The notes below the pieces were generated by a model. The model searched no databases. It was not told where the DNA came from and saw nothing but the letters and a program-made list of their open reading frames with translations. From Candidatus Bathyarchaeota archaeon (GTDB lineage: Archaea; Thermoproteota; Bathyarchaeia; Bathyarchaeales; Bathycorpusculaceae): DNA of 64,000 bases. Shown here one piece after another: positions 1 to 64,000 of the stretch. How positions within the stretch are numbered: position 1 is the first letter of the stretch; every line of letters begins with the position of its first letter. Made by a program: the position numbers and the translations under genes. The DNA is taken from positions 320,001-384,000 of the forward strand of contig CAWAKC010000003.1 of assembly GCA_963782525.1 (NCBI GenBank). Direction: 5' to 3'.

Positions 1-1329
1 CATGCGTTTGCGTTCAGAAGAAAATGGCACTTCGGCAACTCGAGGCACATCTTTTTCTAAATCTTCCTTGCTCACACCTGCTTTGCAGGCTGCAACCACC
101 AGGGCGCCTTCTGTAGGGTCCCCTTTCACTATCCACTTCCCAGACTTTGGTTCTTTATCTAGGCTTGAATCATTGCATAATGTTGCGATTTTCAGCAGTA
201 ATCGAAGGTTTTCATCTAATGCGACCGTTTTGTCTTCAAGTTGGAATTCGCCCTCTGGAGCATAACCGATTCCTGTGACCTTGAAGGTTTGATTGTTAAC
301 ATAGAGGCGTTGGACGGTCATTTCGCCCTTGGTCATTGTTCCTGTTTTGTCGCTGCAGATGACGCTGGTGCTTCCAAGCGTCTCCACTGCTGGTAACCGT
401 TTGACTATGGTGTTGACTTTTGCCATGCGGTACATGCCGATGGCAAGCGAGCCAGTGATTATGGCTGGTAACGCTTCAGGAACAGCTGCCACAGCAAGGC
501 TAATCGCCCAAAGAAGCATGTCGACCACGGCGCGGTGCTCAACAAATATCCCAACCACACCAACGCTTGAAGCGACGACCACGCATAGGATGCCTATCCA
601 TTTGCCAACGCCGCTCATTCGTTTCTCCAAGGGCGTCTGTTCCTGCGGTGCTGCTTGAACCAACTCAGCGATTTTTCCAAACTCCGTATTCATACCTGTT
701 GAAGTAACTACTGCTTTGCCCCGTCCGTAAACGATGACTGTCCCACTGAAAACTAAGTTTCGCCTATCATTAAGCGGGGTTTGTTCAGGCAACGGCAAGG
801 TGAATTTGTTGACAGGAGAGGATTCCCCAGTTAATGGAGCTTCATCTGTTTTCATCGTAGAGACTTCGAGAAGTCTTGCGTCAGCGGGAACTTTGTCGCC
901 TGTGTAGAGAAAGATTATGTCGCCTGGAACCAGCTGATTAGCAGGAATTTTTGCTTCTTTGCCGTCTCGGAGAACGTTTGCGGTTGGTGCCGTCATTCTT
1001 TTGAGTGCTTCAACTGCTTTTTCGCTGCGGTATTCTTGGGTGAACCCTAATGTTGCACTGGCTATGACGATGGCGATTATAATGATGGCATCGGTTACTT
1101 CTCCAACAGCAATTGAAAGCCCTGTTGCTATTAGAAGGATAATCATGAGGACGTCAGTGAATTGGCTAAGTAAAAGTTTGAGGGGGGAGGTTCGTTTTTC
1201 TTTTTTGATTTCGTTAGGGCCGTATTCTTTGAGTCGTTGTTGTGCGTCTTGATTTGTTAACCCATTGGGTGTTACGCGTAATTCGCTTAGTCCCTCTTCG
1301 GCGGTTTTGCTATGCCACTGATTCGGCAT
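1..1329 (-). CDS. Cation-transporting P-type ATPase (Ca2+/PMR1-like), N-terminal part; runs off the left edge
   Basis: Not in the ORF track. Manual translation from ATG 1329 gives MPNQWHSKTAEEGLSELRVTPNGLTNQDAQQRLKEYGPNEI..., with LTGES (~825-835), PEALP and the ICSDKTGT phosphorylation motif (~337-360). Confidence 0.93.
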   Translation of the reverse strand, partial: MPNQWHSKTAEEGLSELRVTPNGLTNQDAQQRLKEYGPNEIKKEKRTSPLKLLLSQFTDVLMIILLIATGLSIAVGEVTDAIIIIAIVIASATLGFTQEYRSEKAVEALKRMTAPTANVLRDGKEAKIPANQLVPGDIIFLYTGDKVPADARLLEVSTMKTDEAPLTGESSPVNKFTLPLPEQTPLNDRRNLVFSGTVIVYGRGKAVVTSTGMNTEFGKIAELVQAAPQEQTPLEKRMSGVGKWIGILCVVVASSVGVVGIFVEHRAVVDMLLWAISLAVAAVPEALPAIITGSLAIGMYRMAKVNTIVKRLPAVETLGSTSVICSDKTGTMTKGEMTVQRLYVNNQTFKVTGIGYAPEGEFQLEDKTVALDENLRLLLKIATLCNDSSLDKEPKSGKWIVKGDPTEGALVVAACKAGVSKEDLEKDVPRVAEVPFSSERKRM

Positions 1330-1885
1330 CCTGCGGTTCCTCTCTTGCATGTTTTTTGTGGTAAATTACGCTGTGTTTGTACAAGGAAATTGCGCCGATA
1401 AACAAAACACTCAAACTTAAAAGCCAAACAATCCAGGCAAAAATTGTTCCATTAAGAATTATCTGTTTTTGCCATTGCCATGGAAAATCAACGACTTTCC
1501 CAAGAGGCCACGCACCAATAACCTGATAAGTAAACCCAAAAGCTGTCAACAATATTGCAGCGTACTGCTTATCCGCAGGGGCTTGAGGGCTTATTCCACG
1601 AAGGCTGTAATTGCAAAGCATTATTGCACCGATAATTAACGCTATGAAACTTGTCACGAAGAAAATTGGGGCTATGAAACTTCGTGGCAAAACCGTGTTG
1701 ATTTCTGAGGGTGGGTAAGTTGTGATGTCTTTTCCTAAGTCAAATATGGTCCAACGGCTAAGCAGAACGGAAGTCAGATAGAATACTCCGTAGGATGCTA
1801 AAAATAGGCCAAGAGATACTTTGTGGCTTCTTACATAATTGGAAAACTTGTTTAGGTAGGTTTGTTTTTGGATTTGGCTGCTCAT
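1310..1885 (-). CDS. Hypothetical membrane protein (about 4 TM), overlaps the ATPase start
   Basis: 191-aa ORF with four hydrophobic segments; likely co-transcribed with the ATPase. Confidence 0.7.
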   Translation of the reverse strand: MSSQIQKQTYLNKFSNYVRSHKVSLGLFLASYGVFYLTSVLLSRWTIFDLGKDITTYPPSEINTVLPRSFIAPIFFVTSFIALIIGAIMLCNYSLRGISPQAPADKQYAAILLTAFGFTYQVIGAWPLGKVVDFPWQWQKQIILNGTIFAWIVWLLSLSVLFIGAISLYKHSVIYHKKHAREEPQDAESVA

Positions 1886-1985
1886 TAGGGTCCTGGCTTG
1901 AACTATTTTTAGCGACTTTATGATATATTAGTTTTTAAATTTTTTTTAATATGTCTATCAATTCTGTCCTGCAACATGAAGAGAA

Positions 1986-2190
1986 GTTGTTGTTGTTGTT
2001 GTTGTTGTTGTTGTTGCAACTGCATTTTGCAGACCGATTGCAACAACAATCAAAGACAAACCCAAATTGCAACGCTAATTCCTTAAGCAAAGATGACAAA
2101 ACCGTAACCACAACAAACCCAGAGAAGATGCTGCTGCTGATGCTGCTGCAAACCAATTCACCCCAGCTGTTGCAACAATCAAACCATCTT
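1986..2190. repeat. (GTT)10 microsatellite forming the arm of a GTTGTTGCAA...TTGCAACAAC palindrome, followed by a GCT-repeat variant
   Basis: Ten GTT units at 1986-2015; complementary TTGCAACAAC at ~2038-2047; second unit AGAAGATGCTGCTGCTGATGCTGCTGC at ~2123-2149. Confidence 0.85.
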
Positions 2191-2291
2191 TAACAAACCC
2201 AAATCAGAACGGCTTAATCCCCACAACTACAATGTAAGTTTCAAAGCTTAAATGGAACAAAATCGTTTCTCTTCCAAAAGAGGCAAAATCT

Positions 2292-3197
2292 GTGGCTAAC
2301 GAAATAATCCAAGATGGCGACTACGTTCTAATCTACTTGGACGCTCGCAGAACTTACATGATAAAGATGCAGGCAGGACAAACCTTCCACACCCACAAAG
2401 GCTACCTGAAACTCGATGAACTCATCGGCAAACCTTATGGTGAACCCATCAAGAGCAGCATGGGCATCTACTTCACCACCCTAAAACCCATCTTAACCGA
2501 TTACATCATGAAATCCAGCCGTAACACACAGATTATTTACCCCAAAGACGCCGCCTTAATCGTTATGTTCAGCGGCATCGGACCAGGCAGCCGCGTAGTC
2601 GAATCAGGCACAGGAACAGGGTCGTTAACCACTGCTTTAGCGCAATATGTTGGAGATACAGGTAAAGTTTACACTTACGAATTGCGCCCAGAGTTTCAGA
2701 AGAACGCGAAAAAGAATCTTGAGCGCTCAAAACTAATCGAGCGCGTCGAAATGAAAAGCGGCGACGTCACAGTTACCGGCTACGAAGAACGCGATGTTGA
2801 CGCTGCAATTTTGGATCTTGCAGTCCCATGGCTTGTAGTTCCGCACGCTTATACAGCCCTCAAACCCTCAGGAGTCCTAATCTCGTTTAGCCCCACAATC
2901 GACCAAGTGGTAAAAAGCACCGAGGCACTCCGCGAAAACGGCTTTGTCTTCATCGAAACCATCGAGTGCTTAATGCGTACCATGCAGGTTGAACGAGGCA
3001 AAACCCGACCTAACACGATGATGACGGGTCACACAGGCTACATTACCCATGCAAGAAAAATCCTCAAGCCACCTGTCCAAGAAACCCCGCAGATACCGGC
3101 ACTTTCCCAAGAAGCAATGCCAGAAGTAACTGTAAAAGAACCTACAATTGAAGAAACAGAAAATAATGAAGAATTGGCCGCAGAAGAAACTGCCTAA
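2292..3197 (+). CDS. trmI: tRNA (adenine-N1)-methyltransferase, TrmI/Gcd14 family
   Basis: TQIIYPKD, VVESGTGTGSLT SAM motif, ILDLAVPW, TRPNTMMTGHTGY; acidic tail. Confidence 0.93.
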   Translation: MANEIIQDGDYVLIYLDARRTYMIKMQAGQTFHTHKGYLKLDELIGKPYGEPIKSSMGIYFTTLKPILTDYIMKSSRNTQIIYPKDAALIVMFSGIGPGSRVVESGTGTGSLTTALAQYVGDTGKVYTYELRPEFQKNAKKNLERSKLIERVEMKSGDVTVTGYEERDVDAAILDLAVPWLVVPHAYTALKPSGVLISFSPTIDQVVKSTEALRENGFVFIETIECLMRTMQVERGKTRPNTMMTGHTGYITHARKILKPPVQETPQIPALSQEAMPEVTVKEPTIEETENNEELAAEETA

Positions 3198-4819
3198 ATC
3201 TTATCTTTCATTTTGTGTTTAGCTGACTCAGGCATGGGCATGCTGAGTTGCCAAACGGCTTGTTTTAGTTGTTCGCTTTTTTCGCCTCGTGTTAAACCAT
3301 AGTACGTGCCCAATATTTTGCCGAAGTATGGGATTATGAAGCTGTCGAAGGTTTTGTAAAGTAGTGGGTTGGGTATGCGGTTTTCTAGGAAGGTTGGTTT
3401 CCAGATTTTGATGTTGTATTCCCAGCATTTGATGAAGAGTTCCCAGCGTGCTTTGCTGAGTGAATCCATTTCGGCGCCTTTCTTGTTCATCAGAACGCAG
3501 TTTTCAAGTGGCACGAAGAAGAGCGGCACATAGAATGCGTTGTAGCCTTTGAGTTTATCCATCAACTCCAATGTCTGGAGCATATCTTCTTCTTTTTCCT
3601 CAGGCAACCCAATGATGAGTGTTGCCAGGGGGTACCAGTCGTTATCATTTAGGATGCCAAAGGCATTTGTTACAACGTCTTGCCACTGTTCAGGCTTAAA
3701 CGGCAACATCTTACCCGCCATGTACTTCTTCATGAGACGGGGACTACCCGTTTCAACGCCTGTTTCCGCAGTGATTATTGGTTTTTTGCCGAAACTATAC
3801 CAGCTTTTCTCAATGAGGATTTCAGCGAGCTGCTTAATCATCAAAGGGTCATGCCAAACAGGAGCCAATGACATATGTGACGCCTGAATGCTCTTGACGC
3901 CAGGGTGGTCGGCGACACTTTTGACAAGTTTCACAACGGCTTCACGGTTGGGAATGAATGTTTTCTCTGTTGCCCCATAGATGAACAGGTCTTCTGTAAT
4001 TAGGGTAATGTGGTCGCTGCCTTGAGCGGTGCTAAGGGCAACTTCCTGCATAATTTTATCCAGCGGCACATCAACTTTATTCTGCATAGTAGGCGTGCAG
4101 AATTGGCAGTTTCTACCGCAGCCCTTGCTAATTTCCACAGCTCCGTGTATAGCAACGTTATTGGTTAAGGGCATTTCGACATTGTAGTTCCAGTTGTTTA
4201 AGGACTCATCAGCTTTAGCGATACGCGGAATGGGTTCACCGCTTAATGCTTTCTTGAATAGCTCCACGATTGGTCCGGGTCTGCCGCCGACTAAAACACA
4301 GTCAACGCCATAACTGTCTGAGACGTGTTTACGTTCCAGCTGCCATGAACCGAAACCACCTACAATGATTTTTGGCTTGTACTTTTTGATGGAGGGGTGC
4401 ATGACGAGTTTGCGGAATTCAATGGCGTTCATGGGTTCGCCGCCGCCAACAATAGATGAATATGTTTTGCTGACATATCCCATGCCCGTTGGGTCCATGC
4501 TGGATATGCCAACGACTTTGGTTTCTGGACCGATAAAGTTCTGCAGATCATCTGGGTGAGCCACTGCGATATCCTTCGGGGAAAAACCGCCTTGCAGAAG
4601 AATGGATTCTACTTTTCGCAGTCCGTATGGTGCGAACTTTGCTTGCCCGTCCGGTTTGCGGCCAGTGTGAGGATAAAGCGTTTTCCGCACGTATGATAAT
4701 GGGATCGGACCTTTGCCGAAGCCTCCAACGAACGCGATAAATGGATTATTAAAAAAATCGCTCATTTCTGTAGCGGATGCGGTTAGAACGATTTTCCTGC
4801 CCAATACTGCTGATGCCAA
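3194..4819 (-). CDS. Radical SAM protein (B12-binding-domain-type archaeal family)
   Basis: CGRNCQFC CxxxCxxC motif; APYGLRKVE and VVGISSMDPTG N-terminal motifs; GVETGS. Confidence 0.85.
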   Translation of the reverse strand: MASAVLGRKIVLTASATEMSDFFNNPFIAFVGGFGKGPIPLSYVRKTLYPHTGRKPDGQAKFAPYGLRKVESILLQGGFSPKDIAVAHPDDLQNFIGPETKVVGISSMDPTGMGYVSKTYSSIVGGGEPMNAIEFRKLVMHPSIKKYKPKIIVGGFGSWQLERKHVSDSYGVDCVLVGGRPGPIVELFKKALSGEPIPRIAKADESLNNWNYNVEMPLTNNVAIHGAVEISKGCGRNCQFCTPTMQNKVDVPLDKIMQEVALSTAQGSDHITLITEDLFIYGATEKTFIPNREAVVKLVKSVADHPGVKSIQASHMSLAPVWHDPLMIKQLAEILIEKSWYSFGKKPIITAETGVETGSPRLMKKYMAGKMLPFKPEQWQDVVTNAFGILNDNDWYPLATLIIGLPEEKEEDMLQTLELMDKLKGYNAFYVPLFFVPLENCVLMNKKGAEMDSLSKARWELFIKCWEYNIKIWKPTFLENRIPNPLLYKTFDSFIIPYFGKILGTYYGLTRGEKSEQLKQAVWQLSMPMPESAKHKMKDKI

Positions 4820-5028
4820 ACCTTAGTCTTCCTCACGAATAAACTAAATGATTAGTCCATAGCGCATTTAAGAATTACTATAGCTAACATGTTGAGCCTA
4901 AGAAATTTGACGAAAAATCCAGTTACCGCTAATTAATTTGCAGAAATCCCGTCCATTCAAAACTTGAAAAGAAAGAACTTGGTATTCGGCAATCTTTAAT
5001 TTAGTAATGTATCTTTTATCTCAGAGGG

Positions 5029-5619
5029 GTGCCAGCAGTCACTTCTAAAAGGTTTCAGCCCAGAGCTCATCTAGCAACAATCGCTTTGCTATCATTCATT
5101 TTATCTTTCATAGCTGCAAGAGCATTCACAACATTCTTTCCTTCCACCGTCTTGATCACTAGCGGTATCCACATTCACCATTTCTGGTTTGGCATCGCCT
5201 TAGTTGCCCTCGGCGGTTGGCTGGGAATCAGCTATAACGACGAAGAAACTAGCAGAGTTGCCTCTATCCTCTATGGCGCAGGCGGAGGATTAATCGTTGA
5301 TGAAGTAGGATTGTTGCTTACTTTCGGAAATTACTGGACGAGTTTAACGTACGCTTTCCTTGTGGTTTTCCTATCTTTCATTGTTGTAATACTGCTCTTT
5401 TACAGGTATAGAACGGTAATAGAGGAAGAACTTTCAGAGTTTGCACGAAGTAAATTAAATTTGTACGTGGGAATTTTTCTTGCCGCCCTTTCACTTGCAT
5501 TCGTCATTCAAACACATAATTTCTTGGTCGCCGTAATCGCTGGTGCGGTAGCGGCCTTCGCCACAATCCTCATAGTTGTTTCTCTATTTCGACAACTCAG
5601 AAACACAAAAAATGACTAA
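5029..5619 (+). CDS. Hypothetical membrane protein (HIHHFWFG ... GLIVDEVGLL family)
   Basis: About 6 hydrophobic helices with an HIHH motif. Confidence 0.75.
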   Translation: MPAVTSKRFQPRAHLATIALLSFILSFIAARAFTTFFPSTVLITSGIHIHHFWFGIALVALGGWLGISYNDEETSRVASILYGAGGGLIVDEVGLLLTFGNYWTSLTYAFLVVFLSFIVVILLFYRYRTVIEEELSEFARSKLNLYVGIFLAALSLAFVIQTHNFLVAVIAGAVAAFATILIVVSLFRQLRNTKND

Positions 5620-5867
5620 ATCACATTTTTGCGACGAAAAGAATGAGCCAGCATATTCGAAAAATGATTTGCTTATATACTAAATTTTCGCATTCTCCCT
5701 GTTTCCATCCAAGACTCTATGGAACATAACTTTTTGTCTCCCAAAAAATTTAGAACGAAAGTTAAAAACCAGCATTTTTAGGTCTCGCATTTTAGCTTAT
5801 AAGTTCAAACAATTTTTTATATCCTCATCGCCTACTGAAATCTAGATTACAATTAGGAGAAATTATC

Positions 5868-6521
5868 TTGGTTAATCGTTTCACCAGTAAATGGACAAAA
5901 AAAGAAAATGAGGAACCGTCGCTTGCCTCAAAAATAATGAATGTTGGGAAACCTCAGGTAGATTTGAAGGAACAAATAAGCGTAGTTACGCAACGTTTAG
6001 ATACACAAACTAGATCGTTGGATGCCGCTGTTCACCGTTTTGAACTTCGGGATGCGGAAATTTTTCAGCGAGTCGTCAAAGCTATGACGCAGAGAGACAC
6101 TGCCCGAGCGAACATTTTTGCCACGGAACTTGGTGAAATACGCAAAGTCGAAAAGATGCTGTCCCATGCCTCCCTTGCCCTACAAAGCGTGTCCATGCGT
6201 CTGAGCACAGTTTCAGAAATGGGCGATGTAGTTGCTATGTTGAGCCCTGCAAAAAGCATGCTAAACAGTGTACGCACAGAGATGTGTGGTATTCTTCCCG
6301 AAGCAAGCCAAGAACTGGGAAACATCGGCTGCCTGCTCTCAGACATTGTTTCAACCACAAACCAAAGCAGCAACATGCCCGAGAACACGATAATGGCAAG
6401 CGCAGATGCAATGTCAATTCTCCAAGAAGCAGAGATAGCTGCAGAGAAGAAGCTGGGCGAAAAATTCCCTGAAGTAGGCTCTGGAGCAGTCGAGAATAAA
6501 CGCACAAGCATCGAAGCCTAA
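5868..6521 (+). CDS. ESCRT-III / Snf7 family protein (CdvB-like paralog)
   Basis: Helical protein with RANIFATELGEIRK, LALQSVSMRLSTVSEMGDVV and ILQEAEIAAEKKLGEKFPE, typical of TACK CdvB/Snf7 homologs. Confidence 0.85.
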   Translation: MVNRFTSKWTKKENEEPSLASKIMNVGKPQVDLKEQISVVTQRLDTQTRSLDAAVHRFELRDAEIFQRVVKAMTQRDTARANIFATELGEIRKVEKMLSHASLALQSVSMRLSTVSEMGDVVAMLSPAKSMLNSVRTEMCGILPEASQELGNIGCLLSDIVSTTNQSSNMPENTIMASADAMSILQEAEIAAEKKLGEKFPEVGSGAVENKRTSIEA

Positions 6522-6532
6522 CTTTATGCATT

Positions 6533-6570
6533 ATAACCTGTGATTACAGGTTATCCTTCCTTTTCTTTCA
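6533..6570 (+). terminator. Hairpin plus pyrimidine tract after the ESCRT-III gene
   Basis: Perfect 9-bp stem ATAACCTGT-GATT-ACAGGTTAT followed by CCTTCCTTTTCTTT. Confidence 0.55.
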
Positions 6571-6900
6571 TACCCCCTAATCGACTCAGACAATGAACTA
6601 TAGCGTTACTATTATTTTTCTTTCAAATAGTTTAAAAAGGAAAAACCGAAGCGCTCAAAAAAACCGTCACTTTGTTCATATTTCGCCTGGGAAACCTATA
6701 CTTCTTCGTCATATAGGATTTCCCAGACTTTGCCGTCTGGGTAACTCTGAGCTATCATCTGATGTCTAGCTAATGCCTTCTCATCATTCGGCAAAAAACA
6801 ATAGCGCCGCTGAAAGATAAAAACATTGATACATCTAAAGCTGATTGCAGGGAACACTTTTATTTTCGAAAACAAATAATCTGGGGTAGGAGTCGAAATT

Positions 6901-7473
6901 ATGGATTTTGTTGGAAGTCAAACAGAAAAGAATCTTTTAGCTGCGTTTGCAGGCGAATCTCAAGCACGCAACCGCTACACATTCTTTGCAAGCGTAGCCA
7001 AAAAAGCAGGTTACGAACAAATCGGCGCGATTTTTGAAGAAACCGCAGGCAACGAAAAAGAACACGCAGAGTTATTCTTTAAACATCTTAAGGGCGGAAT
7101 GGTTGAAATCAAAGCATCGTACCCTGCAGGCGTATTCGCTTTAACAGCTGACCACCTTAAAGCAGCTGCAGAAGGCGAGAAGCTTGAGTGGGGAACGCTG
7201 TACCCGAATTTCGGCGACGTCGCAGAAAAAGAAGGGTTCCCAGAAGTTGCCCGAACATTCCGCATGATCGCAAAAGTAGAAGCCTACCATGAACGCAGAT
7301 ACAACAAACTACTCGAAAGCCTGCAACAGGGCAAAGTCTTCAAAAAAGATGCGCCAGTAAAGTGGAAATGCAGAAACTGCGGATTAGTAATCGAAGGAAC
7401 CAATGCACCTGACATGTGCCCAACATGCAATCATCCTAAAGCGTACTTTGAAGTCTGGGTAGAAAACTACTAA
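6901..7473 (+). CDS. rbr: Rubrerythrin
   Basis: AFAGESQARNRY, ExxH diiron motifs, C-terminal rubredoxin-like WKCRNCG...CPTCNHP. Confidence 0.95.
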   Translation: MDFVGSQTEKNLLAAFAGESQARNRYTFFASVAKKAGYEQIGAIFEETAGNEKEHAELFFKHLKGGMVEIKASYPAGVFALTADHLKAAAEGEKLEWGTLYPNFGDVAEKEGFPEVARTFRMIAKVEAYHERRYNKLLESLQQGKVFKKDAPVKWKCRNCGLVIEGTNAPDMCPTCNHPKAYFEVWVENY

Positions 7474-8040
7474 CCACACTTTTTTCATATTTTTTTATTC
7501 TATGGTTGAAAAAAGACCCAATAAGACCAACCTTCTTGAGAAAATCTGGTTTTTAAGGTTACAACTTAGTAGCGCTGAAACATTAAATACGCGTATCAAC
7601 AAAAAACCAAATAGAAATCTGTGAATCTAAAAACAAAAATTTTCCCTTAACCTTTCAAAACATAAAAAAGGAAGACCTCAGACACGACTACTTTACTTTG
7701 TAGTCTAGTTGCTCCACGCTATAGTTCACACTTTTTACCCTGTCTTTTTTTAGTTTTGGAGGCATTAAAATGGAACAGGGAAAAGACTTCACGATTGAGC
7801 TTTTCAAGCCTCGCAAACATGGACCCCGAAGCGATAAAGGAAAAAGTCATTATTACCCCAAAGAGCGAAGAAAATGGCAATAATCTTCTATCTGTAAAGC
7901 CATTCATATCATTTATGACTAAATTAACTTTAATTTCTATTAGTTAGCGAATTATTTTGGAAAAAATCGCGTTGCCAAGTCAAGAAGCAAAGTGAGTACA
8001 TCTTTATTTTCCATAATTTTGTCTTTAATTTTACTCAATG

Positions 8041-8475
8041 TTAATTTTTCATCTCATTTTTTGTCTCTTTTATCATCTCGTCAAGCATTTCAAAAAGCAA
8101 TTTTTTGAAGTTAAGTTCATATTCTTTCAAGGAATACCTAAATTCCATATCGTCTTCAGAGTCTCTAAGTGCTTCAATATTACATTGCATATCCTTCAGA
8201 CGGTCTAAACACTGTTTCAAAGATTTTGAGATATTAGGATTTTTTTCTAATATATGCTCTATTTCTGTTGAAAAAGTTCGTAATTCATTTGCGTCATCAA
8301 CATAAAGCCTTTTATCAGAGGGTAATGTGTGAATCGCTATTTTTCCGGTCTTTTTTTCTTTTGGACGTAAAGAGGCCATATATTTCCCAAGACCCTCACC
8401 TAAAGCTGGGTCTACCGCATACTTTTCTGCTGGGAGCAAGGGCGCAAGTTTGAGGGCTAACTTATTTTTCGTCAA
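8041..8475 (-). CDS. Hypothetical protein
   Basis: 144-aa charged helical ORF in AT-rich DNA; no recognised motif. Confidence 0.55.
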   Translation of the reverse strand: MTKNKLALKLAPLLPAEKYAVDPALGEGLGKYMASLRPKEKKTGKIAIHTLPSDKRLYVDDANELRTFSTEIEHILEKNPNISKSLKQCLDRLKDMQCNIEALRDSEDDMEFRYSLKEYELNFKKLLFEMLDEMIKETKNEMKN

Positions 8476-8580
8476 ACCCCTGAATTTCGGTTCAACCAGT
8501 ACTCGGAAACTAAAAAACTACCTCATCACTTACTCTATCCGTAATCAAGAAATGCAGGCTTCTCACACCTTTCCTGCAGT

Positions 8581-8607
8581 GGAGATAAACAAAATTTGTT
8601 TGTCTCC
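8581..8607. promoter_or_regulatory. Palindromic operator-like site between divergent genes
   Basis: GGAGATAAACAAA-A-TTTGTTTGTCTCC, with 12 of 13 positions complementary. Confidence 0.45.
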
Positions 8608-8858
8608 CCTCTGAGTTCCCTTTTTTGAAGTAACCTTTTCCATAACACATAATGATTATTTTTTAGAAAATTAAACCTTAGACATGGCTTTCAACAATGA
8701 CTTCAATTAGAAACAAAGATTACTGAAATATGCACTTGTGACTGTCCAATCACAACAACAATGCCTTTTAAATAAAGTTATTCAAAGTTAACTTGCTTAC
8801 TGAGAAAGCTAACAAAAAGTAGGGTAGCTTTAGAATTTTAGTCGGAGGTGAAAAAATA

Positions 8859-9935
8859 ATGGAAGATATTGTTGATATTGCAATTGCAGCTGGAGGTTTT
8901 AAAACATTTGTCATGGCAGTTCATGCTGCAGGATTAGACGAAACACTAAAAGGTCCCGGGCCATTCACAATTTTTGCGCCAGATGACAGTGCTTTTTCAT
9001 TGCTTCCAGCAGGCTCAGTTGATGAAATGATGAAGAATGTTCCAAAGCTTAAGGCGATTCTTATGTACCATGTTGTTCCAGGAAAATTTACAGTTGACGA
9101 AATAGGCCAAATGAAGTCAGCCAAAACTATCCAAGGGCAGGAAATCCAGATTGATGGACGCAAATGGCATATTTTGCATATAAACCCAGTAATCAATAAT
9201 GATGCACACATCATAAACACTGACGTTGTTACAGACAACGGCATAGTCCATGTTGTAAACAGAGTACTAATGCCAAATATGGAGCTAACTTGCCCAATTT
9301 GCGGAATGGGGTTCATGACCAAGCAAGCATTGGATGAACACACCAAGATGGCGCACGTAGTTGAGAAACCAGCAGAAGCTTCAACGCCTGCCGAAGTTAT
9401 GCCAGTAGTTGAAAAAGTCGCAGAACCGATGCCAAGCACTGAGGTCATGCCATTAGTTGAGGAGATGCCTGAAGCATCGCCACCCACCGAAGCGATAACC
9501 GAGTTGATGCCTGTTATTGCAAAAGTGACAGGGGTTTTTGAGGTTTTTTACGATGCTACTTGTCGCTTCCGTTTCCATCTAAAAGCTGGCAATGGACAGA
9601 TAATAGCTGCAAGCCAATCTTATGGAGCAAAAGAGTCTGCTTTAAAGGGAATTGCTTCGATAAAAAAGAATGCACCCATTGCAAAGGTCGCCGATTTAGC
9701 GGCTACACAGAACATGGAGGAGTCTGCGCATCGGGGAGTTGTCCAAGACCCTGTTTTTGAAATTCATTGTGATGCTGCTGGAAAGTTCCGTTTCAATCTG
9801 AAAGCTGGCAATGGACAGATAATAGCTGTAAGCCAATCTTACTTATCAAGAACATCGGCTGAAAATGGCATAGAATCCATAAAGAAGAATGCTCCAACAG
9901 CCAAGATCATTGACCAATCTACTGCTATGACGTAG
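8859..9935 (+). CDS. Fasciclin (FAS1) - C2H2 zinc finger - Pro/Glu linker - two YegP/DUF1508 domains fusion
   Basis: GPFTIFAPDDSAF, LMYHVVPG, DNGIVHVVNRVL; CPICGMGFMTKQALDEHTKMAH; two FRFxLKAGNGQIIAxSQSY repeats; GGAGGTG SD. Confidence 0.88.
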   Translation: MEDIVDIAIAAGGFKTFVMAVHAAGLDETLKGPGPFTIFAPDDSAFSLLPAGSVDEMMKNVPKLKAILMYHVVPGKFTVDEIGQMKSAKTIQGQEIQIDGRKWHILHINPVINNDAHIINTDVVTDNGIVHVVNRVLMPNMELTCPICGMGFMTKQALDEHTKMAHVVEKPAEASTPAEVMPVVEKVAEPMPSTEVMPLVEEMPEASPPTEAITELMPVIAKVTGVFEVFYDATCRFRFHLKAGNGQIIAASQSYGAKESALKGIASIKKNAPIAKVADLAATQNMEESAHRGVVQDPVFEIHCDAAGKFRFNLKAGNGQIIAVSQSYLSRTSAENGIESIKKNAPTAKIIDQSTAMT

Positions 9936-10325
9936 AATCCTTAATTTTCTCTTTATTTTTTGTTTAATCATCACCGTGAGGAGACTAATCATTATAGCTT
10001 TATACTTCCCAAACAAAAATGTGGCTGATTTATTTAAGTAACCTAAGCTGAATTTCATGCTTTTAAGCAGTCACTTGAAACGACTCAGTAAGGCAGTGGA
10101 GACTGAGGTGAAAGCAAAAGCCGAGATTCAACCCTTTTAAATGAAAGGCAAGAGATTTAGATTATGTTTAGCGATTTGTGTTTCTTTCATTTCAAAAAGG
10201 CAGGCTCAAACGATTTCTTTGAGGTACAAAGAGTATCCACCACATAGAACAAGGACGTAGCTGATAGAAAGAAGTCCACGAATAAAGTTGGGATTTATCG
10301 TTAGAGGAAGGTTTTGTTTAAGGAT

Positions 10326-10694
10326 TTATCTCGCAATCAATAGTGGGGTTGCTTGAATTTGGATTTTGTTGTTGGTTTCTAAATTCTTGCAGATGAGATT
10401 GAGGGAACTTTCAGTGTAGCTTAGAAGACTTTTGCCATCATTAGTTAGATTGTATACTTTTCTGGGTCTTTCATAATCGATGTTCCAGGAGCTTTTTACG
10501 TAGCCTTTTTTCTCCAGTAGTCCTAGTAGGGGGTAGACGGTGCTGGGTCCGAAGTAGACGCCGAAATCTTTGCGAATTTTGGTGATGAGTTGGTATCCAT
10601 GCATGGATTCTTGGTTTAAATTTTGAAGAATAATTGTGTCTAATAGGCCTTTGGTAAGTTTGGTTTGGACTTCTTTTTGATATTTGTTGTTCAT
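10326..10694 (-). CDS. PadR family transcriptional regulator
   Basis: MHGYQLI...GPSTVYPLLGLLEKKGYV...RPRKVYNLTNDG. Confidence 0.92.
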   Translation of the reverse strand: MNNKYQKEVQTKLTKGLLDTIILQNLNQESMHGYQLITKIRKDFGVYFGPSTVYPLLGLLEKKGYVKSSWNIDYERPRKVYNLTNDGKSLLSYTESSLNLICKNLETNNKIQIQATPLLIAR

Positions 10695-10971
10695 TCTTTT
10701 TTTCTCCTGTTGCTGTGATGTACGGATCTACAATATGTCTTTTTAAGACACATCTCTTACGTCTTTATATGCCTCAACAGCCAAATAAACCCTCGGACAT
10801 AACGCAAGCATATCAAAACCTTTCAGCCAACCTGACTGTTGAACACAAGAACAGATCAATACATGAAATACAGCCCAAAAATCAATATTTCAATTCAGCA
10901 AGGAAACTGTACAACAGAAAGACAAAAAACGCTTCTTCAACGGAATTTTCTCAAAACAAAGGGTTCAAGCA

Positions 10972-11154
10972 TTGAACAATAATAGAGAGTTTTTTGGCTG
11001 GATGGGAAGTTGCTTTGGATTTAGAAACAGCCAACCCTACAGCAACCAGAACGTAGCCCCACAAGTACCGTCCACCACAGGTTCAGTTCCGGCACCCAAC
11101 CAGGGCAGGTATGGCAACGGATACGGTTATGGACCATGCATGGGAAGATGGTAA
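10972..11154 (+). pseudogene. Signal-peptide-less paralog fragment of the Gly/Tyr-rich secreted peptide at 14573
   Basis: FFGWMGSCFG...VAPQ...GSVPAP...GYGYGPCMGRW aligns with the 14573 product; no N-terminal leader. Confidence 0.6.
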
Positions 11155-11220
11155 ACAGCCAACTAACCTTTTTTTATCTTGACTCTGAGTCAACAGCTTA
11201 TTGCAACAGGGGTCAAAAGG

Positions 11221-11676
11221 TTAACTATGACTTGTTTTGATACGGCTTTCGACATTGAAACCTTTTGATTTTACAAATTCTATTAATTGTGAATAGAGTT
11301 TATTATCCATCTGGGGGGTTCTGTTTAATATCCACAGATATTTGCGGTTGAGTGTGCCAACAACGGCAAAATCGTAAGCTTCTCCTAATTTTATTATCCA
11401 ATAATCACCATAAAACGGCCAGAAAAATGTCACTTTGAGTTTCGCATTGGAGATTTTGTCCACAACTTTTGCTCTACTTTTTGCCTTTGTGTATTCGCCA
11501 TTTCGTGTGCACTCGTTTAGCAGAGATGTCTCCATTCTTCAGCAGCGAATAGCTAAGCGGTTGTATGTTCGCAATTTTTTTGAAACCTAAGCGGGAAGAT
11601 GAGCAATCTCATACCATTTGCCCAAAAACTTTTCAAACTCTACTTTCGAGACTACTTCAAGTGCATTATTAGTCAA
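11221..11676 (-). pseudogene. blc: Bacterial-type lipocalin (Blc), disrupted
   Basis: Upstream frame reads LEVVSKVEFEKFLGKWYEIAHLP then stop. The downstream frame has AKLKVTFFWPFYGDYWII and RKYLWILNRTPQ. Several frameshifts lie between them. Confidence 0.85.
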
Positions 11677-11836
11677 AATAATCACATTAATAACATGCAA
11701 TCCATCTTGCAAATTAACTTTTTCTTCAAACGTCCAAGTTAAAAGTTAAGCTGGAATACTGATGTTGTTTCAAAAACAAGCCAACATCATTTTATATTAA
11801 ATCAAAGAACAATGGATAGCAAGCCAACAAACTTGC

Positions 11837-11933
11837 TAAGTGAGTTTGGCAGCTAACGCTTGATAAGGCGAAATTCCCCCCCCAACTTTCTGCGCCCCAT
11901 CATATGTTGGCACACGGCTAAACTCACTTAACA
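11837..11933 (+). ncRNA. Candidate hairpin sRNA with C-rich apical loop
   Basis: Nested stems TAAGTGAGTTTGGC/GCTAAACTCACTTA, GCTAAC/GTTGGC, TGAT/ATCA, GGCG/CGCC. G-U pairs favour the + strand. TATA-like TTTATATTAA at 11791-11800. Confidence 0.5.
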
Positions 11934-12061
11934 CAAAATTTTCTAGTCCTAATACCCGGCAGTTAACAGAAAAAACCATCCATTAAGAAGTTAACTGAAC
12001 CAAAGTAAGAAATATTTTAGGCGCACATTAGTTAATTTGAATCTTTCAATAATTTTTTTGT

Positions 12062-12145
12062 TTAAGGGCTGAGCAATAATGATAGGGTTTTGCATTCTCC
12101 CCCTCTCTACTTTTTCCCCAGCCTTCTAACAGCGCCAACCCTTAA
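12062..12145 (+). ncRNA. Candidate hairpin RNA with long C/U-rich loop
   Basis: TTAAGGG/CCCTTAA closing stem around TTCTCCCCCTCTCTACTTTTTCCCC; weaker internal pairing. Confidence 0.3.
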
Positions 12146-12308
12146 CCGCCCCCAATATACTCATTTAAAGATAAATTCTATTCTAACCTAGGAGTTCAAG
12201 CGTTTCGCATAAATGTGTTCTCTAAACTTGCTAACGATTCAGGAAATTAAAGTAAAGGCTAAAATCCTCGGAGACATATAGACAGCATAAATGGGAGAGT
12301 GTTTTTAG

Positions 12309-12623
12309 TTGGGCTCGACGCCAAGTGATTCTGAAAAGAAAGAGCAAGAACCAAGTCCTGTTGACATATCTTCTTTAGACATATACCTGCTTATAGAAGT
12401 ATTTATCATGCTATTGAGCGAAAAAGCATGGCGCTACATAGGATTAAAGGTTGATCCGCGCACTAACAAACTAGATAAAGATCTTACAAAAGCTCACGTT
12501 GCCATAGATTGCATAATCTCACTTGTTGACAAAATTGAGCCTAACTCAGATAAAGCAGAGATAGAACACTTGCGGAGACTAATAACTGATCTACAATTAA
12601 ACTACGCTGAACAGCTCAAATAA
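12309..12623 (+). CDS. DUF1844-like protein
   Basis: AWRYIGL..DP.T....KDL..A.VAID...LITDLQLNY pattern. Confidence 0.75.
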   Translation: MGSTPSDSEKKEQEPSPVDISSLDIYLLIEVFIMLLSEKAWRYIGLKVDPRTNKLDKDLTKAHVAIDCIISLVDKIEPNSDKAEIEHLRRLITDLQLNYAEQLK

Positions 12624-12849
12624 TTAGCAAAGAACCTTAAAGAAAAACAATGATGCCTCTTCGCTTCAATTTATTTGAGTCAATTTGGTTTTTTTCTCAT
12701 TCTGAATAGTCTAGGTGCGGTTGTTTAGTTCTCGTTAGCATTGGTTAAGACTAATCGCATATGGTCTGACATATTTCAATCATTGAAATACTCCTTAAGA
12801 ACACAACAACAATGCTTAAACAAATGAAGACAACTACAGGAGTCACAAT

Positions 12850-13017
12850 TTGAAATCGATTAGAAGAATGGGGCACGGCGTTTTTAGGGGTTGTCCTAAA
12901 CGAAAAGTCTGCAGCTTCCGTGAGATAAATAGTGAGACTTGCATCTATGGTCCCTACAAGTATTGCGGAAAATACCGTTCAATAGCTCAACCAGATAGAA
13001 GAACAAAAGTTGTCTAA
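12850..13017 (+). CDS. 55-aa Cys4 microprotein (not in ORF track)
   Basis: AGGAG SD then TTG: MKSIRRMGHGVFRGCPKRKVCSFREINSETCIYGPYKYCGKYRSIAQPDRRTKVV. Confidence 0.6.
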   Translation: MKSIRRMGHGVFRGCPKRKVCSFREINSETCIYGPYKYCGKYRSIAQPDRRTKVV

Positions 13018-13033
13018 TAAAAATCCAATAGTT

Positions 13034-13102
13034 TTACCATTCTTCCTCTTCCCATTCCTCATCTTCAGTTTCTTCCCATTCCTCTTCCTCTATGAATATC
13101 AT
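13034..13102 (-). CDS. 22-aa hyper-acidic Trp-containing micropeptide (not in ORF track)
   Basis: GAGGTGA SD upstream; MIFIEEEEWEETEDEEWEEEEW. Confidence 0.5.
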   Translation of the reverse strand: MIFIEEEEWEETEDEEWEEEEW

Positions 13103-13277
13103 GTACTTATTTCACCTCACAAAAGTTGAACTAGCTTTCCTTCTCTTTGAAAGCTTTAAGTATTTACATTCGTCAAATGACGTTAAAATTGACCGAATAA
13201 AAAGTGAATCATGCCTAATCTCATTTTGTTTTCACCTAAACGAAGCTCATAAAAAATGAGGAATAGCAATACATCTT

Positions 13278-14250
13278 TTAAACAGGTATTTCGAGGTTTA
13301 ATTGTTTCTTCAGTAATTTGTATCTGTTTCTAACTGTAACTTCGGTAACTCCAGCTGCTTCCGCAATGTCTTTTTGTGTTATCTTTTCATTATTCTGCAT
13401 ACAAGCAATGTAAAGAGCAGCCGCCGCCATACCCATTGGATCTTTTCCTGATGAAAACCGTTTTTGTCTAGCTACCCTCAGTAGTGCAATAGCAGTTCCC
13501 TGCGTTTTGCCTGTTACTTTGTTTTTTTCTGCAATCTTTGAAATAAATGTCAATGGATCAGAAACTGGCATATGAAAATCGAGTTCTTGCAGAATTAGCT
13601 TGTAGCATCTTAACATCTTTCTTATCTACTAGACTTGCTTCGGTGATTTCGCGAAGCGTTTTGGGTGACCCGCCTTTGCGGCAAGCAGCATAAAGAGCCG
13701 CGGCAGCAATGGCGTTGATTGACCTTCCCCGGACTAAGCCTTTGTCTAGTGCTTTTCGGTAGATTAATGCCGCTTTCTCTTTTATCGGGGGAGAAATGTT
13801 TACTTTGCTGGCTAAACGCTCAAGTTCAGCCATCGCTTGAGCAAGGTTTCGATCGACAGATGAATGCACTCGACTACGTATTTGCCATTTTCTAAGACGC
13901 CACATTTGCAATCTTGTAGATATGGGCAGTTTTCTACCAAATGCATCTCTGTCAATTTGACTAATAGTCGTGGACAACCCTTTGTCATGAATGGAATAGG
14001 AAATAGGCATTCCGACGCGGCTTCTTGACGCTTTTTCTTGTTGTGTAAAAGCGCGCCATTCAGGGCCTTTATCTAACATTTGTTCGTAGCAAACTAGACC
14101 GCAGTCACCGCATATAGTTTCGCCGGTATCGTAATCGTGAACAAGATTTTTGCTTGAACATTCTGGGCAATTCTCAGCTATAACCTGTTGGCTTTTAGAA
14201 CCTTCTTTATTCAAATTAACTTGATTTACACTCATTTTTTTCAAACTCAA
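13278..14250 (-). pseudogene. tfb: Transcription initiation factor IIB, split by a frameshift at ~13610
   Basis: Zn ribbon CPEC...CGDCG, GPEWRAF and cyclin repeats. Expected VDKKDVARCY reads GAT GTT AAG ATG CTAC (2 nt missing). The C-terminal part (GVTEVTVRNRY) is in the 13278..13616 frame. Confidence 0.9.
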
Positions 14251-14572
14251 TTAATTTGCCCAGAATCGCATTCAATCATAAAAATGCCAATAGCATAACA
14301 AGTGATGCCGATAATCCGTGCAATGACATAAGGAATAAGAGAGATTATTATAGATAAGTTTGTTTTTTGGTTATTTTCATGGTATATTAAACCACTTGTT
14401 ACTTACTAATTTCAAAGCCTAATTTTTCTACTCCCGCAGTAAATCGAAATTGATTTTTTTATTAAAATAATGATTTACTCAAAACTTTGAACTGTTTCTT
14501 GAATTGTTTCAGTTTTGTTTCAGCCAACTACCATAAGCCTCCATGCACATATCATAATATGGTGATAAACAC

Positions 14573-14874
14573 ATGCAAAGAACAAAAATCGTAATAGCCT
14601 TAGCCGCTGTGGCGGCTTTAACCTTAGTCGCGTTTGGAGTGGCTTCAGCCCAATTAGCCACCAACCAACCAGACACAACCACAAACCCCAGTGCTGCTCC
14701 AAACAATGGATTTCTTGGTTGGATTGGCAGCTGCTTTGGATACGGAGCAAACCAAGCCTACAACAACAGGTATGTAGCACCTCAAGCTCCAACCGACGGC
14801 TCCGTTCCAGCACCTACCCCTATCAAGGCGGCTATGGATACGGAAACGGCTATGGACCATGCTGGGCAAGATAA
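14573..14874 (+). CDS. Small secreted Gly/Tyr/Pro-rich protein with two Cys; 1-nt frameshift in the C-run at 14817-14820
   Basis: Signal peptide (...GVASA-Q). Adding one C restores ...PAPTPYQGGYGYGNGYGPCWAR* (stop 14872-14874), matching the paralog at 10972. Confidence 0.72.
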
Positions 14875-15059
14875 AACAAACTTAACTCTTGCTCAAACAA
14901 GATCCATTTTTATTTCTAAATTTATCTTGCCTTACAAATTTAACTTCGCTTATTTTAAGCGGGCAAATTCACAAGCTTGCAAAGTCGAGTTGACAAATCG
15001 GTTATTTGCGCTTCTTAACAAGCTTTTTCTACCAACTTGGCCTAATAAAACACATGTTA

Positions 15060-15111
15060 AGGGGTGTGACCGGTTTCTCCTTTTCTCCTTTCCGGAAAAA
15101 CTCACACCCCT
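15060..15111 (+). ncRNA. Hairpin with tandem TTCTCC loop
   Basis: Perfect 10-bp stem AGGGGTGTGA/TCACACCCCT, inner CCGG/CCGG, loop TTTCTCCTTTTCTCCTTT. Confidence 0.4.
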
Positions 15112-15177
15112 AACCCCATTCCAAATAGAGAGTTCAAATCCAAAGAAAAGGAGAGTGTTTTTATTTATCTTAACAAA

Positions 15178-15339
15178 TTAGATTTTCTGTTTGCTAAGTA
15201 CCGTCCTAAAAGTTTTGCCACAGCACTCGCACAGACCTATCGTGAGCTCCATTCTCTTCCCTGCTTTGTCAGGCCTGCCAGCCATCTTCCAAGATTTTTT
15301 AGGAGCAACTTCCTTACCGCACTTTGGACATTTCGCCAT
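15178..15339 (-). CDS. Cren7-like chromatin protein with Cys pairs
   Basis: MAKCPKCGKEVAPKKSWKMAGRPDKAGKRMELTIGLCECCGKTFRTVL resembles the Cren7 P.K.W.L...IGLF...GK.FR pattern; GAGGGAGG SD before ATG 15339. Confidence 0.7.
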   Translation of the reverse strand: MAKCPKCGKEVAPKKSWKMAGRPDKAGKRMELTIGLCECCGKTFRTVLSKQKI

Positions 15340-15469
15340 AAATTCGCCTCCCTCAAAAGTAATGATAGAATTGTTGATCACACCCACGAATAAAACTTTG
15401 CTAAATCAACGTATAAAAAATGAAAGACTTCAAAACAAGAATACAATCTGGTGTTTTTTTAGGCTTTCT

Positions 15470-15688
15470 TTATTGCCCATGACTTTTTTCAAGATGTAAA
15501 TCAAGGTCAGCCTTCGTATTGAATGATTTTCCGCAAACAGGACAAATGAAATCCTCTGTCTCCTCCTTTTCAAGGGGTTCATGATCAGGCAACGGATTCT
15601 TTACTTCCGGTGAAGGCGGAACAACTTCATTTGTTTCTGGAGGAATTTCCGGTGTTGGTTTAATATAGGGTAAATCTGGTTCAGTCAT
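15470..15688 (-). CDS. Pro/Glu-rich protein with C-terminal C2H2 zinc finger
   Basis: FICPVCGKSFNTKADLDLHLEKSH. Confidence 0.8.
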   Translation of the reverse strand: MTEPDLPYIKPTPEIPPETNEVVPPSPEVKNPLPDHEPLEKEETEDFICPVCGKSFNTKADLDLHLEKSHGQ

Positions 15689-15825
15689 TCTAAATCAAAA
15701 TTGATAGTTGAAACTCTTTTCTTAAACATATGTGATAGCCTTCCACAGCAACAAATAATCGCTCGTCGAGTTACTTTTATAATGTTGATAGGTCTTAGCT
15801 ACAGTATCCATAGTGAGGTGTTTTA

Positions 15826-15951
15826 GTGGTTTTATCACGAGATTGTGACGGATGCGAAAGATCCTCCAAATGCAAAATTCGTTATCAACAAGTTACTGTT
15901 GGTGAAAAAGTTTATTGTCCGGACGGAACAGTGCACCTAGTTGACTGTTAA
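15826..15951 (+). CDS. 41-aa Cys-rich microprotein (not in ORF track)
   Basis: GAGGTG SD then GTG: MVLSRDCDGCERSSKCKIRYQQVTVGEKVYCPDGTVHLVDC. Confidence 0.62.
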   Translation: MVLSRDCDGCERSSKCKIRYQQVTVGEKVYCPDGTVHLVDC

Positions 15952-16030
15952 GTTCTTTGGAAATTGTTGTTGCCTATACACTGCCATATTTCCTTCAGTG
16001 TTTTGGATTGGAGACGGTTTCTAAAGGGAC

Positions 16031-16105
16031 TCACCATTCGTCTCTTTTGCTTATTGCTTCCTGTTTTTGATCTTGTTCTATTTCACGGTAAATGTCTTTT
16101 GCCAA
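16031..16105 (-). CDS. Possible 24-aa micropeptide
   Basis: AGGTGA SD then TTG: MAKDIYREIEQDQKQEAISKRDEW. Confidence 0.3.
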   Translation of the reverse strand: MAKDIYREIEQDQKQEAISKRDEW

Positions 16106-16364
16106 AGAGTCACCTATTTTTGCGAGAGGAGAATCTCCCATTAGCCACACCAACAAGTTAGCGATTAGTTTGAAACTGCATTAAAGCTTTGCGAAGTGGT
16201 GTTTATGGAGAAATAAATTGTTGGCCACACATGGGACAAACTAAAAGGGTATTTTTTGGGTATTTCAAGAATTGATAAAATTTTAAATTTCCACTATTAA
16301 ACTGCTTGCTTATAATTAGTTGCAATTAGAAAAAAAAGAAAAAAGGAATTATTGCAGTCTAGGG

Positions 16365-18281
16365 CTATTTCACTTTGTAGTCCTCTGAGTCGACAACGTG
16401 TTCGCCTTCGGGTCCTGCTTCGGGTCCGCCGCTTGGTGGTGGTTCTTGGCCCATGTCTGGTTGTGGACCGCCTTGTTGTGGTCCAGCTTGACCTTGTTGC
16501 TTCGCTGCCTCGGCTGCTGCCTGCTGATAAACTTTAGTTCCGACTTCTTGCAGAACCTTCTGAAGTGCATCGGTTTTGGCTTTGACTTGCACCATGTCGT
16601 TGCTTGCTAATGCATTTTTGAGTTCTGTTACGGCTGCGTCGATTTTGCCTGTTTCCTCTGCTGAAAGTTTTCCTGCAAGATCAGTTTTGGTTCGTTCAGC
16701 TGTATAGACGAGGCTATCTGCATTGTTTCGGGTTTCTGCGTCTTCCTTAGTCTTGCGATCTTGATCCGCGAATTGTTCTGCGTCTTTGATTAGCCGTTCC
16801 TTCTCTTCTTTGGAAAGCTTCGTTGATGCTGATATGGTGATTTTAGACTGTTTGCCAGTGGCGCGGTCTTTGGCCGTTACGTTTAGGATGCCGTTCGCAT
16901 CTATGTCAAAGGTTACTTCGATTTGCGGAACTCCGCGTGGTGCTGGTGGTAGGTCAACGAGGTTGAATTCGCCCAGTGAGACGTTATTGGCTGCCATTGG
17001 TCGTTCGCCTTGCAAGACATGGATGGTGACTGCGGTTTGGAAATCTGCGGCTGTTGTGAAGACTTGGCTCCGTTTGGTGGGTATGGTAGTGTTTTTCTCC
17101 ATTACTTTGGTGAATACTCCACCCATAGTTTCGAGGCCAAGGGTTAATGGTGTAACGTCTAAGAGCAGTAGGTCGGTGACTTCGCCTGAAACAACTCCGC
17201 CTTGAATGGCTGCGCCGATTGCGACGCTTTCCATGGGGTCAATTCCGCGTTCAGGAGCTTTGCCCAAGATTTGTTCAACGAAGCGTTGTACGAGGGGCAT
17301 TCTAGTCATGCCTCCGATAAGGATGATTTTGTCGATTCCTTGGGGAGTTAGCTTGGCGTCTTCGAGGGCTTTTAGGAGTGTAGGTCTTGTGCGTTCGACA
17401 ATGGGTTGGGCGAGAGATTCAAGCTTAGTCCGCGTCAATGTTAAGCGGAGATGTTTTGGTCCTGATGCGTCTGCTGTTAAGAATGGTAGGTCAATGTCGG
17501 TGCTCATGAGCGTGGACAGCTCGATTTTGGCTTTTTCAGCGGCTTCTTTTAACCGTGCCATGGCCATCCGATCGCCTGAAATGTCTATTCCGTTTTGTCG
17601 TTTGAATTCTCCAAGGATGTAGTCTACGACTGCTTTATCAACGTCTGTTCCGCCCAGTTGAGTGTCTCCGCTTGTGCTTAGTACTTGAAAGACTCCTTTG
17701 CCAAAGTCCATTAGAGTTACATCGTGGGTTCCGCCGCCGAAGCTGAACACGAGAATTTTCATTTCATGCTGAAGTTTATCAATGCCGTATGCAAGGCATG
17801 CAGCGGTGGGTTCGTTGATTATTCGCATGACTTGGAACCCTGCAATTTCCCCGGCATCTTTAGTAGCCTGTCGCTGGTTGTCGTTGAAGTGAGCTGGAAC
17901 AGTAATGACTGCTTTGCTGATTGTGCCGCCAAGGTAGGTTTCTGCGTCCTTCTTTATCTTCTGCAATATGAACGCTGAGATCTGCTGCGGTGTGTATTCT
18001 TTGCCGTAGATGTTGACTTTGTAGTCCGTACCCATTTTCCGTTTGATTTCGAAGACTGTGCCTTCCGCGTTGGTGGTTGCTTGGCGTTTTGCCGATTCAC
18101 CTACCAAGAGTTGACCGTCTTTTGTGAAGGCAACCACTGACGGAAACATCTTGCCCGCCATAGTGGGTCCTTCTGCACTTGGAATAACCGTTGCATGTCC
18201 GCCTTCATATATAGCAGCAGCTGAATTGGTTGTTCCCAAATCGATACCTAACACTTTTTCATTTGTTTTTGGATTACTCAT
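16365..18281 (-). CDS. dnaK: Chaperone DnaK (Hsp70)
   Basis: [46 protein letters not shown]. Confidence 0.98.
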
Positions 18282-18821
18282 TTATTTTTTTTCCTCCGAA
18301 TTTTGGTTACTTTGATTTTCTTTTTTTGTTGACTTTACAGCTACTTTGACGATGGTTGGCCGTATAACTTTGCCACGCATCATGTAGCCTTTCCTGATTT
18401 CTTCTAGAACCGTGCACTCGGGCACATCTTCTTTTTCTTCGGTGACGACGGCGTTGTGGCGGGCTGGATCAAAAATTTTGCCCTCTGGGCTCTCTATTGG
18501 TGTAACGCCTTCTTGCTCAAGAACCTTTCTGAGCTTCTTCAACGTCAATTCAACTCCCTCAATCAGGGATTCGGGAGAGGTGGAGATTTCTCCGTTCTTA
18601 ACTGCCAACTCTAACTCATCCACCACATCTAACAGCGAAATAATAATGCGTTCGTTGCTATAGTTTTTAATTTGCTCCGCTTCTCTATCGAAACGTTTCT
18701 TTTGATTCTCGAAATCTGCCTGCAAATATCTTAGCCTCGTCAGATAATCTTCGGAACGCTTCTTCTCAGATTCCAAAAGCTCCTCAAAATTAACTGGCTG
18801 AGGCTCTTGCGCATCAACCAT
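18282..18821 (-). CDS. grpE: Nucleotide exchange factor GrpE
   Basis: LQADFENQKKR, FDPARHNAV, RKGYMMRGKVIRPTIVKV; abuts dnaK. Confidence 0.96.
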   Translation of the reverse strand: MVDAQEPQPVNFEELLESEKKRSEDYLTRLRYLQADFENQKKRFDREAEQIKNYSNERIIISLLDVVDELELAVKNGEISTSPESLIEGVELTLKKLRKVLEQEGVTPIESPEGKIFDPARHNAVVTEEKEDVPECTVLEEIRKGYMMRGKVIRPTIVKVAVKSTKKENQSNQNSEEKK

Positions 18822-18943
18822 TAGCTTGTCCTCCTCTTGCTAGACGAATCCGAACTAATAAACGCAATCAGTGGATGCAATTTGCTGTGGATTATTATTG
18901 CGGGGAAATACCCTGACATTGGAGCATTTTTTTGAAGGGACAT
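18821..18943 (-). CDS. Possible 40-aa ORF translationally coupled to grpE
   Basis: AAGGAG SD, ATG 18943, MSLQKNAPMSGYFPAIIIHSKLHPLIAFISSDSSSKRRTS; its TAA overlaps the grpE ATG (TAATG). Confidence 0.35.
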   Translation of the reverse strand: MSLQKNAPMSGYFPAIIIHSKLHPLIAFISSDSSSKRRTS

Positions 18944-18955
18944 GGCTTTTTCTCC

Positions 18956-19360
18956 TTAACTAATGTATTTTGGTTTTTTAGTTTTTGATACGTCCGGTTC
19001 TTGGGGTGGCAAAGCAGGGGTTTGGCTTTGATTAATTTGCCCGCCTTGAGCTAGGCCAGCTTGTTCAACTAGTTTTTTGAAGATGATTTCGGCGACTTGG
19101 TCTCCGACTGATTCTTCTTTAAGTTCGTTGCTGAAGGCATGTTTTTTAAAGGATTCAACTATTTCGTTTTTATCTATGCAAATTGTAGGTTTTGCGCTTT
19201 CATTCCAGGCTGCGGTCATTAGTTTATAGCCTAATTCAATGAATATGTTTACCATAGTGGTGTAATCTATATCTAGAGGTGCATCCCCCGTTAGGAAGCG
19301 CCCTTTTGTAAGCAGGATTTTTTTATCGTTTTCCGGCGTTACTGTTAAGCTTCTACGCAT
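18956..19360 (-). CDS. Hypothetical protein heading the grpE-dnaK operon; possible ribbon-helix-helix regulator
   Basis: N-terminal MRRSLTV strand followed by two predicted helices (...DYTTMVNIFIELG); GGTGA SD. Confidence 0.65.
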   Translation of the reverse strand: MRRSLTVTPENDKKILLTKGRFLTGDAPLDIDYTTMVNIFIELGYKLMTAAWNESAKPTICIDKNEIVESFKKHAFSNELKEESVGDQVAEIIFKKLVEQAGLAQGGQINQSQTPALPPQEPDVSKTKKPKYIS

Positions 19361-19400
19361 TTATTCACCAGCGTTTGGTGCCTTTTGCACCGCTTCACCT

Positions 19401-19430
19401 TAAGCACACTTGTGCATGGTTGCTTATAAA
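19401..19430 (-). promoter_or_regulatory. TATA box overlapped by an inverted repeat upstream of the dnaK operon
   Basis: TAAGCACAC-N8-GGTTGCTTA (19401-19426) overlaps the minus-strand TTTATAA (19424-19430); TTAAGCACAC recurs at 19481-19490. Confidence 0.5.
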
Positions 19431-19541
19431 TTTTCTGCAAAAAATAACAAAAAGCCAAGAAAAGAACGTTCAAAAAGCGGTTAAGCACACATTTCAATAC
19501 GTTAAGCTTTCACAAAATCTAAAACTATCTCTAAAGCCGAG

Positions 19542-20078
19542 TTATGGGTTACTTTCAGGCACAAGTTGAACTCTATTAATCAGCAACATGTCATGGGCAT
19601 AGTCGACTTGGCAATCAAAAAGATAGGTTTGGTTAACCACAATGCTGCCATACAAAGTCGCGTTGTTGGCAATGTAGAACGTCCGACCGTTAGCAAGATT
19701 AACCGCATAGTGCACGGAGGGTTTATCGTTAACTGCAACTTTTGAAATTACCAAGCCCCCTTGAGGATTAACACTTTGGATTTGTAACATATGGTCGTTA
19801 AAGTTGATGCGGCAATCAAAAAGGTACGTTTGGTTTTCTATAATGCTGTTATAGAGCACCGTATCGTTTTGGATGTAGAGTGTTCGTCCATCCGAGAGGC
19901 TAACCCCGTAATTTACTTTGGGCTTATCGGTGATTGGCGATTTTGACGTCACCAGCCCCCTCTCTTCGTCAGGAGCAGTTGAGTTGGTTATGGCATCTTG
20001 AGTGACTAAGACAATGACTCCTAAAGCAACCATCGAAACCATTACAGCGCCAAGCACAGTTAATTTGAAAGCATCCAT
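19542..20078 (-). CDS. Membrane-anchored protein with a tandemly duplicated ~65-aa beta domain
   Basis: N-terminal TM; two copies of GLVxSK...DKPxVxYxVxLxxGRTxYIxN...NQTYLFDC. Confidence 0.75.
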   Translation of the reverse strand: MDAFKLTVLGAVMVSMVALGVIVLVTQDAITNSTAPDEERGLVTSKSPITDKPKVNYGVSLSDGRTLYIQNDTVLYNSIIENQTYLFDCRINFNDHMLQIQSVNPQGGLVISKVAVNDKPSVHYAVNLANGRTFYIANNATLYGSIVVNQTYLFDCQVDYAHDMLLINRVQLVPESNP

Positions 20079-20172
20079 GTCATGACCCCCTCAGACTGCT
20101 TGATATAGAACGGGTTCTTAATAAAAAAATCGATAACTGATCGGAAAAAACGAAAAGGAAGAGGATTCGGCG

Positions 20173-22980
20173 TTATTGCTTTAGCTGCTTTTTGACTGCT
20201 TCCTCAGCCGCCTGAACTACATCCGAAAGCTTTTCAGGTTTTGTGCCGCCGCCCTGCGCAAAGTTTGGTCTTCCGCCGCCTCCCCCGCCAAAAATCGGCG
20301 CCGCCTCCTTTACGATGGCTCCAGCATTGATACCTTTCTGCACGGCGATTTCACCAGCCATAACCATGAGCCTGCAAGTTTTGCCGGCTGAACCATAGAA
20401 GAGGGTGACGGTTGCGTCGTTACGTTTTATGAGTTCACTGCCTGTCCGCAACATTCGATCGGAATCGATTTCTTCGCCAAAGTCTCGTTTAACGATGGTT
20501 ACACCGTTGATTTCGGTAGCTGCTTCGCAACTTTGTGTTTGGCCAACTGTGCTTTCTTTAGTTGCGAGTTCTTTGATTAGTTTGCGTTTTTCAGCAGTTA
20601 CTTCTTTGAGTTCTTTTACGACTTTTTCTGCGGTTTTGTCGAGTTTATCTATGGGTGATGTAAGGGCTTCAGAGACTTTCCACAGCAAACTCTCCTGGTC
20701 CTGAACTGCCTTTAATGCTTTAAGCCCAACCGCGTAGCCTAACCGTTCTACTCCGTCTTGAACGCGTTCAGTGTAGACGATTTTTACAAAGCCCACTTCG
20801 CCGGTGTGCCCAAGGTGTGTGCCTGCACATGCTTCAACATCCCAATCGCCCGTCTTAACGACACGGATGTCCTTGCCGGGAACCGCTCCGCCCTGGTACA
20901 ACCTGAAGCCGTAGCGAGATTCTGCTTCATTGCGTGGCAGCCAAGTGGTTTCCACTTTCATGTTTGCGCCGATAGCTTGGTTTGCGAGGGTTTCGATTTG
21001 GTGGATTTCTTCCTGGGTTAGTCTGCGGTAGTGTGAGATATCGAGGCGAGAGGTTTCTAAGCCTTTTTGGGTGCCTGATTGCCAAACGTGCTCGCCCAAA
21101 ACGCGCCTTGCGGCGCCGTTGATGAGGTGAGTTACGGTGTGGGCTTTCATTAGGGAATAGCGTCTATCCCAATCAACTGTACCGTGGATGATGCTGCCTT
21201 CATCGAATGTAGCGAGCTCTTTGAGTTTGTGAACGATAACTTTGCCGATTTTCTGAACATCAACCACATCAAACTTGGTGTTGCCGCTTGTTAGCCAGCC
21301 TTGGTCGGTCGGTTGACCACCGCCTTCAGGGTACAAGCAGGTCTTATCCAGTACAACGTAGGTGCCGTTGATTATTTTTAGGACTTTAGCATCAAATTCT
21401 TTCTGGTAAACGTCTGAATAGTACAGTTGCTCAGTTGCAGGTAGTTGCTCCGCCACTTTTTGAAGAGCCTGCTCAGCCTGTGCCTCTTCCTCCTCCACGG
21501 GTTTTGGAGCCTGCATATGGCGGTTAGCGATTAATGCGTAAAAGTTCTCGGGAACCTCAACTTCGACGCCTTCTTTTTCAGCAGCTTGCTTAACGATTTC
21601 TGGGGGAAGCCCATGTGAATCGTACAGTTCCGAGAGGGTATCCATAGGAAGTTTGCCTGTGCCTTTGGATTTGAGGTCAGCTGCGATGCGTTTAACCATG
21701 CCTTCGCCGCGTTTGAGGGTTTCCACAAATTTTTCTTCTTCGACTTTAAGCATTTCTATGATTTCATTTTGCATTTGTTTGATGCGTGGGAAGTCTTGGC
21801 CCCAGTAATCCGCCTGCATGTCGATTATGTCGTAGAGATTTGCGGGTTCCATGTTTAGAGAACGCATTAGGCGGTAGACGCGGCGGAAAAGCAGCCTTGC
21901 TAGGTAGCCTTCTTGGATGTTGGATGGCACGACGCCTTCTGAGAGCATGAAGCTGAGGGTTTTGGTGTGGTCGGTAACTGCCCAAGCGTTCTCGATTGGA
22001 ACAAGAACTTTCTCCAGCGTTGGCAAGTCAATGCCTGTAAGTTCAGAAACACGTTTTCTGGCGACCATTCGGTTTGCGCGTTTGTCAACGCTAACTAAAC
22101 CTGAATATTTGGCGACTCGCATCAGGAATATGTTGTCGATGTTGGTTATTCCCGCCATAGACATGACTTTATCAAGTAAGTTGCCGTAGATGGCTTGGAA
22201 GAGGCTTGGAACACCTTGACTTATCCATGTAAAACGGTCAATGCCATACCCTGTGTCTACGGTGCGGATGGGTAGTTCGACAAAGTCGTCGCCGACAACC
22301 TTGTACTGCATGAAGACTAATGTGCCAACTTCGAGGCCGCGGCAGATGCATTCAACGTCTGGACCGGCGTTTCCTCCGCCAACCCAAACGCCCTCCTTGT
22401 AGATTACTTCTTCAGATTTTATGCCGAGGCATTCGGTGGCAAAGCGGTGGTGGAATCGGACGGTGTCGTCTTTCCAGTAGACTTCTTTGTCGGGGTAGTT
22501 GAAAGCATGAGCTCCGCCCATCTCAAAGATGGTTAAGTGCCGTCCGAATGTAGGTCCTGTGTTGGATATGTCAGTTAATCTGATGCATGGTTGCGAAATC
22601 ACAAGCGGGTTAGCTGGAGGCGGCGCTATTCCCTCAGTAACATAAGGCTGAAAATCGATGATGCTTGCATGAGTTAAGTAAATGTCCTTTCTCCAACGGG
22701 CCACAACTGGATAGGGCTTAATCCGCGTGTGGCCGTTCTTTTCAAAAAACGATAAGAATGCTTCCCGCATCTCAGGGAGACTGAATTTTTTGGTTGTTGC
22801 AGGTTTTCCCAGAAAAGTGTAACATCCACACTCGTCTGAGCCAGATTCACCACAAGTTTCCTGATCTGCATTCTGTGTCCAGAAGTATTCGCCGCATTTT
22901 GGACAATGTTTTCTTATAAAGCCTTCTTGTTTGAAGAATGGAAGCGCATAAGCGTCTGCTGGGAAACTTTTTTCAACCAT
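20173..22980 (-). CDS. alaS: Alanine--tRNA ligase (archaeal type)
   Basis: PYPVVARWR, ASIIDFQP, DTGYGIDR, HTVTH editing motif, ACAGTH, GGGGG C-terminus. Confidence 0.98.
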   Translation of the reverse strand: MVEKSFPADAYALPFFKQEGFIRKHCPKCGEYFWTQNADQETCGESGSDECGCYTFLGKPATTKKFSLPEMREAFLSFFEKNGHTRIKPYPVVARWRKDIYLTHASIIDFQPYVTEGIAPPPANPLVISQPCIRLTDISNTGPTFGRHLTIFEMGGAHAFNYPDKEVYWKDDTVRFHHRFATECLGIKSEEVIYKEGVWVGGGNAGPDVECICRGLEVGTLVFMQYKVVGDDFVELPIRTVDTGYGIDRFTWISQGVPSLFQAIYGNLLDKVMSMAGITNIDNIFLMRVAKYSGLVSVDKRANRMVARKRVSELTGIDLPTLEKVLVPIENAWAVTDHTKTLSFMLSEGVVPSNIQEGYLARLLFRRVYRLMRSLNMEPANLYDIIDMQADYWGQDFPRIKQMQNEIIEMLKVEEEKFVETLKRGEGMVKRIAADLKSKGTGKLPMDTLSELYDSHGLPPEIVKQAAEKEGVEVEVPENFYALIANRHMQAPKPVEEEEAQAEQALQKVAEQLPATEQLYYSDVYQKEFDAKVLKIINGTYVVLDKTCLYPEGGGQPTDQGWLTSGNTKFDVVDVQKIGKVIVHKLKELATFDEGSIIHGTVDWDRRYSLMKAHTVTHLINGAARRVLGEHVWQSGTQKGLETSRLDISHYRRLTQEEIHQIETLANQAIGANMKVETTWLPRNEAESRYGFRLYQGGAVPGKDIRVVKTGDWDVEACAGTHLGHTGEVGFVKIVYTERVQDGVERLGYAVGLKALKAVQDQESLLWKVSEALTSPIDKLDKTAEKVVKELKEVTAEKRKLIKELATKESTVGQTQSCEAATEINGVTIVKRDFGEEIDSDRMLRTGSELIKRNDATVTLFYGSAGKTCRLMVMAGEIAVQKGINAGAIVKEAAPIFGGGGGGRPNFAQGGGTKPEKLSDVVQAAEEAVKKQLKQ

Positions 22981-23143
22981 TATGGATGCCTCTTTTTGAT
23001 TTGTTGTGGGATGGGTTTATGGGTTTCACGGATTTAAATATAAGCATAAGAATGGGGTAATTGGAACCCTCTCACATTTTGAGTTTTTAGCTTGAATTAT
23101 TTCAAAGCAGTTTTAACCAGTTTTAACAGTAAATAGAAGGCTG

Positions 23144-23207
23144 GGGGCTGCGAATTTTTTCTAATCGAGGAGAATTGGGCAGGATTAGAGTTTACCTATG
23201 CAGCCCC
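23144..23207 (-). ncRNA. Candidate sRNA: two-stem hairpin with UUCUCCUC loop and its own TATA box
   Basis: GGGGCTGC/GCAGCCCC and TCTAATC/GATTAGA stems; minus-strand GGGAAAATTCTTTTAAG (BRE/TATA-like) at ~23237-23253. Confidence 0.45.
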
Positions 23208-23363
23208 GCAACTTAGCGAACAATCAATCAAGTTAACTTAAAAGAATTTTCCCAAAACTTTCCCTAAACTATTTTTCTGAAAAGAGTATTTAAACTAGAA
23301 AAAAGTGCCGGTTGTTTTAAAATAAAAAGGAACCGCCAGCAACAACCGGTTTCCCATATACGC

Positions 23364-23735
23364 CTATGCTTGACAAACAATAACGTGTCTGGGTTTCATA
23401 GTTAATGAGACTTTGTCAGTTGTGGCTAACTCATAGTTGGTTGTGTTTTTGATTGCTTTTTTGGGGCAGCTTTCGGCGCATTGGTAGCAGAAGAGGCATT
23501 TGGATAGGTTGAATTGTGGACGTTTTTTTCCATTGTAGAATTCAACCATTTCTATTGCGCCCCCAGGACAGTCTCTGCTGCAGAGCCCACAACCTATACA
23601 GATTTTGCAGTCGAGTTGCATTTGTCCTCGAAAACTATCGTGTAATTGAGGCTTAACATAAGGGTATCCAGCTGTTGCAGGCTTAGTAAACACAAATGAT
23701 GCTACTTTTTTAAATATGGGGGATATTTTCGCCAA
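23364..23735 (-). CDS. 2x[4Fe-4S] ferredoxin, NuoI/EchF/HycF-like subunit (orphan)
   Basis: KPATAGYP...FRG; CIGCGLCSRDCP and CLFCYQCAESCP. Confidence 0.88.
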   Translation of the reverse strand: MAKISPIFKKVASFVFTKPATAGYPYVKPQLHDSFRGQMQLDCKICIGCGLCSRDCPGGAIEMVEFYNGKKRPQFNLSKCLFCYQCAESCPKKAIKNTTNYELATTDKVSLTMKPRHVIVCQA

Positions 23736-23760
23736 TTTTTTCCACTCCTTTAACTCTTGG

Positions 23761-23923
23761 TGGGCAAAAGCAGAGAAAAATGGAATTGTCTCTTTGTTCG
23801 CTGAGTTACTATGGCAAATTAAGAAGTTTTGTTTCCGCCTAAACCTTGGCGATGGTGTTCCACTTTAGCTCAAGAGAGACTTTGATGGCGATGTTAATTG
23901 GTGTTGTTGTATGCTTTTGCCCA
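23761..23923. promoter_or_regulatory. Large fold-back element upstream of the ferredoxin gene
   Basis: Perfect 12-bp TGGGCAAAAGCA/TGCTTTTGCCCA enclosing GTCTCT/AGAGAC, GCTGAGT/ACTTTAGC and CGCC/GGCG stems. Confidence 0.45.
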
Positions 23924-24030
23924 ACATAACAGTGTTATAGGTGCCTTTTATTGTTTACGCTTTTCCACAAATTTAAAGCCCGCTAAAAGCTTATTTTTAG
24001 ATTTATGGCAAAATTTAAAACGATATACCA

Positions 24031-25371
24031 CTAATCCGAATGCCAACCGCTAATCAGTCTGAAATCAGGAATACCACGCTTTTCTTGGCCATAACGCCGA
24101 AAAGGCTTAGTCAAATGACGCTGAGATCTAGTTGAAGTCAAATACAAACCTACCTTAATTTTTCGGGAATTAATCAATTCTTGCTTTTTCAAAGCGCTAT
24201 ATTTACCGCCGCATTTTTCACAACGCATACCCTGTTTTTTACCCATCGACTTCAAGCGTCTTCCGCAGTTGGGGCAGAGCGGGTTTTCAAGGGTTACTTG
24301 TTGTGCAAGTTCAAGAATTTTGATTTTTTCCAAGTTGATCGTTAAAGGCTTGCTCACGGTCGCTTTATGAACCGCACCAAAAACTTCAATGCTATCGCCA
24401 ATAAATAATTCCCTTGCGATTTTTCGCAGGTCACCAGTGGGCTCGTAAGCGGCACAATCCACTTCTGCCGAATCATCCTTGATGGAGAAGATGACGTGGC
24501 GCAGGGGAATAATCCGGGGGTTTTGGGAAACGGTTCCTTTGGCGATGACTGAACTGTAAGACTTAAGGTCGCTTAGGACATTGACGGGTCTTAGGTGGGC
24601 GTCTGTGCCTTGGTTGCTGCGGAAAATAACCCAACGTTCGATAGGTTCGGGGGAATTGACCAAGCTAAATGCTTTTTTAACTATTTCCGCGGTTTCACCT
24701 CGGATACCAAATAAGATGGGGTCTGGACCACGAGGTGTAATGATTACTCGGCCTTTCTCCATGTCAATGTTGTTGAAAGTGCAGGGTTGGGTTAACTTAT
24801 CCATTTCAAAAATCGAGGCTTCATCGACTCTTCTTTTGGTGCCTAAGTTCTCGGGTGTGCGGTAAGCAATCAACTCGTAAGTATAGTCGTCTTCAAGGGT
24901 TTCGCCGATAGATGCTAACGCGCCGATGATGCCTCGGCAAGAGTTAAACCCTGCCGCTTCTGCACCCAACTTCTTAATTAATGCGGTTGCTTCTTTGAGG
25001 GTTACGATGGTTGTTTCGGTTCTTTTGGCGTAAGCTTTCAATTCCTCAGGAATTTTCTTGGTTTTGTAGAAGACGATTCCCGGGTCAGTGCCTTTCTCTT
25101 GCATGGCTGAGTGTTTTTCCCATAGCGCCATGGCAGTTTCTTTTATTTGGTCTTCAAATTCAATTGAGTATGTGAACCGCAAGCAGAGGGCGCCGTTGCC
25201 CCTGGTTTTCCAAGGAACGTTAGGGTTGAGCCTTATTAAACCCGGGTAATCAATAAACTGCACTTTAAATTTTTTGAGCTCCTCGATCAAAACCGCTGTT
25301 AAATAGGTGGTGCAGCCCCCATTCGTTGAATCTGTGTCATCTAACCCAATATGTATAGTCTCTGTCGTCAA
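24031..25371 (-). CDS. tiaS: tRNA(Ile2) agmatinylcytidine synthetase
   Basis: GLDDTDS..GGCTTY, LIRLNPNVPWKTRGNGA, PDPILFGIRG, NQGTDAHL, Zn ribbon, RHLTKP. Confidence 0.96.
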   Translation of the reverse strand: MTTETIHIGLDDTDSTNGGCTTYLTAVLIEELKKFKVQFIDYPGLIRLNPNVPWKTRGNGALCLRFTYSIEFEDQIKETAMALWEKHSAMQEKGTDPGIVFYKTKKIPEELKAYAKRTETTIVTLKEATALIKKLGAEAAGFNSCRGIIGALASIGETLEDDYTYELIAYRTPENLGTKRRVDEASIFEMDKLTQPCTFNNIDMEKGRVIITPRGPDPILFGIRGETAEIVKKAFSLVNSPEPIERWVIFRSNQGTDAHLRPVNVLSDLKSYSSVIAKGTVSQNPRIIPLRHVIFSIKDDSAEVDCAAYEPTGDLRKIARELFIGDSIEVFGAVHKATVSKPLTINLEKIKILELAQQVTLENPLCPNCGRRLKSMGKKQGMRCEKCGGKYSALKKQELINSRKIKVGLYLTSTRSQRHLTKPFRRYGQEKRGIPDFRLISGWHSD

Positions 25372-25452
25372 CGGCGGCTACTCTCCAAGATAAAATAAAA
25401 AGATGCGTTGGAAGGTAAAAAATATTGTTAGCCTAGCCGGTTAAGGCAGTTT

Positions 25453-25734
25453 TTATATTGGGGGGTTTTCGAAAAGAACTTGTTCTTGGAATGAGGTTGG
25501 GGGCTTTTCCGTTATTATCAGAGTTAATTTTATGTTTATTTTGCCTATTTTTTCGATCTTCTGAGTGATTATCTGTTTGAATTCATCTATGCTGTCGGCT
25601 TTGACGTTTACGGAATAAGTCATAAACACCCCGTAGGTTGTGGGCTTCTTCGACGCCCTCAACTTTTTTTAAGGCCCTTAGAACTTGTTTTTCAGATCCA
25701 ATTTCGGTGTTACGAGGACGTATGCTGTGGGCAT
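25453..25734 (-). pseudogene. Lrp/AsnC ligand-binding (RAM) domain protein with two frameshifts
   Basis: ATG 25734 MPTAYVLV, shift, TEIGSEKQVLRALKKVEGVEEAH..GVYD, shift, VKADSIDEFKQIIT; paralog of 26084. Confidence 0.75.
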
Positions 25735-26083
25735 TTTTGTTTTCTCCATAAATTTTAGGGTTTAGTGGTTGGTTTCAGAGGTCCGGTTGCTCTTTATTGT
25801 TTGGGGGAAACACAAAAAGGGTCATTGTGGACCAAACCTCTTCATCCAACCGATTAAAAACTTGGTGCATTTGCGGGTAGCGAGAACTCCGACGGGTTTG
25901 CTCTCTTGTAGTTTAATTTTTTTCTGCAGGCCTTTTTCCATTTTGTCTCTACCTTCAATGCACAGGAGTGATACATCGGTCAAAAATGATTTAAAATTAT
26001 GTGATTGTAGCTTGCTAGTCACAAATGTAACAAAACAACTAAAGAAAGCCGCTACTTACTTAAAAGAAGAAAAATTGATGAGT

Positions 26084-26320
26084 CTACTTGTCTTCTACAA
26101 CAATCATTGTTAAAGTAGAACGCACTTTGTCTAACCGGCGGATTCTCCAAGTTACAATTTCTTTTAGTTTATCCATAGTGTCTGCTTTAACTCTTGCAAC
26201 TATGTCGTAGACTCCGTAAACAGCTGAGGCTTCTTCGACGCCCTCAACTTTTTTAAGCTCTTTTAAAACATCCGATTCAGAGCCTATCTCAGTATTTATT
26301 AATACAAACGCTGTAGGCAT
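26084..26320 (-). CDS. Stand-alone Lrp/AsnC ligand-binding domain protein
   Basis: MPTAFVLINTEIGSE...VYGVYDIVARVKAD...VRSTLTMIV. Confidence 0.9.
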   Translation of the reverse strand: MPTAFVLINTEIGSESDVLKELKKVEGVEEASAVYGVYDIVARVKADTMDKLKEIVTWRIRRLDKVRSTLTMIVVEDK

Positions 26321-26378
26321 AACAATCCTCAACCAATAACTTAGGCACAGTTTGAATTAAAATGTTTCCTTGTTTACA

Positions 26379-27443
26379 TTAATGGGACTGTCTAATTATT
26401 TTTATTCCAGCCCACTGCAACGCAAAATACGATACAATCAGTCGGAACCACAGGTTTACCATCCTCGCCAACAAAGTCACCGAGAGCGCTAATGAAGCAG
26501 GAATCAATAAAGCATTAAACGAAACAGTCATAATCAATTCGGGGAACCCAAAAAAAGTGACGCCAACAGTTTGCAACGTTCCTGTTAAAGTAAAAACAAT
26601 CAAGACTTTATCAATTGGAACAGGATAACCTAACGCAATAAAAGACAAAGAAATAACGGAGATTTCACAGATAAAACTTAGAATGGCACAAATTGCAGGT
26701 TTAACTAATGCCTCAGGATGCTCAGTTATCTGTTTGATTCCAGCATGAAATTTATCAAGCCCATCTTCCGCTTTCAGCTTGAAATCAAAAGGGCTCCACC
26801 GTTTTCTGAAAAAAACTACAATTTTTATTGCCAAATTAAGCAAAGTTTTGGTGGCTACCGGCTTAATGCTGACATAGTAAACGATTGCCAACGCCGCAAT
26901 CGAGAGTGTGAGAACAGTAACCATTAAAAGAGTTGTTGCGATCGGCAGGGAATAGTTAACAAGCACTAAACCCAAACCAGTGCTTAACGCAGCAATTGTT
27001 ATTGTCATTGTAAAAATTTTTTGTCCAACGACCGATGCCCCGATTTTTCCTGCATCAATATCTGAGTTTTTAGCTAGCAAGTATGTTTTGGATATTTCTC
27101 CTGACCAGCCCAACTGTGGCACGGTTGCTTCAAAAAACAATCCAACCCATGTTAACAGTAAAGTTTTGCGTTTGCTAACTTTTACTGATAAGCAGTTAAG
27201 CAATCCTTGCCAGACAAGCGAAGAGAAAAACGCAAACATAAAGTAGGAAATAAATGCTGCCGAGTAGACTGCAAGGTTGGTTTTTGAGAGAATACTGACG
27301 ACTTGTGCTGGGTTGATATAGAAGTAAACATAGAGAAGGAAGGCTACTAAACCCAAAACCAAAACTAAAACAATTGGGTTTAAGCGTAAGGGTTTTGTCG
27401 CCGTTTTCATTGTGGGTTTCAAGCCTTTGTTAGACTTCGGCAA
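26379..27443 (-). CDS. Lysylphosphatidylglycerol synthase TM / flippase-like (UPF0104) protein
   Basis: Multi-TM; VPQLGWSGEISKTY; LLARMVNLWFR. Confidence 0.82.
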   Translation of the reverse strand: MPKSNKGLKPTMKTATKPLRLNPIVLVLVLGLVAFLLYVYFYINPAQVVSILSKTNLAVYSAAFISYFMFAFFSSLVWQGLLNCLSVKVSKRKTLLLTWVGLFFEATVPQLGWSGEISKTYLLAKNSDIDAGKIGASVVGQKIFTMTITIAALSTGLGLVLVNYSLPIATTLLMVTVLTLSIAALAIVYYVSIKPVATKTLLNLAIKIVVFFRKRWSPFDFKLKAEDGLDKFHAGIKQITEHPEALVKPAICAILSFICEISVISLSFIALGYPVPIDKVLIVFTLTGTLQTVGVTFFGFPELIMTVSFNALLIPASLALSVTLLARMVNLWFRLIVSYFALQWAGIKIIRQSH

Positions 27444-27596
27444 TAAAACATTTAAGGTTTAATCGAAACCTATGTTCAATGTTTCCAATTATTGTGAGAT
27501 GCTTTTGCTGGCCAATATGATTAGAGTGAAAAATAAAAAAGAGTTGTTTCTTTATTGTTAAAAAATAAGTGTTGACGTTTCTTTTCTGAAAGCGTC

Positions 27597-27830
27597 TTAT
27601 TCTTCCATCATAATCAACGTCAGAGTCGAGCGTACACGGCTGAGGGCTCTTATTTTATGAGTAACCATGTCCTTGAGCTTCTCCATCGAGTCAGCTTTAA
27701 CCTTAGCAATAATATCGTAAACGCCATACGAGTAGTATGCTTCTACTATACCCTCAATCTTCTTGAGGTCTTTAACGATATCTTCTTCTGCTCCCGATTC
27801 AACATTTATCAACACAAAGGCTTGAGGCAT
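27597..27830 (-). CDS. Stand-alone Lrp/AsnC ligand-binding domain protein
   Basis: MPQAFVLINVESGAE...SYGVYDIIAKVKAD...VRSTLTLIM. Confidence 0.9.
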   Translation of the reverse strand: MPQAFVLINVESGAEEDIVKDLKKIEGIVEAYYSYGVYDIIAKVKADSMEKLKDMVTHKIRALSRVRSTLTLIMMEE

Positions 27831-28155
27831 ATAAGGTCTCCAACTGTACTATTGCATCACTTGACATTAATATCTTATGCAGTAAAAATGTTATTTTTCA
27901 CTTGAATCCAAAAATTATTTGAGTTCAAGGGAGCTGTCAATAAATGTTGAGGGTTACAAGTTTGTTTATTGGTCAAAATTAGATGTGCTAATTTTAATCT
28001 GTCAATTGCTGCTGTTAAGAGGGTTAAGACACAACCGCAGATACAGGCAACCGCCACCCCCATAGTTTATTCACCTGTTCAGAATTTGAATGCCTAATTG
28101 CACGTTTTTACAGCTTGTCACACAAAAGAGTTATATTAAATCGCCATGAAAGGTA

Positions 28156-29805
28156 GTGATTATTGCGGGGAAAAGCATGGTTAAGTACATTTTCGTAACT
28201 GGCGGAGTACTTAGTTCGGTAGGCAAGGGCATCTTAACTTCCTCCATCGGCAAAATGCTGCAAGCAAGAGGATTAAAGCCAACGGTAGTTAAAATCGACC
28301 CTTACGTTAACATTGATGCGGGAACAATGAACCCGTACATGCACGGCGAAGTCTTCGTCACCGACGACGGCGGCGAAACCGACTTGGACCTCGGCTGGTA
28401 CGAACGATTCCTGGATTTAAGCCTAAAACAAGAAAATAACTTGACCACTGGAACAATATATCGATCAGTCATCGAGAAGGAACGCCACGGCGATTTTCTG
28501 GGTCGATGCGTACAGATTGTTCCTCATATAACTAATGAAATAAAAAACCGAATCCGAAACGCTGCAAAAATGGTGAACGCTGAAATTGTTCTCACAGAGG
28601 TCGGGGGCACAGTTGGCGACATTGAAGGATTACCCTTCTTGGAAGCGATACGCCAGATGCGTGTGGAAGAGGGCTACGAAAACACGCTCTATGTCCATGT
28701 TGCCTTGGTACCAATTTTAGATGTCACAGGAGAAATGAAAACTAAACCGCTCCAGCACAGCGTCAACGAACTTCGCCGCATCGGTATCCAGCCTGACACC
28801 ATAGTCGCTCGAAGCCCGCAAATGATTGATGCTGAAGCACTTAGAAAAATTGCACTGTTTGGCACCATACCTGAGAGCGCAGTTTTCTGCAGTTACAACG
28901 CTGAAACCGTCTATCAAGTTCCTCTTATCCTCGACAAGCAGGGTATGGGCGACTTTATCTGTCAACGTTTAGGTCTTAAATGTGAAGGCAAAGACTTCAG
29001 CCAATGGCAAGTCTTCGTTGATGGTATGGTTCATCCTGAGCATGAAGTAAAAATTGCGTTGGTAGGTAAATACGCTGGCTTATCTGACAGCTATGTTAGC
29101 ATGACTGAAGCGCTTAGGCATGGCGGTGCAGCATGCAAAACCAAAGTATGCATTTCCTATTTAGAAGCAGAAAAATTTGAACGCGAACCCCAATGCGTTA
29201 AAGACCTATCAAATTACGACGGCGTATTCGTTCCCTACGGTTTTGGTCCAAGAGGCACAGAAGGCAAAATAGCTGCTGCAAAGTATGCCCGAGAAAACGA
29301 CATACCATTTCTGGGGATATGCTATGGTTTCCAGTTAGCGGTCATCGAGTTTGCCCGAAACGTCTGCAGCTTAAAAGACGCCAACAGCACAGAAATCAAC
29401 CCTGACACACCCTACCCCGTTATCGATTTGATGCCTGAACAACGCGGAATAGAAAGCAAAGGTGCAACCATGCGTTTAGGTGCCCACAAAGTCGTACTGC
29501 AAAAAGGTTCTCTGGCGTATAATATGTTTGGGCAAGAAGAAATTCATGAACGCCACCGCCACCGCTTCGAAGTAAACCTCGACTACATCGAAGCCCTAAA
29601 AAACAATGGGTTACGTTTCACAGGAAAGAGCAGCGACGGCAGAAGAATGGAGACCCTTGAGCTACCTGACAAATACTTCTATTTTGCCAGTCAATTCCAT
29701 GGCGAATTCAAGAGCCGACCAGGAAGGCCTTCGCCTGAATACTCTGGGTTTATTCAAGCATGCATCAACAAACAGCTTGGGAAACCAAAAACCCCCATTT
29801 CCTAA
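28156..29805 (+). CDS. pyrG: CTP synthase (likely start ATG 28177)
   Basis: [55 protein letters not shown]. Confidence 0.98.
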
Positions 29806-29873
29806 GAAAACTCACTTTACTAGAAAAGGCTATTATGCACAGTTGTATCTTCTGCTTAAAGGACCGATATAAA

Positions 29874-30164
29874 ATGGAACCTACTGGAAAAAGAGATTCA
29901 GACGCTTATAGCAAAAAAATGTCCGAAGCCAAAGATGAATTAACCCTTCTACAAGAAGAACTCAACAACGTCATCGTAAGGTTTGTTCTACGTGCACTGC
30001 GCGTTTACCAATCCACAAGACCCGAACCTTTGCGTGTTAACGAAATTGCGCTGCTTGGTCGAAACGAAATCAAAAATGTTTTGACCGACTTAAACGATCA
30101 AGCAAACACTGATAACCTTGCCAAGTTGGCTAAGGAAGCTTGGGCAAAAGAAGCTAAACAATAA
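29874..30164 (+). CDS. Hypothetical helical protein
   Basis: ORF track 29760..30164; probable start MEPTGKRD at 29874. Confidence 0.6.
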   Translation: MEPTGKRDSDAYSKKMSEAKDELTLLQEELNNVIVRFVLRALRVYQSTRPEPLRVNEIALLGRNEIKNVLTDLNDQANTDNLAKLAKEAWAKEAKQ

Positions 30165-30263
30165 TTTTTCTTTCTTTTTCTTGTTTTATCTGCGCAGGAT
30201 ATTTTGCTTGGTTTTTAATATTTGGAAAAATTTGGTAAATAAAAAACTAAAGGTTGGAAGAAA

Positions 30264-30686
30264 TTATTTTCGGCGGCAGAATTCTTCCATTATCGACATC
30301 AATTTTGGAACCGCGTAGACGATTGCTCTATCATCGAGCAGGCCAACGAGTGCTCCAGCTTTGTCGACAACTGGTAAGTGCTTTATGTTCCAGTGCTTCA
30401 TTAGTTTAGCTGCTTCTTCAACAGTTGCGTTTTCATCGATAACGACGAGTGGGTTTGTGTAGACCATTCTTGCAATGACTGTTTTGAGTGGAACGTTCGC
30501 TTCAACTGCCCTGATCAAAACGTCTTTGACGGTGATGATTCCGGTTGGTTTCCCGCTTTGAACCACAAGGATTGCGTCTTTGTCGAATTTGTTCATGATT
30601 GCAACTACTTCTTGCATAACAGTGTTGTTGTTTACGACTTTAACATCTTTTTGCATGATGTCTTTTACAACGACATTACTTGCCAT
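30264..30686 (-). CDS. CBS domain pair protein
   Basis: VKDIMQKDV, GIITVKDVL, IKHLPVVD..G.LVG. Confidence 0.92.
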   Translation of the reverse strand: MASNVVVKDIMQKDVKVVNNNTVMQEVVAIMNKFDKDAILVVQSGKPTGIITVKDVLIRAVEANVPLKTVIARMVYTNPLVVIDENATVEEAAKLMKHWNIKHLPVVDKAGALVGLLDDRAIVYAVPKLMSIMEEFCRRK

Positions 30687-30997
30687 TTTTAATTTTCACC
30701 TATAACGCTATGACAGAAGCAGAGCTCATTTATCAATTTTTTGTTTATTACGCTTTTCCCTGGTGTGTTTGGATTGGCGGTGTCACGTTTTTTTAACAGA
30801 AGTTGTGACAGAAACCCTGCTATACCACAACAACAACCAAGCGGGCTTAGCTATGATTTTTTTCTGTAGCCCTCCATAAATACCCTTAACAAACACACAA
30901 ACAGTCTTGCAGCAACTAAGTCAAACGGCAGAATCCTCTGGAACTGTGCTATACCAGCGTTGTTTATCACTGCGGCAAACAGGTTGAGTACCTTCAA

Positions 30998-31219
30998 ATG
31001 GGATGGACAATGTACGTTGTAAATATCAGCGGTGATTCCACGTTTATGTCTAACTCGGAAGTTGTTGCTTCACAAAGTCCCAGCCCAGTTACATCAGGTG
31101 GACCAACTCCAGCGCCAACTGTACCCGAGTTTACGGAATTAGTAATTTTGCCGTTGTTTGTATCTGCCCTGTTTGTAGCCGTGATTTTCAGGAATCGAAA
31201 ACAGCTAAAACAGGGTTAG
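30998..31219 (+). pseudogene. Orphan C-terminal fragment of a surface protein with PEF-CTERM-type sorting signal
   Basis: S/P/T linker + VPEF + TM + basic tail (PTPAPTVPEFTELVILPLFVSALFVAVIFRNRK); no signal peptide or globular domain. Confidence 0.6.
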
Positions 31220-31288
31220 TAAAAACTAAACGCTGATTTAGTTAATCCTTAAAGGGTTGTTTCTTTTCTTTTTCTTGAAGGAACTATT

Positions 31289-31798
31289 TTGAGCAACAAC
31301 AAACCCAAACCAGCGGAATCTTTCGGCGCTAAACTGGACAAAGCAAAAGACTATGCTGAAGTCTGGAAAATCGTGAAGGAAACAGCTGAGTTTGCTGTTG
31401 GGAAGCGGAGGGATAGTATGATGTTGTTTTTGGATGATTTGCCCCTACAACTGGGCGCTTACTACCCCCTTGGAACCAACAACATCGTGCTGAACCGCGC
31501 GCTCGTGGACATCGTTGAGGCATCGATGAAGGATAAGCCCACGGTCAACGCCTTAATCTACAACCTGCTACTCCACGAATATCTCCATGCCCTCGGCGAA
31601 ATGTCAGAAACGGGCGTTCGGCGGGAAGTGATTGAAGTTGCAAAGAAAAGCTTCGGAGAAACCCACATCGCTTCAGTTGTCGCCTGCAAATCGCCTTGGG
31701 TTCTGCTCAAAGATATTCCGCTCGGACCCTACAATGCGCCGAAACGTGTAATGGAGATTGTTCGGGATTTTGAGAAGTCGGGCAGGTACATAGTTTAG
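31289..31798 (+). CDS. Zincin-like metallopeptidase domain protein
   Basis: LGAYYP..TNNIVLNR and LLHEYLHALG (HExxH). Confidence 0.75.
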   Translation: MSNNKPKPAESFGAKLDKAKDYAEVWKIVKETAEFAVGKRRDSMMLFLDDLPLQLGAYYPLGTNNIVLNRALVDIVEASMKDKPTVNALIYNLLLHEYLHALGEMSETGVRREVIEVAKKSFGETHIASVVACKSPWVLLKDIPLGPYNAPKRVMEIVRDFEKSGRYIV

Positions 31799-31811
31799 GG
31801 TTTGTTGGGTT

Positions 31812-32456
31812 TTAGGGTTGGATGTTTCCGTTGAGTGGTGGGTTTGCGAAGGTATGTATTGTTGATTCGTGAATCCATGCGTCGGGGTTTTGGTATTTAA
31901 CTAATGGAGTGATTTTTCTGTGTATTTCTGTTTGTTTTAGTTCCAGAGAGTACATGATGTCAATGAGGGTTCCTCGGTGTTTTATTTTTTCTTCAATAAA
32001 TGTCTCAAATATTTTCTTAAAGGTTACAAAGTTGATCGTAGCAGACTTGGATAATTCTTCTGCTAACGTTTTTGGGGCGTTTGTTTGCAAGTAGTTTTTG
32101 TAAGCCTCGCCCATTGTATCTTCCAAGGTAATTAGTTGTTTTAGTATTTCACAAGAGAGTAAGTAATCTAAATTGTTGATTTTGGAGACTTTTTTAAACA
32201 GCATCGCAGTCTCTGCTGCTAATTCAGTTAGGTTTTTCTTGGTGCTTTTGTTTTCTATTTCTTCAGGATCAAAATAGTCGAGTACTGCTTGAATAATTTT
32301 TGAATTTTTTAAACTGTCATAGGCGAGACCTAAAACGTAACTGCTTTCTGGCGGGTTGATTTTTCTAGAAAGAGTTTCGTAAAGTCTAGAACTTTCGTTT
32401 TCAACGATGCTGCATTGTTTTAGATACTGGATGCTTTCCTGAACTTTATCGTTCAT
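31812..32456 (-). CDS. Hypothetical protein, possibly ferritin-like four-helix bundle
   Basis: E..S..LY, DS.K.S, LE....E.Y and EE..H spacing. Confidence 0.6.
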   Translation of the reverse strand: MNDKVQESIQYLKQCSIVENESSRLYETLSRKINPPESSYVLGLAYDSLKNSKIIQAVLDYFDPEEIENKSTKKNLTELAAETAMLFKKVSKINNLDYLLSCEILKQLITLEDTMGEAYKNYLQTNAPKTLAEELSKSATINFVTFKKIFETFIEEKIKHRGTLIDIMYSLELKQTEIHRKITPLVKYQNPDAWIHESTIHTFANPPLNGNIQP

Positions 32457-32643
32457 GGTTCGTCAAGGGCTTAGTTTATCGCAAATATTAATAAACATTA
32501 TTCTTTCGCTATTAAACAAAATAATTGTTCAACAATTAACAACAAAATTCAAGAAGAAAAGCACCAAAAACAGGTTTCAAAAAGAAAAAATTGACTACCG
32601 AACTAAATTATGAGGTAAATAGGGCTCTAAAACCCAATCTCTT

Positions 32644-34947
32644 CTAAAAGTCTGTTTTTTTCTCACTCATTTTTTGTGGAAGACGCACCGTAAATTTAGT
32701 TCCATTTTCCTCTTCGCTATCAAAACTGACACTGCCTCTTAACGCTTCCGCCATACGTTTAATCACAGCTAAACCAAAGCCCTGCCCCTTTGACTTTGTG
32801 GTGAACATCGGAGTGAACAATTTGTCTTTGACAGCGTCAGGTATCCCCACGCCTGTATCAGCGACGGTTATGACGATTTCGTCGGCTTTTTGGTTTTTGA
32901 AGGCGTGGATGGTTAGTTTGCCGCCGTTGGGCATTGCTTGAACGGCGTTGGTTACCAGGTTGTACATTATGCGGTTTATATATGCAGAATCAGCTAACAC
33001 TTTTCTAGCTTGGTCATCCACCTTAACGGTTACCTTAACATTCTCGGGTAACTTATTCTTAGCCAGCAACTCACGGAATAGCAGCTTTAAGTCAGCCTCC
33101 TCAAAGTGCGGTTTTAATGGTCGCGCAAAGTCTTGGAGGTCAGCTACGATTTTGTTGATGTAGTCAATGTTCTTTTCGATTTCATGGAGGCTTTCTAAAG
33201 CGTTCTGTTTTTCTGTGCTCTGAGGCATGTCTGCTAACTCTGTTTTTGTCAAGTAAACATCACCTGTGATGGCTTGCAAGGGGTTGCGGATGTCATGTCC
33301 CACCATACCGGCAGTTGCACCAATAGCCGCAAGCCGCTCTGAATCTCTCAGCTGTTTAGTCCGTTCTTCCACAAGTCTCTCCAAGTTTTTGTTGTTTTCC
33401 TCGAGTGCCTTTTCCGCTGTTACCTTTGATGTGTAATCGTCAACAAATGAAAATACTGAAGCCATTTTCCCGTTTGCATCAAGCAAAACAGAATTATACC
33501 ATGTGCAGTAAATCACTCGACCCTCTTTGGTTATGTTGCGGTTTGACGAGACAACCTTAGTCTCACCACTGGTAAGCTTGCCCATAGTTTTTTCTACTAT
33601 AGGAATATCCGGCTCGTAAATCATGTGAAGATCCATGATTGGTTTGCCTATGGTCTCTGAAGACGTCCATCCAAACATTTTTTCGGCCTCTCCAGCCCAG
33701 CGAGTAACTACAAAGTTGCGGTCCCACTCAACTACTGCGAGGGGAATGTTTTCAGCATGGAACTTCAAACGTTGCTCGCTCTCTCTAAATGCTTCTTCAG
33801 CTTTTTTCCGCTCTGTTATGTCTCGGAATATCAGGACAACACCTGTTGTTATGCCGTTTTTGTCTTTGATTGGTGCTCCACTATCGTCGATTGGAACTTC
33901 CGTGCCATCTTTTCTAATTAAGACAGTGTGGTTAGCCAATCCAACAACCAAGCCTTTCTCAAGCGCCTTGCTTACCGGGTTTTCAACCTCACTTCGGGTT
34001 TGCTCGTTAACAATATTGAAAATTTCTTTTACAGGTTTCTGCGATGCCTCACTATTTGTCCATCCTGTCAATTCTTCGGCTATGCCGTTCATGAATGTAA
34101 TTTTGCCCGCCAAATCAGTAGCTATGACACCGTCACCGATGCTTGCCAGTGTTGTTGACCAGCGCTGTTCGCTGGCTATCAGAGCGGATTGCGCTTGTTC
34201 TAAGTCAGTTTTGGATGCGGTTACTGTTTTCAGGTTAGCTGTCATCTGGTTGAAAGCACTTGATAGTTCAGTTATTTCGTTTTGGCCTTTGGTTTGTATT
34301 GTGTAATTGAGGTTTCCAGCTCCGATTGTGTTTATTCCGTTTTGGAGGGCTCCTACTGAGTTTAATGCTCTGCGAAAAACAATAAGATAGATTGATGCTA
34401 AGAAAGCGCCGAATGTTGCGACAAGTGAAATAATGAGTAAGGTATTTGTATCATTGATTTGGTGGGCTTGAGCATCTAATGAATGCGACAATTGGTAAGC
34501 GTCCGAGGTCAAAGCCAAACTTTGATTTGCCATGTTGCCCCATTTAATCTGAAATACTGGGTCTATTCTGACGCTTACACTTCGGGAAGCGCTTTGCAAG
34601 TAGGTAACTAGGTCATCGAATTGGGCATTAAGATTTTGCAGGTCTTGGCTAACTTTATTTGCGAGATTTTGCTGTTGCAGGTTGTTGGGTTCCAGTTTTG
34701 CCAAGTCGCTAGAGAGGTAAGTAATGTTGGCTTGCCATTGAGAACGCGATGTGTCGTTTTGGTATAGGTAGTAATCGATAGATACACTGTTTAAGATGCC
34801 TGCTCCTCGTTCGATGTTACTGGAGAGTGCCTCTTGGGAGTTAAGTTGAGTTACTTTCTGCTCTGTGGTTGCAACTGAGGCAGCGATAATAATAAGTATC
34901 AAACTGAAGACGACGATGCAAATCAAAAACTGGGATTTTATTTTCAT
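32644..34947 (-). CDS. Membrane sensor histidine kinase (2 TM, HAMP, two PAS, HisKA, HATPase)
   Basis: NEITELSSAFNQM, PAS motifs, GHDIRNPL H-box, NLVTNAVQAM, DTGVGIP, GQGFGL. Confidence 0.95.
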   Translation of the reverse strand: MKIKSQFLICIVVFSLILIIIAASVATTEQKVTQLNSQEALSSNIERGAGILNSVSIDYYLYQNDTSRSQWQANITYLSSDLAKLEPNNLQQQNLANKVSQDLQNLNAQFDDLVTYLQSASRSVSVRIDPVFQIKWGNMANQSLALTSDAYQLSHSLDAQAHQINDTNTLLIISLVATFGAFLASIYLIVFRRALNSVGALQNGINTIGAGNLNYTIQTKGQNEITELSSAFNQMTANLKTVTASKTDLEQAQSALIASEQRWSTTLASIGDGVIATDLAGKITFMNGIAEELTGWTNSEASQKPVKEIFNIVNEQTRSEVENPVSKALEKGLVVGLANHTVLIRKDGTEVPIDDSGAPIKDKNGITTGVVLIFRDITERKKAEEAFRESEQRLKFHAENIPLAVVEWDRNFVVTRWAGEAEKMFGWTSSETIGKPIMDLHMIYEPDIPIVEKTMGKLTSGETKVVSSNRNITKEGRVIYCTWYNSVLLDANGKMASVFSFVDDYTSKVTAEKALEENNKNLERLVEERTKQLRDSERLAAIGATAGMVGHDIRNPLQAITGDVYLTKTELADMPQSTEKQNALESLHEIEKNIDYINKIVADLQDFARPLKPHFEEADLKLLFRELLAKNKLPENVKVTVKVDDQARKVLADSAYINRIMYNLVTNAVQAMPNGGKLTIHAFKNQKADEIVITVADTGVGIPDAVKDKLFTPMFTTKSKGQGFGLAVIKRMAEALRGSVSFDSEEENGTKFTVRLPQKMSEKKTDF

Positions 34948-35158
34948 TTTATCTCACTGCTTAAACGCATTATGTCCACAGATTCGGGTTTACCATCAAT
35001 AAGCCCTCCGCTTATATATAATCTAAGGAAATTTTGGAAAAACAGGCAAATTCTTCACCAAACCATTATGGATTGCTTGGAGTAACGTAAGCTAAGATTT
35101 GGGTAAAGTATATAATTGCTGTTTAGTACTCTCCGTTAAAAGCAGGTGAAAAAGCCTA

Positions 35159-36241
35159 TTGGAACCACCCACTAAACCTAAGCTAACTTGGAAGACAGCG
35201 GTTTTTCCGTTAATTGGTTTAGTTGGCTTTTTCATATACATCTACTTTTACAAGGTGGATATTTTAGGCATCCTTGCAACGGCTCAAAACCTTGATCCGC
35301 TAGTTTATGGAGTAGCAATTGTGTTCGGTTTGCTGGAAGTGTTGTTCTTCACTGGATCATGGAAAGTTTTGACAAACTATTTACAAATCAAAATGACAAC
35401 AGCTAGAGCTTACCTCTACGTGTGGTATGGAATATACGTTGATACCATCGTTCCAGCCCAGTCCATAAGTGGAGAAGTCACTCGGACGTACCTGTGCACA
35501 AGAGACAAATGCGGTCCCTTCGGAAAAGTCGTAGCCTCACTATTTACACACAGACTTTTGGGTATGGCGTTAAACGTAATTGCCCTTATTGCGGGAATAG
35601 TTCTGTTAACTATTGGCGGAAAAGTTAACCCGTTAGTTTTCAACGCGCTTATTTTTGTAGCCGCAATAATTGTGGGAATCATCGTTTTAATGTTCGTTCT
35701 ATCTTTCAAGCAACAATGGACCCTAAAAATTATTGATTTTGCAACGCACGCTGTTTACAAAATCACTTTTGGAAGAGTAAACTTGACAAAAATTACAGGT
35801 CAAGCTGTCGAAGCTACACAACATTTTCATGAAGCAATGCAAGAGTTCAGGCATGCTCCAAAAGCCATAGCTGGCTCAGTATTTTTCCTAGTTGTTTCAT
35901 GGCTTTTCAGTTTAAGCATTCCATTCCTTGTTTTCCAATCGCTCGGTCACCCGGTTACATGGAGCATAATCATCGTTACTTCAGCCATCTTCTTAGCTGT
36001 TAAAGCAATTCCAATTGGAGTACCTTTTGAAGTCGGACTCCCCGAAGCCGTGATGACCACCCTCTATATTTCGATGGGTGTAGCCGGACCGTTAGCTGCT
36101 ACAGCTACAATTTTGGTGCGCGTTATAACTTTGTGGTTCCGTTTCTTCATCGGTTTCGGCGCTCAGCAATACCTTGAGTTAATTCCTGCGAAATCTAAAT
36201 CTGTGGAGACCGAAAAAACTAAAATCTCCCCCCAACTCTAA
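35159..36241 (+). CDS. Lysylphosphatidylglycerol synthase TM / flippase-like (UPF0104) protein
   Basis: VPAQSISGEVTR, PFEVGLPE, ILVRVITLWFRF; paralog of 26379. Confidence 0.85.
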   Translation: MEPPTKPKLTWKTAVFPLIGLVGFFIYIYFYKVDILGILATAQNLDPLVYGVAIVFGLLEVLFFTGSWKVLTNYLQIKMTTARAYLYVWYGIYVDTIVPAQSISGEVTRTYLCTRDKCGPFGKVVASLFTHRLLGMALNVIALIAGIVLLTIGGKVNPLVFNALIFVAAIIVGIIVLMFVLSFKQQWTLKIIDFATHAVYKITFGRVNLTKITGQAVEATQHFHEAMQEFRHAPKAIAGSVFFLVVSWLFSLSIPFLVFQSLGHPVTWSIIIVTSAIFLAVKAIPIGVPFEVGLPEAVMTTLYISMGVAGPLAATATILVRVITLWFRFFIGFGAQQYLELIPAKSKSVETEKTKISPQL

Positions 36242-36259
36242 TTATTTTAGACCTGCAAA

Positions 36260-36709
36260 ATGGAAGTAAAAATTGAAACTGCAACGATAAAACTTCTCGA
36301 TAAGCTCTATGAACTTGAAGAGGAATGCTTTGACCAAGAAGCCTTCAGCAAACGCCAAATAGCTTACTTACTTACAGATTATAATACCATCGCTTTAGTC
36401 GCCAAAGTGGACGGCGATATAGCAGGATTTATTATTGCTCAAGTGGAAGTTGAAGAAAACACCGAGTTTGGACATATAATAACCATTAATGTTCCACCCA
36501 AAATTCGGCGGCAGAAAATAGCTACAAACCTCCTTAAAGAAATAGAGACAATCCTAAAACAGAAAGGAATAACTGAATGTCGACTTGAAGTCCGCGAAGA
36601 CAACCATGCTGCCATCAAACTCTACAAAGCTTTAAGCTTTCAAACAGTGGGTAAACTAGAAAAATACTATGGCACAAAACATGGGTTGTACCTGAAAAAA
36701 ACTCTTTAG
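36260..36709 (+). CDS. rimI: RimI-like GNAT N-acetyltransferase
   Basis: GHIITINV...RRQKIA, LEVREDNHAAIKLY, LEKYY. Confidence 0.88.
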   Translation: MEVKIETATIKLLDKLYELEEECFDQEAFSKRQIAYLLTDYNTIALVAKVDGDIAGFIIAQVEVEENTEFGHIITINVPPKIRRQKIATNLLKEIETILKQKGITECRLEVREDNHAAIKLYKALSFQTVGKLEKYYGTKHGLYLKKTL

Positions 36710-36783
36710 AGGATCACTCGTTTCTTAAGAACCTTCCCTTTGCTTGGAACAAAAGTTTAAATGAATTGCTGTAGTTTGAAAGG

Positions 36784-37071
36784 TTGGTTGGGAGAGAAGA
36801 GATGGGAGAACACCGTGGAAGAAAATCAAACGAGCAGACCCTTGTCCAAACTATAGTTGTTTTGGCACGGAACACTACTTGGCGATGTGGAAAACTTGAA
36901 AAATCCATCGTTAAACATCTCTACAAACGCTATGAAAACTTTGGCAAGCCTGGCGTCTCTATTAAGGACATAATGCTCAACTTAAACATAACCGGCGAGA
37001 AAAAAGACGAATGTCTCGATGCCCTGCGAAGGCTCGAGAAAAGAAACATTGTGAAGATAATGCCGATTTAA
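36784..37071 (+). CDS. Hypothetical basic protein, possible winged helix
   Basis: C-terminal ...DALRRLEKRNIVKI wHTH-like ending. Confidence 0.6.
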   Translation: MVGREEMGEHRGRKSNEQTLVQTIVVLARNTTWRCGKLEKSIVKHLYKRYENFGKPGVSIKDIMLNLNITGEKKDECLDALRRLEKRNIVKIMPI

Positions 37072-37141
37072 TTTCCCTTCTTTTGTACTTTATTTAATTA
37101 GAAAAATCCAAAATTTTTGAGTTAATTCTCAAAGAAAGGAA

Positions 37142-38530
37142 TTATTTTAATAGTTCACTTTCGCTTGGGGGCTGCTTAATCAAACCATGCTTCATAAGCA
37201 ACTCAGTAGATTCTCTGGCGTTCCTAATTATGGCTGACGCACGCTCAAACAAATCTTGCCGGCTGGGCTTAACACGTGCAACGCCCTGCTCAATAGATTT
37301 CAACGCACATGCAACAGCTTCTCTAGGAAAAACTTCCCATTCATCCATCCTTGGCAAAATGTCTTTTTCACTCATACCTCGCTCTTCAGCAAAATTCGCA
37401 AGTTCCGTTGCAGCCGCAATGCACATGTCATCAGTAATCGTTTTGGCTTTCACGTCTAGTACACCGCGGAAAATCCCTGGAAACCCAAGACTGTTGTTGA
37501 CTTGGTTTGGGAAGTCACTTCTGCCGGTCGCAACAATTCGTGCGCCCGCGTCTTGAGCATCCCAGGGCCAAATTTCAGGGATTGGGTTGGCACAGGCAAA
37601 GATGATGGCGTCGGTTGCCATGGTTTTTATCCATTCTTTTTTTATGGTGTTTGGACCCGGCTTTGAAGCGGCAACCACTGCATCTACACCCTTGAATGCA
37701 TCAGCAAGGTCGCCAGTTCTGCCTTCGCCGTTAGTTTTTTGGGTAACATCGTATTTCCAGGGGTCTTCAGCTTCCGTGATGTCTGCTCTACCCTTGTAGA
37801 TTACGCCCTTGCTGTCAGCAAGAATAATGTTTCCTGGTTTAACGCCCCACTTCATAAGCACATAAGCGGTTCTGATGTTGGCGGCGCCAGAACCAACCAG
37901 CGTTATTAGGCTTTCTTTTGGTTTTTTACCCACGATCTTAAATGCGTTAATCAGTCCTGCCAAAATTACAGTTGCCGTTCCCTGCTGGTCGTCATGCCAA
38001 ACAGGCACCTGCATCTGCTCTCGAGTTTTCTCTAGAATATGGAAGCACTTAGGTTTCTCTATGTCTTCAAGATTTATACCGCCAAAAGATGGCTCCAACG
38101 CTTTGCAAATTTTGACAATTTCGTCTGGGTCTTTGGTTCGCAGGCAAATGGGAAAAGCATCGACGCCGCCAAGGTACTTGAAGATAAGTGCTTTGCCCTC
38201 CATAACTGGCAATGCAGCTTCGGGACCGATGTCTCCTAAACCTAAAACGCGCGTCCCATCTGTAACCACGGCAACGTAGTTCCAACGGTTAGTTAATTCA
38301 AATGATTTGTCGGGGTCTGCTTGGATTTCTCTACATGGTGCTGCAACACCTGGAGTGTACCAGATAGCAAAATCATCCACACTACGTACAGCACATTTAG
38401 GGATAACCTGCATTTTTCCCTCGTAGAACCGGTGCATCGCTGGAGAGAGTTGCGCCGGTTTTTTGGCTTTTGCAAGCAATTCTTCAACTGTGGGTTTTAC
38501 TTCAGTTTTGGGGGCAACCATCCAAGACAC
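37142..38530 (-). CDS. mae: NAD(P)-dependent malic enzyme
   Basis: YTPGVA, DGTRVLGLGDIG, GGINLEDI, HDDQQGT, ANPIPEI, TGRSDFPNQVNN. Confidence 0.96.
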   Translation of the reverse strand: MSWMVAPKTEVKPTVEELLAKAKKPAQLSPAMHRFYEGKMQVIPKCAVRSVDDFAIWYTPGVAAPCREIQADPDKSFELTNRWNYVAVVTDGTRVLGLGDIGPEAALPVMEGKALIFKYLGGVDAFPICLRTKDPDEIVKICKALEPSFGGINLEDIEKPKCFHILEKTREQMQVPVWHDDQQGTATVILAGLINAFKIVGKKPKESLITLVGSGAANIRTAYVLMKWGVKPGNIILADSKGVIYKGRADITEAEDPWKYDVTQKTNGEGRTGDLADAFKGVDAVVAASKPGPNTIKKEWIKTMATDAIIFACANPIPEIWPWDAQDAGARIVATGRSDFPNQVNNSLGFPGIFRGVLDVKAKTITDDMCIAAATELANFAEERGMSEKDILPRMDEWEVFPREAVACALKSIEQGVARVKPSRQDLFERASAIIRNARESTELLMKHGLIKQPPSESELLK

Positions 38531-38681
38531 TCCTGTTCAACGGTGAAAAACACTGCAGAAGATTTAAAGTTTCCATTAAACAAGCAATCGAGAATTATGT
38601 TAACGTTTACTTACTTTCGTTAAATGGATGTACCCAAATAAAAAAATAAAAAAAGAAAATGATGGTTGGTTTGACTGTGTT

Positions 38682-41255
38682 TTATGCTCGTTTTCTGAGT
38701 ATCAACATAGCTAGCACAATTGCCACCACAATGATGGTGACTATTATGCCAAGTGCAGAGTAAAGGATGTATGTGTCAGTCATTGGTGCCGGGGCTGTAG
38801 TTGTTGGTGTTGCTGTAGGGGCTGCTACGCTTACTTCAATGTGGGTTTCAGTGTATGAATCAAAGTACGAGTTGGTGCCTGGGAACGTCGCTGTTATAGT
38901 GTATGCTCCTGAAACTGGAGGTGCCCATGCGATGCTGTAGCTGCCCATGCTGTCGCTGGTTACGTTACCCATGTTTTCGATGTTGCCATTGGGGTCTAAG
39001 GCTGTTAACATTACTGGGACCCCGGTTGCGTTTGTCGGCTTTGGTTTTTGCATGTAAGTGTAATCCATCCATGCGCCCATGTTTGCGTCAGATATTGCCG
39101 GTGAACCTAAGCTGTTTGGCGATATGGCTTTTGTCTGGGTTGTTACACCTGGAGATTGATCGGTGACTGTTCCCTGAATCATGATGCGTGCACCTTGTTG
39201 CAGAATTTCTGGTGTTGCTGTGAGTGTGGTCGCAGTTTGTCCTTTGCCCACACAATATAGTTGTCCATCATAGCCGTTGATGTAGACCATATATCCGTCT
39301 GCGACTGCAAAGCTTCCTCCTATGCCGCCTGATCCTCCGCCTCCTTGTCCATCCATAGTCCATAATTCTTGTCCTGTGTTTGCGTCGATTGCTCGGATAA
39401 GCATGCCTGGGTAAAGTGGGTTGTTGAAGGAGTGTTCAGAGGAGAAGAGATATATTTTGCTGTCTGCGATGGCACCGATGCCCAATGTGTAGTGTCCATA
39501 AGCTGTTGCGAGGCCACTGTTTGTGCTGTTGCCTGCTCCGCCGTTGCCGTATGTCCATTTTAGTTGTCCTGTTGCACTATCGTAGCAGAATACTGTGCCT
39601 TGGTAACCTGTGGAGTAGAAGTTTCCGTATGCGGTTTGGTAGGTGATTAATCCGCCGTACTGTGTTGTATCGCTGTAATATGCCCATGGTCCTTCAGATA
39701 CCGTTGGTCCCCAGAGTTGTGTTCCGTTTGTGAGGCTGTAGCCGATCCATTGACCTGTCTCTTTGAGGTTCATGATGAAGACGCCTGCGTTGGGGTCGAT
39801 GGGTCCTTGGGTTTGAGTTTCGTTGTTTGCTGGGGGATTGTAGCTTTGTTGCCATAGTAATGTGCCGAAGTTGCTTGCTTTTAGACTGATTGCCCACATA
39901 GTAAATGGAGCTGAAGAGCCTATGCCTGGCAATGTTCCGCTTCTGCCAAGAACTAAATCAGGTGTAACTGCAACAATGGTTGATCCTGAAGGCAACGTAG
40001 GTATTGAGATGTTCCACGAATAAGCTGTGCTCATGCTTACGACTTTGCCGACTGGTCTCCACTCTAAAGCACCAGCGCTCGTAGTATCAGATGGTCCTGT
40101 TGAAGCCGTTAATGCCAAGGCTGCCGTGTTGTTCCACATTTGGAGGTATTGTCCGGTGGTTCCAACGTAGTATTTGTCGATGTCACCGTTTGGTCCGATT
40201 GCTATGGTTCCGCCTGAGGGAACGTTGGTTTCGTTGAACAACCAAGCGCCAGTCATTGGGTCATATGCTGACCAGGTTGTGCCAGATGTTGCCCATAAGT
40301 AGCCATTGTTTATGATTCCGTGTTGGTTGAGGGATTCATAGTCGAAGAGTTGACCAAAAGCGATTGTGATGTTTTGCCACCAGATTTGCTGTCCAGTTTG
40401 CAGGTCGAGACAGACTTCACCGCCCCCTGTCGGATTGTTGCTGAGAGGTAATGCCTCGTAGAGGAAGCCGTTAATTATAATGGGTGTAGCTGCTTTCAGC
40501 TCGTAGTATGAGCCTGTGTAGTATGTCATAGCAGGGTCTATGGCGTTGGGGCTGCCGACTAATCCACCGAATTGAATGGGTTTAGTCCAGACTACGTGTG
40601 GGCTATTTGGTGCTATGCCTGTAGGTTGGAAATGGTTGCTCACCAAGGATCCAACTAACCAGTTTGATGCAATCGTGTACCAATTTGAGTTTTGTCCTTC
40701 TATGGGACGTTGCCAATAGTCAGTTGGAAGCGGATAGACTGGAGGTGAAGCAATCGACTCTGACTGTACGTTAAGCGTTACTGCATTGCTGATGCTGGGT
40801 TCATAATAGTCGCCGACGTAGAGGCTGGAGGTGCCGTTGAGGCCTGTTGGACCAGCAAGGGTTGCAATTTGCCCAGGGAAACTGAATTGGAATGTGTAGT
40901 TGCCTGTTGCTGCTGGAGTGTAAGTTATGTAACCGCTGCTAATTGGGTCAGCAGTGATTGGCCCTTGTGTCGTGTTGGTTCCATCAGGTGCTGTTATGGT
41001 GACGGTGTAGTTTTGGAATCTCATTCCAGCGATGCCTGCGGCTGTTGGGGCGATTTGGTTAAGCCAAAAGACCACAATTACAGGTTGGCCCACACCAACT
41101 GGGTTGGGTGCAACGTTGAGGTATGCATAGGTAGGAATGTTCCATTGAGGCGTATGAGCACTAGTATTTGGGATCATTGTGGCTGCAGATGTCATTGAAA
41201 TTATGAATAATATCGTAATCAAAATTGCTGATATTTTATTTTTTGAGGTTTTCAT
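38682..41255 (-). CDS. Secreted PQQ-type beta-propeller repeat surface protein with C-terminal TM anchor (paralog 1)
   Basis: Signal peptide, repeated TG...W blades, WMDYTYMQKPKPTNATGVPV, T/P linker, TM + RKR tail. Confidence 0.88.
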   Translation of the reverse strand: MKTSKNKISAILITILFIISMTSAATMIPNTSAHTPQWNIPTYAYLNVAPNPVGVGQPVIVVFWLNQIAPTAAGIAGMRFQNYTVTITAPDGTNTTQGPITADPISSGYITYTPAATGNYTFQFSFPGQIATLAGPTGLNGTSSLYVGDYYEPSISNAVTLNVQSESIASPPVYPLPTDYWQRPIEGQNSNWYTIASNWLVGSLVSNHFQPTGIAPNSPHVVWTKPIQFGGLVGSPNAIDPAMTYYTGSYYELKAATPIIINGFLYEALPLSNNPTGGGEVCLDLQTGQQIWWQNITIAFGQLFDYESLNQHGIINNGYLWATSGTTWSAYDPMTGAWLFNETNVPSGGTIAIGPNGDIDKYYVGTTGQYLQMWNNTAALALTASTGPSDTTSAGALEWRPVGKVVSMSTAYSWNISIPTLPSGSTIVAVTPDLVLGRSGTLPGIGSSAPFTMWAISLKASNFGTLLWQQSYNPPANNETQTQGPIDPNAGVFIMNLKETGQWIGYSLTNGTQLWGPTVSEGPWAYYSDTTQYGGLITYQTAYGNFYSTGYQGTVFCYDSATGQLKWTYGNGGAGNSTNSGLATAYGHYTLGIGAIADSKIYLFSSEHSFNNPLYPGMLIRAIDANTGQELWTMDGQGGGGSGGIGGSFAVADGYMVYINGYDGQLYCVGKGQTATTLTATPEILQQGARIMIQGTVTDQSPGVTTQTKAISPNSLGSPAISDANMGAWMDYTYMQKPKPTNATGVPVMLTALDPNGNIENMGNVTSDSMGSYSIAWAPPVSGAYTITATFPGTNSYFDSYTETHIEVSVAAPTATPTTTAPAPMTDTYILYSALGIIVTIIVVAIVLAMLILRKRA

Positions 41256-41493
41256 TTTATTTTTTCCTTTATTTTTTAACGAAAACGCTAAGAGATATAA
41301 CCATTCTAACGATTATAAGAAAAAGCGCTCCCGCCTACCCCACTAACCAATAGGTTTTATTTAATTATATACCCAAATTGGTAAAATGCAAAGATACGAT
41401 GGTATAAAGGTGCAATTGGGGCACTCGACAAAATCTATCTTTGATACAAGCCTTTTACGCAAACCACCAGGCATTGCAAACCTGGAATAATCA

Positions 41494-41660
41494 ACTCTTA
41501 GAAGAAGAAAAACGGCTAAATTCCTACAGAAAAGCTGTCCTTCTTCTTTCAATAATAGTAGAGCGCTCTGTTTTGGCTAGCACTTCTTCTAATAGTCATC
41601 AGATTACCTATCTGGTGTTTAACGGTGGGAATCTGGTTTAGACTTCTTTTTCTTCTTAAT
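41494..41660. repeat. Cluster of GAA/TTC palindromic intergenic elements
   Basis: ACTCTTAGAAGAAGAAAAACGGCTAAATTCCTAC...CTTCTTCTTTCAATA; near copy at 43199-43258. Confidence 0.75.
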
Positions 41661-41879
41661 TTGGAGGTTCAAGAGAGCTCAAACGAGGAAAACAACACTG
41701 TTTAGTCTGGCAGCATCAGCCGAAATGTAATGTCGGGCATAATGTTCTCCGCAACTGGCGAAAAAAGCCACTGGTACGCAGAACAAAGAAAATCCCTCAC
41801 TACCCTACTTGGTTGAAAAACAAGCAAACGCCAAAATTGACCCGGCATGCAGACCACAACAAAGAAGTGACGTTTTAAT

Positions 41880-41905
41880 TGGTGCGAGGGTGGAACTTGA
41901 ACCCG
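41880..41905 (-). other. Degenerate tRNA 3' fragment (T-arm + acceptor + CCA), att-like scar
   Basis: Minus strand CGGGTTCAAGTTCCACCCTCGCACCA; no 5' half visible. Confidence 0.45.
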
Positions 41906-42085
41906 TCCCCAGTGGAGACATCACCCGAAGACTCAACTATTAATCGTTTTTTTGGATAGTTAGATATACCAATTTTAAAACAAGCAAATCTTCTAATAAT
42001 TACGTTGCTTTTGGGAGGACAATAAGAAACGGAAACTGAAGCAGAGCACTTATTACTGGGTTAAACTTGGTTACTAACGAAAATA

Positions 42086-42676
42086 ATGCAGCGTTTGAAA
42101 ACTTTACGAGAAACGCTTAAACAAGAAAGCGTTGGTCCCATAATTCGCAGGTTCTTCATTAACACATTATTTGATTCTACTTTTATGCTGCTTGGAATAA
42201 TCGTGGGCTCAGCGTTCGCTGGAGCAGCAGCTGGCTTGAAAATAATCATACTCACTATGTTAACGACAAGTCTTGCTTTGGGCATCTCAACGGGTGTAAG
42301 CGTCTATGAAGCTGAGAGCTTAGAACAAGAACGAAAAATTGTAGATCTCGAAAAGGCACTTTTCACTGACCTAAAAGATACACTTATCCAAAAAACCGCC
42401 AAATATACTATAATAATTGCCACGTTAATCAACTTTGCAACACCCTTGTTCGCATGCGCTGTAACGATCACCCCTTTTATGTTTGTAGCCATAGGAATAT
42501 TGCCTCTGGATATAGCTGGGTGGATTTCTGTTGCGCTAGCCTTGAGTACATTATTTGGTGCAGGTGTTTACATTGGACGAATCGGAAAAACGAATCCCTA
42601 TAAAAAAGGGCTAAGGATGGTAGCCTTTGGAGTGCTTGCTTTCGCCATAGGTTTTCTCTTAAACCTACTCATTTGA
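42086..42676 (+). CDS. VIT1/CCC1-like membrane protein (TIGR00267-like)
   Basis: RRFFINTLFD...LLGII; ALGISTGVSVYEAE; adjacent to DUF211. Confidence 0.8.
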   Translation: MQRLKTLRETLKQESVGPIIRRFFINTLFDSTFMLLGIIVGSAFAGAAAGLKIIILTMLTTSLALGISTGVSVYEAESLEQERKIVDLEKALFTDLKDTLIQKTAKYTIIIATLINFATPLFACAVTITPFMFVAIGILPLDIAGWISVALALSTLFGAGVYIGRIGKTNPYKKGLRMVAFGVLAFAIGFLLNLLI

Positions 42677-42684
42677 GTAGCGAT

Positions 42685-42972
42685 TTAAGGTGTGGGTCTT
42701 TGTGAAATCTGCTTTGCCTTTGATACGTTAACTTCATCTACACCTTTAATTGAAACACCGTTTTCTTGTAAGATATTCACAATTCCGCTATATTCAATAT
42801 TGGCGCCCCTGACAGTGAGTTTTATTGTCTCAGTTTTTGCGTCAACGTCAGTTACTACGATATCGCATTCTTCAACCCCGTTTGTAGCACAAATTGCTTG
42901 AGATAGTTCCACAAGAGAGGTTTCTCGTGCTTTTAGAGCCTCGATTAAGACTCGTCGAATGTGAATTGTCAT
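42685..42972 (-). CDS. DUF211 family protein
   Basis: IRRVLIEALK...VTDVDAKTETIKLTVRG..I....GVSIKGVDEV. Confidence 0.8.
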   Translation of the reverse strand: MTIHIRRVLIEALKARETSLVELSQAICATNGVEECDIVVTDVDAKTETIKLTVRGANIEYSGIVNILQENGVSIKGVDEVNVSKAKQISQRPTP

Positions 42973-43198
42973 TATGTTTCTCCGTTCCTAAATACAGAGA
43001 TTATGTTTAAAACTCTTTTTCTAGCTAACAGCGTTAGGAGTTTGTTAGCTTGCGACACAATGCGGGGCTGATATGTGCCTCTCTTTGAAAAAGTTCGATT
43101 TAGACCCAGAATCATCCAGACATAGAGAGACTAAAAATTATTTTTCTTTGCATTACTATTGTTCCTTCCGCAAGACAGGATTGCAGACTTGATAGTCC

Positions 43199-43455
43199 AC
43201 TCTTAGAAGAGGAAAAACGGCTGAATTCCTACTGCAAAGCCCGTTCTTCTTTCCAATAGGCTTAGAAAAGTTGGCTGAGTAAAAGAAGACATTACCCTGC
43301 TTCTTCTTTCAACTTTAAGCTAATTTACTGTTGGATTCACCAGTTAACGGGTAGAAGAAGAAGATTGTTGAATTGCCACTTCTTCTTCTTTCAAATGGTT
43401 TAAGTCGAAAGAACAACAAAAAACAAAATTTTTCAACTGTGTTGTTCTAGAGAAG
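43199..43455. repeat. Cluster of four GAA/TTC or AAC/GTT palindromic elements
   Basis: Examples: GTAGAAGAAGAAGATTGTTGAATTGCCACTTCTTCTTCTTTC and AGAACAAC...GTGTTGTTCT. Confidence 0.75.
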
Positions 43456-43599
43456 GAAATTACACGTGAATAACATAGCAAGGATCATTTTCTTCGGTTA
43501 ATTTAGGCAGAATCTTTTTCTGAGCTGGGATATAAATATGGATTATAAATTACCCAAGTAAACCACAGCAATCTTATCTTTTTTTTGTTTGCGGAACGT

Positions 43600-45636
43600 T
43601 CATGGTTGTAGGTCTTCTGTCTGGCAGAGGACATAAGCGGAGCGAGATGGCAGATAGATGCTGAGCATATTTTGACTTTTCCCTTCAGTGTTGTCTACGA
43701 TAGTGAAGTGAGCCTGCTGGGAGTCCAAGCGCCCGTGTCCTCCGTACTTTTGTGCATCACTGTCTAGTATCATCCGGTATTTTCCAGGAGGAGCTTCAAA
43801 TCGATAATCCGTAAAAGATTGATGGGGATTAAAATTGAAGGCAAAAATCAAATCAGCCCTCTTGAATATAATTACCTTTTGTGTGGAATCCTCATGCAGA
43901 AGTTGCAGGCCAGGTTTTTCAAGTAAGTGGTATGTCTTGGCCATTGCAATCATGTCGCGATCGAAAAGAGCCAGCAAATGATACTTTAGGCGGGGGTCGT
44001 CCGCGAGATGCCATTGTCTAAGAGCGTGTTTGAATGACCAGTTGTTTCCTTCGCGGGGAAAATCTATCCAGTCTGGATGGCCGAATTCGTTGCCCATGAA
44101 ATCTAGATAACCGTTGCTGGCAGTGCTCAGTGTTATCAGCCGAATCATCTTATGCAATGCTATTCCCCGATCGACCTTAGCGTTGTCATCATCGATCCCC
44201 ATGTGATGGTACATGTCTTCCCCGATTAGTCGGAAAATAAGTGTTTGGTCTCCCACTAATGCCTGGTCGTGAGATTCGGCGTAACTAATGGTTTTCTCAT
44301 CTGTTCTGCGGTTGGTAAGTTCGAACCAAAGATGCCCGGTGGGCCAGTCTTCATCTTTGTAATCTTTTATCAGGCGGATCCAGTAATCAGGCACTCCCAT
44401 GGCAAAGCGATAGTCAAAACCGAAACCGCCTTCTAATTGGGGAACAGCTAAGCCCGGCATGCCGCTGACATCTTCGGCTATGGTGATGGCGTCGGGTCGG
44501 ACAGCATGAATTATTCGATTAGCCAAGGCAAGATAGGTGAGGGCATCTTCATCCACACTGTCATCGAAGTAATCGTTGTATGAAGTGAATACTCTCTTGA
44601 GACCGTGTCCCAGGTAAATCATGCTGGTGACGCCATCAAACCGAAAGCCGTCAAAGTGGAATTCGTCTAGCCAATATCGGCAATTGGAAAGTAAAAAATG
44701 CAGAACCTGAGGTTTGCCGTAATCAAAGACGCGTGAATCCCATGCCTTGTGTTTTCCGCGTGGACCTTCATGAAAATATTGAAATAGTGTTCCGTCGAAG
44801 CGGCTTAGTCCTTCTACCTCGTTGGATACTGAGTGGGAATGGATTAGATCCATGGAGACGCTGAGCCCTTTGGCGTGAGCTGTATCGATGAGGAGTTTTA
44901 GATCCTCGGGCGTTCCGTACCGTGATGAAGAGGCGAAAAAGCTTGATACTTGATATCCAAATGAACCATAGTATGGATGTTCTTGAATGGCCATCAACTG
45001 TAACGTATTGTAGCCGGCGTCGACAATTCGAGGAAGCACCCTTAGAGTGAATTCTTGGAAGGACCCGATTTTTTCTTCTTCCTGTGCCATACCGATATGT
45101 GCTTCGTAAATGATAGGGGGTTCTTTAGGTCGTTTGAAATTGGGTTCTTTCCAACAATATGGCTGTGGTGGTGACCATACTTGGGCGTTGAAAATCAATG
45201 TTTTTGGATCTTGGACGACCCGTCGAGCGTATGCCGGGATACGATCGCCTTCGCCTTCTGCCCAATGAATACGGAGTCGATACAGATCGCCATGTTTCAG
45301 TTTGTTGACGGATAGGTGAATTTCCCAGACGCCATATTCGTCGAACCTTTTGAGCTCAAATTCTTTGCTCTCTTGCCATTTACTCATGTCGCCTATCAGG
45401 TAGATTGCTGTTGCGTTTGGAGCCCATTCCCGAAATACCCATTCTCCTCTTTGAAAATGTAGACCGAAGTATTCGTGGCCAGAGGCAAACTCTGATAGGC
45501 TCTTTTTACCCTGTGTAAGGCGATGTTCTGTTTCTTCGATATTTTCCAATCGGTGTCGAATCTGATCAGAAAATGGCGTGAGATAAGAATCGCTTTTCAG
45601 CAGGCGTATTAATCGGTTTTCAGGACCACTCATCAA
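43600..45636 (-). CDS. glgB: 1,4-alpha-glucan branching enzyme, GH13 (GH13_8-like)
   Basis: FREWAPNA, IYEAHIGM, EHPYYGSFGYQV, FDGFRFDGVTSM, AEDVSG, YAESHDQALVGD, FMGNEFGHP. Confidence 0.95.
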   Translation of the reverse strand: MMSGPENRLIRLLKSDSYLTPFSDQIRHRLENIEETEHRLTQGKKSLSEFASGHEYFGLHFQRGEWVFREWAPNATAIYLIGDMSKWQESKEFELKRFDEYGVWEIHLSVNKLKHGDLYRLRIHWAEGEGDRIPAYARRVVQDPKTLIFNAQVWSPPQPYCWKEPNFKRPKEPPIIYEAHIGMAQEEEKIGSFQEFTLRVLPRIVDAGYNTLQLMAIQEHPYYGSFGYQVSSFFASSSRYGTPEDLKLLIDTAHAKGLSVSMDLIHSHSVSNEVEGLSRFDGTLFQYFHEGPRGKHKAWDSRVFDYGKPQVLHFLLSNCRYWLDEFHFDGFRFDGVTSMIYLGHGLKRVFTSYNDYFDDSVDEDALTYLALANRIIHAVRPDAITIAEDVSGMPGLAVPQLEGGFGFDYRFAMGVPDYWIRLIKDYKDEDWPTGHLWFELTNRRTDEKTISYAESHDQALVGDQTLIFRLIGEDMYHHMGIDDDNAKVDRGIALHKMIRLITLSTASNGYLDFMGNEFGHPDWIDFPREGNNWSFKHALRQWHLADDPRLKYHLLALFDRDMIAMAKTYHLLEKPGLQLLHEDSTQKVIIFKRADLIFAFNFNPHQSFTDYRFEAPPGKYRMILDSDAQKYGGHGRLDSQQAHFTIVDNTEGKSQNMLSIYLPSRSAYVLCQTEDLQP

Positions 45637-45669
45637 AATACCTTATTCTGTTTAAAAGGCCTTCTGATG

Positions 45670-45966
45670 TCATGGGATGTACTCTGTAACAAACTCTTCT
45701 GCTTTTTCTGCAGACAGACAATCTGACAGATACATCTTAATGAGTTCTTTCAAAGCATTCCTTCGTAGTTCCTTGTTATGTTGGTTATTTGATGCGTCGT
45801 TGATTTGGCTATTTTGGTTGTTGATCCAGCTGCATGGATTGTTGATGTCATAATTTGGATTGTAGAGGTCACTTTTTGGATTATTCAGGCAGCTATTTGG
45901 ATTGTCGTCTTGTGTCTTCAAGTCTTTTACAATTCTTCTAAAAAGCGAACCGATTGTTTCAGGCAT
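45670..45966 (-). CDS. Hypothetical protein with Asn-Pro heptad repeats
   Basis: NPNSCLN NPKSDLY NPNYDIN NPCSWIN NQNSQIN; GGAG SD. Confidence 0.6.
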   Translation of the reverse strand: MPETIGSLFRRIVKDLKTQDDNPNSCLNNPKSDLYNPNYDINNPCSWINNQNSQINDASNNQHNKELRRNALKELIKMYLSDCLSAEKAEEFVTEYIP

Positions 45967-46022
45967 ACGAATGCTCCTTTGTGACTATTATATTCCTAAG
46001 GTAAAACATTCTTATTAGTCTA

Positions 46023-47269
46023 CTAGAGCAACGATTCGTAGATTTTTAGTGTCTCATCAGCAACTTTGCGCCACGTGAAGTAGTCTAGTACTCTTTTGCG
46101 TCCATTCTCGCCCCAGTTTCGGGCTTTTTCGGGGTTTCGCAGGGTCAATTTTATTCCCCAAGCTATGTCGACGGGATCTTCACCGTTAACATGCACCCCG
46201 TTCTGGTCCGGCCAGAGCTTAATACTTGTTCTCTGAAACCTACCACGCCGCGCGCGCCTACAACCACTGGTTTCTCCATTGCCATAGCCTCCAGGCTAAC
46301 TATTCCGAAGGGTTCATAGACGGAAGGAAATATACATACGTCCGAAGCGGCGTAATGCATAATTCGCTCAGATTCCGAAACAAAATCAAAGCGGCAAGCT
46401 ACGTTATTCTTAATGTTTAGCCTATCTGCTGTTTCAATTATGTCTTGTTCGTCCCCTTTGCCCAGAATAACAAGTTTAGTGTTAGGAAATTCCTTCAAGA
46501 CAGATGGCATTGCTAACAAAAGGTTTCTAGCGCCCTTTACCCAAGATAGCCTTCCAACGAACAGAAGCATGCTCCAGTCCTTTGGAACGCCATATTTTTC
46601 TCGAATCGCTTCAATGTCCTTTGGATCACATTTTGCCATATCGTAACGTTCAGGGTCCACGCCGTTCCAAACTGTGCTTATTTTTGATGGCTCCCAACCG
46701 TGCCTTACTAGATCTTGTTTCATGGCGAAACTAACAGTGATTATTCTGTCTGATTTTTGGGCCATGGCGTCTTCAAAATGTGACACTACTTCTGACCCTT
46801 GACCCTCGCTTCTTCCCCATTCAGTGCTGTGTGTATGGAAGACCACGGGGATTTTTGTTTCATTTTTTATTATGAGACCCGAAATACTGCTAAGCCAATC
46901 GTGTACACAGACAACATCAAAATGGTATTTCTCTTTTTTTATCAGACCATTAATGAATTTAGTCGCGCTGAGAATATTGTACATGAAAATGTCATTGAAG
47001 AATTTTATGTTGGTGCCCCATCTCTTTAAATCGTCAACCACGAAAAATGGAAAAACATTGCTCGCATCAGCAATCAAGGGCCGATGAACCTCCACACCTC
47101 TTATGATTTCTCTGGTTTTCAAATTGCCGCCAAAATTCAGTGTGAAGACTGAAACGTCATGTCCTAAGGCGATATATTCCTGTGTCACGTTTTCAGCATA
47201 TGTACCCAAGCCACCAACAATCGCTGGTGGGTACTCGTAAACAAAAAATCCAATTCTCAAAATGTTCAC
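46023..47269 (-). CDS. GT4 glycosyltransferase (glycogen-synthase-like); 1-nt frameshift near 46212
   Basis: EYPPAIVGGLG, HDWL, HSTEWGR, YEPFGIVSLEAM. Adding one C restores ...SGPDQNGVHVNGEDPVDIAWGI...FTWRKVADETLKIYESLL* (stop 46023-46025). Confidence 0.88.
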
Positions 47270-47474
47270 CTGAATAAAAGTTCCCGACTAATTTCTAATT
47301 GTATTCATAAGGTTCCAAGTACTTAAATGAACTATAATTTTCCCAGCTTTTCATTATGATTTGGTTCAAAACTAGTGTGTATACTGCTGATTGTTTTGTG
47401 TGTGTTTATTAAAAATATTTTTTAAAAAAAGAAATTTGTTTGGGAGTGTTATGATGCGTTTGTTTATCTCTTTT

Positions 47475-47648
47475 TTAGAGTTTTTCTGGGGCGCAGAGAT
47501 TTTCTGCTTTGGCAGCTGTACGATAGCATCCTTTGCAGATGTATTGCGCATCTTTCACAAGTGGCTTAATCTTTTCTATAGGTACTTTGTCCTCTACCAT
47601 TTTGCAGAGGTGATTTTCATGACCCGGATGAGGTTGTGCTTTTGACAA
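47475..47648 (-). CDS. 57-aa Cys/His microprotein (not in ORF track)
   Basis: GGTG SD then TTG: MSKAQPHPGHENHLCKMVEDKVPIEKIKPLVKDAQYICKGCYRTAAKAENLCAPEKL. Confidence 0.7.
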   Translation of the reverse strand: MSKAQPHPGHENHLCKMVEDKVPIEKIKPLVKDAQYICKGCYRTAAKAENLCAPEKL

Positions 47649-47815
47649 AACTTACACCTAAACTACTGGTGCAGTATTGACAAATATACTATTGTGATTG
47701 TGTTTAAGCAACCACATCGTTCTTAGATAAATTGAAAGTTTTAGCCCCAGTGCCATTTCGGATGGTTGGTTTATCAAGGAGAATACCTTGTAAAACCTAA
47801 CTTCTCAAATAAAAC

Positions 47816-47860
47816 AAGAAGAACGGGTGATTTCCTACGGCATGTTTTTCTTCTTCTTTC
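47816..47860. repeat. Palindromic element, 45-bp copy of 53655-53699 (one mismatch)
   Basis: AAGAAGAACGGGTGATTTCCTAC[G/T]GCATGTTTTTCTTCTTCTTTC. Confidence 0.85.
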
Positions 47861-48094
47861 ACCCAAACATGATCATAGAGCAAATGTGAGTTTTTAGGAG
47901 CAAGAATTTTTATCGGTCCCAAGTTATGATTTTTTAGGGTGTATCCAGTCTCTAAAAGAAACAACAAGACACTTTTTCTAAAAAATATTCTTAGGCAATA
48001 TTCAATTAATCAATTCAACCACCCGGATTGTTGGCAATAATTAAATAATTTTATGTTACTGTGTGTTATGTGAAGTAATTGGAGGGCTGCTTCA

Positions 48095-48331
48095 ATGGTG
48101 AAAAATGTTATCGATTTAAACGAAAGGGACAGCCGAGTAATCAACATAGTTAAAGCGAAGTATGGGCTCAAAGATAAAAGCCAAGCTTTGAGCGTAATTA
48201 TCCAGCGTTATGAAGAGTGTGAACTTGAACCCCAGCTTAGACCCGAGTTTGTGAAGGAAATAGAGGACACATTTAAGAACGGTAAATTTGTCAAGGTTAA
48301 GAATTTCGCGGAAGAGATCGGGCTAAAGTGA
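48095..48331 (+). CDS. DUF2683-like antitoxin
   Basis: NIVKAKYGLKDKSQA...LEPQLRPEF; GGAGG SD. Confidence 0.78.
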   Translation: MVKNVIDLNERDSRVINIVKAKYGLKDKSQALSVIIQRYEECELEPQLRPEFVKEIEDTFKNGKFVKVKNFAEEIGLK

Positions 48332-48765
48332 TTGCTTGTACAGCCTTGAAATCGAGGAAGAGAGAAATGACCAAAGAAGAGGTTTACAAAGACTACGGCA
48401 TGTTCAGCGGTGTCAAAAGTAGGTTAAAAACCAAAACACGAAGACCCCCAAAGAAACTAAAACAGTGTTCCAAATGCGGCAGAGTAGGCGACGCAATGAC
48501 GAAACATTCACTCACAGGCGAACATAAGCCACCTTTCATATGGCTGTGCAGACAACCGTGCCACGACGAAGTGCACAAGTTTGGCATAAAAATGACTAAA
48601 GAAGAAAAAGCAGCACTAAAGCGGCAGCCACCATGCAGCGTACAATTTCCCACAAAAGACAACATTGCCAATCCATATACAAAACTAATTGAGCCTGAAT
48701 CGCTGGAAGGGGAAAAATTCAAGCAGTCATTCAAGCGAATAAACTCTGAAAATGAAGAAACATAA
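48328..48765 (+). CDS. Small Zn-binding HNH-like protein (probable start ATG ~48367)
   Basis: CSKCGR...MTKHSLTG...WLCRQPCHDEVH resembles the CxxC...H...LCxxCH HNH pattern. Confidence 0.55.
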   Translation: MIACTALKSRKREMTKEEVYKDYGMFSGVKSRLKTKTRRPPKKLKQCSKCGRVGDAMTKHSLTGEHKPPFIWLCRQPCHDEVHKFGIKMTKEEKAALKRQPPCSVQFPTKDNIANPYTKLIEPESLEGEKFKQSFKRINSENEET

Positions 48766-49464
48766 TAAAAAAGCTGAAAAACAAGTAAAACAATTAACAT
48801 TTTCCAATAGGCTTACACATAGAAAGTCGGCTCAGTTGGGAATTCGAGAAAACCGCAGAGAAAGAAAAATCGTTTGCTGCACAGGGAATTTTTTGGCGCG
48901 CTAGATCGGTTAATAGCCCTTCATATCGGAGGGTGTAGGCGCCGATGTTGCTTTCATAAACAAGCCATATAATCAAAAACTGTTTTTAAGATTATCCTTA
49001 ACTTGTCAGCTATTGATAAAAAGATTAGAGTAAGGTTGTGATGCCCGTTGAAGCTACTTTGAGCTAGTTCGTCTGCGTACTATCTCTGCAGAGGTATTCT
49101 TGTCTGGTAGGGGATTTGTTGATATTGCTTTTACGTCTTTTGCTAATTTGGGTGCGGTTTTATCGCTTTTATTCATATAGCCATCCTCATTTGCAGATGT
49201 GCTTTCTAAGTATTTAAGCGATTGATTAGAGCAGTCTTATATATCAAGTCAGCGCAGACTATCCGCTAAACTACACCCATAAATAGTCAGCTTTAGTCGT
49301 TAGAAGAAGAAAAACGGCGTTTTCCTAACCGAAAAATGACCATTTTTTCTTCAGATAAAAGACCTTATCGTTTTTCGAGCATCCTGTTAATTAAAAACAT
49401 TCAATTATAACATCGCCTGCACAATACTTGTATTATTCTTCAAGTTATTTTTTGATTGAGTTCT

Positions 49465-49680
49465 AGTAGTAGTCGACTTTGCTGCAAATTTCACTTCGAC
49501 AACTACTTCTCTTGATTTAAGAACTTTTTTTTATCGATTACTTTGCTATGTGTTTCAAAAATGTATACTTAGTAGAAGAAGCGCGATTTTTTTAATCTTC
49601 TTCTTTTGACCCATGATCCTTTGGCGCATAGCTTGCTTCTGGTAAAGTCAAGGTAGAAGTTGTTGTTCCTCCTAAAATTT
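49465..49680. repeat. ~215-bp imperfect direct repeat, left copy (made of palindromic units)
   Basis: Colinear with 53241-53455: AGTAGTAGTCGA..., GATTACTTTGC, ACTTAGTAGAAG, TGATCCTTTGGCGCATA, TCAAGGTAGAAGTTGTTGT. Confidence 0.85.
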
Positions 49681-49881
49681 TCTCCTATAACAAATACTAA
49701 GGTACGCGAAAATCGACTGTTGATATGTCCGAAACACAAAGAGATAAATCCAAATTTCAATATATAATAATTAATTCTGCGAAACTATTTCATGGTCTTA
49801 GTTCCGCATTTGTTAATTCAACGGGGTTTGTTTCTCAAGCTCAATTTCTAAGCAGATCAAAAAAGGTCAAAAGAACATTAG

Positions 49882-52800
49882 ATGAAAAATATGAAAAAAT
49901 TACAAAGCTTAATAATCGTACTCATAGTTTTTTTGTCAATCGGCACACTTGCTAGTATGCCAGCCAAAGCTCAAACAAACACTCTTTCTCAATTTGTCTT
50001 TAATACTCTGAGTACTCCTCAGACTGCTGGTTCTGTTTTCACTATAACGATAACGGCTAAGACTCCAAACGGAAACACCTATACAAGCTACACCGGAATT
50101 AACACTTTAACAGTGTCTTCAGGCACGATTACTCCAACTACCACAACCGCCTTCGTAGCAGGCGTCTGGACTGGCCAAGTAAAACTCTCTCAAGCAGGAA
50201 CAGGCATTTCAATCTCAACCAGCGGTTCCGGCAAATCAGGAACAACTAACAAAATCACTGTTAATCCGGGAGCTCTAGACCGTTATATCTTTAGCACTAT
50301 TAGCAGTCCACAAACCGCAGGAAAAGCTTTCAGCATTACGATAACCGCTAAAGATGCAAACAGCAACACAGTTACAAGTTACACTGGAACCAACACTCTA
50401 ACAGCGTCTTTGGGAACGATTACCCCAATAAGTACTTCTGCATTTGTTGGAGGCGTCTGGACAGGGTCCGTTTCACTTTCTGTATCTAGTTCAGGAACTA
50501 CAATCGGTACATCCGGTTCTTCAAAGTCCGGAACAAGCAACTCGTTCAATGTTAATGCGGGGGCTCTTGACCATTTCATTTTTAGCAGTATTGGCATACA
50601 GACAGTAGGCAGTGCTTTCGGCATAACCATTACGGCTAAAGATGCAAGTGGAAACACAGTCACGAGTTATACAGGAACTAACACTTTATCGGCGTCTGCA
50701 GGAACGATAAGTCCAACCAGCACCGGAAAATTTTCATCAGGCATCTGGACAGGTTCAGTAACTCTATCTGCAGCAGGTTCAGCTATTACAATTAGTACAT
50801 CTGGTTCTTCTAAATTAGCAACAAGCAATTCTTTCACTGTTAATTCGCTATCTCTTGACCATTACGTCTTTAATACTATTAGTACCCCCCAGACAGTGGG
50901 TTCCTCTTTCACCATAACAATAACAGCTAAAGCCTCAAACGGAAACACACTTACCAGCTACACTGGAAGACCGACTTTGAGTGTTTCAACTGGAACGATA
51001 AATCCAACCGTCACTGGCGCCTTCTCGAATGGTGTTTGGACAGGTACAGTTACGACGACTATTGCAGGTTCAGACTTAACTATTATGGCTACTGATGGGA
51101 GCCATTCTGGGACGAGTAACCCGTTTAATGTGAATTCGGGTGCCGCTAATCGTTTGGTGGTTTCAAGTGGGACTTCTCAGGTTGTGGGTGTCGCTTTTTC
51201 CGTAACAGTTACGGCTAAAGATGCATATGGAAACACAGCAACAAGCTACACGGGCAGAGTTCATTTTAGCTCTTCCGACGCTGGATCCGGGGTTAGTTTG
51301 CCAAATGATTACAAGTTCCAACCCGGTGATCTTGGAATCCACACCTTCACTAACGGCGTTACATTGATAACGGTTGCCACAGGTGTCTCGTTTACTGCAA
51401 CTGATACGGTGACTGGCTCGATTGCAGGTTCGCAAACTGGCATCACGGTGACTCGAGCTAGCGTTGTTAATGTTGTGGTTTCTCCTTCTGGCTCATCAGT
51501 TACAGCTGGGTCATCCAATACATATTCAGCAACGGCTTTAGACGCCTATGGTAATACTTGGGATATTACTTCTTTGATTACTTGGAGCATAAGTCCTGAG
51601 GCTGGAGGCTCCTGGAGCGGCAACGTTTTCACTTCTGCGGTTGCTGGTTCATGGACAGTTACAGGAACCTATGCCTCCACAGCTTACACTACCGGATTGA
51701 CAGTGAACCCTGCTGGTCTTGACCATTTTATCTTCAACACTGTTACACCTCAGATAACAGGTTCACCTTTTAACATAACGATTACAGCAAAAGACACGTT
51801 TAACAACACAGCTACAAGCTATACAGGTCAGCCGTCTTTGACATATTCTGCAGGGTCGATTAGTCCAGCTAATATGGATCCTTTTGTTAGCGGTGTAGGA
51901 TCCACTTCAGTTACAGTAAGTATTGCTGGTTTAAACGTTACAATTAAAGCTACTGATAGTACTTCCTTTGGAACAAGTAACTCTTTTTCGGTAAATCCCG
52001 CTATTTCTGCATCTGCAGGTGCCGGCGGCGTTATCAATCCTACTGGAAACGTAAGCGTCAACTATTTCGGCAGTCAAAGCTTCAACATTACAGCCAACAC
52101 TGGCTACTCTATTGTCGATGTAATTGCAGATAACATTTCTCTCGGACCAGTTTCAACTTACACCTTCACAGGTGTTCAGGCAACTCACATGATTACAGCT
52201 ATCTTTGCGATTAATACTTTCAATATTTCTGTCTCTGCTGGAGCAGGCGGCTCTATCAGTCCTAGCGGATCTGTTAGCGTTAACTATGGTGACAGTCAAA
52301 CTTTCAATATAACCGCCAACGCCGATTATCACATAGTTGATGTCTTGGTGAATGCAAGTTCAGTTGGCGCTGTTAACTCGTACACCTTCATTAACCTTCA
52401 GAGCCCAAATACCATCTCTGCAATATTTGCTCCAACACCAACGTCCACACCTTCACCAACAACCACTCAGAATTCTGCTCCCACCCAAACACCTAAACCT
52501 ATAGATGCTCCAACTGAAACGCCATCACCAACGCCAAAACCCTCTCCAACTCCGTTGCCAACAGCCGTACCCGCTAAGACAGATAACGGGGCAACAGTTG
52601 AGCTTGCAATCAATGGAAATATTACTAGTTCACAAATATCCAACGCTGCAATCACAACAAACCAAACTACTGCAACAACCACAGTGTCCTTCACAATAAC
52701 AGGAACAAACGGATCAGTAGGTTTGGGCAATATGACTATTCCAAAAACCGCTATACAGCTCGGAATATCCCCAGTCATTTACATAGACGGCCAGCAAGCC

Positions 52801-53019
52801 TCAAATCAGGGTTACACACAAGACAGCAACAACTTTTACGTATGGTTCACTACGCAATTTAGTGCCCATCAAATGGCAATTCAATTTACAGTACCTTCAA
52901 CCTCGAAAGCATCATCATCTTTGTCTGTATTTGCCGTTCTATTGACCGTTCCCGAAATCGTTTTAATCTATACGGTAATAGCCATCCGTCGCCTAAGACG
53001 AAAACCTGAAAATACATAA
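49882..53019 (+). CDS. Large Thr/Ser-rich surface protein (adhesin-like): tandem Ig-like repeats, two InlB-B-like repeats, P/T linker, C-terminal TM
   Basis: Signal peptide; ~95-aa repeats LDHFxFxTIxxPQTxGxxFxITITAKD...SYTG; SAGAGGSISPSG repeats; TM + RRLRRK. Confidence 0.9.
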   Translation: MKNMKKLQSLIIVLIVFLSIGTLASMPAKAQTNTLSQFVFNTLSTPQTAGSVFTITITAKTPNGNTYTSYTGINTLTVSSGTITPTTTTAFVAGVWTGQVKLSQAGTGISISTSGSGKSGTTNKITVNPGALDRYIFSTISSPQTAGKAFSITITAKDANSNTVTSYTGTNTLTASLGTITPISTSAFVGGVWTGSVSLSVSSSGTTIGTSGSSKSGTSNSFNVNAGALDHFIFSSIGIQTVGSAFGITITAKDASGNTVTSYTGTNTLSASAGTISPTSTGKFSSGIWTGSVTLSAAGSAITISTSGSSKLATSNSFTVNSLSLDHYVFNTISTPQTVGSSFTITITAKASNGNTLTSYTGRPTLSVSTGTINPTVTGAFSNGVWTGTVTTTIAGSDLTIMATDGSHSGTSNPFNVNSGAANRLVVSSGTSQVVGVAFSVTVTAKDAYGNTATSYTGRVHFSSSDAGSGVSLPNDYKFQPGDLGIHTFTNGVTLITVATGVSFTATDTVTGSIAGSQTGITVTRASVVNVVVSPSGSSVTAGSSNTYSATALDAYGNTWDITSLITWSISPEAGGSWSGNVFTSAVAGSWTVTGTYASTAYTTGLTVNPAGLDHFIFNTVTPQITGSPFNITITAKDTFNNTATSYTGQPSLTYSAGSISPANMDPFVSGVGSTSVTVSIAGLNVTIKATDSTSFGTSNSFSVNPAISASAGAGGVINPTGNVSVNYFGSQSFNITANTGYSIVDVIADNISLGPVSTYTFTGVQATHMITAIFAINTFNISVSAGAGGSISPSGSVSVNYGDSQTFNITANADYHIVDVLVNASSVGAVNSYTFINLQSPNTISAIFAPTPTSTPSPTTTQNSAPTQTPKPIDAPTETPSPTPKPSPTPLPTAVPAKTDNGATVELAINGNITSSQISNAAITTNQTTATTTVSFTITGTNGSVGLGNMTIPKTAIQLGISPVIYIDGQQASNQGYTQDSNNFYVWFTTQFSAHQMAIQFTVPSTSKASSSLSVFAVLLTVPEIVLIYTVIAIRRLRRKPENT

Positions 53020-53164
53020 CTTAATTTAAATCATTAAAAATTCAAAGATACCCATTGCGAGATGCCCATTGCTGCATAACTGTTAAATGCATTAATTCTT
53101 TTTCAAAGTTAAAAGGAATTTTTTTTCCAAGCAACACAATTTTTTCTTTCAAACGTGGCAGCGT

Positions 53165-53770
53165 CCAGTACTCTCAAGAGAAGAACAATAGTTGAAATAA
53201 CACGTGTTATTGTTCTCGCAGTCTGGCATTGAGCTTTGGAAGTAGTAGTCGATTGTGCAAATTTCAACTAGGTTACTATTTCTCTTATTTGAAGAACTTT
53301 TTTACCGATTACTTTGCAATGTGCTTCAAAATGTATAATTAACTTAGTAGAAGTGCAATTTTTTCAATCTTCTTCTTCTTTTGACCCCTGATCCTTTGGC
53401 GCATAACTTTCTTTTGGCAAGTTCAAGGTAGAAGTTGTTGTCCACTCTAAAAATTCACCCGTTCAACTTCTACCACTCTGAAATTCATTCGTCAAAACAA
53501 TCTCGTTAGAAGAAGTAGTGCACCCCTTTTTCTGCAAAGCGCACTACAACTTCTATAATGAAAAGAAAAAAACCCCAAAGCTTAGAAGAAGAAAAAACTG
53601 CTTCCAACAGAATTTAATTTTTTTTTCTATCAATAAAGCTAACTTCTCCAATAGAAGAAGAACGGGTGATTTCCTACTGCATGTTTTTCTTCTTCTTTCC
53701 AACAAGCCCAAAACGCTCACGCAACTAAAAGAAGAAGACGCTATCAATTTCTTGTTCTTTCAATTAGGGC
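53165..53770. repeat. Large cluster of palindromic elements: right copy of the ~215-bp repeat (53241-53455) and left copy of the 51-bp repeat (53689-53739)
   Basis: About seven AGAAG...CTTCT-type units in 600 bp with no credible ORF. Confidence 0.85.
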
Positions 53771-53893
53771 CAATTCAAAGCACAGCTAAATTTTTGAAGA
53801 AGCTGCTCACCTTTTTTTGCGGCAGGGCAACAAGTAGGATCGGCGCGGTTAGTAATAGGAAGAATCTCGACAATTCGTTACCTTTTTGAAGAT

Positions 53894-55660
53894 CTATTCT
53901 TTCCAGTCAATAATTCCTTTTACCGGATAATAGTGCAGTTTTATTTTGCCATTTACGGACTTCATTTTAATTTCTTCGGCGTTAAACATTATTCTCATCG
54001 GTTGATTAAATTCTTGACTGAGGATATACTTCGCTTTTTCTTTTGATGAAAGGTTTGTGTCTTGTTTGAACATGTTTGCGTTAAGTGATGCTTTTTCTTC
54101 TAGTAGATTGACTTGGTCCTCTGTCAACTGGTAATTAAGGGCTTTGGCTTTTGTGGAATTTCTAATTATGAAATATCTGTCCTTAGGTCTTAGCTGGAGT
54201 TTTTGGCTTTCGATCCACTCGGTTAAAACCTTATCCACGTCGTCATCAAAGGTTGTCTCGCCGGTTGGATCTTTCATTTCAAAGACGACCGTTTGGACTT
54301 TTTTTGCACTGCCAGTTAAACCTATGTTGCTTAAACCGTTAAATCTCGTAAGGACACCCATTGTTGTCCTTTTCATGAATTTCCCTGTGCTCTCCTCACA
54401 AGGAACAATCTTAACATCTAGTTGTTTTACCTCAAACTTCTTCTTATCGGGCGTGATTCTAAAGACAGTGCCGGGGGGTTCACCGGTGGTCGGTTTTGTG
54501 TAGTACTGCCAACCGGGGGGCAATGGCTGTGGGGGTTCGATACCCTTTTTCGTCTTCCACTTCAACCAACCCAATCCAATGATTGAAAATGTGATTATAA
54601 CAGCTGCAGTGACTACTGTAATCAACCAACTGTAGTCGCCTATTGTAGAGTTAGTTGTAGTTGTTGCTCCAGAGGGATACTGTGAGGAAGTAGGTGTTGG
54701 AATACTGCTGCTTTGTATGACAAACTTTTGTATTCGGTCGTTACCAGTATCAGCAACGTATATCCCGCCAGCGTTACCAGCGGTCACGCCAAGAGGATCT
54801 TTGAATTGAGTGTCAGCAGTACCAAAATTTCCCCAAGACAGTAAGAATGTCCCGTCGGTATCGAATTCTTGGATTCGACTATTGAATTGGTCGGCAACAA
54901 AAACATGGTTGTTCTTATCGATTGAAATGCTTGATGGCAAACTGAACTGTCCGTCACCATTTCCATATGATCCCCACGAAGTTATCAAAGTTCCTTCTGA
55001 ACTAAATTTTTGGATTCTATCGTTTGATGTATCAGCAACATACACATTGTCATCTACGTCGCAGGCTATACCATCCGGATGATTAAATTGACCTAAGCTA
55101 TTGCCTTCGCTTCCCCACATCTGCAGGTAAACGGCTGCTGAGTTGAATTTTTGGACTCGCGCATTATCTTGTTCCACGACGTATATGTTGCCATTTTTGT
55201 CAACGGTTACATCTGCCGGCCGCCCAAACTGAGCGTAACCATTGCCTTGGCTACCGAAACTCTTTATGAAAGACCCTGAGGAGCTAAATATTTGGACTCT
55301 GTTGTTCTCCATGTCGGCAACATAAACATTACCGCCTTCATCCACACATGTTCCACTTGGGGAGCTAAATTGCCCGTCTCCAGAGCCGGTCTGGCCCCAA
55401 ATCGACAAGAAGCTTCCAGCAGAGCTAAACTTTTGGATACAATCGTTGTTGCTATCGCTTACATACACGTTACCTTCCGGGTCAACTGCTATTCCAACGG
55501 CTTGGTTAAATTGACCATGATTTGATCCTTCAGATCCCCATTTAAGCGAGAAGACGTACACATCACCCTTTGAAAGGGCAACACAAAAACCTAGAATCAA
55601 TAGAACAACAATTCCCAACATCAGAATGCCTGATATACGATGCCGAAGTCTTGCTGTCAA
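53894..55660 (-). CDS. Signal peptide - six NHL repeats - S/T/P linker - TM - cytoplasmic gasdermin-like domain
   Basis: Six QFxxPxxxxxDxxxxxYVADxxNxRIQxF repeats; TM at aa ~345-366; aa 380-588 follow the bacterial gasdermin motif order by eye. The NHL call is firm; the gasdermin call is tentative. Confidence 0.85.
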   Translation of the reverse strand: MTARLRHRISGILMLGIVVLLILGFCVALSKGDVYVFSLKWGSEGSNHGQFNQAVGIAVDPEGNVYVSDSNNDCIQKFSSAGSFLSIWGQTGSGDGQFSSPSGTCVDEGGNVYVADMENNRVQIFSSSGSFIKSFGSQGNGYAQFGRPADVTVDKNGNIYVVEQDNARVQKFNSAAVYLQMWGSEGNSLGQFNHPDGIACDVDDNVYVADTSNDRIQKFSSEGTLITSWGSYGNGDGQFSLPSSISIDKNNHVFVADQFNSRIQEFDTDGTFLLSWGNFGTADTQFKDPLGVTAGNAGGIYVADTGNDRIQKFVIQSSSIPTPTSSQYPSGATTTTNSTIGDYSWLITVVTAAVIITFSIIGLGWLKWKTKKGIEPPQPLPPGWQYYTKPTTGEPPGTVFRITPDKKKFEVKQLDVKIVPCEESTGKFMKRTTMGVLTRFNGLSNIGLTGSAKKVQTVVFEMKDPTGETTFDDDVDKVLTEWIESQKLQLRPKDRYFIIRNSTKAKALNYQLTEDQVNLLEEKASLNANMFKQDTNLSSKEKAKYILSQEFNQPMRIMFNAEEIKMKSVNGKIKLHYYPVKGIIDWKE

Positions 55661-55839
55661 CTTATCGACTGCTCCCCAATATTATTCTGTGTATTAAGTA
55701 ATGATGATCTATTAAGTATTAATATGGATTTGATATTAGCGACAAGGCGAAATTGCGTAGTTCATTGACTGGCAAAGTCCAACAATAATAACTTGTCAGC
55801 CCAAGCAAGATAACGTCCCAAAAAGGCCGCGACAACTTC

Positions 55840-56120
55840 TTTAGAAGAAGAACGGAGTGTCAAGAAAAAAATTCCCCGTCTTGGATTAGTAGTAGTCGTC
55901 CAGGAAATTCAGCAGACGACTTCTTCTAATGATTTGTCCAGTGTTGAAAAACGTGTTTTTCTGCGGCAAGTAATTTTACTTCTTCTTTCCAACAAGCCCA
56001 AAACGCTCACGCAACTAAAAGAAGAAGACACAATCCCTATACACATCACTATCTTCTTCTACTGCTAAGAGAAGAAGAAAAAATCGGTTTTTCCTTAATA
56101 GCAATTTTTTCTTCTTTCAA
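55840..56120. repeat. Cluster of palindromic elements with right copy of the perfect 51-bp repeat (55979-56029)
   Basis: CTTCTTCTTTCCAACAAGCCCAAAACGCTCACGCAACTAAAAGAAGAAGAC is identical to 53689-53739. Confidence 0.9.
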
Positions 56121-56208
56121 TCATTCATGTAGATGAGCGTGCGAATTGGGTGAATACAGACGATTATTATGTTTATGAAAAAAAGAAAGGAAGTTTTTGT
56201 TTAGTTTT

Positions 56209-58878
56209 TTATGGTCTTTTTCTGATCATAAGGGCGAGTACGACGCCGACTATTGCTATTGCTATGATGATTGCTACTGCTGCGCCTGCGACGTACATTT
56301 CGGTTTGGGGAATAATGACCTCGGGGTATGGAGATGTTGTTGGTGCTGTGTCGATTGCAGTGAAATGTGCTTCGGCAGACGATGGATAGTATGATGCTGA
56401 ACCTGCGAAGGTAGCTATAACTGTGTAGTCGCCGGCAATATCAGGTGTCCATGTAAAAGCGAATGTACCGCTAGTATCGCTTGTTGTGTTGCCGAGTGGT
56501 CTAAAGTTGCCGTTAGAGTCAACTACGTTGATTGATATTGGGACTCCGGTTGCGTTTGTGGGTTTTGCCTGCTGTTCGTATACATATTCCATCCATGCTT
56601 CTTGGCTTGCATCGGATACACATGGAACACCGTTGGGGAAGTTTGCTGCTTGGGCATTTTGAGTTGTGCCTGCACAGATGTCTGTTATTGTTCCGCTTAT
56701 TACCACTGGTGTTGAAGTTGATACTCCAATGTTAGGTGCTGTGACGGTTGTTTTGCTGGGTCCTTGGCCGATGCAGTATATTTGGTTGTCATAGGCGTTA
56801 AGGGCTAGAAGGAAGCCGTCTCCGATGATAGCGTTGCTGCCGCCGTTTCCTCCTGCGGCCATGTTGACTCCGAATTCCATTATTTTCCATAATTCTGCTC
56901 CGTTTGAAGCGTTTATGCAGCGGAAGTTTGGACCGCGCCAGAGAGGTTGAGAGGGCGAGTGTTCACCGCAGCCAATGTAGATTTTTCCATCTGCCACGCA
57001 GCTAATTGCGCCTGGATAGTTGCCGTATGGGGATTCGAAGCCGACTTGTGCGCATGTGTAGTTCCAGAGTTTTTCTCCTGTTTTGACGTCATAGGCATTG
57101 AGTACGCCGCCGTAGGTGAGTTCTATGATTTTGCCTTGATAGATATTGTACATCATTCCGTAGAAATCTAAGTCTGACACTGGTTCGGTTGGACCCCAGA
57201 GTGGTTGTCCGGTTGCAAGGCTGTAGCCCCAAAGTTGTCGTGTAAGTCCTTGTGCAAAGATGAAGACGCCGTCTTCTGGGTCAATTGGTACTCCGTAGGC
57301 ACCGCTGCCAATGGCCATTGTTCCTCTTGTGCTGTAAACAGTTGATGTTGCTGTGTCTGAATATGGAGGCGTGAAGGTAATGTTCCAGAGAAGCGATGGA
57401 GTAATTATTCCGTTATTATCTGGTTTAAGATTCAAAGCCCATAAATTACCCTGCACCGTCCCACTTGGATCATTTTTCCCTTGAGTTCCACCGATAACGA
57501 ATTGATCTTCACGGACGCAATATATGCTGCCCTGTATCGCTGGAATCGATGCATTCAATGAGAAGCCGTTGTTTCCATCGTAAGTCACGTTTAGGCCAGG
57601 TCGCCACATCCAATAGTTGTTAGCTGTGAAGGCAGAATAGTCACGGTTTTGGTACATAGCTGAAGTGCCCCTCCACCAGATAGCTTGAGTTGTATTCCAT
57701 ACTGTCAGATAGTATCGGGGGTTTGCAGTTGTTCCATAATTGACGATGTTATAGCGTAGTATACTTCCGTCTTTTCCGTAGACCGCTGTACCTGACGACG
57801 ACACGTTTGCTATGCTGCACATGTAGTTACCTGAGAAGGCATCGTACATCATCCAAGTGTTTGCTGTAGCTGCACTAGTGCTCCATAGGTATGGGAAACC
57901 GCCGTGTTGGTTAGGTGATTCGTAGTTGAGTATTTGACCAAATGCCAGTGACTGACCCGGAATACTGCCTGAGGAAGATTGGCTTGGTGCGGTTATTGAA
58001 CCGGTAGTGTTGTAGAAGTAGTCTGTTTGGCCTGTATATAGATCCACGCAATACCAGCCTTCTTTCGGGAGCGATTGAACGTTGTAGTAGAGTTTTCCAT
58101 TCATTATTATTGGTGGAGCAAAAGCTAGGCCTTCGTAGTGGAACGTTTGGTAGCCTATGTCGTTGAATCGTGCATCCATAATGCCTCCAGCCCACATTGG
58201 TCTTGTCCACATTACGTGAGCGCTTTCTGGTCCGTCGCCGTATGCAAAATTGTTAGTTGCGCCAACAGTTTGAGCTGCGCCGGACAACCAGTTTCCGGCA
58301 AGCGTGTACCAGTTTCTATTTAGATCATTTATTGGGCGTGTCCAGTATGCTGATGGGAGAGGAGTCTCTTGCCATTGGGCTATTGGGTCCTGCTGAACGG
58401 TGACTGTAAGTGCGGTGCTTGTGGCGGCTGTAAAAGTGTCGTTCACGTATGTTAGGCTTTGACCGACGGAAGCAGGCGCCAGAGGGTTACCTGTCATCAC
58501 CTGTTGAGCTTGTCTTGCGACGAATGTGTATGTGCCCACTTCAGTAGGTGTGTATGAAGCGTATCCACCTCCAATAGGATCAGAGGTGATTGGTCCTAAC
58601 GAATCATTAGTTCCGCTAGGCTTCATGATGTCCACGTAGAAGATGAATCTGTCACCGTAATCGCCAGTAGCGGTTGGTGGGTAATTATTGCTCCAGAAAA
58701 TAATGTTCTCTTGCTGACCGACGCCTATGACGCTATTTGTGACTGCAATGTAACAATAGTCAACAACAGTCCATGCGGGATAATGAGCTTCAGAGAGAGG
58801 CAAACCGACAAACGAAATAGTGATTGTTAACATCAAAATTATTGCTATCAAAAATGCTATAGTTTTTTTCTTTTCCAT
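56209..58878 (-). CDS. Secreted PQQ-type beta-propeller repeat surface protein (paralog 2)
   Basis: Same architecture as 38682; EAWMEYVYEQQAKPTNATGVPI; TM + RKRP. Confidence 0.88.
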   Translation of the reverse strand: MEKKKTIAFLIAIILMLTITISFVGLPLSEAHYPAWTVVDYCYIAVTNSVIGVGQQENIIFWSNNYPPTATGDYGDRFIFYVDIMKPSGTNDSLGPITSDPIGGGYASYTPTEVGTYTFVARQAQQVMTGNPLAPASVGQSLTYVNDTFTAATSTALTVTVQQDPIAQWQETPLPSAYWTRPINDLNRNWYTLAGNWLSGAAQTVGATNNFAYGDGPESAHVMWTRPMWAGGIMDARFNDIGYQTFHYEGLAFAPPIIMNGKLYYNVQSLPKEGWYCVDLYTGQTDYFYNTTGSITAPSQSSSGSIPGQSLAFGQILNYESPNQHGGFPYLWSTSAATANTWMMYDAFSGNYMCSIANVSSSGTAVYGKDGSILRYNIVNYGTTANPRYYLTVWNTTQAIWWRGTSAMYQNRDYSAFTANNYWMWRPGLNVTYDGNNGFSLNASIPAIQGSIYCVREDQFVIGGTQGKNDPSGTVQGNLWALNLKPDNNGIITPSLLWNITFTPPYSDTATSTVYSTRGTMAIGSGAYGVPIDPEDGVFIFAQGLTRQLWGYSLATGQPLWGPTEPVSDLDFYGMMYNIYQGKIIELTYGGVLNAYDVKTGEKLWNYTCAQVGFESPYGNYPGAISCVADGKIYIGCGEHSPSQPLWRGPNFRCINASNGAELWKIMEFGVNMAAGGNGGSNAIIGDGFLLALNAYDNQIYCIGQGPSKTTVTAPNIGVSTSTPVVISGTITDICAGTTQNAQAANFPNGVPCVSDASQEAWMEYVYEQQAKPTNATGVPISINVVDSNGNFRPLGNTTSDTSGTFAFTWTPDIAGDYTVIATFAGSASYYPSSAEAHFTAIDTAPTTSPYPEVIIPQTEMYVAGAAVAIIIAIAIVGVVLALMIRKRP

Positions 58879-59025
58879 TTTTAACTCTTTCCTTTACACT
58901 TTGTTTGGCAAGTAAACTTTCATTAGATTGCCTGCCAACAAAATCAGTTATCGCCCCAAGAAATATTTAAAATATTGGCTTCTTTTGCTAATCATACGGT
59001 TTTTTTCTTTCAATTATCAACCCTA

Positions 59026-59150
59026 CCAGTACTTCTAAGAGAAGAACAAAAACAACTGAAATTTTGGCGTGTTGTTGTTCTTCCGATCAGGGGAAGCAAC
59101 CAGCTAACTAAAAGAAGAAGAAGCGCCCCTGCGGCAACCTTCTTCTTTTA
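59026..59150. repeat. Two palindromic elements between surface-protein paralogs
   Basis: GAAGAACAAAAAC...GTGTTGTTGTTCTTC and AAAAGAAGAAG...CTTCTTCTTTT; the first resembles 53165-53217. Confidence 0.75.
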
Positions 59151-59416
59151 GGCCTTGGCGAGCCCAAGTAACAAACTTTTTACAAACTGTTAAAGAAAGA
59201 TAGGTTGCAGCTAGAAGCTATAAATAAGAAAATTATCCAGATCCTACCCGATCCATATCATTCAAACCCCTAAAATACCCATTGGACGGCCTACCTCTTA
59301 GCGACTAGCTGTCAGTTTTGTTGATTAAATCGTTCAATTGGTCTATGGCGCTCAGGCTGTATGCCCTTAATTTTTTGGACTAAAAAAGGGGAAGATTAGG
59401 TTTTTGTTTGGCATAT

Positions 59417-62218
59417 TTACGGTCGTTTCCTAAGCATTAAGACGACGATAGCGCCGACTATGGCTATTGCAATGATTATGGCGGCTGTTGAAAGGGCGAA
59501 GTACATTTCTGTATTTGACTGGGCTTGTGCTGGTGCTGGGGACGTTGTTGGTGCTGCTGCGCCTACGTATGCGATAGTATTGGCGCTTGAACTGCCGTAA
59601 GAACTTGATCCTTTGAAGGACGCAATTATCGTGTACTGCCCAGGCACGTCTGGAGTTGTCCACGAGTAGCCAAAGCTGCCGCTTGAATCACTTACTGCGT
59701 CGCCGATATGGATGATGTTGCCGTTGGGGTCAATAGCGTCTATCGATACTGGTACACCGGTTGCGTTTGACGGCTTCGCTTGCTGTTCGTAGATGTATTC
59801 CATCCATGCTTCCTGGCTCTCGTCTGATACTGCGGGGATTCCATTGGTGTAGCCCAATTTGGGACCGTTTGTCTTTGCACCCGGAGACATATCACTTACT
59901 GTACCAGAAATCACGTAGGTGGACCCTGCCGGCATACCTGTCTGTGGCGCAGAGACAGTAGTTGCACTTGGCCCTTTGCCGATGCAATATATCAGGTTGT
60001 CATAGTCACTCGCGGTTACGATGTAGCCATCTGCGATGCCATAGCCTGTTAAGAAGACAGCGTAATTCGCTAGTTTCCAAATCTGTGCTCCATCGGTTGC
60101 GTTTATGCAGTAGATGTATGAGCTGCGCCAGTTGGGTTTAGTGGGAGAGTGCTCGGATGTGTATGTGTAGATTTTTCCGTCGCAAACCGCGCTTATGAAG
60201 ACTGGTTGATTATCGCCGTATGGACTCTCGTAAGGCAAGGCTGTAGCGTTCCAAGTCCACAATTGTTGCCCTGTCTGTACGTCTAAAGCCATGATCTCTC
60301 CTGCATAGTTGTAGTCTGCAAGGACTTTGCCGTAGTATATGTTACTACTTACGCCGTAGTAGTACATCTGCTGAGTGGTAGCTGTATTTGGTCCCCACAA
60401 AAGGGTTCCATCTTTCAAGCTGTAGCCCCATAGCTGACCTGTTTGTTTGCAGTTCAAGATGAAAACTTGGTCGTCATAACTTATGCCGCCCAAGAGCCAG
60501 GTATAGTTCAGGCCAGGTAATGGAACCGTCAATTGTTTGTTGTAAACCAGAGTAGCTGTGAAGCCAAGGTTGGTTTGCCATGTGGAAGGTAGGCCGGGAT
60601 AAGGACTATAATCTGCTGCGTGGTCGTTAATGTTCACAAGCCATACTGAAAACGTGTCCGGTGAAGGTCCACCGCCGATTGAGCTGGTTCCTATGCTGGC
60701 GTAGCCGAATAGCTGTTTCGGAACACGATTATCGTCTTGCAAGACTGCAGTGAAGCCCACTGACGATGCACCGTAAGCAGCGGAAACAGGCAGGTTCTTG
60801 TCTATTGTTACGTTCATTGAGTATCCAGAATGCGGTTTGGACATCGCGGCCAGTAAATCCGGCTCTAGACCAACACTCCAGGCTCCGGGAGCCCACGAAG
60901 TATCGTTGACAGCGTCTATTACTCCTCCTATGCGAGGTTTCCATTGTTGTTGCGTTGTTCCTATGGCTCCCCCTGGATAGATAGCTTGGCTGGAATTCCA
61001 GCAGAGTACGTTGCCTGTGCTAGGATTGTAGCTGTAAATCAATAAGTCTCCGTTTTCGTCCACCGCAGACGTACCTGATGGCACGTTTTTCAGCGTAAGC
61101 ATCCAATTTCCTGTTGCCGCATCAAGCATGTACCATGTGGTGCCGGACTGCATCCAAAGGTATGAGAGCACTCCATTTCCGTTCACGCCGTACCAGTGGT
61201 AGAGTTGTCCTTGGGTCAGCCGCGGAAAACTCTGAGAGAGAGCAGGAGCCCCTCCTCCAAAAGCGCCAGTTGTAGGGGCGGTTATACCGTTGAGGCCGTT
61301 GTCAGTGCCGTTCTTATACCATACTATTTCTCCTGTGTATAGATCTCTGCAATAGTATCCGTACTGCACACTGTCGCCGACGGCTGGTGTATTGTAGTAG
61401 ATTTTTCCGTTCATAATAATCTGCGATTGGAATGACTGCTCGTAGTCTTCAGGGTTCGAGGAGATACCAGGCCACTGTGCGTCAAGAATGCCTCCGCTGC
61501 GAGCTGGCTGTATATCCTGTGTCCACATTATGTGGGCGCTTTCCGGTCCGGTCCCCGCTGGTTGGAACCCATAGGGATTCCAGCCGCCTCCACCGCCAAA
61601 CGCACTGCCGCCCAGCCAGTTGCTCGCGAGCATCGACCATCCTCTGTTCATGTCGTTTATTGGCACTTCCCAGTAGTCTGTTGGAAGCGCAGGTTCTTGC
61701 CAACTAGCTACTGGCTCTTGTTGTACGTTAAGATACGCTGGTTTGCTTGTGGAACCTCCGTAGAAATCACCGATGGAAGGACTCGTCGGGACAGCAGGGC
61801 TGGCTTTTACTGTTTCTCCGGGCCAGCTGAATATGATGGTGTAATTGCCGATCTGATCTGGGACGTATACTTTAGAATCGGCGCCGACATCACTTGCGCA
61901 TTGAAATGGTCCGATAGTATCGTTGGTTCCGTCTGGTTTTATAATGTCGATTTTGAAGCCGTTCCAACGCTGTCCGATTCCACCGCCAGCAGTCGGCGAA
62001 TACCTATCAACCCACACTACAATAGTTGTGTATTGGCCGAGGCCGACGGTGCTTGGTGACAAAGCAACGTAAGCGTTCGTTGGAACATTCATTGCGTTAA
62101 CATTTGGCAATGCATAGCAGTTTACGGCAATAGTTAGCATCAGAATTAAAGCAATCAATGAAAGAAGTTTCTTGTGAAACAATTTCATCTTTCTTATTTC
62201 CTTAAAAGTATAGTACAC
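59417..62218 (-). CDS. Secreted PQQ-type beta-propeller repeat surface protein (paralog 3; start probably MKLFHKK)
   Basis: GPESAHIMWT, IIMNGKIYYN, EHSPTKP, EAWMEYIYEQQAKPSNATGVPV; TM + RKRP. Confidence 0.88.
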   Translation of the reverse strand: MYYTFKEIRKMKLFHKKLLSLIALILMLTIAVNCYALPNVNAMNVPTNAYVALSPSTVGLGQYTTIVVWVDRYSPTAGGGIGQRWNGFKIDIIKPDGTNDTIGPFQCASDVGADSKVYVPDQIGNYTIIFSWPGETVKASPAVPTSPSIGDFYGGSTSKPAYLNVQQEPVASWQEPALPTDYWEVPINDMNRGWSMLASNWLGGSAFGGGGGWNPYGFQPAGTGPESAHIMWTQDIQPARSGGILDAQWPGISSNPEDYEQSFQSQIIMNGKIYYNTPAVGDSVQYGYYCRDLYTGEIVWYKNGTDNGLNGITAPTTGAFGGGAPALSQSFPRLTQGQLYHWYGVNGNGVLSYLWMQSGTTWYMLDAATGNWMLTLKNVPSGTSAVDENGDLLIYSYNPSTGNVLCWNSSQAIYPGGAIGTTQQQWKPRIGGVIDAVNDTSWAPGAWSVGLEPDLLAAMSKPHSGYSMNVTIDKNLPVSAAYGASSVGFTAVLQDDNRVPKQLFGYASIGTSSIGGGPSPDTFSVWLVNINDHAADYSPYPGLPSTWQTNLGFTATLVYNKQLTVPLPGLNYTWLLGGISYDDQVFILNCKQTGQLWGYSLKDGTLLWGPNTATTQQMYYYGVSSNIYYGKVLADYNYAGEIMALDVQTGQQLWTWNATALPYESPYGDNQPVFISAVCDGKIYTYTSEHSPTKPNWRSSYIYCINATDGAQIWKLANYAVFLTGYGIADGYIVTASDYDNLIYCIGKGPSATTVSAPQTGMPAGSTYVISGTVSDMSPGAKTNGPKLGYTNGIPAVSDESQEAWMEYIYEQQAKPSNATGVPVSIDAIDPNGNIIHIGDAVSDSSGSFGYSWTTPDVPGQYTIIASFKGSSSYGSSSANTIAYVGAAAPTTSPAPAQAQSNTEMYFALSTAAIIIAIAIVGAIVVLMLRKRP

Positions 62219-63065
62219 TTATTGTACAAGGGGTTGTTTACTTGTCTGGGAATTTAAATCTTTTGCAAATTTCTTTTTTACTTACATAAAAAATTAGACC
62301 GCCATGTAATAATTAAGCAAAGTATTTTGAGATTAACTGCAAATTTTTAGAGGTAGATTGCCGCTTTTTGGCGAGAAAGAAAGTTTAGCGCTGGCTATTT
62401 GTAGTTGCATTGTGTAGCCACATTAACTTTTATTTTCTATTGAGTTAATTAAAAGTAACGCTTTATATGTTGGGCAGGTCTGGCGGCTAATAGGCGACAA
62501 GATCCCCTCTCTCTTCCACCGTTTTTTGCCTTATCCCCTTTAGCGTGAGGCTAAGCCTCTTAACAGCTATTTTCTCTTCTTGGGCTCAAGTCCACGGTAT
62601 AAGGGTTTGATACATATCCGTTTTTGAAATTCCTTCTTAAACATCTGCTCGAACCTAGGTTTGAGGAGAAAGGAGAACTTCTCACCATAAAATAGATCCC
62701 TGAGGTTTGTATGTTGGTTGAAGAAATACTTGATATGATCCTAAACAGCCAAGACGGCGACTATGTTATTCAAGTCCAAGGCTTGCAGGCATGCAACCCG
62801 CAGGCAGGAACATTTATAGTAGTTTTTGGCTCAGCTCTTCAGCTAGAAATTGATTAATTGTGCACCGTTGGGTTTCTTGTCGTTCACAGAATTGAAAAGT
62901 CTTCGCTGTGTCAAACCCTTGCGATCTTAATTTCATGAATTTGATTGCTCTCCAGGTAGCCAAGGAGATTAAACGGCTTAATTTGGAACCTGTAGAAAGC
63001 ATGGCAAAGTTTTCTCTTGAGGCAAGTATTCTTCGTTCAAACATATTTAAGATCTATTTTTCGTT

Positions 63066-63180
63066 GGAAGAAGAAGACAACAGTGCTGTGTGCAGGAGCC
63101 ATTCTCTTCTTCTTTCAACTAATTCATTACTTAGAAGAACAACAACACTGGAAAATTGTTTGTTGTTGTTCTTCTTCCAA
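63066..63180. repeat. Two palindromic elements
   Basis: GAAGAAGAAG...CTTCTTCTTTC and AGAAGAACAACAACA-CTGGAAAATTGTT-TGTTGTTGTTCTTCT. Confidence 0.8.
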
Positions 63181-63433
63181 TCAATTTTCAGTTAGGATGG
63201 CGATTTGTGTCCGAGTTCCTGCCTTTTGCGGCTTAGGGGGTAACTGAAAAATTTAAGTGCGTTGTGAAGAGACTATTATTTAGGACAGAGTTATTGCCAA
63301 AGTTTCTTGTTGGTTCTGGCGGTTGCTTATTTCCAAGTGCCCAATAAGCCGGCGTTGAAGGCTTACTCTGAAGTATTCAATTTTATAATCAGGATGTAAC
63401 TCTTCAGGCATCAGAATCAAAACTCCTTAATGG

Positions 63434-63682
63434 TCAAATAAGAACTAAGCCATGCTCAACGTTAGGAACAGCTTCAGATTCAGGCTGACCAAAAAGCTTT
63501 GCCAACTCATCAGTAATCGCATTAATATCAGTTCGACAAACAGTCTCGCCGATCAAGCGATCACGAAACTCAGTCTCCCTAATATATTGCCAAGCCGCAT
63601 TACGCTGAACCTTAAGCGCTTTGAAATCTTGCTCCCGCTGCCGCTGACTGATTTTTCCCTGCAAACTTCTTTTATGAGGCAT
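63434..63682 (-). CDS. Hypothetical protein, possibly mobile-element derived
   Basis: 82-aa ORF, followed by an SD-led 43-aa ORF (63280..63411, MPEELHPDYKIEYF...). Confidence 0.45.
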   Translation of the reverse strand: MPHKRSLQGKISQRQREQDFKALKVQRNAAWQYIRETEFRDRLIGETVCRTDINAITDELAKLFGQPESEAVPNVEHGLVLI

Positions 63683-63900
63683 AACAACACCATAACGAAA
63701 TTATGAACAATGACAGAAACCACTGCAAACCGTTCACGCTCCAGCTAAGGAGGCGAGGAAAACTAAACGCTTGCCTGCACGAGGCTAACCCGATAGATGA
63801 CACTAATAAGCGCTGGCTTTAAGCAATTGCACGGAAGAATACTTGGCAAAATTGCTTCAAAGAATTTTTTTCGAAAGTAATTAAGCAGTTTTAGCGTTGC

Positions 63901-64000
63901 GAATTGTCGGAGTATCGGGAAGACGTCAAAGAAAACGCCCATGCGACCGACGCTTTGAGGTATTCTCTGCCTCTTGAGTTGGAAGAGAAGCCGTTTCTTT
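63901..64000 (+). pseudogene. Fragment resembling the C-terminus of a tailed-virus terminase large subunit
   Basis: ELSEYREDVKENAHATDALRYSL matches the K.nDHa.DAlRY nuclease motif; in-frame TAG just upstream (63892-63894). Confidence 0.5.

Follow-up and report, generated by a model that had tools for sequence, protein, structure and literature searches.

Repeats of the REP type and their partner enzymes have been described almost entirely from bacteria. An HUH transposase is thought to drive them, a transcript-stabilising or terminator role has been proposed for many bacterial REPs, and the BIMEs of E. coli bind IHF and gyrase. In most REP families over 90% of the members bear the tetranucleotide GTAG (or CGTC) on one of their ends (PMC3733652). 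For the neisserial dRS3/NIME repeats, targeting by a specific phage recombinase and a possible role as substrates of recombination have been described (PMC11893778). For the IS110 family, targeting of REPs and a bridge RNA at the right end are described in PMC11208160, whose reference list names IS1111-group elements as targeting attC sites too. A search of the literature for equivalents in archaea or Bathyarchaeia, at the level of listings and abstracts, found no such family described.

The repeat family analysed here belongs to an archaeon, Candidatus Bathyarchaeota, of whose genome a stretch of 64,000 nucleotides (hereafter the window) was taken as the starting point. A unit reads purine-rich arm first (AGAAGAAG or AGAACAACA), then loop, then complementary arm. 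The stems of 9–15 bp are built of GAA, AAC or TAG triplets, with three stem “alphabets” of perfect complementarity, and enclose loops of 11–30 nt that fall into few recurring types, several of which have an AAATTT A/T-tract core in common. Units are often flanked by GGT on one side and TTCAA on the other, a head and tail more regular than the GTAG or CTAC found at one end of 25 of 88 units.

A covariance model (R1) was trained on units of this genome, its E-values being rough, and only the outer 8 pairs were modelled because the MAFFT alignment of the units (A2) shows triplet-register shifts. With filters off it recovered 16 distinct units in the window at E ≤ 0.01, all between 41499 and 63179 (Table 1). 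Twelve of them match by construction, since they are training rows of the model; those at 41499, 43204, 47810 and 49570 are not. The best match outside this interval lies at position 26061 (E = 0.017), and positions 1–41000 hold no unit at E ≤ 0.01, in agreement with the near-absence from a housekeeping stretch that the sequence-only reading had noted. The eight clusters which it had listed all contain purine-arm-first hairpins. Its count of more than 20 palindromes depends on the threshold: about 22 are reached once weaker units are added (43280, 53178, 53345, the stem 53427–53474 and the TAG-armed 49465–49507 and 55885–55930), as against 16 at E ≤ 0.01. Two outliers assigned to the same family do not belong to it: the one at 1986–2190 belongs to another repeat family, built of (TTG)n plus CAACAACAA, that has 29 BLAST matches in the genome, and the one at 30808–30838 has no other copy in the genome and no R1 match. 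An ORF of 123 aa (53518–53889) that overlaps the largest cluster has no Pfam match.

Table 1. Hairpin units and arrays in the window (positions are those of the window)
Feature	Position	Strand	Evidence	Members and remarks
Single unit, TTCCTAC-loop type (H1)	41499..41551	.	R1 41.9 bits; z -2.9	Degenerate arm remnants continue to about 41660
Four-unit array	43204..43449	.	R1	43204-43254 H1, imperfect; 43280-43311 short; 43349-43393 GGGT-headed GAA type (H5); 43406-43449 AAC-armed (H6)
Lone H1-type unit	47810..47861	.	R1 42.7 bits	
Three units	49301..49608	.	R1, folding	49301-49354 A-rich stem; 49465-49507 TAG/CTA-armed; 49570-49608 AAATTT-loop type
Largest cluster, between convergent genes	53178..53762	.	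R1	53178-53220; 53345-53383 degenerate; 53427-53474, perfect 11-bp stem GGTAGAAGTTG...CAACTTCTACC; 53583-53632; 53649-53700 (H1 type); 53726-53762
Array	55842..56119	.	R1 46.9 bits, folding	Weak unit near 55842; 55885-55930 TAG-armed; 56016-56064 CACACA-loop (H2); 56069-56119 (H3), AAGAAGAAAAAAT stem, top R1 score of the window
Two units	59039..59150	.	R1, folding	59039-59085 AAC-armed, AAATTTTGGCG loop; 59109-59150 GC-rich loop type
Two units	63065..63179	.	R1; z -6.0	63065-63117; 63132-63179, GAA/AAC hybrid stem with 15 perfect pairs

Across the genome, hairpins as a whole are not enriched (557 inverted vs. 819 mirror repeats). The unit pattern AGAAGAAG-N8-40-CTTCTTCT occurs 57 times vs. 8 for its mirrored control, and perfect stems of at least 9 bp are purine-first in 64 cases and pyrimidine-first in 15. 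The type of one arm covaries strongly with that of the other: the ordered pairs GAA..TTC, GAA..GTT, AAC..TTC and AAC..GTT were counted 50, 5, 5 and 22 times, compared to 13, 12, 15 and 13 in the reverse-order control, which bears out the earlier observation that triplet identity changes on both arms together. In an RNAalifold consensus of 48 units two stem columns carry swaps from G-C to C-G, in 11 and 12 sequences. Of 12 window units that were folded as single-stranded DNA, 9 reached z ≤ -2.4 (range -0.36 to -5.96). Neither tRNA nor tmRNA was found in the window, which also gave no Rfam match at the gathering threshold, hits between 41 and 64 kb being at chance level (E of 2.7 or more); the repeats thus fall into no Rfam RNA family.

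Twenty-one arrays of two or more units were identified in the genome, all of them intergenic, as had been claimed for the window. At about 70 units and 21 arrays the copy number is low. The arrays are ordered and contain up to six units (about 400 bp) at a median spacing of 70 nt. Adjacent units alternate in orientation in 13 pairs and point the same way in 3, with 27 pairs not callable. The same loop types recur in ordered arrays at five loci (C11, C9, C7, C1 and C2) and conserved linkers are visible, so that the regular spacing, alternation and conserved linkers of BIME-type mosaics are all present. Their neighbours are unrelated genes, among them those for TFB, ribosomal protein L3, LysRS, a CLC channel and an MFS transporter, and a scan of 19 array-neighbour proteins and the IS transposase revealed no recombinase or nuclease among them. 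According to crude ORF calls, 11 arrays lie in tandem, 7 in convergent and 3 in divergent intergenic regions. The family itself is confined to part of one genus plus one genome of a sister genus: pattern matches range from 0 to 62 among 25 genomes of the genus, in 9 of which the family was not found, and are 2 or fewer in each of 16 other genomes of the order, and the R1 scan of a class-wide sample (121 genomes, 70 genera) matched only this genome and one from the sister genus.

The units might work mainly as RNA, that is, as bidirectional 3′-end hairpins, terminators or exonuclease blocks that would stabilise transcripts of their neighbours, often of large genes. Their purine-first polarity would give a hairpin with a U/C-rich 3′ arm whichever strand is transcribed, and H3 has a T6 run in the 3′ arm on both strands. 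Convergent settings account for 7/21 arrays vs. 19% of all intergenic regions, 25 3′ ends vs. 17 5′ ends face the arrays, and 18 of the 42 flanking genes are at least 500 aa long, compared to 12.5% genome-wide. However, the distribution of settings shows no significant departure from the genome-wide one (chi-square about 3, 2 degrees of freedom), the genes on either side of three arrays are divergent, and six consecutive hairpins exceed what a terminator needs. The 9 of 25 same-genus genomes in which the family was not found and the missing Rfam match also speak against such a role, as do T runs that are mostly ≤3 nt. Stem mismatches are not mainly of the G-T type either, 14 of 33 being transition-type, though this wobble count does not discriminate between an RNA-level and a DNA-level role. 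We regard a primarily RNA-level function as rather unlikely. Alternatively, the arrays could be binding platforms for a host DNA-binding protein, for example a regulator or a factor involved in chromatin or DNA topology. The common AAATTT core and regular spacing of about 70 nt would fit, and the loop, which keeps its orientation relative to the flanks in 13 pairs and is flipped in 5 (mostly involving one unit), is compatible in its few flipped copies with recognition of duplex DNA. We know of no candidate binding protein for the units, and a core function would be hard to reconcile with so uneven an occurrence among the genomes of the genus. We consider this alternative distinctly improbable.

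The sequence-only reading had further held that the palindromes separate the modules of the accessory region. This is true within the window, where synteny with the closest relative (G023) breaks within 65–150 nt of units: collinearity ends at 41419, near the unit at 41499, and the unit 47810..47861 follows, at a distance of about 65 nt, a 4.1-kb block that has its right end at 47745 and is located elsewhere in that genome. The association is not specific, however, as four indel or replacement events also fall in the first 40 kb of the window, which contain no repeats. The arrays themselves turn over by gain or loss of whole units between orthologous loci. At C11, H6 is precisely missing from the orthologous array of G023, in which a deletion has also fused H3 and H4, whereas G010 retains both. 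At the C1 locus some array positions are kept across species in G001, at a flank identity of about 80%, which could mean that they are useful to the host. No clean pair of filled and empty sites with target duplication was found. At C2 a 432-nt array-bearing segment lies between GGTTTTAKCC repeats, a 10-bp direct repeat; it looks like an insertion with target-site duplication, but the same right end occurs in G010, which makes this reading ambiguous.

The second analogue proposed earlier is the attC site, at which the cassettes of an integron-type system recombine. The hairpins do contain AAC/GTT triplets, and the modules between them are arranged differently in the closest relative. Yet these modules measure 2–4 kb and are found in both orientations, up to six units occur in tandem without ORFs between them, arrays across the genome also adjoin housekeeping genes, and by inspection the arms read CTTCTTCT or TGTTGTTGTTCT and not RYYYAAC...GTTRRRY. 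In the genome search the best match to the integron integrase (TIGR02249) reached 42 bits vs. a cut-off of 265; a missed integrase is possible but unlikely at a genome completeness of 95.8%. All 10 tyrosine-recombinase matches in the genome fall outside the window. We consider the attC analogy so improbable as to be nearly negligible, and it is not upheld.

If the units were true REP/REPIN elements, a RAYT-type HUH tyrosine transposase would move them in trans. The BIME-like alternating arrays are in line with this, and some units carry GTAG, the tag of one REP superfamily (PMC3733652). Three PF01797 genes do occur in the genome, but they are IS200-like, with their own GC-rich end hairpins and an identical 576-bp stretch shared by two of them. 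Within about 1 kb of these genes there are neither units nor GAA or AAC motifs, and none of the three is the unit-flanked HUH/RAYT gene that the earlier reading proposed to look for. Furthermore, four repeat-rich genomes (G001, G007, G010 and G012; 36–42 pattern matches, 91–98% complete) have no PF01797 match, and GTAG is restricted to the minority of units given above. The RAYT reading is already largely refuted and we hold it to be highly improbable.

Several candidates for a partner enzyme were rejected by their distribution among genomes. PF01797 proteins show a mismatched phyletic pattern in addition to being unlinked to units, with 10 matches in the repeat-free G002 and 7 in G016 (3 pattern matches). 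A small GIY-YIG nuclease is present in 23 of 24 genomes of the genus, with or without repeats, and an HNH-like ORF of 145 aa is found in 7 of 31 genomes, including the repeat-free G002 and not the repeat-rich G007. The IS that targets the hairpins has, as a spreader, no match at E ≤ 1e-30 in the repeat-rich G010 and G012, and for TnpB there is one sub-threshold PF07282 match only.

This IS is an IS110/IS1111-type element that sits in AAC-armed units at one fixed position of the 3′ arm, in four independent copies. In G000 it lies on contig C1, outside the window, where it interrupts an AAC unit of which G023 and G010 have an undisrupted version at that site; the sequence targeted, TGTTGTTGTTCT, is also the 3′ arm of the unit 63132–63179. 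The junction TGTTGTTG|IS|TGTTCT is identical in 4 of 5 close copies. The transposase has both PF01548 and PF02371 (E 1.5e-20 and 1.4e-23, above cut-offs), the left end measures ~45 nt by inspection, and the non-coding right end of 196 nt (170–197 in other copies) matches no Rfam family. Guide-like segments of 8 + 4 nt in the right end match the AAC-arm target; in the G042 lineage, where the target differs, the segments have changed along with it. By inspection, subterminal inverted repeats (TATGGGAAGT / TATGTGAAGT) were recognised as well. The element thus has the features of the IS1111 group of the IS110 family, with a DEDD transposase, a short left and a long right end with a putative target-matching RNA, and site-specific insertion, a layout that agrees with the one described in PMC11208160. 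The best reading of these insertions is that the repeats serve as IS landing pads in rearrangement-prone regions.

Taken together, we favour as probable the explanation that these are lineage-specific, dispersed, hairpin-forming intergenic DNA repeats, an archaeal counterpart in architecture of REP/BIME or dRS3/NIME. The units would act at the DNA level, and the formation of hairpins or cruciforms may keep their arms complementary, whether one arm templates the correction of the other as the DNA is replicated or selection acts on the stem. Recombination, slippage and the transfer of segments from array to array, in place of a dedicated HUH transposase, would account for spread and reshuffling. 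As homologous sequence at dispersed loci, the arrays may make the intervening gene modules prone to rearrangement. A host-level role, e.g., in formation or stabilisation of transcript 3′ ends, would be secondary.

Several observations count against this explanation: the missing pair of clean filled and empty sites, the kept C1 positions and the synteny breaks without repeats, as well as the pyrimidine/U-rich 3′ arm on both strands, the bias towards 3′ ends and the large neighbours, which would suit a role as RNA.

It is tempting to speculate, though we think it quite unlikely, that the arrays are working sites of a RAYT-independent archaeal recombination system, in which a putative enzyme, possibly RNA-guided like the IS110-type recombinase by which the AAC arm is already read, cuts or pairs the hairpins, copies units from locus to locus and exchanges the modules between arrays. 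If true, the arrays would be a cassette-shuffling scaffold and not passive repeats, with many of the modules being large surface proteins. The family shows that REP-like architecture (hairpin units, mosaic arrays and IS110 targeting) has arisen in an archaeal genus, and without the HUH transposase. In the AAC unit, an archaeal element of the bridge-RNA type has a defined target in nature, and the family lends itself to asking by what means repeats of this kind spread and if the shuffling of surface-protein genes is driven by them.

The inserted element, as distinct from the repeats, resembles REP-targeting elements of the IS1111 group such as IS621 and ISPpu9 in its DEDD transposase, its end lengths, its subterminal inverted repeats, its fixed insertion in a palindromic repeat and its target-matching right-end segments, but it has an archaeal host, an AAC-armed unit as target and a putative guide RNA in a non-coding end that no Rfam family matches. 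With integron attC sites, thought to act as folded single strands, the repeats have in common imperfect palindromes between gene modules, whereas IntI, a layout of one site per cassette and the R/L core boxes (GTTRRRY) are lacking here. The neisserial dRS3/NTS repeats and NIME arrays show no sequence relationship to our family, and a GIY-YIG partner of the Ssn type is unsupported; yet they form the same intergenic hairpin mosaics near variable genes. Compared to the bacterial REP/BIME/REPIN families of E. coli, Pseudomonas and Stenotrophomonas, whose stems are GC-rich and loops small, the units have an archaeal host, AT-rich triplet stems and larger loops, with an inconsistent GTAG tag, low copy number and no linked RAYT; thus the conserved tag and the cognate flanking RAYT of REP/REPIN-RAYT systems are absent and the extragenic palindromes present. 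The REP/BIME analogy drawn in the earlier reading fails in its RAYT link and stands in anatomy: both are short, imperfect, extragenic, multi-copy palindromes with complementary stem changes among subfamilies, arranged in alternating mosaics, targeted by IS110-family elements and varying widely in abundance between related genomes.

The genome from which the window (C3:320001-384000) derives (2.87 Mb, 12 contigs, 95.8% complete) belongs to an archaeon, as indicated by its AlaRS, which matches the archaeal equivalog at 1117 bits (cut-off 745), and by a gene encoding the archaeal tRNA-modification enzyme TiaS. In all eight clusters of palindromes described in the sequence-only reading of the window we found hairpins whose 5' arm is the purine-rich one. 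Inverted repeats with perfect stems of at least 9 bp show no general enrichment in this genome (557 vs. 819 mirror repeats), the exception being the purine-first class, with 64 perfect stems of at least 9 bp vs. 15 pyrimidine-first ones; the pattern AGAAGAAG-N8-40-CTTCTTCT occurs 57 times genome-wide vs. 8 times in a mirrored control. Purine-first hairpins number 105 at 62 places, 21 of which hold two to six units in an array; all 21 arrays are intergenic according to crude ORF calls, and one overlaps a 123-aa ORF without Pfam match. A covariance model (R1) built from 48 aligned units recovered 16 distinct units at E ≤ 0.01 when the window was scanned with filters off, every one within 41499-63179 and none in positions 1-41000; twelve are training rows of the model, the remaining four being those at 41499, 43204, 47810 and 49570. 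The initial count of more than 20 units is reached (∼22) by adding weaker matches, a perfect 11-bp stem and TAG-armed units. Genome-wide, R1 gave at least 117 strand-hits at E ≤ 0.01, corresponding to roughly 70 units, with 150 of ∼3,700 candidates scored. Folded as single-stranded DNA, 9 of the 12 units tested had z ≤ -2.4 relative to shuffled sequences. Two outliers originally assigned to the family had to be removed from it, as the one at 30808-30838 has no further copy and no R1 match and the one at 1986-2190 belongs to another repeat family. This second, unrelated family, composed of a (TTG)n run, then CAACTGCATTTTGCAG...CAACAACAA and finally CTG repeats, has 29 BLAST matches in the genome, including an identical copy of 206 nt, and overlaps in the window an 80-aa ORF without Pfam match (see table).

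Each unit consists of a triplet-built stem of 9-15 bp around a loop of 11-30 nt, and many units are bordered by GGT at one end and by TTCAA at the opposite end. The stem takes the form AGAAGAAGAAG or AGAACAACAACA, with GAAGTAGTAGTCGA as a rarer third, and the loops belong to a few recurring types, e.g., TTCCTAC, CTGCACACA, TTGAAAAATTTGC, AAAATTTTGGCG and CGCCCCTGCGGCAAC. An ordered series of six unit types (H1 to H6, ∼400 bp) is repeated at several loci with conserved linkers, the median centre-to-centre spacing within arrays is 70 nt, and neighbouring units alternate in 13 of the 16 pairs for which the flanks gave an orientation (27 further pairs were uncallable). The claim that the triplets of both arms change together was borne out by the test proposed for it: GAA in the 5' arm is followed by TTC in the 3' arm in 50 cases and by GTT in 5, and AAC by TTC in 5 and by GTT in 22, vs. 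13, 12, 15 and 13 for the same four classes in a reverse-order control using arms of neighbouring units. RNAalifold, run on 48 sequences, additionally revealed G-C to C-G swaps in two columns of the stem, carried by 11 and 12 sequences. This covariation shows that the stem physically forms, and is compatible with folding as DNA or RNA and with selection as well as arm-templated correction.

Comparison with related genomes, foremost the closest relative G023 (88-95% identity), revealed turnover at the level of single units. In the orthologous array on contig C11, G023 lacks exactly unit H6 and carries an H3-H4 fusion deletion, and G010 keeps both. The C1 array is present in G010 and G023, with two units in G001 (∼80% flank identity), and at a C7 locus four units in our genome correspond to one of another type in G001 and to none in G023 and G012. 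On C2, a 432-nt array-bearing segment is missing in G023 between GGTTTTAKCC repeats; because its right end is common to G010, insertion and deletion are not distinguishable. Collinearity of the window with G023 stops at 41419, 80 nt ahead of the first unit, the block 43597-47745 sits 20 kb away in G023, again adjoining units, and most of 48.8-63.7 kb is without close counterpart in the compared G023 region. One synteny junction lies 12 nt past the 3' arm of a unit, and three of the six array loci compared are at collinearity breaks. The proposal that units separate accessory modules thus holds in that breaks adjoin units here, but four indel or replacement events in the first 40 kb, a stretch of the window that lacks the repeats and served as control, indicate that this association is real without being specific. 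Two variable regions of the window have edges without hairpin units: a low-GC (38-39%) segment of 8.8 kb, replaced by ∼3.2 kb in G023, where pieces of it match other contigs, and a PAS/HAMP histidine-kinase gene that is missing in a G023 region collinear in all other respects.

As a family of REP/BIME-like hairpin elements, the repeats are archaeal and genus-restricted. Among 25 genomes of the genus (ours included), the number of pattern matches varies between 0 and 62, with at least 9 in nine genomes and none in another nine, and the dominant loop type varies from species to species; 16 genomes from other genera of the order have at most two matches each, i.e., control level. When 121 genomes representing 70 genera of the class were scanned at E ≤ 1e-4, R1 matched only the genome it was trained on and a single sister-genus genome.

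No Rfam family matched the units, and they are linked to neither an integron integrase nor a RAYT. The attC-like reading was discarded, as no match to the integron-integrase model exceeded 42 bits (cut-off 265) and the units stand in tandem without ORFs, with neighbouring genes in both directions. Of the REP/BIME reading, the hairpin units and their arrays stand and the RAYT link does not. The three PF01797 genes of the genome are IS200-like with GC-rich end hairpins of their own (an identical 576-bp pair and a third, diverged copy), and no GAA/AAC motifs lie within ∼1 kb of them. Across the genus, PF01797 and repeat abundance are unrelated: four genomes (G001, G007, G010, G012) have 36-42 pattern matches and zero PF01797, and G002 has ten PF01797 matches and zero pattern matches. 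GTAG, which according to PMC3733652 tags one superfamily of bacterial REPs, was seen in no more than 25 of 88 units. Small GIY-YIG (Ssn-type) proteins, the kind of partner that a section of PMC11893778 describes for neisserial NTS/dRS3 repeats, are encoded in 23 of 24 genus genomes whatever the repeat count. Genes adjoining arrays include those for TFB, ribosomal protein L3, LysRS, a CLC channel, an MFS protein and a ferredoxin, and no recombinase was found among them. The window also contains a small Cys/His-rich ORF (145 aa, HNH-like by eye and without library match) that follows a 78-aa ORF; ∼480 nt of this stretch recur at 97% identity on C10, where a hairpin unit lies 11 nt away, and a broken copy lies on C1. 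The ORF is present in 7 of 31 genus genomes, uncorrelated with repeat abundance.

An IS1111-like element specifically targets the units. A single-copy IS of 1,230 bp, whose IS110-family transposase carries PF01548 and PF02371, adjoins the C1 array and splits an AAC-type unit (...AGAACAACAGCA-loop-TTGTTGTTG, then the IS, then TGTTCT...); the site is empty in G010 and G023, with the hairpin intact. Close relatives occur in several of 61 genus genomes. Of five copies with at least 84% protein identity and both ends present, four (one in our genome, one in G005, two in G023) are inserted at the same position of four different AAC or hybrid units and the fifth (G043) in a degenerate look-alike; copies at ∼70% identity and a group at 37% have other targets. 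The latter group comprises four near-identical copies in G001 with a different fixed target (...TTGCTTTTTAGA precedes the element and CATCGAAAAA-like sequence follows it), and a copy at 72% protein identity in G016 directly follows a tRNA-3'-end-like sequence (GGTTCAAGTCCGGCTCGGCCCACTCCCA). The transposase starts ∼45 nt from the left end and is followed by 196 nt of non-coding sequence, and the right end holds GACG[TGTTGTTG]ATTGA and ATAGG[TGTT]TGCC, whose bracketed segments match the target on its left and right flank, respectively. The G042 copy is flanked by TTTAGCGCG and CGCTGCC, and there these two segments are TTAGCGCG and CGCT, i.e., they change in step with the target. This layout is that described for IS1111-group bridge-RNA elements in a part of PMC11208160, which also mentions insertion of the IS110 family into REPs. 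The element thus looks like an archaeal bridge-RNA element, its guide RNA and circular intermediate being inferred here. It is not the maintainer of the repeats, because no copy was found at E ≤ 1e-30 in G010 and G012, both of them rich in repeats.

Coordinates of sequence features discussed in the text
Feature	Location	Relation to hairpin units
IS110/IS1111-type element	C1:217996-219240 (locus L059 2497-3741), outside window	inside AAC-armed unit
Distant IS110-family copies	G001 loci L120, L127, L130, L133	
IS copy after tRNA-like sequence	G016 locus L115	
(TTG)n repeat	window 1951-2193; copy C11:115147-115352	unrelated family
Low-GC variable region	window 7485-16330	edges without units
PAS/HAMP histidine-kinase gene	32644-34947 (missing stretch, window 32564-34999)	boundaries without units
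HNH-like ORF	window 48328-48765	
Stretch with HNH-like ORF	window 48095-48850; C10:171761-172243; C1:44157-44354 (broken)	
Putative shared module, 3' part of 889-aa gene	window 56180-56830	
IS200-like PF01797 genes	C3:60074-60649; C3:287737-288312; C7:224408-224767 (diverged)	unlinked

The units would act at the DNA level. Several features would be compatible with a role at the RNA level: the purine-first polarity places a U/C-rich 3' arm in predicted transcripts of either strand, more gene 3' ends than 5' ends face arrays (25 vs. 17), 7 of 21 arrays lie between convergent genes (vs. 19% of all intergenic regions), and large genes are frequent neighbours (at least 500 aa in 18 of 42 flanking positions, representing 14 distinct genes as several are counted twice, vs. 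12.5% genome-wide); however, the overall distribution of intergenic types does not differ significantly from background. The large array-flanking genes in the window encode proteins of beta-propeller, Ig-like and NHL type, which have the look of surface proteins. One coding stretch of ∼650 nt, in the 3' part of the 889-aa gene, has dozens of 63-72% identical matches per genome in five related genomes, suggesting that a C-terminal module is shared by many paralogous large proteins, probably exposed at the cell surface.

Recombination and slippage, with no transposase dedicated to the task, would account for the spread of the family.

What the first reader, a model, noticed from the sequence alone, without database searches (positions are those of the whole stretch)
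53894..55660. Candidate receptor-gasdermin fusion in an archaeon: extracellular NHL propeller - TM - gasdermin-like domain
Seen: signal peptide, six complete NHL repeats, S/T/P stalk, TM helix (aa ~345-366) with a basic stop (KWKTKK), then a ~210-aa domain (aa 380-588; nt 54523-53894). Inference from remembered family patterns: this domain has the element order of bacterial gasdermin pore-forming domains. These are GWQYYTKPTTGEPPGTVF (G[YW]...P....P strand start), hairpin 1 ending SAKKVQTVVFEMKDPTGET, helix DDVDKVLTEW, RYFIIRNSTKAKALNYQL (aromatic strand then A+.+.+.+), hairpin 2 KASLNANMFKQDTNLSS, and YILSQEFNQPMRIMFNAEEI. A ~25-aa tail follows where bacterial gasdermins carry their autoinhibitory peptide. 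Established: characterised bacterial gasdermins are mostly soluble, often Cys-lipidated near the N-terminus and activated by neighbouring proteases. Here the domain is tethered to a surface beta-propeller and no adjacent protease is visible. This suggests a one-component sensor-to-pore system (ligand- or virus-triggered oligomerisation, or release by cleavage at the Pro-rich linker) for defence or cell death. I know of no description of this architecture.
Basis: partly seen in the sequence, partly recalled or inferred. Interest (0 to 1): 0.93.

Follow-up and report, generated by a model that had tools for sequence, protein, structure and literature searches.

The report
Archaeal receptor with gasdermin-like domain
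An archaeal surface protein carries, on the end that sits inside the cell, a domain distantly related to the pore-forming gasdermin cell-death proteins; this arrangement appears undescribed and could link sensing outside the cell directly to puncturing its membrane.

Summary
Window 53894-55660 (-) encodes a 588-aa type-I membrane protein: signal/anchor, six NHL repeats, S/T/P stalk, one TM helix with a basic stop, then a ~210-aa cytoplasmic domain.

That domain matches no Pfam, PADLOC, NCBIfam or PDB sequence directly. It belongs to an unnamed family (194 representative clusters) that is a remote relative of bacterial gasdermins:
- hhalign, whole family vs bona fide bGSDMs: 94% (E 1.2e-7).
- Distant subfamily, global mode: 96% (E 1.5e-9).
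- Close subfamily alone: 22%, yet above all 100 column-permuted nulls.
- A bGSDM-only HMM scores the window's domain 11.1 bits (0 of 2000 shuffles reach it).

It fails curated gasdermin cut-offs, has no N-terminal Cys and no adjacent protease.

In bacteria the family gene usually follows an HExxH gene (20 of 31 assessable loci), and a complex model supports binding. Five archaeal-type genomes lack that partner. All 11 receptor-type forms fall in one clade with swapped ectodomains.

Verdict: gasdermin homology likely (~85%). Pore-forming function is plausible (~45%). An ectodomain trigger is speculative. I rate it a new variant of a known kind, of high interest.

The parts
53894..55660 (-). Whole ORF, 588 aa plus stop (TTG start)
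   Evidence: ortholog in L002 at 84% identity over the C-terminal domain; purifying selection
55565..55660 (-). aa 1-32: basic n-region plus hydrophobic core, read as a signal peptide or N-terminal anchor
   Evidence: hydropathy scan aa 11-29; sequence; reading by inference, no signal-peptide predictor was run
54707..55549 (-). aa ~38-318: six-bladed NHL beta-propeller ectodomain
   Evidence: Pfam PF01436 NHL, 6 stretches, E 8.5e-47; DUF5128 6-bladed propeller E 5.9e-17
54626..54706 (-). aa 319-345: S/T/P-rich stalk
   Evidence: composition read; fast-evolving (52% identity to the ortholog)
54545..54625 (-). aa 346-372: TM helix (346-364/366) and basic stop-transfer KWKTKK
   Evidence: hydropathy scan; positive-inside reading is inference
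54515..54544 (-). aa 373-382: Pro-rich juxtamembrane linker
   Evidence: sequence
53954..54514 (-). aa 383-569: core of the gasdermin-like domain; aa 436-569 is the part confidently aligned to bGSDM profiles
   Evidence: family; link to bGSDM:
53897..53953 (-). aa 570-588: conserved C-terminal tail, at the position of the bGSDM inhibitory peptide
   Evidence: conserved across the family; dN/dS 0.06; absent in 4 of 5 members of one receptor-type subclade

Best explanation
The gene encodes a type-I membrane protein of a Bathyarchaeota-type archaeon. An NHL beta-propeller and a glycan-type stalk sit outside, followed by one TM helix and a ~210-aa cytoplasmic domain. That domain belongs to an unnamed, membrane-tethered sister family of bacterial gasdermins. 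The domain most likely keeps the gasdermin way of working: a latent membrane-permeabilising module held at the inner face of the membrane by its N-terminal tether (where bGSDMs carry a palmitoyl-Cys) and restrained by its conserved C-terminal tail. In bacteria the family is a two-gene system with an HExxH, gluzincin-like putative protease. In one archaeal clade that partner is missing and the module has been placed behind interchangeable surface ectodomains. There the trigger is presumably either ectodomain-driven clustering or an unlinked protease. Shown: the architecture, the family, the profile-level homology, the partner linkage in bacteria, and the absence of a type-A partner in the archaeal-type genomes searched. 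Inferred: the fold, pore formation, tail autoinhibition and the trigger. My odds: gasdermin homolog ~0.85; membrane-permeabilising effector ~0.45; ectodomain-triggered ~0.2.
For: Family: exhaustive phmmer with aa 375-588 finds 194 representatives at E<=1e-3 and 83 at <=1e-10, mostly ~250 aa with an N-terminal anchor.

Homology chain:
- Close subfamily A2 vs distant subfamily A3: hhalign 100%, E 5.9e-52, 212 columns.
- A3 vs an alignment of bona fide bGSDMs (3 proteins at 134-165 bits over the 100-bit cut-off, plus P0164): 96.2%, E 1.5e-9, 219 columns in global mode.
- Whole family A1 vs the same alignment: 94.2%, E 1.2e-7 locally; 90% over 217 columns globally.
- 0 of 100 column-permuted bGSDM alignments reach the real scores for A1, A2 or A3 (54.6/31.8/64.0 against maxima of 23.4/24.0/21.9). 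Unrelated real alignments give <=1.2%.

Other tests:
- 36 of 116 members hit PADLOC bGSDM (best 2e-7); 27 of 116 hit NCBIfam prok_gasdermin (best 6.6e-8).
- The A1 profile's best PDB hit is 7n50_A 'Gasdermin', E 4.6e-4, co-linear.
- A bGSDM-only HMM scores 82 of 161 family proteins above the best of 161 shuffles. P0002 scores 11.1 bits (0 of 2000 shuffles reach it). P0009, 49% identical to P0002, scores 21.1 bits.

bGSDM-like biology in bacterial relatives:
- A type-A HExxH homolog sits immediately upstream on the same strand in 20 of 31 assessable de-duplicated metagenome loci (17 of 24 with >=1400 bp upstream).
- H, E, H and a Glu 21 residues after the second His are invariant in 9 of 9 aligned type-A sequences.
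- Predicted compartments of partner and family protein co-vary in 5 of 5 pairs (my reading of the N-termini).
- Complex model of the L010 pair: ipSAE 0.65 against a best control of 0.23. That mark was reached by 58 of 80 solved complexes and 2 of 110 mismatched pairs; those counts hold only roughly because I supplied my own alignments. The runs share >=85% of contacts and the partner's pLDDT is >=73. The model supports binding; it does not show it.

Other points:
- The tail is conserved and as constrained as the core.
- An N-terminal anchor is compatible with the pore route: the bGSDM palmitoyl is proposed to enter the membrane before the strands do (passages read in PMC10153256).
- Cleavage-independent gasdermin activation has precedent: RCD-1 (passages in PMC13475620).
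- The domain is patchy: 1 of 300 other genomes in the class, 1 of 14 in the genus.
Against: - No direct hit of the window's domain to any gasdermin model or PDB sequence at E<=1 or 10. The PADLOC bGSDM model does not find it in the genome.
- 0 of the 10 closest relatives scanned hit bGSDM.
- The close subfamily alone reaches only 21.9% against bGSDM, 1.3% in global mode, and E 0.72 against 7n50. A3 alone gives E 0.28 against 7n50.
- Family members that do hit score 15-17 bits against a 100-bit cut-off.
- High-confidence alignment covers only the C-terminal two thirds. The N-terminal ~60 residues align only in global mode, at low column confidence.
- The fold is untested.
- No N-terminal Cys. 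No adjacent protease. No type-A partner in 5 archaeal-type genomes.
- 4 of 5 members of one receptor-type subclade lack the terminal peptide, so tail autoinhibition cannot be universal.
- The modelled partner interface uses residues 1-8 of the family protein and not its tail. That does not fit a simple 'protease cuts the tail' picture.
- The window's neighbours are surface proteins, a glycosyltransferase and a glycogen-branching-type enzyme, not defence genes.
- Family-invariant residues (G23, R27, D98, R126 of the domain) are not conserved in the bGSDM alignment.
Confidence: 0.45

Rival explanations
1. The domain descends from gasdermins but no longer kills. It is a non-lytic, membrane-proximal cytoplasmic module (membrane binding, anchoring, or a regulated small leak or signal) that serves a surface adhesin or enzyme. 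The NHL propeller's extracellular job is then the protein's real function.
For: The gene sits in an island of surface-anchored proteins with the same signal-ectodomain-stalk-TM layout. The ectodomain is under strong purifying selection and is not diversifying (dN/dS 0.11). No protease partner is found in archaeal-type genomes. Some receptor-type forms lack the tail yet persist, which is hard to reconcile with a constitutively lethal pore. Family-specific invariant residues are not shared with bGSDMs.
Against: The module is rare and patchy (1 of 14 same-genus genomes), unlike core envelope machinery. The other surface proteins in the window do without it. Bacterial relatives are in tight operons with putative proteases, like bGSDMs. 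The tail is as constrained as the core.
Confidence: 0.33
2. Canonical gasdermin logic with an unlinked activator: the tail is removed by a protease encoded elsewhere in the genome, and the ectodomain only localises the protein.
For: A conserved, constrained tail sits at the position of the bGSDM inhibitory peptide. Bacterial relatives are protease-linked. The preprint reports that 43 of 50 bGSDMs are protease-adjacent, which leaves 7 that are not (passages read).
Against: No type-A partner anywhere in 5 archaeal-type genomes, while the control genome hit at E 3e-206. No conserved neighbour among the window, L002, L007, L008 and G962. Other protease families were not searched genome-wide.
Confidence: 0.15
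3. The resemblance to gasdermin is spurious or convergent. The domain has an unrelated fold and an unknown cytoplasmic role.
For: All direct comparisons of the window's domain are insignificant. The link is transitive. The bGSDM reference alignment has only 4 sequences. My hhalign test was targeted and not a database-wide search. No structure is available.
Against: Three independent profiles align co-linearly to two different PDB gasdermins and to P0164 in a consistent register. The reverse HMM, sequence shuffles and column permutations all separate real from null. Gasdermin is the top or only PDB hit for A1 and A3. Domain size, tail and protease linkage all match.
Confidence: 0.12

Closest known systems
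Bacterial gasdermins (bGSDM; PDB 7N50, 7N51, 8SL0; NCBIfam NF051890, PADLOC PDLC02986)
   Same: Profile-level homology over ~135-220 columns. Domain of ~210-260 aa followed by a short C-terminal tail. A membrane-directing element at the N-terminus. Relatives sit in operons with putative proteases (bGSDM features from passages of the 2021 preprint).
   Different: Fails the curated score cut-offs. No N-terminal Cys; a TM helix, lipobox or polybasic peptide takes its place. The partners are HExxH proteins of no known family, not the caspase-like proteases described. The window's protein has a large ectodomain and no partner at all.
Fungal RCD-1 gasdermin-like allorecognition proteins
   Same: Gasdermin-like, lacking a repressor domain, and activated without cleavage by association of two forms (passages in PMC13475620). 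This is the nearest precedent for a protease-free trigger.
   Different: RCD-1 is soluble, has no ectodomain or TM helix, and is eukaryotic. I made no sequence comparison with RCD-1 because I held no RCD-1 sequence.
Pyroptolysins (gasdermin-CDC chimeras; 2026 preprint)
   Same: Another lineage in which the gasdermin fold has been re-deployed, reported from bacteria and archaea and mostly encoded by solitary genes (section 2, part 1 read).
   Different: Pyroptolysins carry a C-terminal CDC-like Ig beta-sandwich. This family has only a ~19-30 aa tail, N-terminal anchors and, in bacteria, HExxH partners. No pyroptolysin chain appeared among the PDB sequence hits.
NHL-repeat beta-propeller surface proteins
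   Same: The ectodomain is an ordinary six-bladed NHL propeller.
   Different: I found no described NHL protein with a gasdermin-like cytoplasmic domain. The same module sits behind PD40, BNR-type or DUF5122 propellers, PKD/Ig or PA14 domains in relatives.

Membership tests
Bacterial gasdermin (NCBIfam NF051890 prok_gasdermin / PADLOC bGSDM) | Scores over the curated family cut-off (100 bits) | tested here: not met
   The window's domain gets no hit at E<=1. The PADLOC model does not find it in the genome. Family members that hit score 15.5-17.2 bits.
Bacterial gasdermin (superfamily-level homology) | Significant profile-profile similarity to bona fide bGSDMs | tested here: met
   A1 94.2% (E 1.2e-7); A3 96.2% (E 1.5e-9); 0 of 100 permuted nulls reach the real scores, including for A2. 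Reverse HMM. For the close subfamily alone the probability is only 21.9%.
Bacterial gasdermin | Gasdermin N-terminal-domain fold (twisted beta-sheet with proto-finger regions) | not testable with these tools
The Atlas did not hold the sequences.
Bacterial gasdermin | Short (~20 aa) C-terminal autoinhibitory peptide after a cleavage loop | tested here: inconclusive
   A 19-aa conserved, strongly constrained tail follows the aligned core. However, 4 of 5 members of one receptor-type subclade lack it, and its inhibitory role was not tested.
Bacterial gasdermin | Conserved N-terminal Cys that is palmitoylated | tested here: not met
   No Cys at the start of the domain; a TM helix precedes it. Other family members use a TM helix, lipobox Cys or polybasic N-terminus.
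Bacterial gasdermin | Adjacent protease gene (43 of 50 in the founding study) | tested here: not met
   None beside the window's gene or at L002, L007, L008 or G962. No type-A partner in 5 archaeal-type genomes. Met in bacterial relatives: 20 of 31 loci with an HExxH neighbour.
Bacterial gasdermin | Pore formation and toxicity on activation | not testable with these tools
   Requires experiment.
NHL repeat propeller (PF01436) | Six NHL repeats over the gathering score | tested here: met
   155.4 bits against a cut-off of 20; 6 stretches.
Pyroptolysin | C-terminal CDC-like Ig beta-sandwich domain fused to the gasdermin-like domain | tested here: not met
   The protein ends 19 aa after the gasdermin-like core. 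Definition taken from section 2, part 1 of the preprint.

The most novel reading that the evidence does not exclude
A one-component transmembrane 'death receptor' in archaea. Binding of a virus, a neighbouring cell or another ligand to interchangeable ectodomains clusters the protein. The clustered cytoplasmic gasdermin-like domains then assemble into a pore without any protease, giving either abortive infection or, like fungal RCD-1, allorecognition. It would also mean the gasdermin superfamily has a large membrane-tethered branch that acts on either face of the membrane, including periplasmic lipoprotein forms paired with lipoprotein metalloproteases.
Probability: 0.18. Interest if true: 0.93.

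Novelty: new variant of a known kind. Interest (0 to 1): 0.8.

Why it matters
Prokaryotic gasdermins are described as soluble, lipid-modified proteins switched on by a neighbouring protease. A 2026 preprint states that gasdermins proper invariably act from within cells.

This finding points to a sizeable unnamed sister family (194 representative clusters) that differs in three ways:
- It is permanently membrane-tethered.
- It is paired with a different, uncharacterised class of putative metalloprotease.
- It appears on both sides of the membrane.

In one archaeal clade the module is wired directly behind swappable surface domains, with no partner. If the domain still forms pores, this would be the first receptor-to-pore fusion in the superfamily. 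It would also be a simple system for asking how gasdermin-like pores can be triggered without cleavage, and what regulated cell death looks like in archaea. Even if it is non-lytic, it would show how a death effector fold is re-used.

Tried and rejected
- The protein-atlas search did not hold P0002 or P0013.
- Direct family scans of the domain found nothing in Pfam, PADLOC, NCBIfam or PDB sequences.
- The search for related loci with A1 failed because no stretch was conserved enough; I used A2 instead.
- Searching 400 genomes of the class of G001 for NF051890 gave 1 sub-threshold hit, a frameshifted gene. My last word-index search with it returned only itself. Its precomputed tag PF26164 is not in the local Pfam copy. 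A tblastn of it against plasmids found nothing.
- The partner proteins have no Pfam family and no informative PDB hit, so 'protease' rests on invariant motifs. The thermolysin-like His/Glu spacing is recalled, not computed.
- An Rce1-like protease two genes upstream of the L002 ortholog was considered as a conserved partner and rejected. It was not found in the window's genome with that query, and the intervening 155-aa gene is multi-copy elsewhere.
- Pyroptolysin identity was considered and rejected.
- No RNA holder was listed for the gene.
- The PADLOC PD-T4-6 hit (E 1.6e-11) lies in the NHL repeats (aa 90-175). I read it as repeat similarity, not as a defence assignment.
- Supplements of the gasdermin papers (lists of bGSDM loci and their proteases) were closed. 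They may hold metalloprotease-linked or anchored cases that I could not see.
- The founding paper PMC9134750 was not held. I read passages of its bioRxiv version instead.
Full report
OBSERVATION. The window's minus strand carries an open frame at 53894..55660 of 588 aa starting with TTG. Pfam finds six NHL stretches (E 8.5e-47) and a six-bladed-propeller model. A hydropathy scan places hydrophobic segments at aa 11-29 and 346-364. The second is followed by KWKTKK and a Pro-rich linker, and the last 214 aa (P0002) have no TM segment. By the positive-inside rule (inference) the propeller is outside and the last ~210 aa are cytoplasmic. The gene is real: its ortholog in another Bathyarchaeota assembly (L002) gives dN/dS of 0.11 (ectodomain), 0.08 (cytoplasmic domain) and 0.06 (last 20 aa) at dS ~1. 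No protease is adjacent.

THE C-TERMINAL DOMAIN DEFINES A FAMILY. The domain hits nothing in Pfam, PADLOC, NCBIfam or PDB sequences on its own. An exhaustive phmmer search finds 194 representative proteins at E<=1e-3 (83 at <=1e-10; best 150 listed). Most are ~250 aa with the domain starting near residue 30-45. By my reading of their N-termini they are tethered in three ways: a single TM helix, a polybasic N-terminal peptide without a TM helix, or a lipoprotein-type signal with a lipobox Cys. The family therefore appears on both faces of the membrane. The genome holds a single copy.

LINK TO GASDERMINS: EVIDENCE FOR.
- A profile of 116 members (A1) has PDB 7n50_A 'Gasdermin' as its best hit, E 4.6e-4, co-linear; the next hit is at E 0.2.
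- Scanned one by one, 36 of 116 members hit PADLOC bGSDM (best 2e-7) and 27 of 116 hit NCBIfam prok_gasdermin (best 6.6e-8).
- I fetched independent references. P0164 is a bGSDM-like ORF that scores 56 bits against NF051890 and hits 7n51 and 8sl0 at ~6e-6. Three bona fide bGSDMs came from 3 of 401 sampled genomes of the phylum of G003, at 134-165 bits against a 100-bit cut-off.
- P0164 scores 32.6, 19.1 and 32.0 bits against profiles A1, A2 and A3. The best of 500 shuffles reaches 6.2-7.3 bits.
- hhalign against the 4-sequence bGSDM alignment A5 gives 94.2% (E 1.2e-7, 133 columns) for A1. In global mode it gives 90% over 217 columns for A1 and 96.2% (E 1.5e-9, 219 columns) for A3. The global alignment places the family's N-terminal G-W...P on the bGSDM G-Y...P.
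- A2 (close subfamily, 30 sequences) and A3 (distant, lipoprotein-type, 33 sequences) are one family: 100%, E 5.9e-52, 212 columns.
- Controls: 0 of 100 column-permuted A5 alignments reach the real scores for A1, A2 or A3. Unrelated real alignments (A6-A8) give probabilities <=1.2%.
- Reverse test: an HMM built only from A5 scores 82 of 161 family proteins above the best of 161 shuffles (3.9 bits). The window's domain scores 11.1 bits (0 of 2000 shuffles; best 9.8). P0009, 49% identical to it, scores 21.1 bits.

LINK TO GASDERMINS: EVIDENCE AGAINST.
- The link is remote and transitive. The 10 closest relatives scanned give 0 hits to bGSDM.
- A2 alone gives 7n50 at E 0.72 (rank 4 of 7), 21.9% against A5 locally and 1.3% in global mode. 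A3 alone gives 7n50 at E 0.28, its only hit.
- Of 10 further members scanned, 3 hit NF051890, at 15.5-17.2 bits, far under the cut-off.
- High-confidence alignment covers aa 436-569 only.
- The reference alignment is small, and my hhalign test was targeted rather than database-wide.
- I therefore put gasdermin homology at ~0.85 and do not file the protein as a bGSDM: the curated cut-off, the N-terminal Cys and the adjacent protease were all tested and not met.

CONTEXT IN BACTERIA: A TWO-GENE SYSTEM.
- At genome loci, the family gene abuts a same-strand gene of 437-487 aa upstream in L004, L006 and L010. These 'type A' proteins are mutually homologous, E down to 5e-50. In L011 and L015 a different 443-457 aa gene lies downstream ('type B').
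- Both types carry an invariant HExxH and an invariant Glu 19-21 residues further on. The motif holds in 9 of 9 diverged type-A sequences. The spacing is that of thermolysin-type gluzincins as I recall it.
- Neither type has a Pfam family or an informative PDB hit.
- Of 54 metagenome loci, 52 held a family ORF, collapsing to 46 groups at >=95% identity. 31 had >=400 bp upstream. 20 of those 31 have a type-A homolog immediately upstream on the same strand (17 of 24 with >=1400 bp). One more has another HExxH protein upstream. A third HExxH family lies convergently downstream at L036, L045 and L050.
- Predicted compartments of partner and family protein match in 5 of 5 genome pairs (my reading).
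- A complex model of the cytoplasmic L010 pair passed. ipSAE was 0.65 against a best control of 0.23. That mark was reached by 58 of 80 solved complexes and 2 of 110 mismatched pairs; those counts hold only roughly because I used my own alignments. Runs agree in >=85% of contacts and the partner's pLDDT is >=73. This supports binding but does not show it.
- The modelled interface is between residues 1-8 of the family protein and residues 14-49 of the partner. It is not the tail in an active site, so how the partner acts is open.

CONTEXT IN ARCHAEA: NO PARTNER, SWAPPED ECTODOMAINS.
- Neighbours at the window, L002, L007, L008 and G962 are unrelated to one another and mostly housekeeping or surface genes.
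- A type-A profile finds nothing at E<=0.1 in five archaeal-type genomes (G000, G962, G005, G1106, G1107), while the control genome hits at 3e-206.
- Long forms show one recurring layout: a variable ectodomain (NHL, PD40, BNR/YCF48-type or DUF5122 propellers; PKD/Ig; PA14), then one TM helix, then the domain.
- In a FastTree of 149 of 161 domain sequences (12 fragments dropped), all 11 receptor-type representatives fall in one 15-leaf clade (support 0.78). Its parent node, which adds a sister group of short TM forms and two C-terminal-fusion forms, has support 0.95.
- A same-genus genome carries the module, 54-55% identical, behind a BNR-type propeller plus PKD at a non-syntenic site.
- Ectodomains of two relatives match the repeats of the window's 1045-aa neighbour at 39% identity.
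- The module is rare: 1 of 300 other genomes in the class and 1 of 14 in the genus.

HOW IT MOST LIKELY WORKS. These steps are shown: the architecture and topology logic, family membership, profile homology to bGSDMs, partner linkage in bacteria, absence of a type-A partner in archaea, and constraint on both halves and on the tail. These steps are inferred: the domain keeps a gasdermin-like latent pore-forming fold; the TM tether plays the role of the bGSDM palmitoyl, which is proposed to enter the membrane before the strands (passages of PMC10153256); and the tail restrains it as in bGSDMs (passages of the 2021 preprint). With no partner, the trigger would be ectodomain-driven clustering, with RCD-1-type cleavage-independent assembly as precedent (passages of PMC13475620), or an unlinked protease. 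Counter-points: four of five members of one receptor-type subclade have no terminal peptite-equivalent, that is, no terminal peptide; the locus is not a defence island; and a non-lytic, membrane-proximal role remains a serious rival (0.33).

COMPARISON AND NOVELTY. The closest known kind is the bacterial gasdermin. This family shares remote homology, size, a tail and protease linkage. It differs in its tethers, in the class of partner, in occurring on either face of the membrane and, here, in fusion to an ectodomain. Pyroptolysins differ by their CDC-like C-terminal domain (section 2, part 1 read). Full-text searches found no description of a TM-anchored, receptor-fused or metalloprotease-linked prokaryotic gasdermin. 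The terms were: gasdermin + archaea + transmembrane; bacterial gasdermin + metalloprotease + lipoprotein; gasdermin + Bathyarchaeia (0 papers); bGSDM + archaeal + fused; gasdermin-like + transmembrane helix + prokaryotic; bGSDM + metallopeptidase; bacterial gasdermin + CARD + anti-phage + operon. For most of these papers I saw only listings. Supplements were closed and subscription papers are not held, so this is absence in what I could search, not proof. I rate it a new variant of a known kind, interest 0.8.

Noticed in passing
window 38682-41255 (-), 56209-58878 (-), 59417-62218 (-), 49882-53019 (+): A surface-protein island. Three paralogous ~860-930 aa PQQ/BamB-like propeller proteins (34-39% identical, E down to 1e-167) and a 1045-aa protein of repeated Ig-like units all share the layout signal, ectodomain, S/T/P stalk, C-terminal TM and a short basic tail.
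   Followed up: partly
L011 3569-5734; L015 5911-8064: Lipoprotein-type family members (lipobox Cys) sit next to lipoprotein-type HExxH proteins in Zoogloea oryzae and on an Eleftheria terrae megaplasmid. Both would be exported, which suggests a gasdermin-like/metalloprotease pair acting outside the cytoplasm.
   Followed up: partly
L009 4789-6450; also L041, L046, L049 (555-aa ORFs): L009 fuses the family domain to a C-terminal DUF900 alpha/beta-hydrolase (Pfam E 8.9e-45). The 555-aa ORFs in L041, L046 and L049 look like the same kind of fusion but were not scanned. L041 and L049 still have a type-A HExxH gene upstream. One protein (P0116) carries an FGE-sulfatase domain after a second TM helix.
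   Followed up: partly
L036, L045, L050 (downstream, opposite strand): A third, mutually homologous HExxH (HEYGH) protein family of 433-457 aa lies convergently, abutting or overlapping the family gene, in apparently high-GC organisms.
   Followed up: no
L027 3-1252: The closest metagenome relative (51% identity) is receptor-type but appears frameshifted at the TM/domain junction. This is either a pseudogene or a sequencing error.
   Followed up: no
L013 175-1000: The bGSDM-like gene of G007 is split over two frames (113 aa and 175 aa ORFs), which looks like a frameshift.
   Followed up: no
window 48095-48331 (+) and 48328-48765 (+): A DUF2683 gene (E 1.2e-9) overlaps by 4 bases the start of a 145-aa Cys/His-rich ORF with no Pfam family. 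This could be a small two-gene module.
   Followed up: no
L002 6087-6554; G000 contigs C10, C7, C1: The 155-aa gene just upstream of the L002 ortholog has four homologs scattered in the window's genome (two at 72-73% identity, one with in-frame TAG stops), like a mobile or multi-copy element.
   Followed up: no
window 54707-55549 (aa 90-175 of the protein): The NHL region matches the PADLOC model PD-T4-6 (E 1.6e-11, model positions 352-432 of 452). This is probably shared NHL repeats and not a defence assignment.
   Followed up: no
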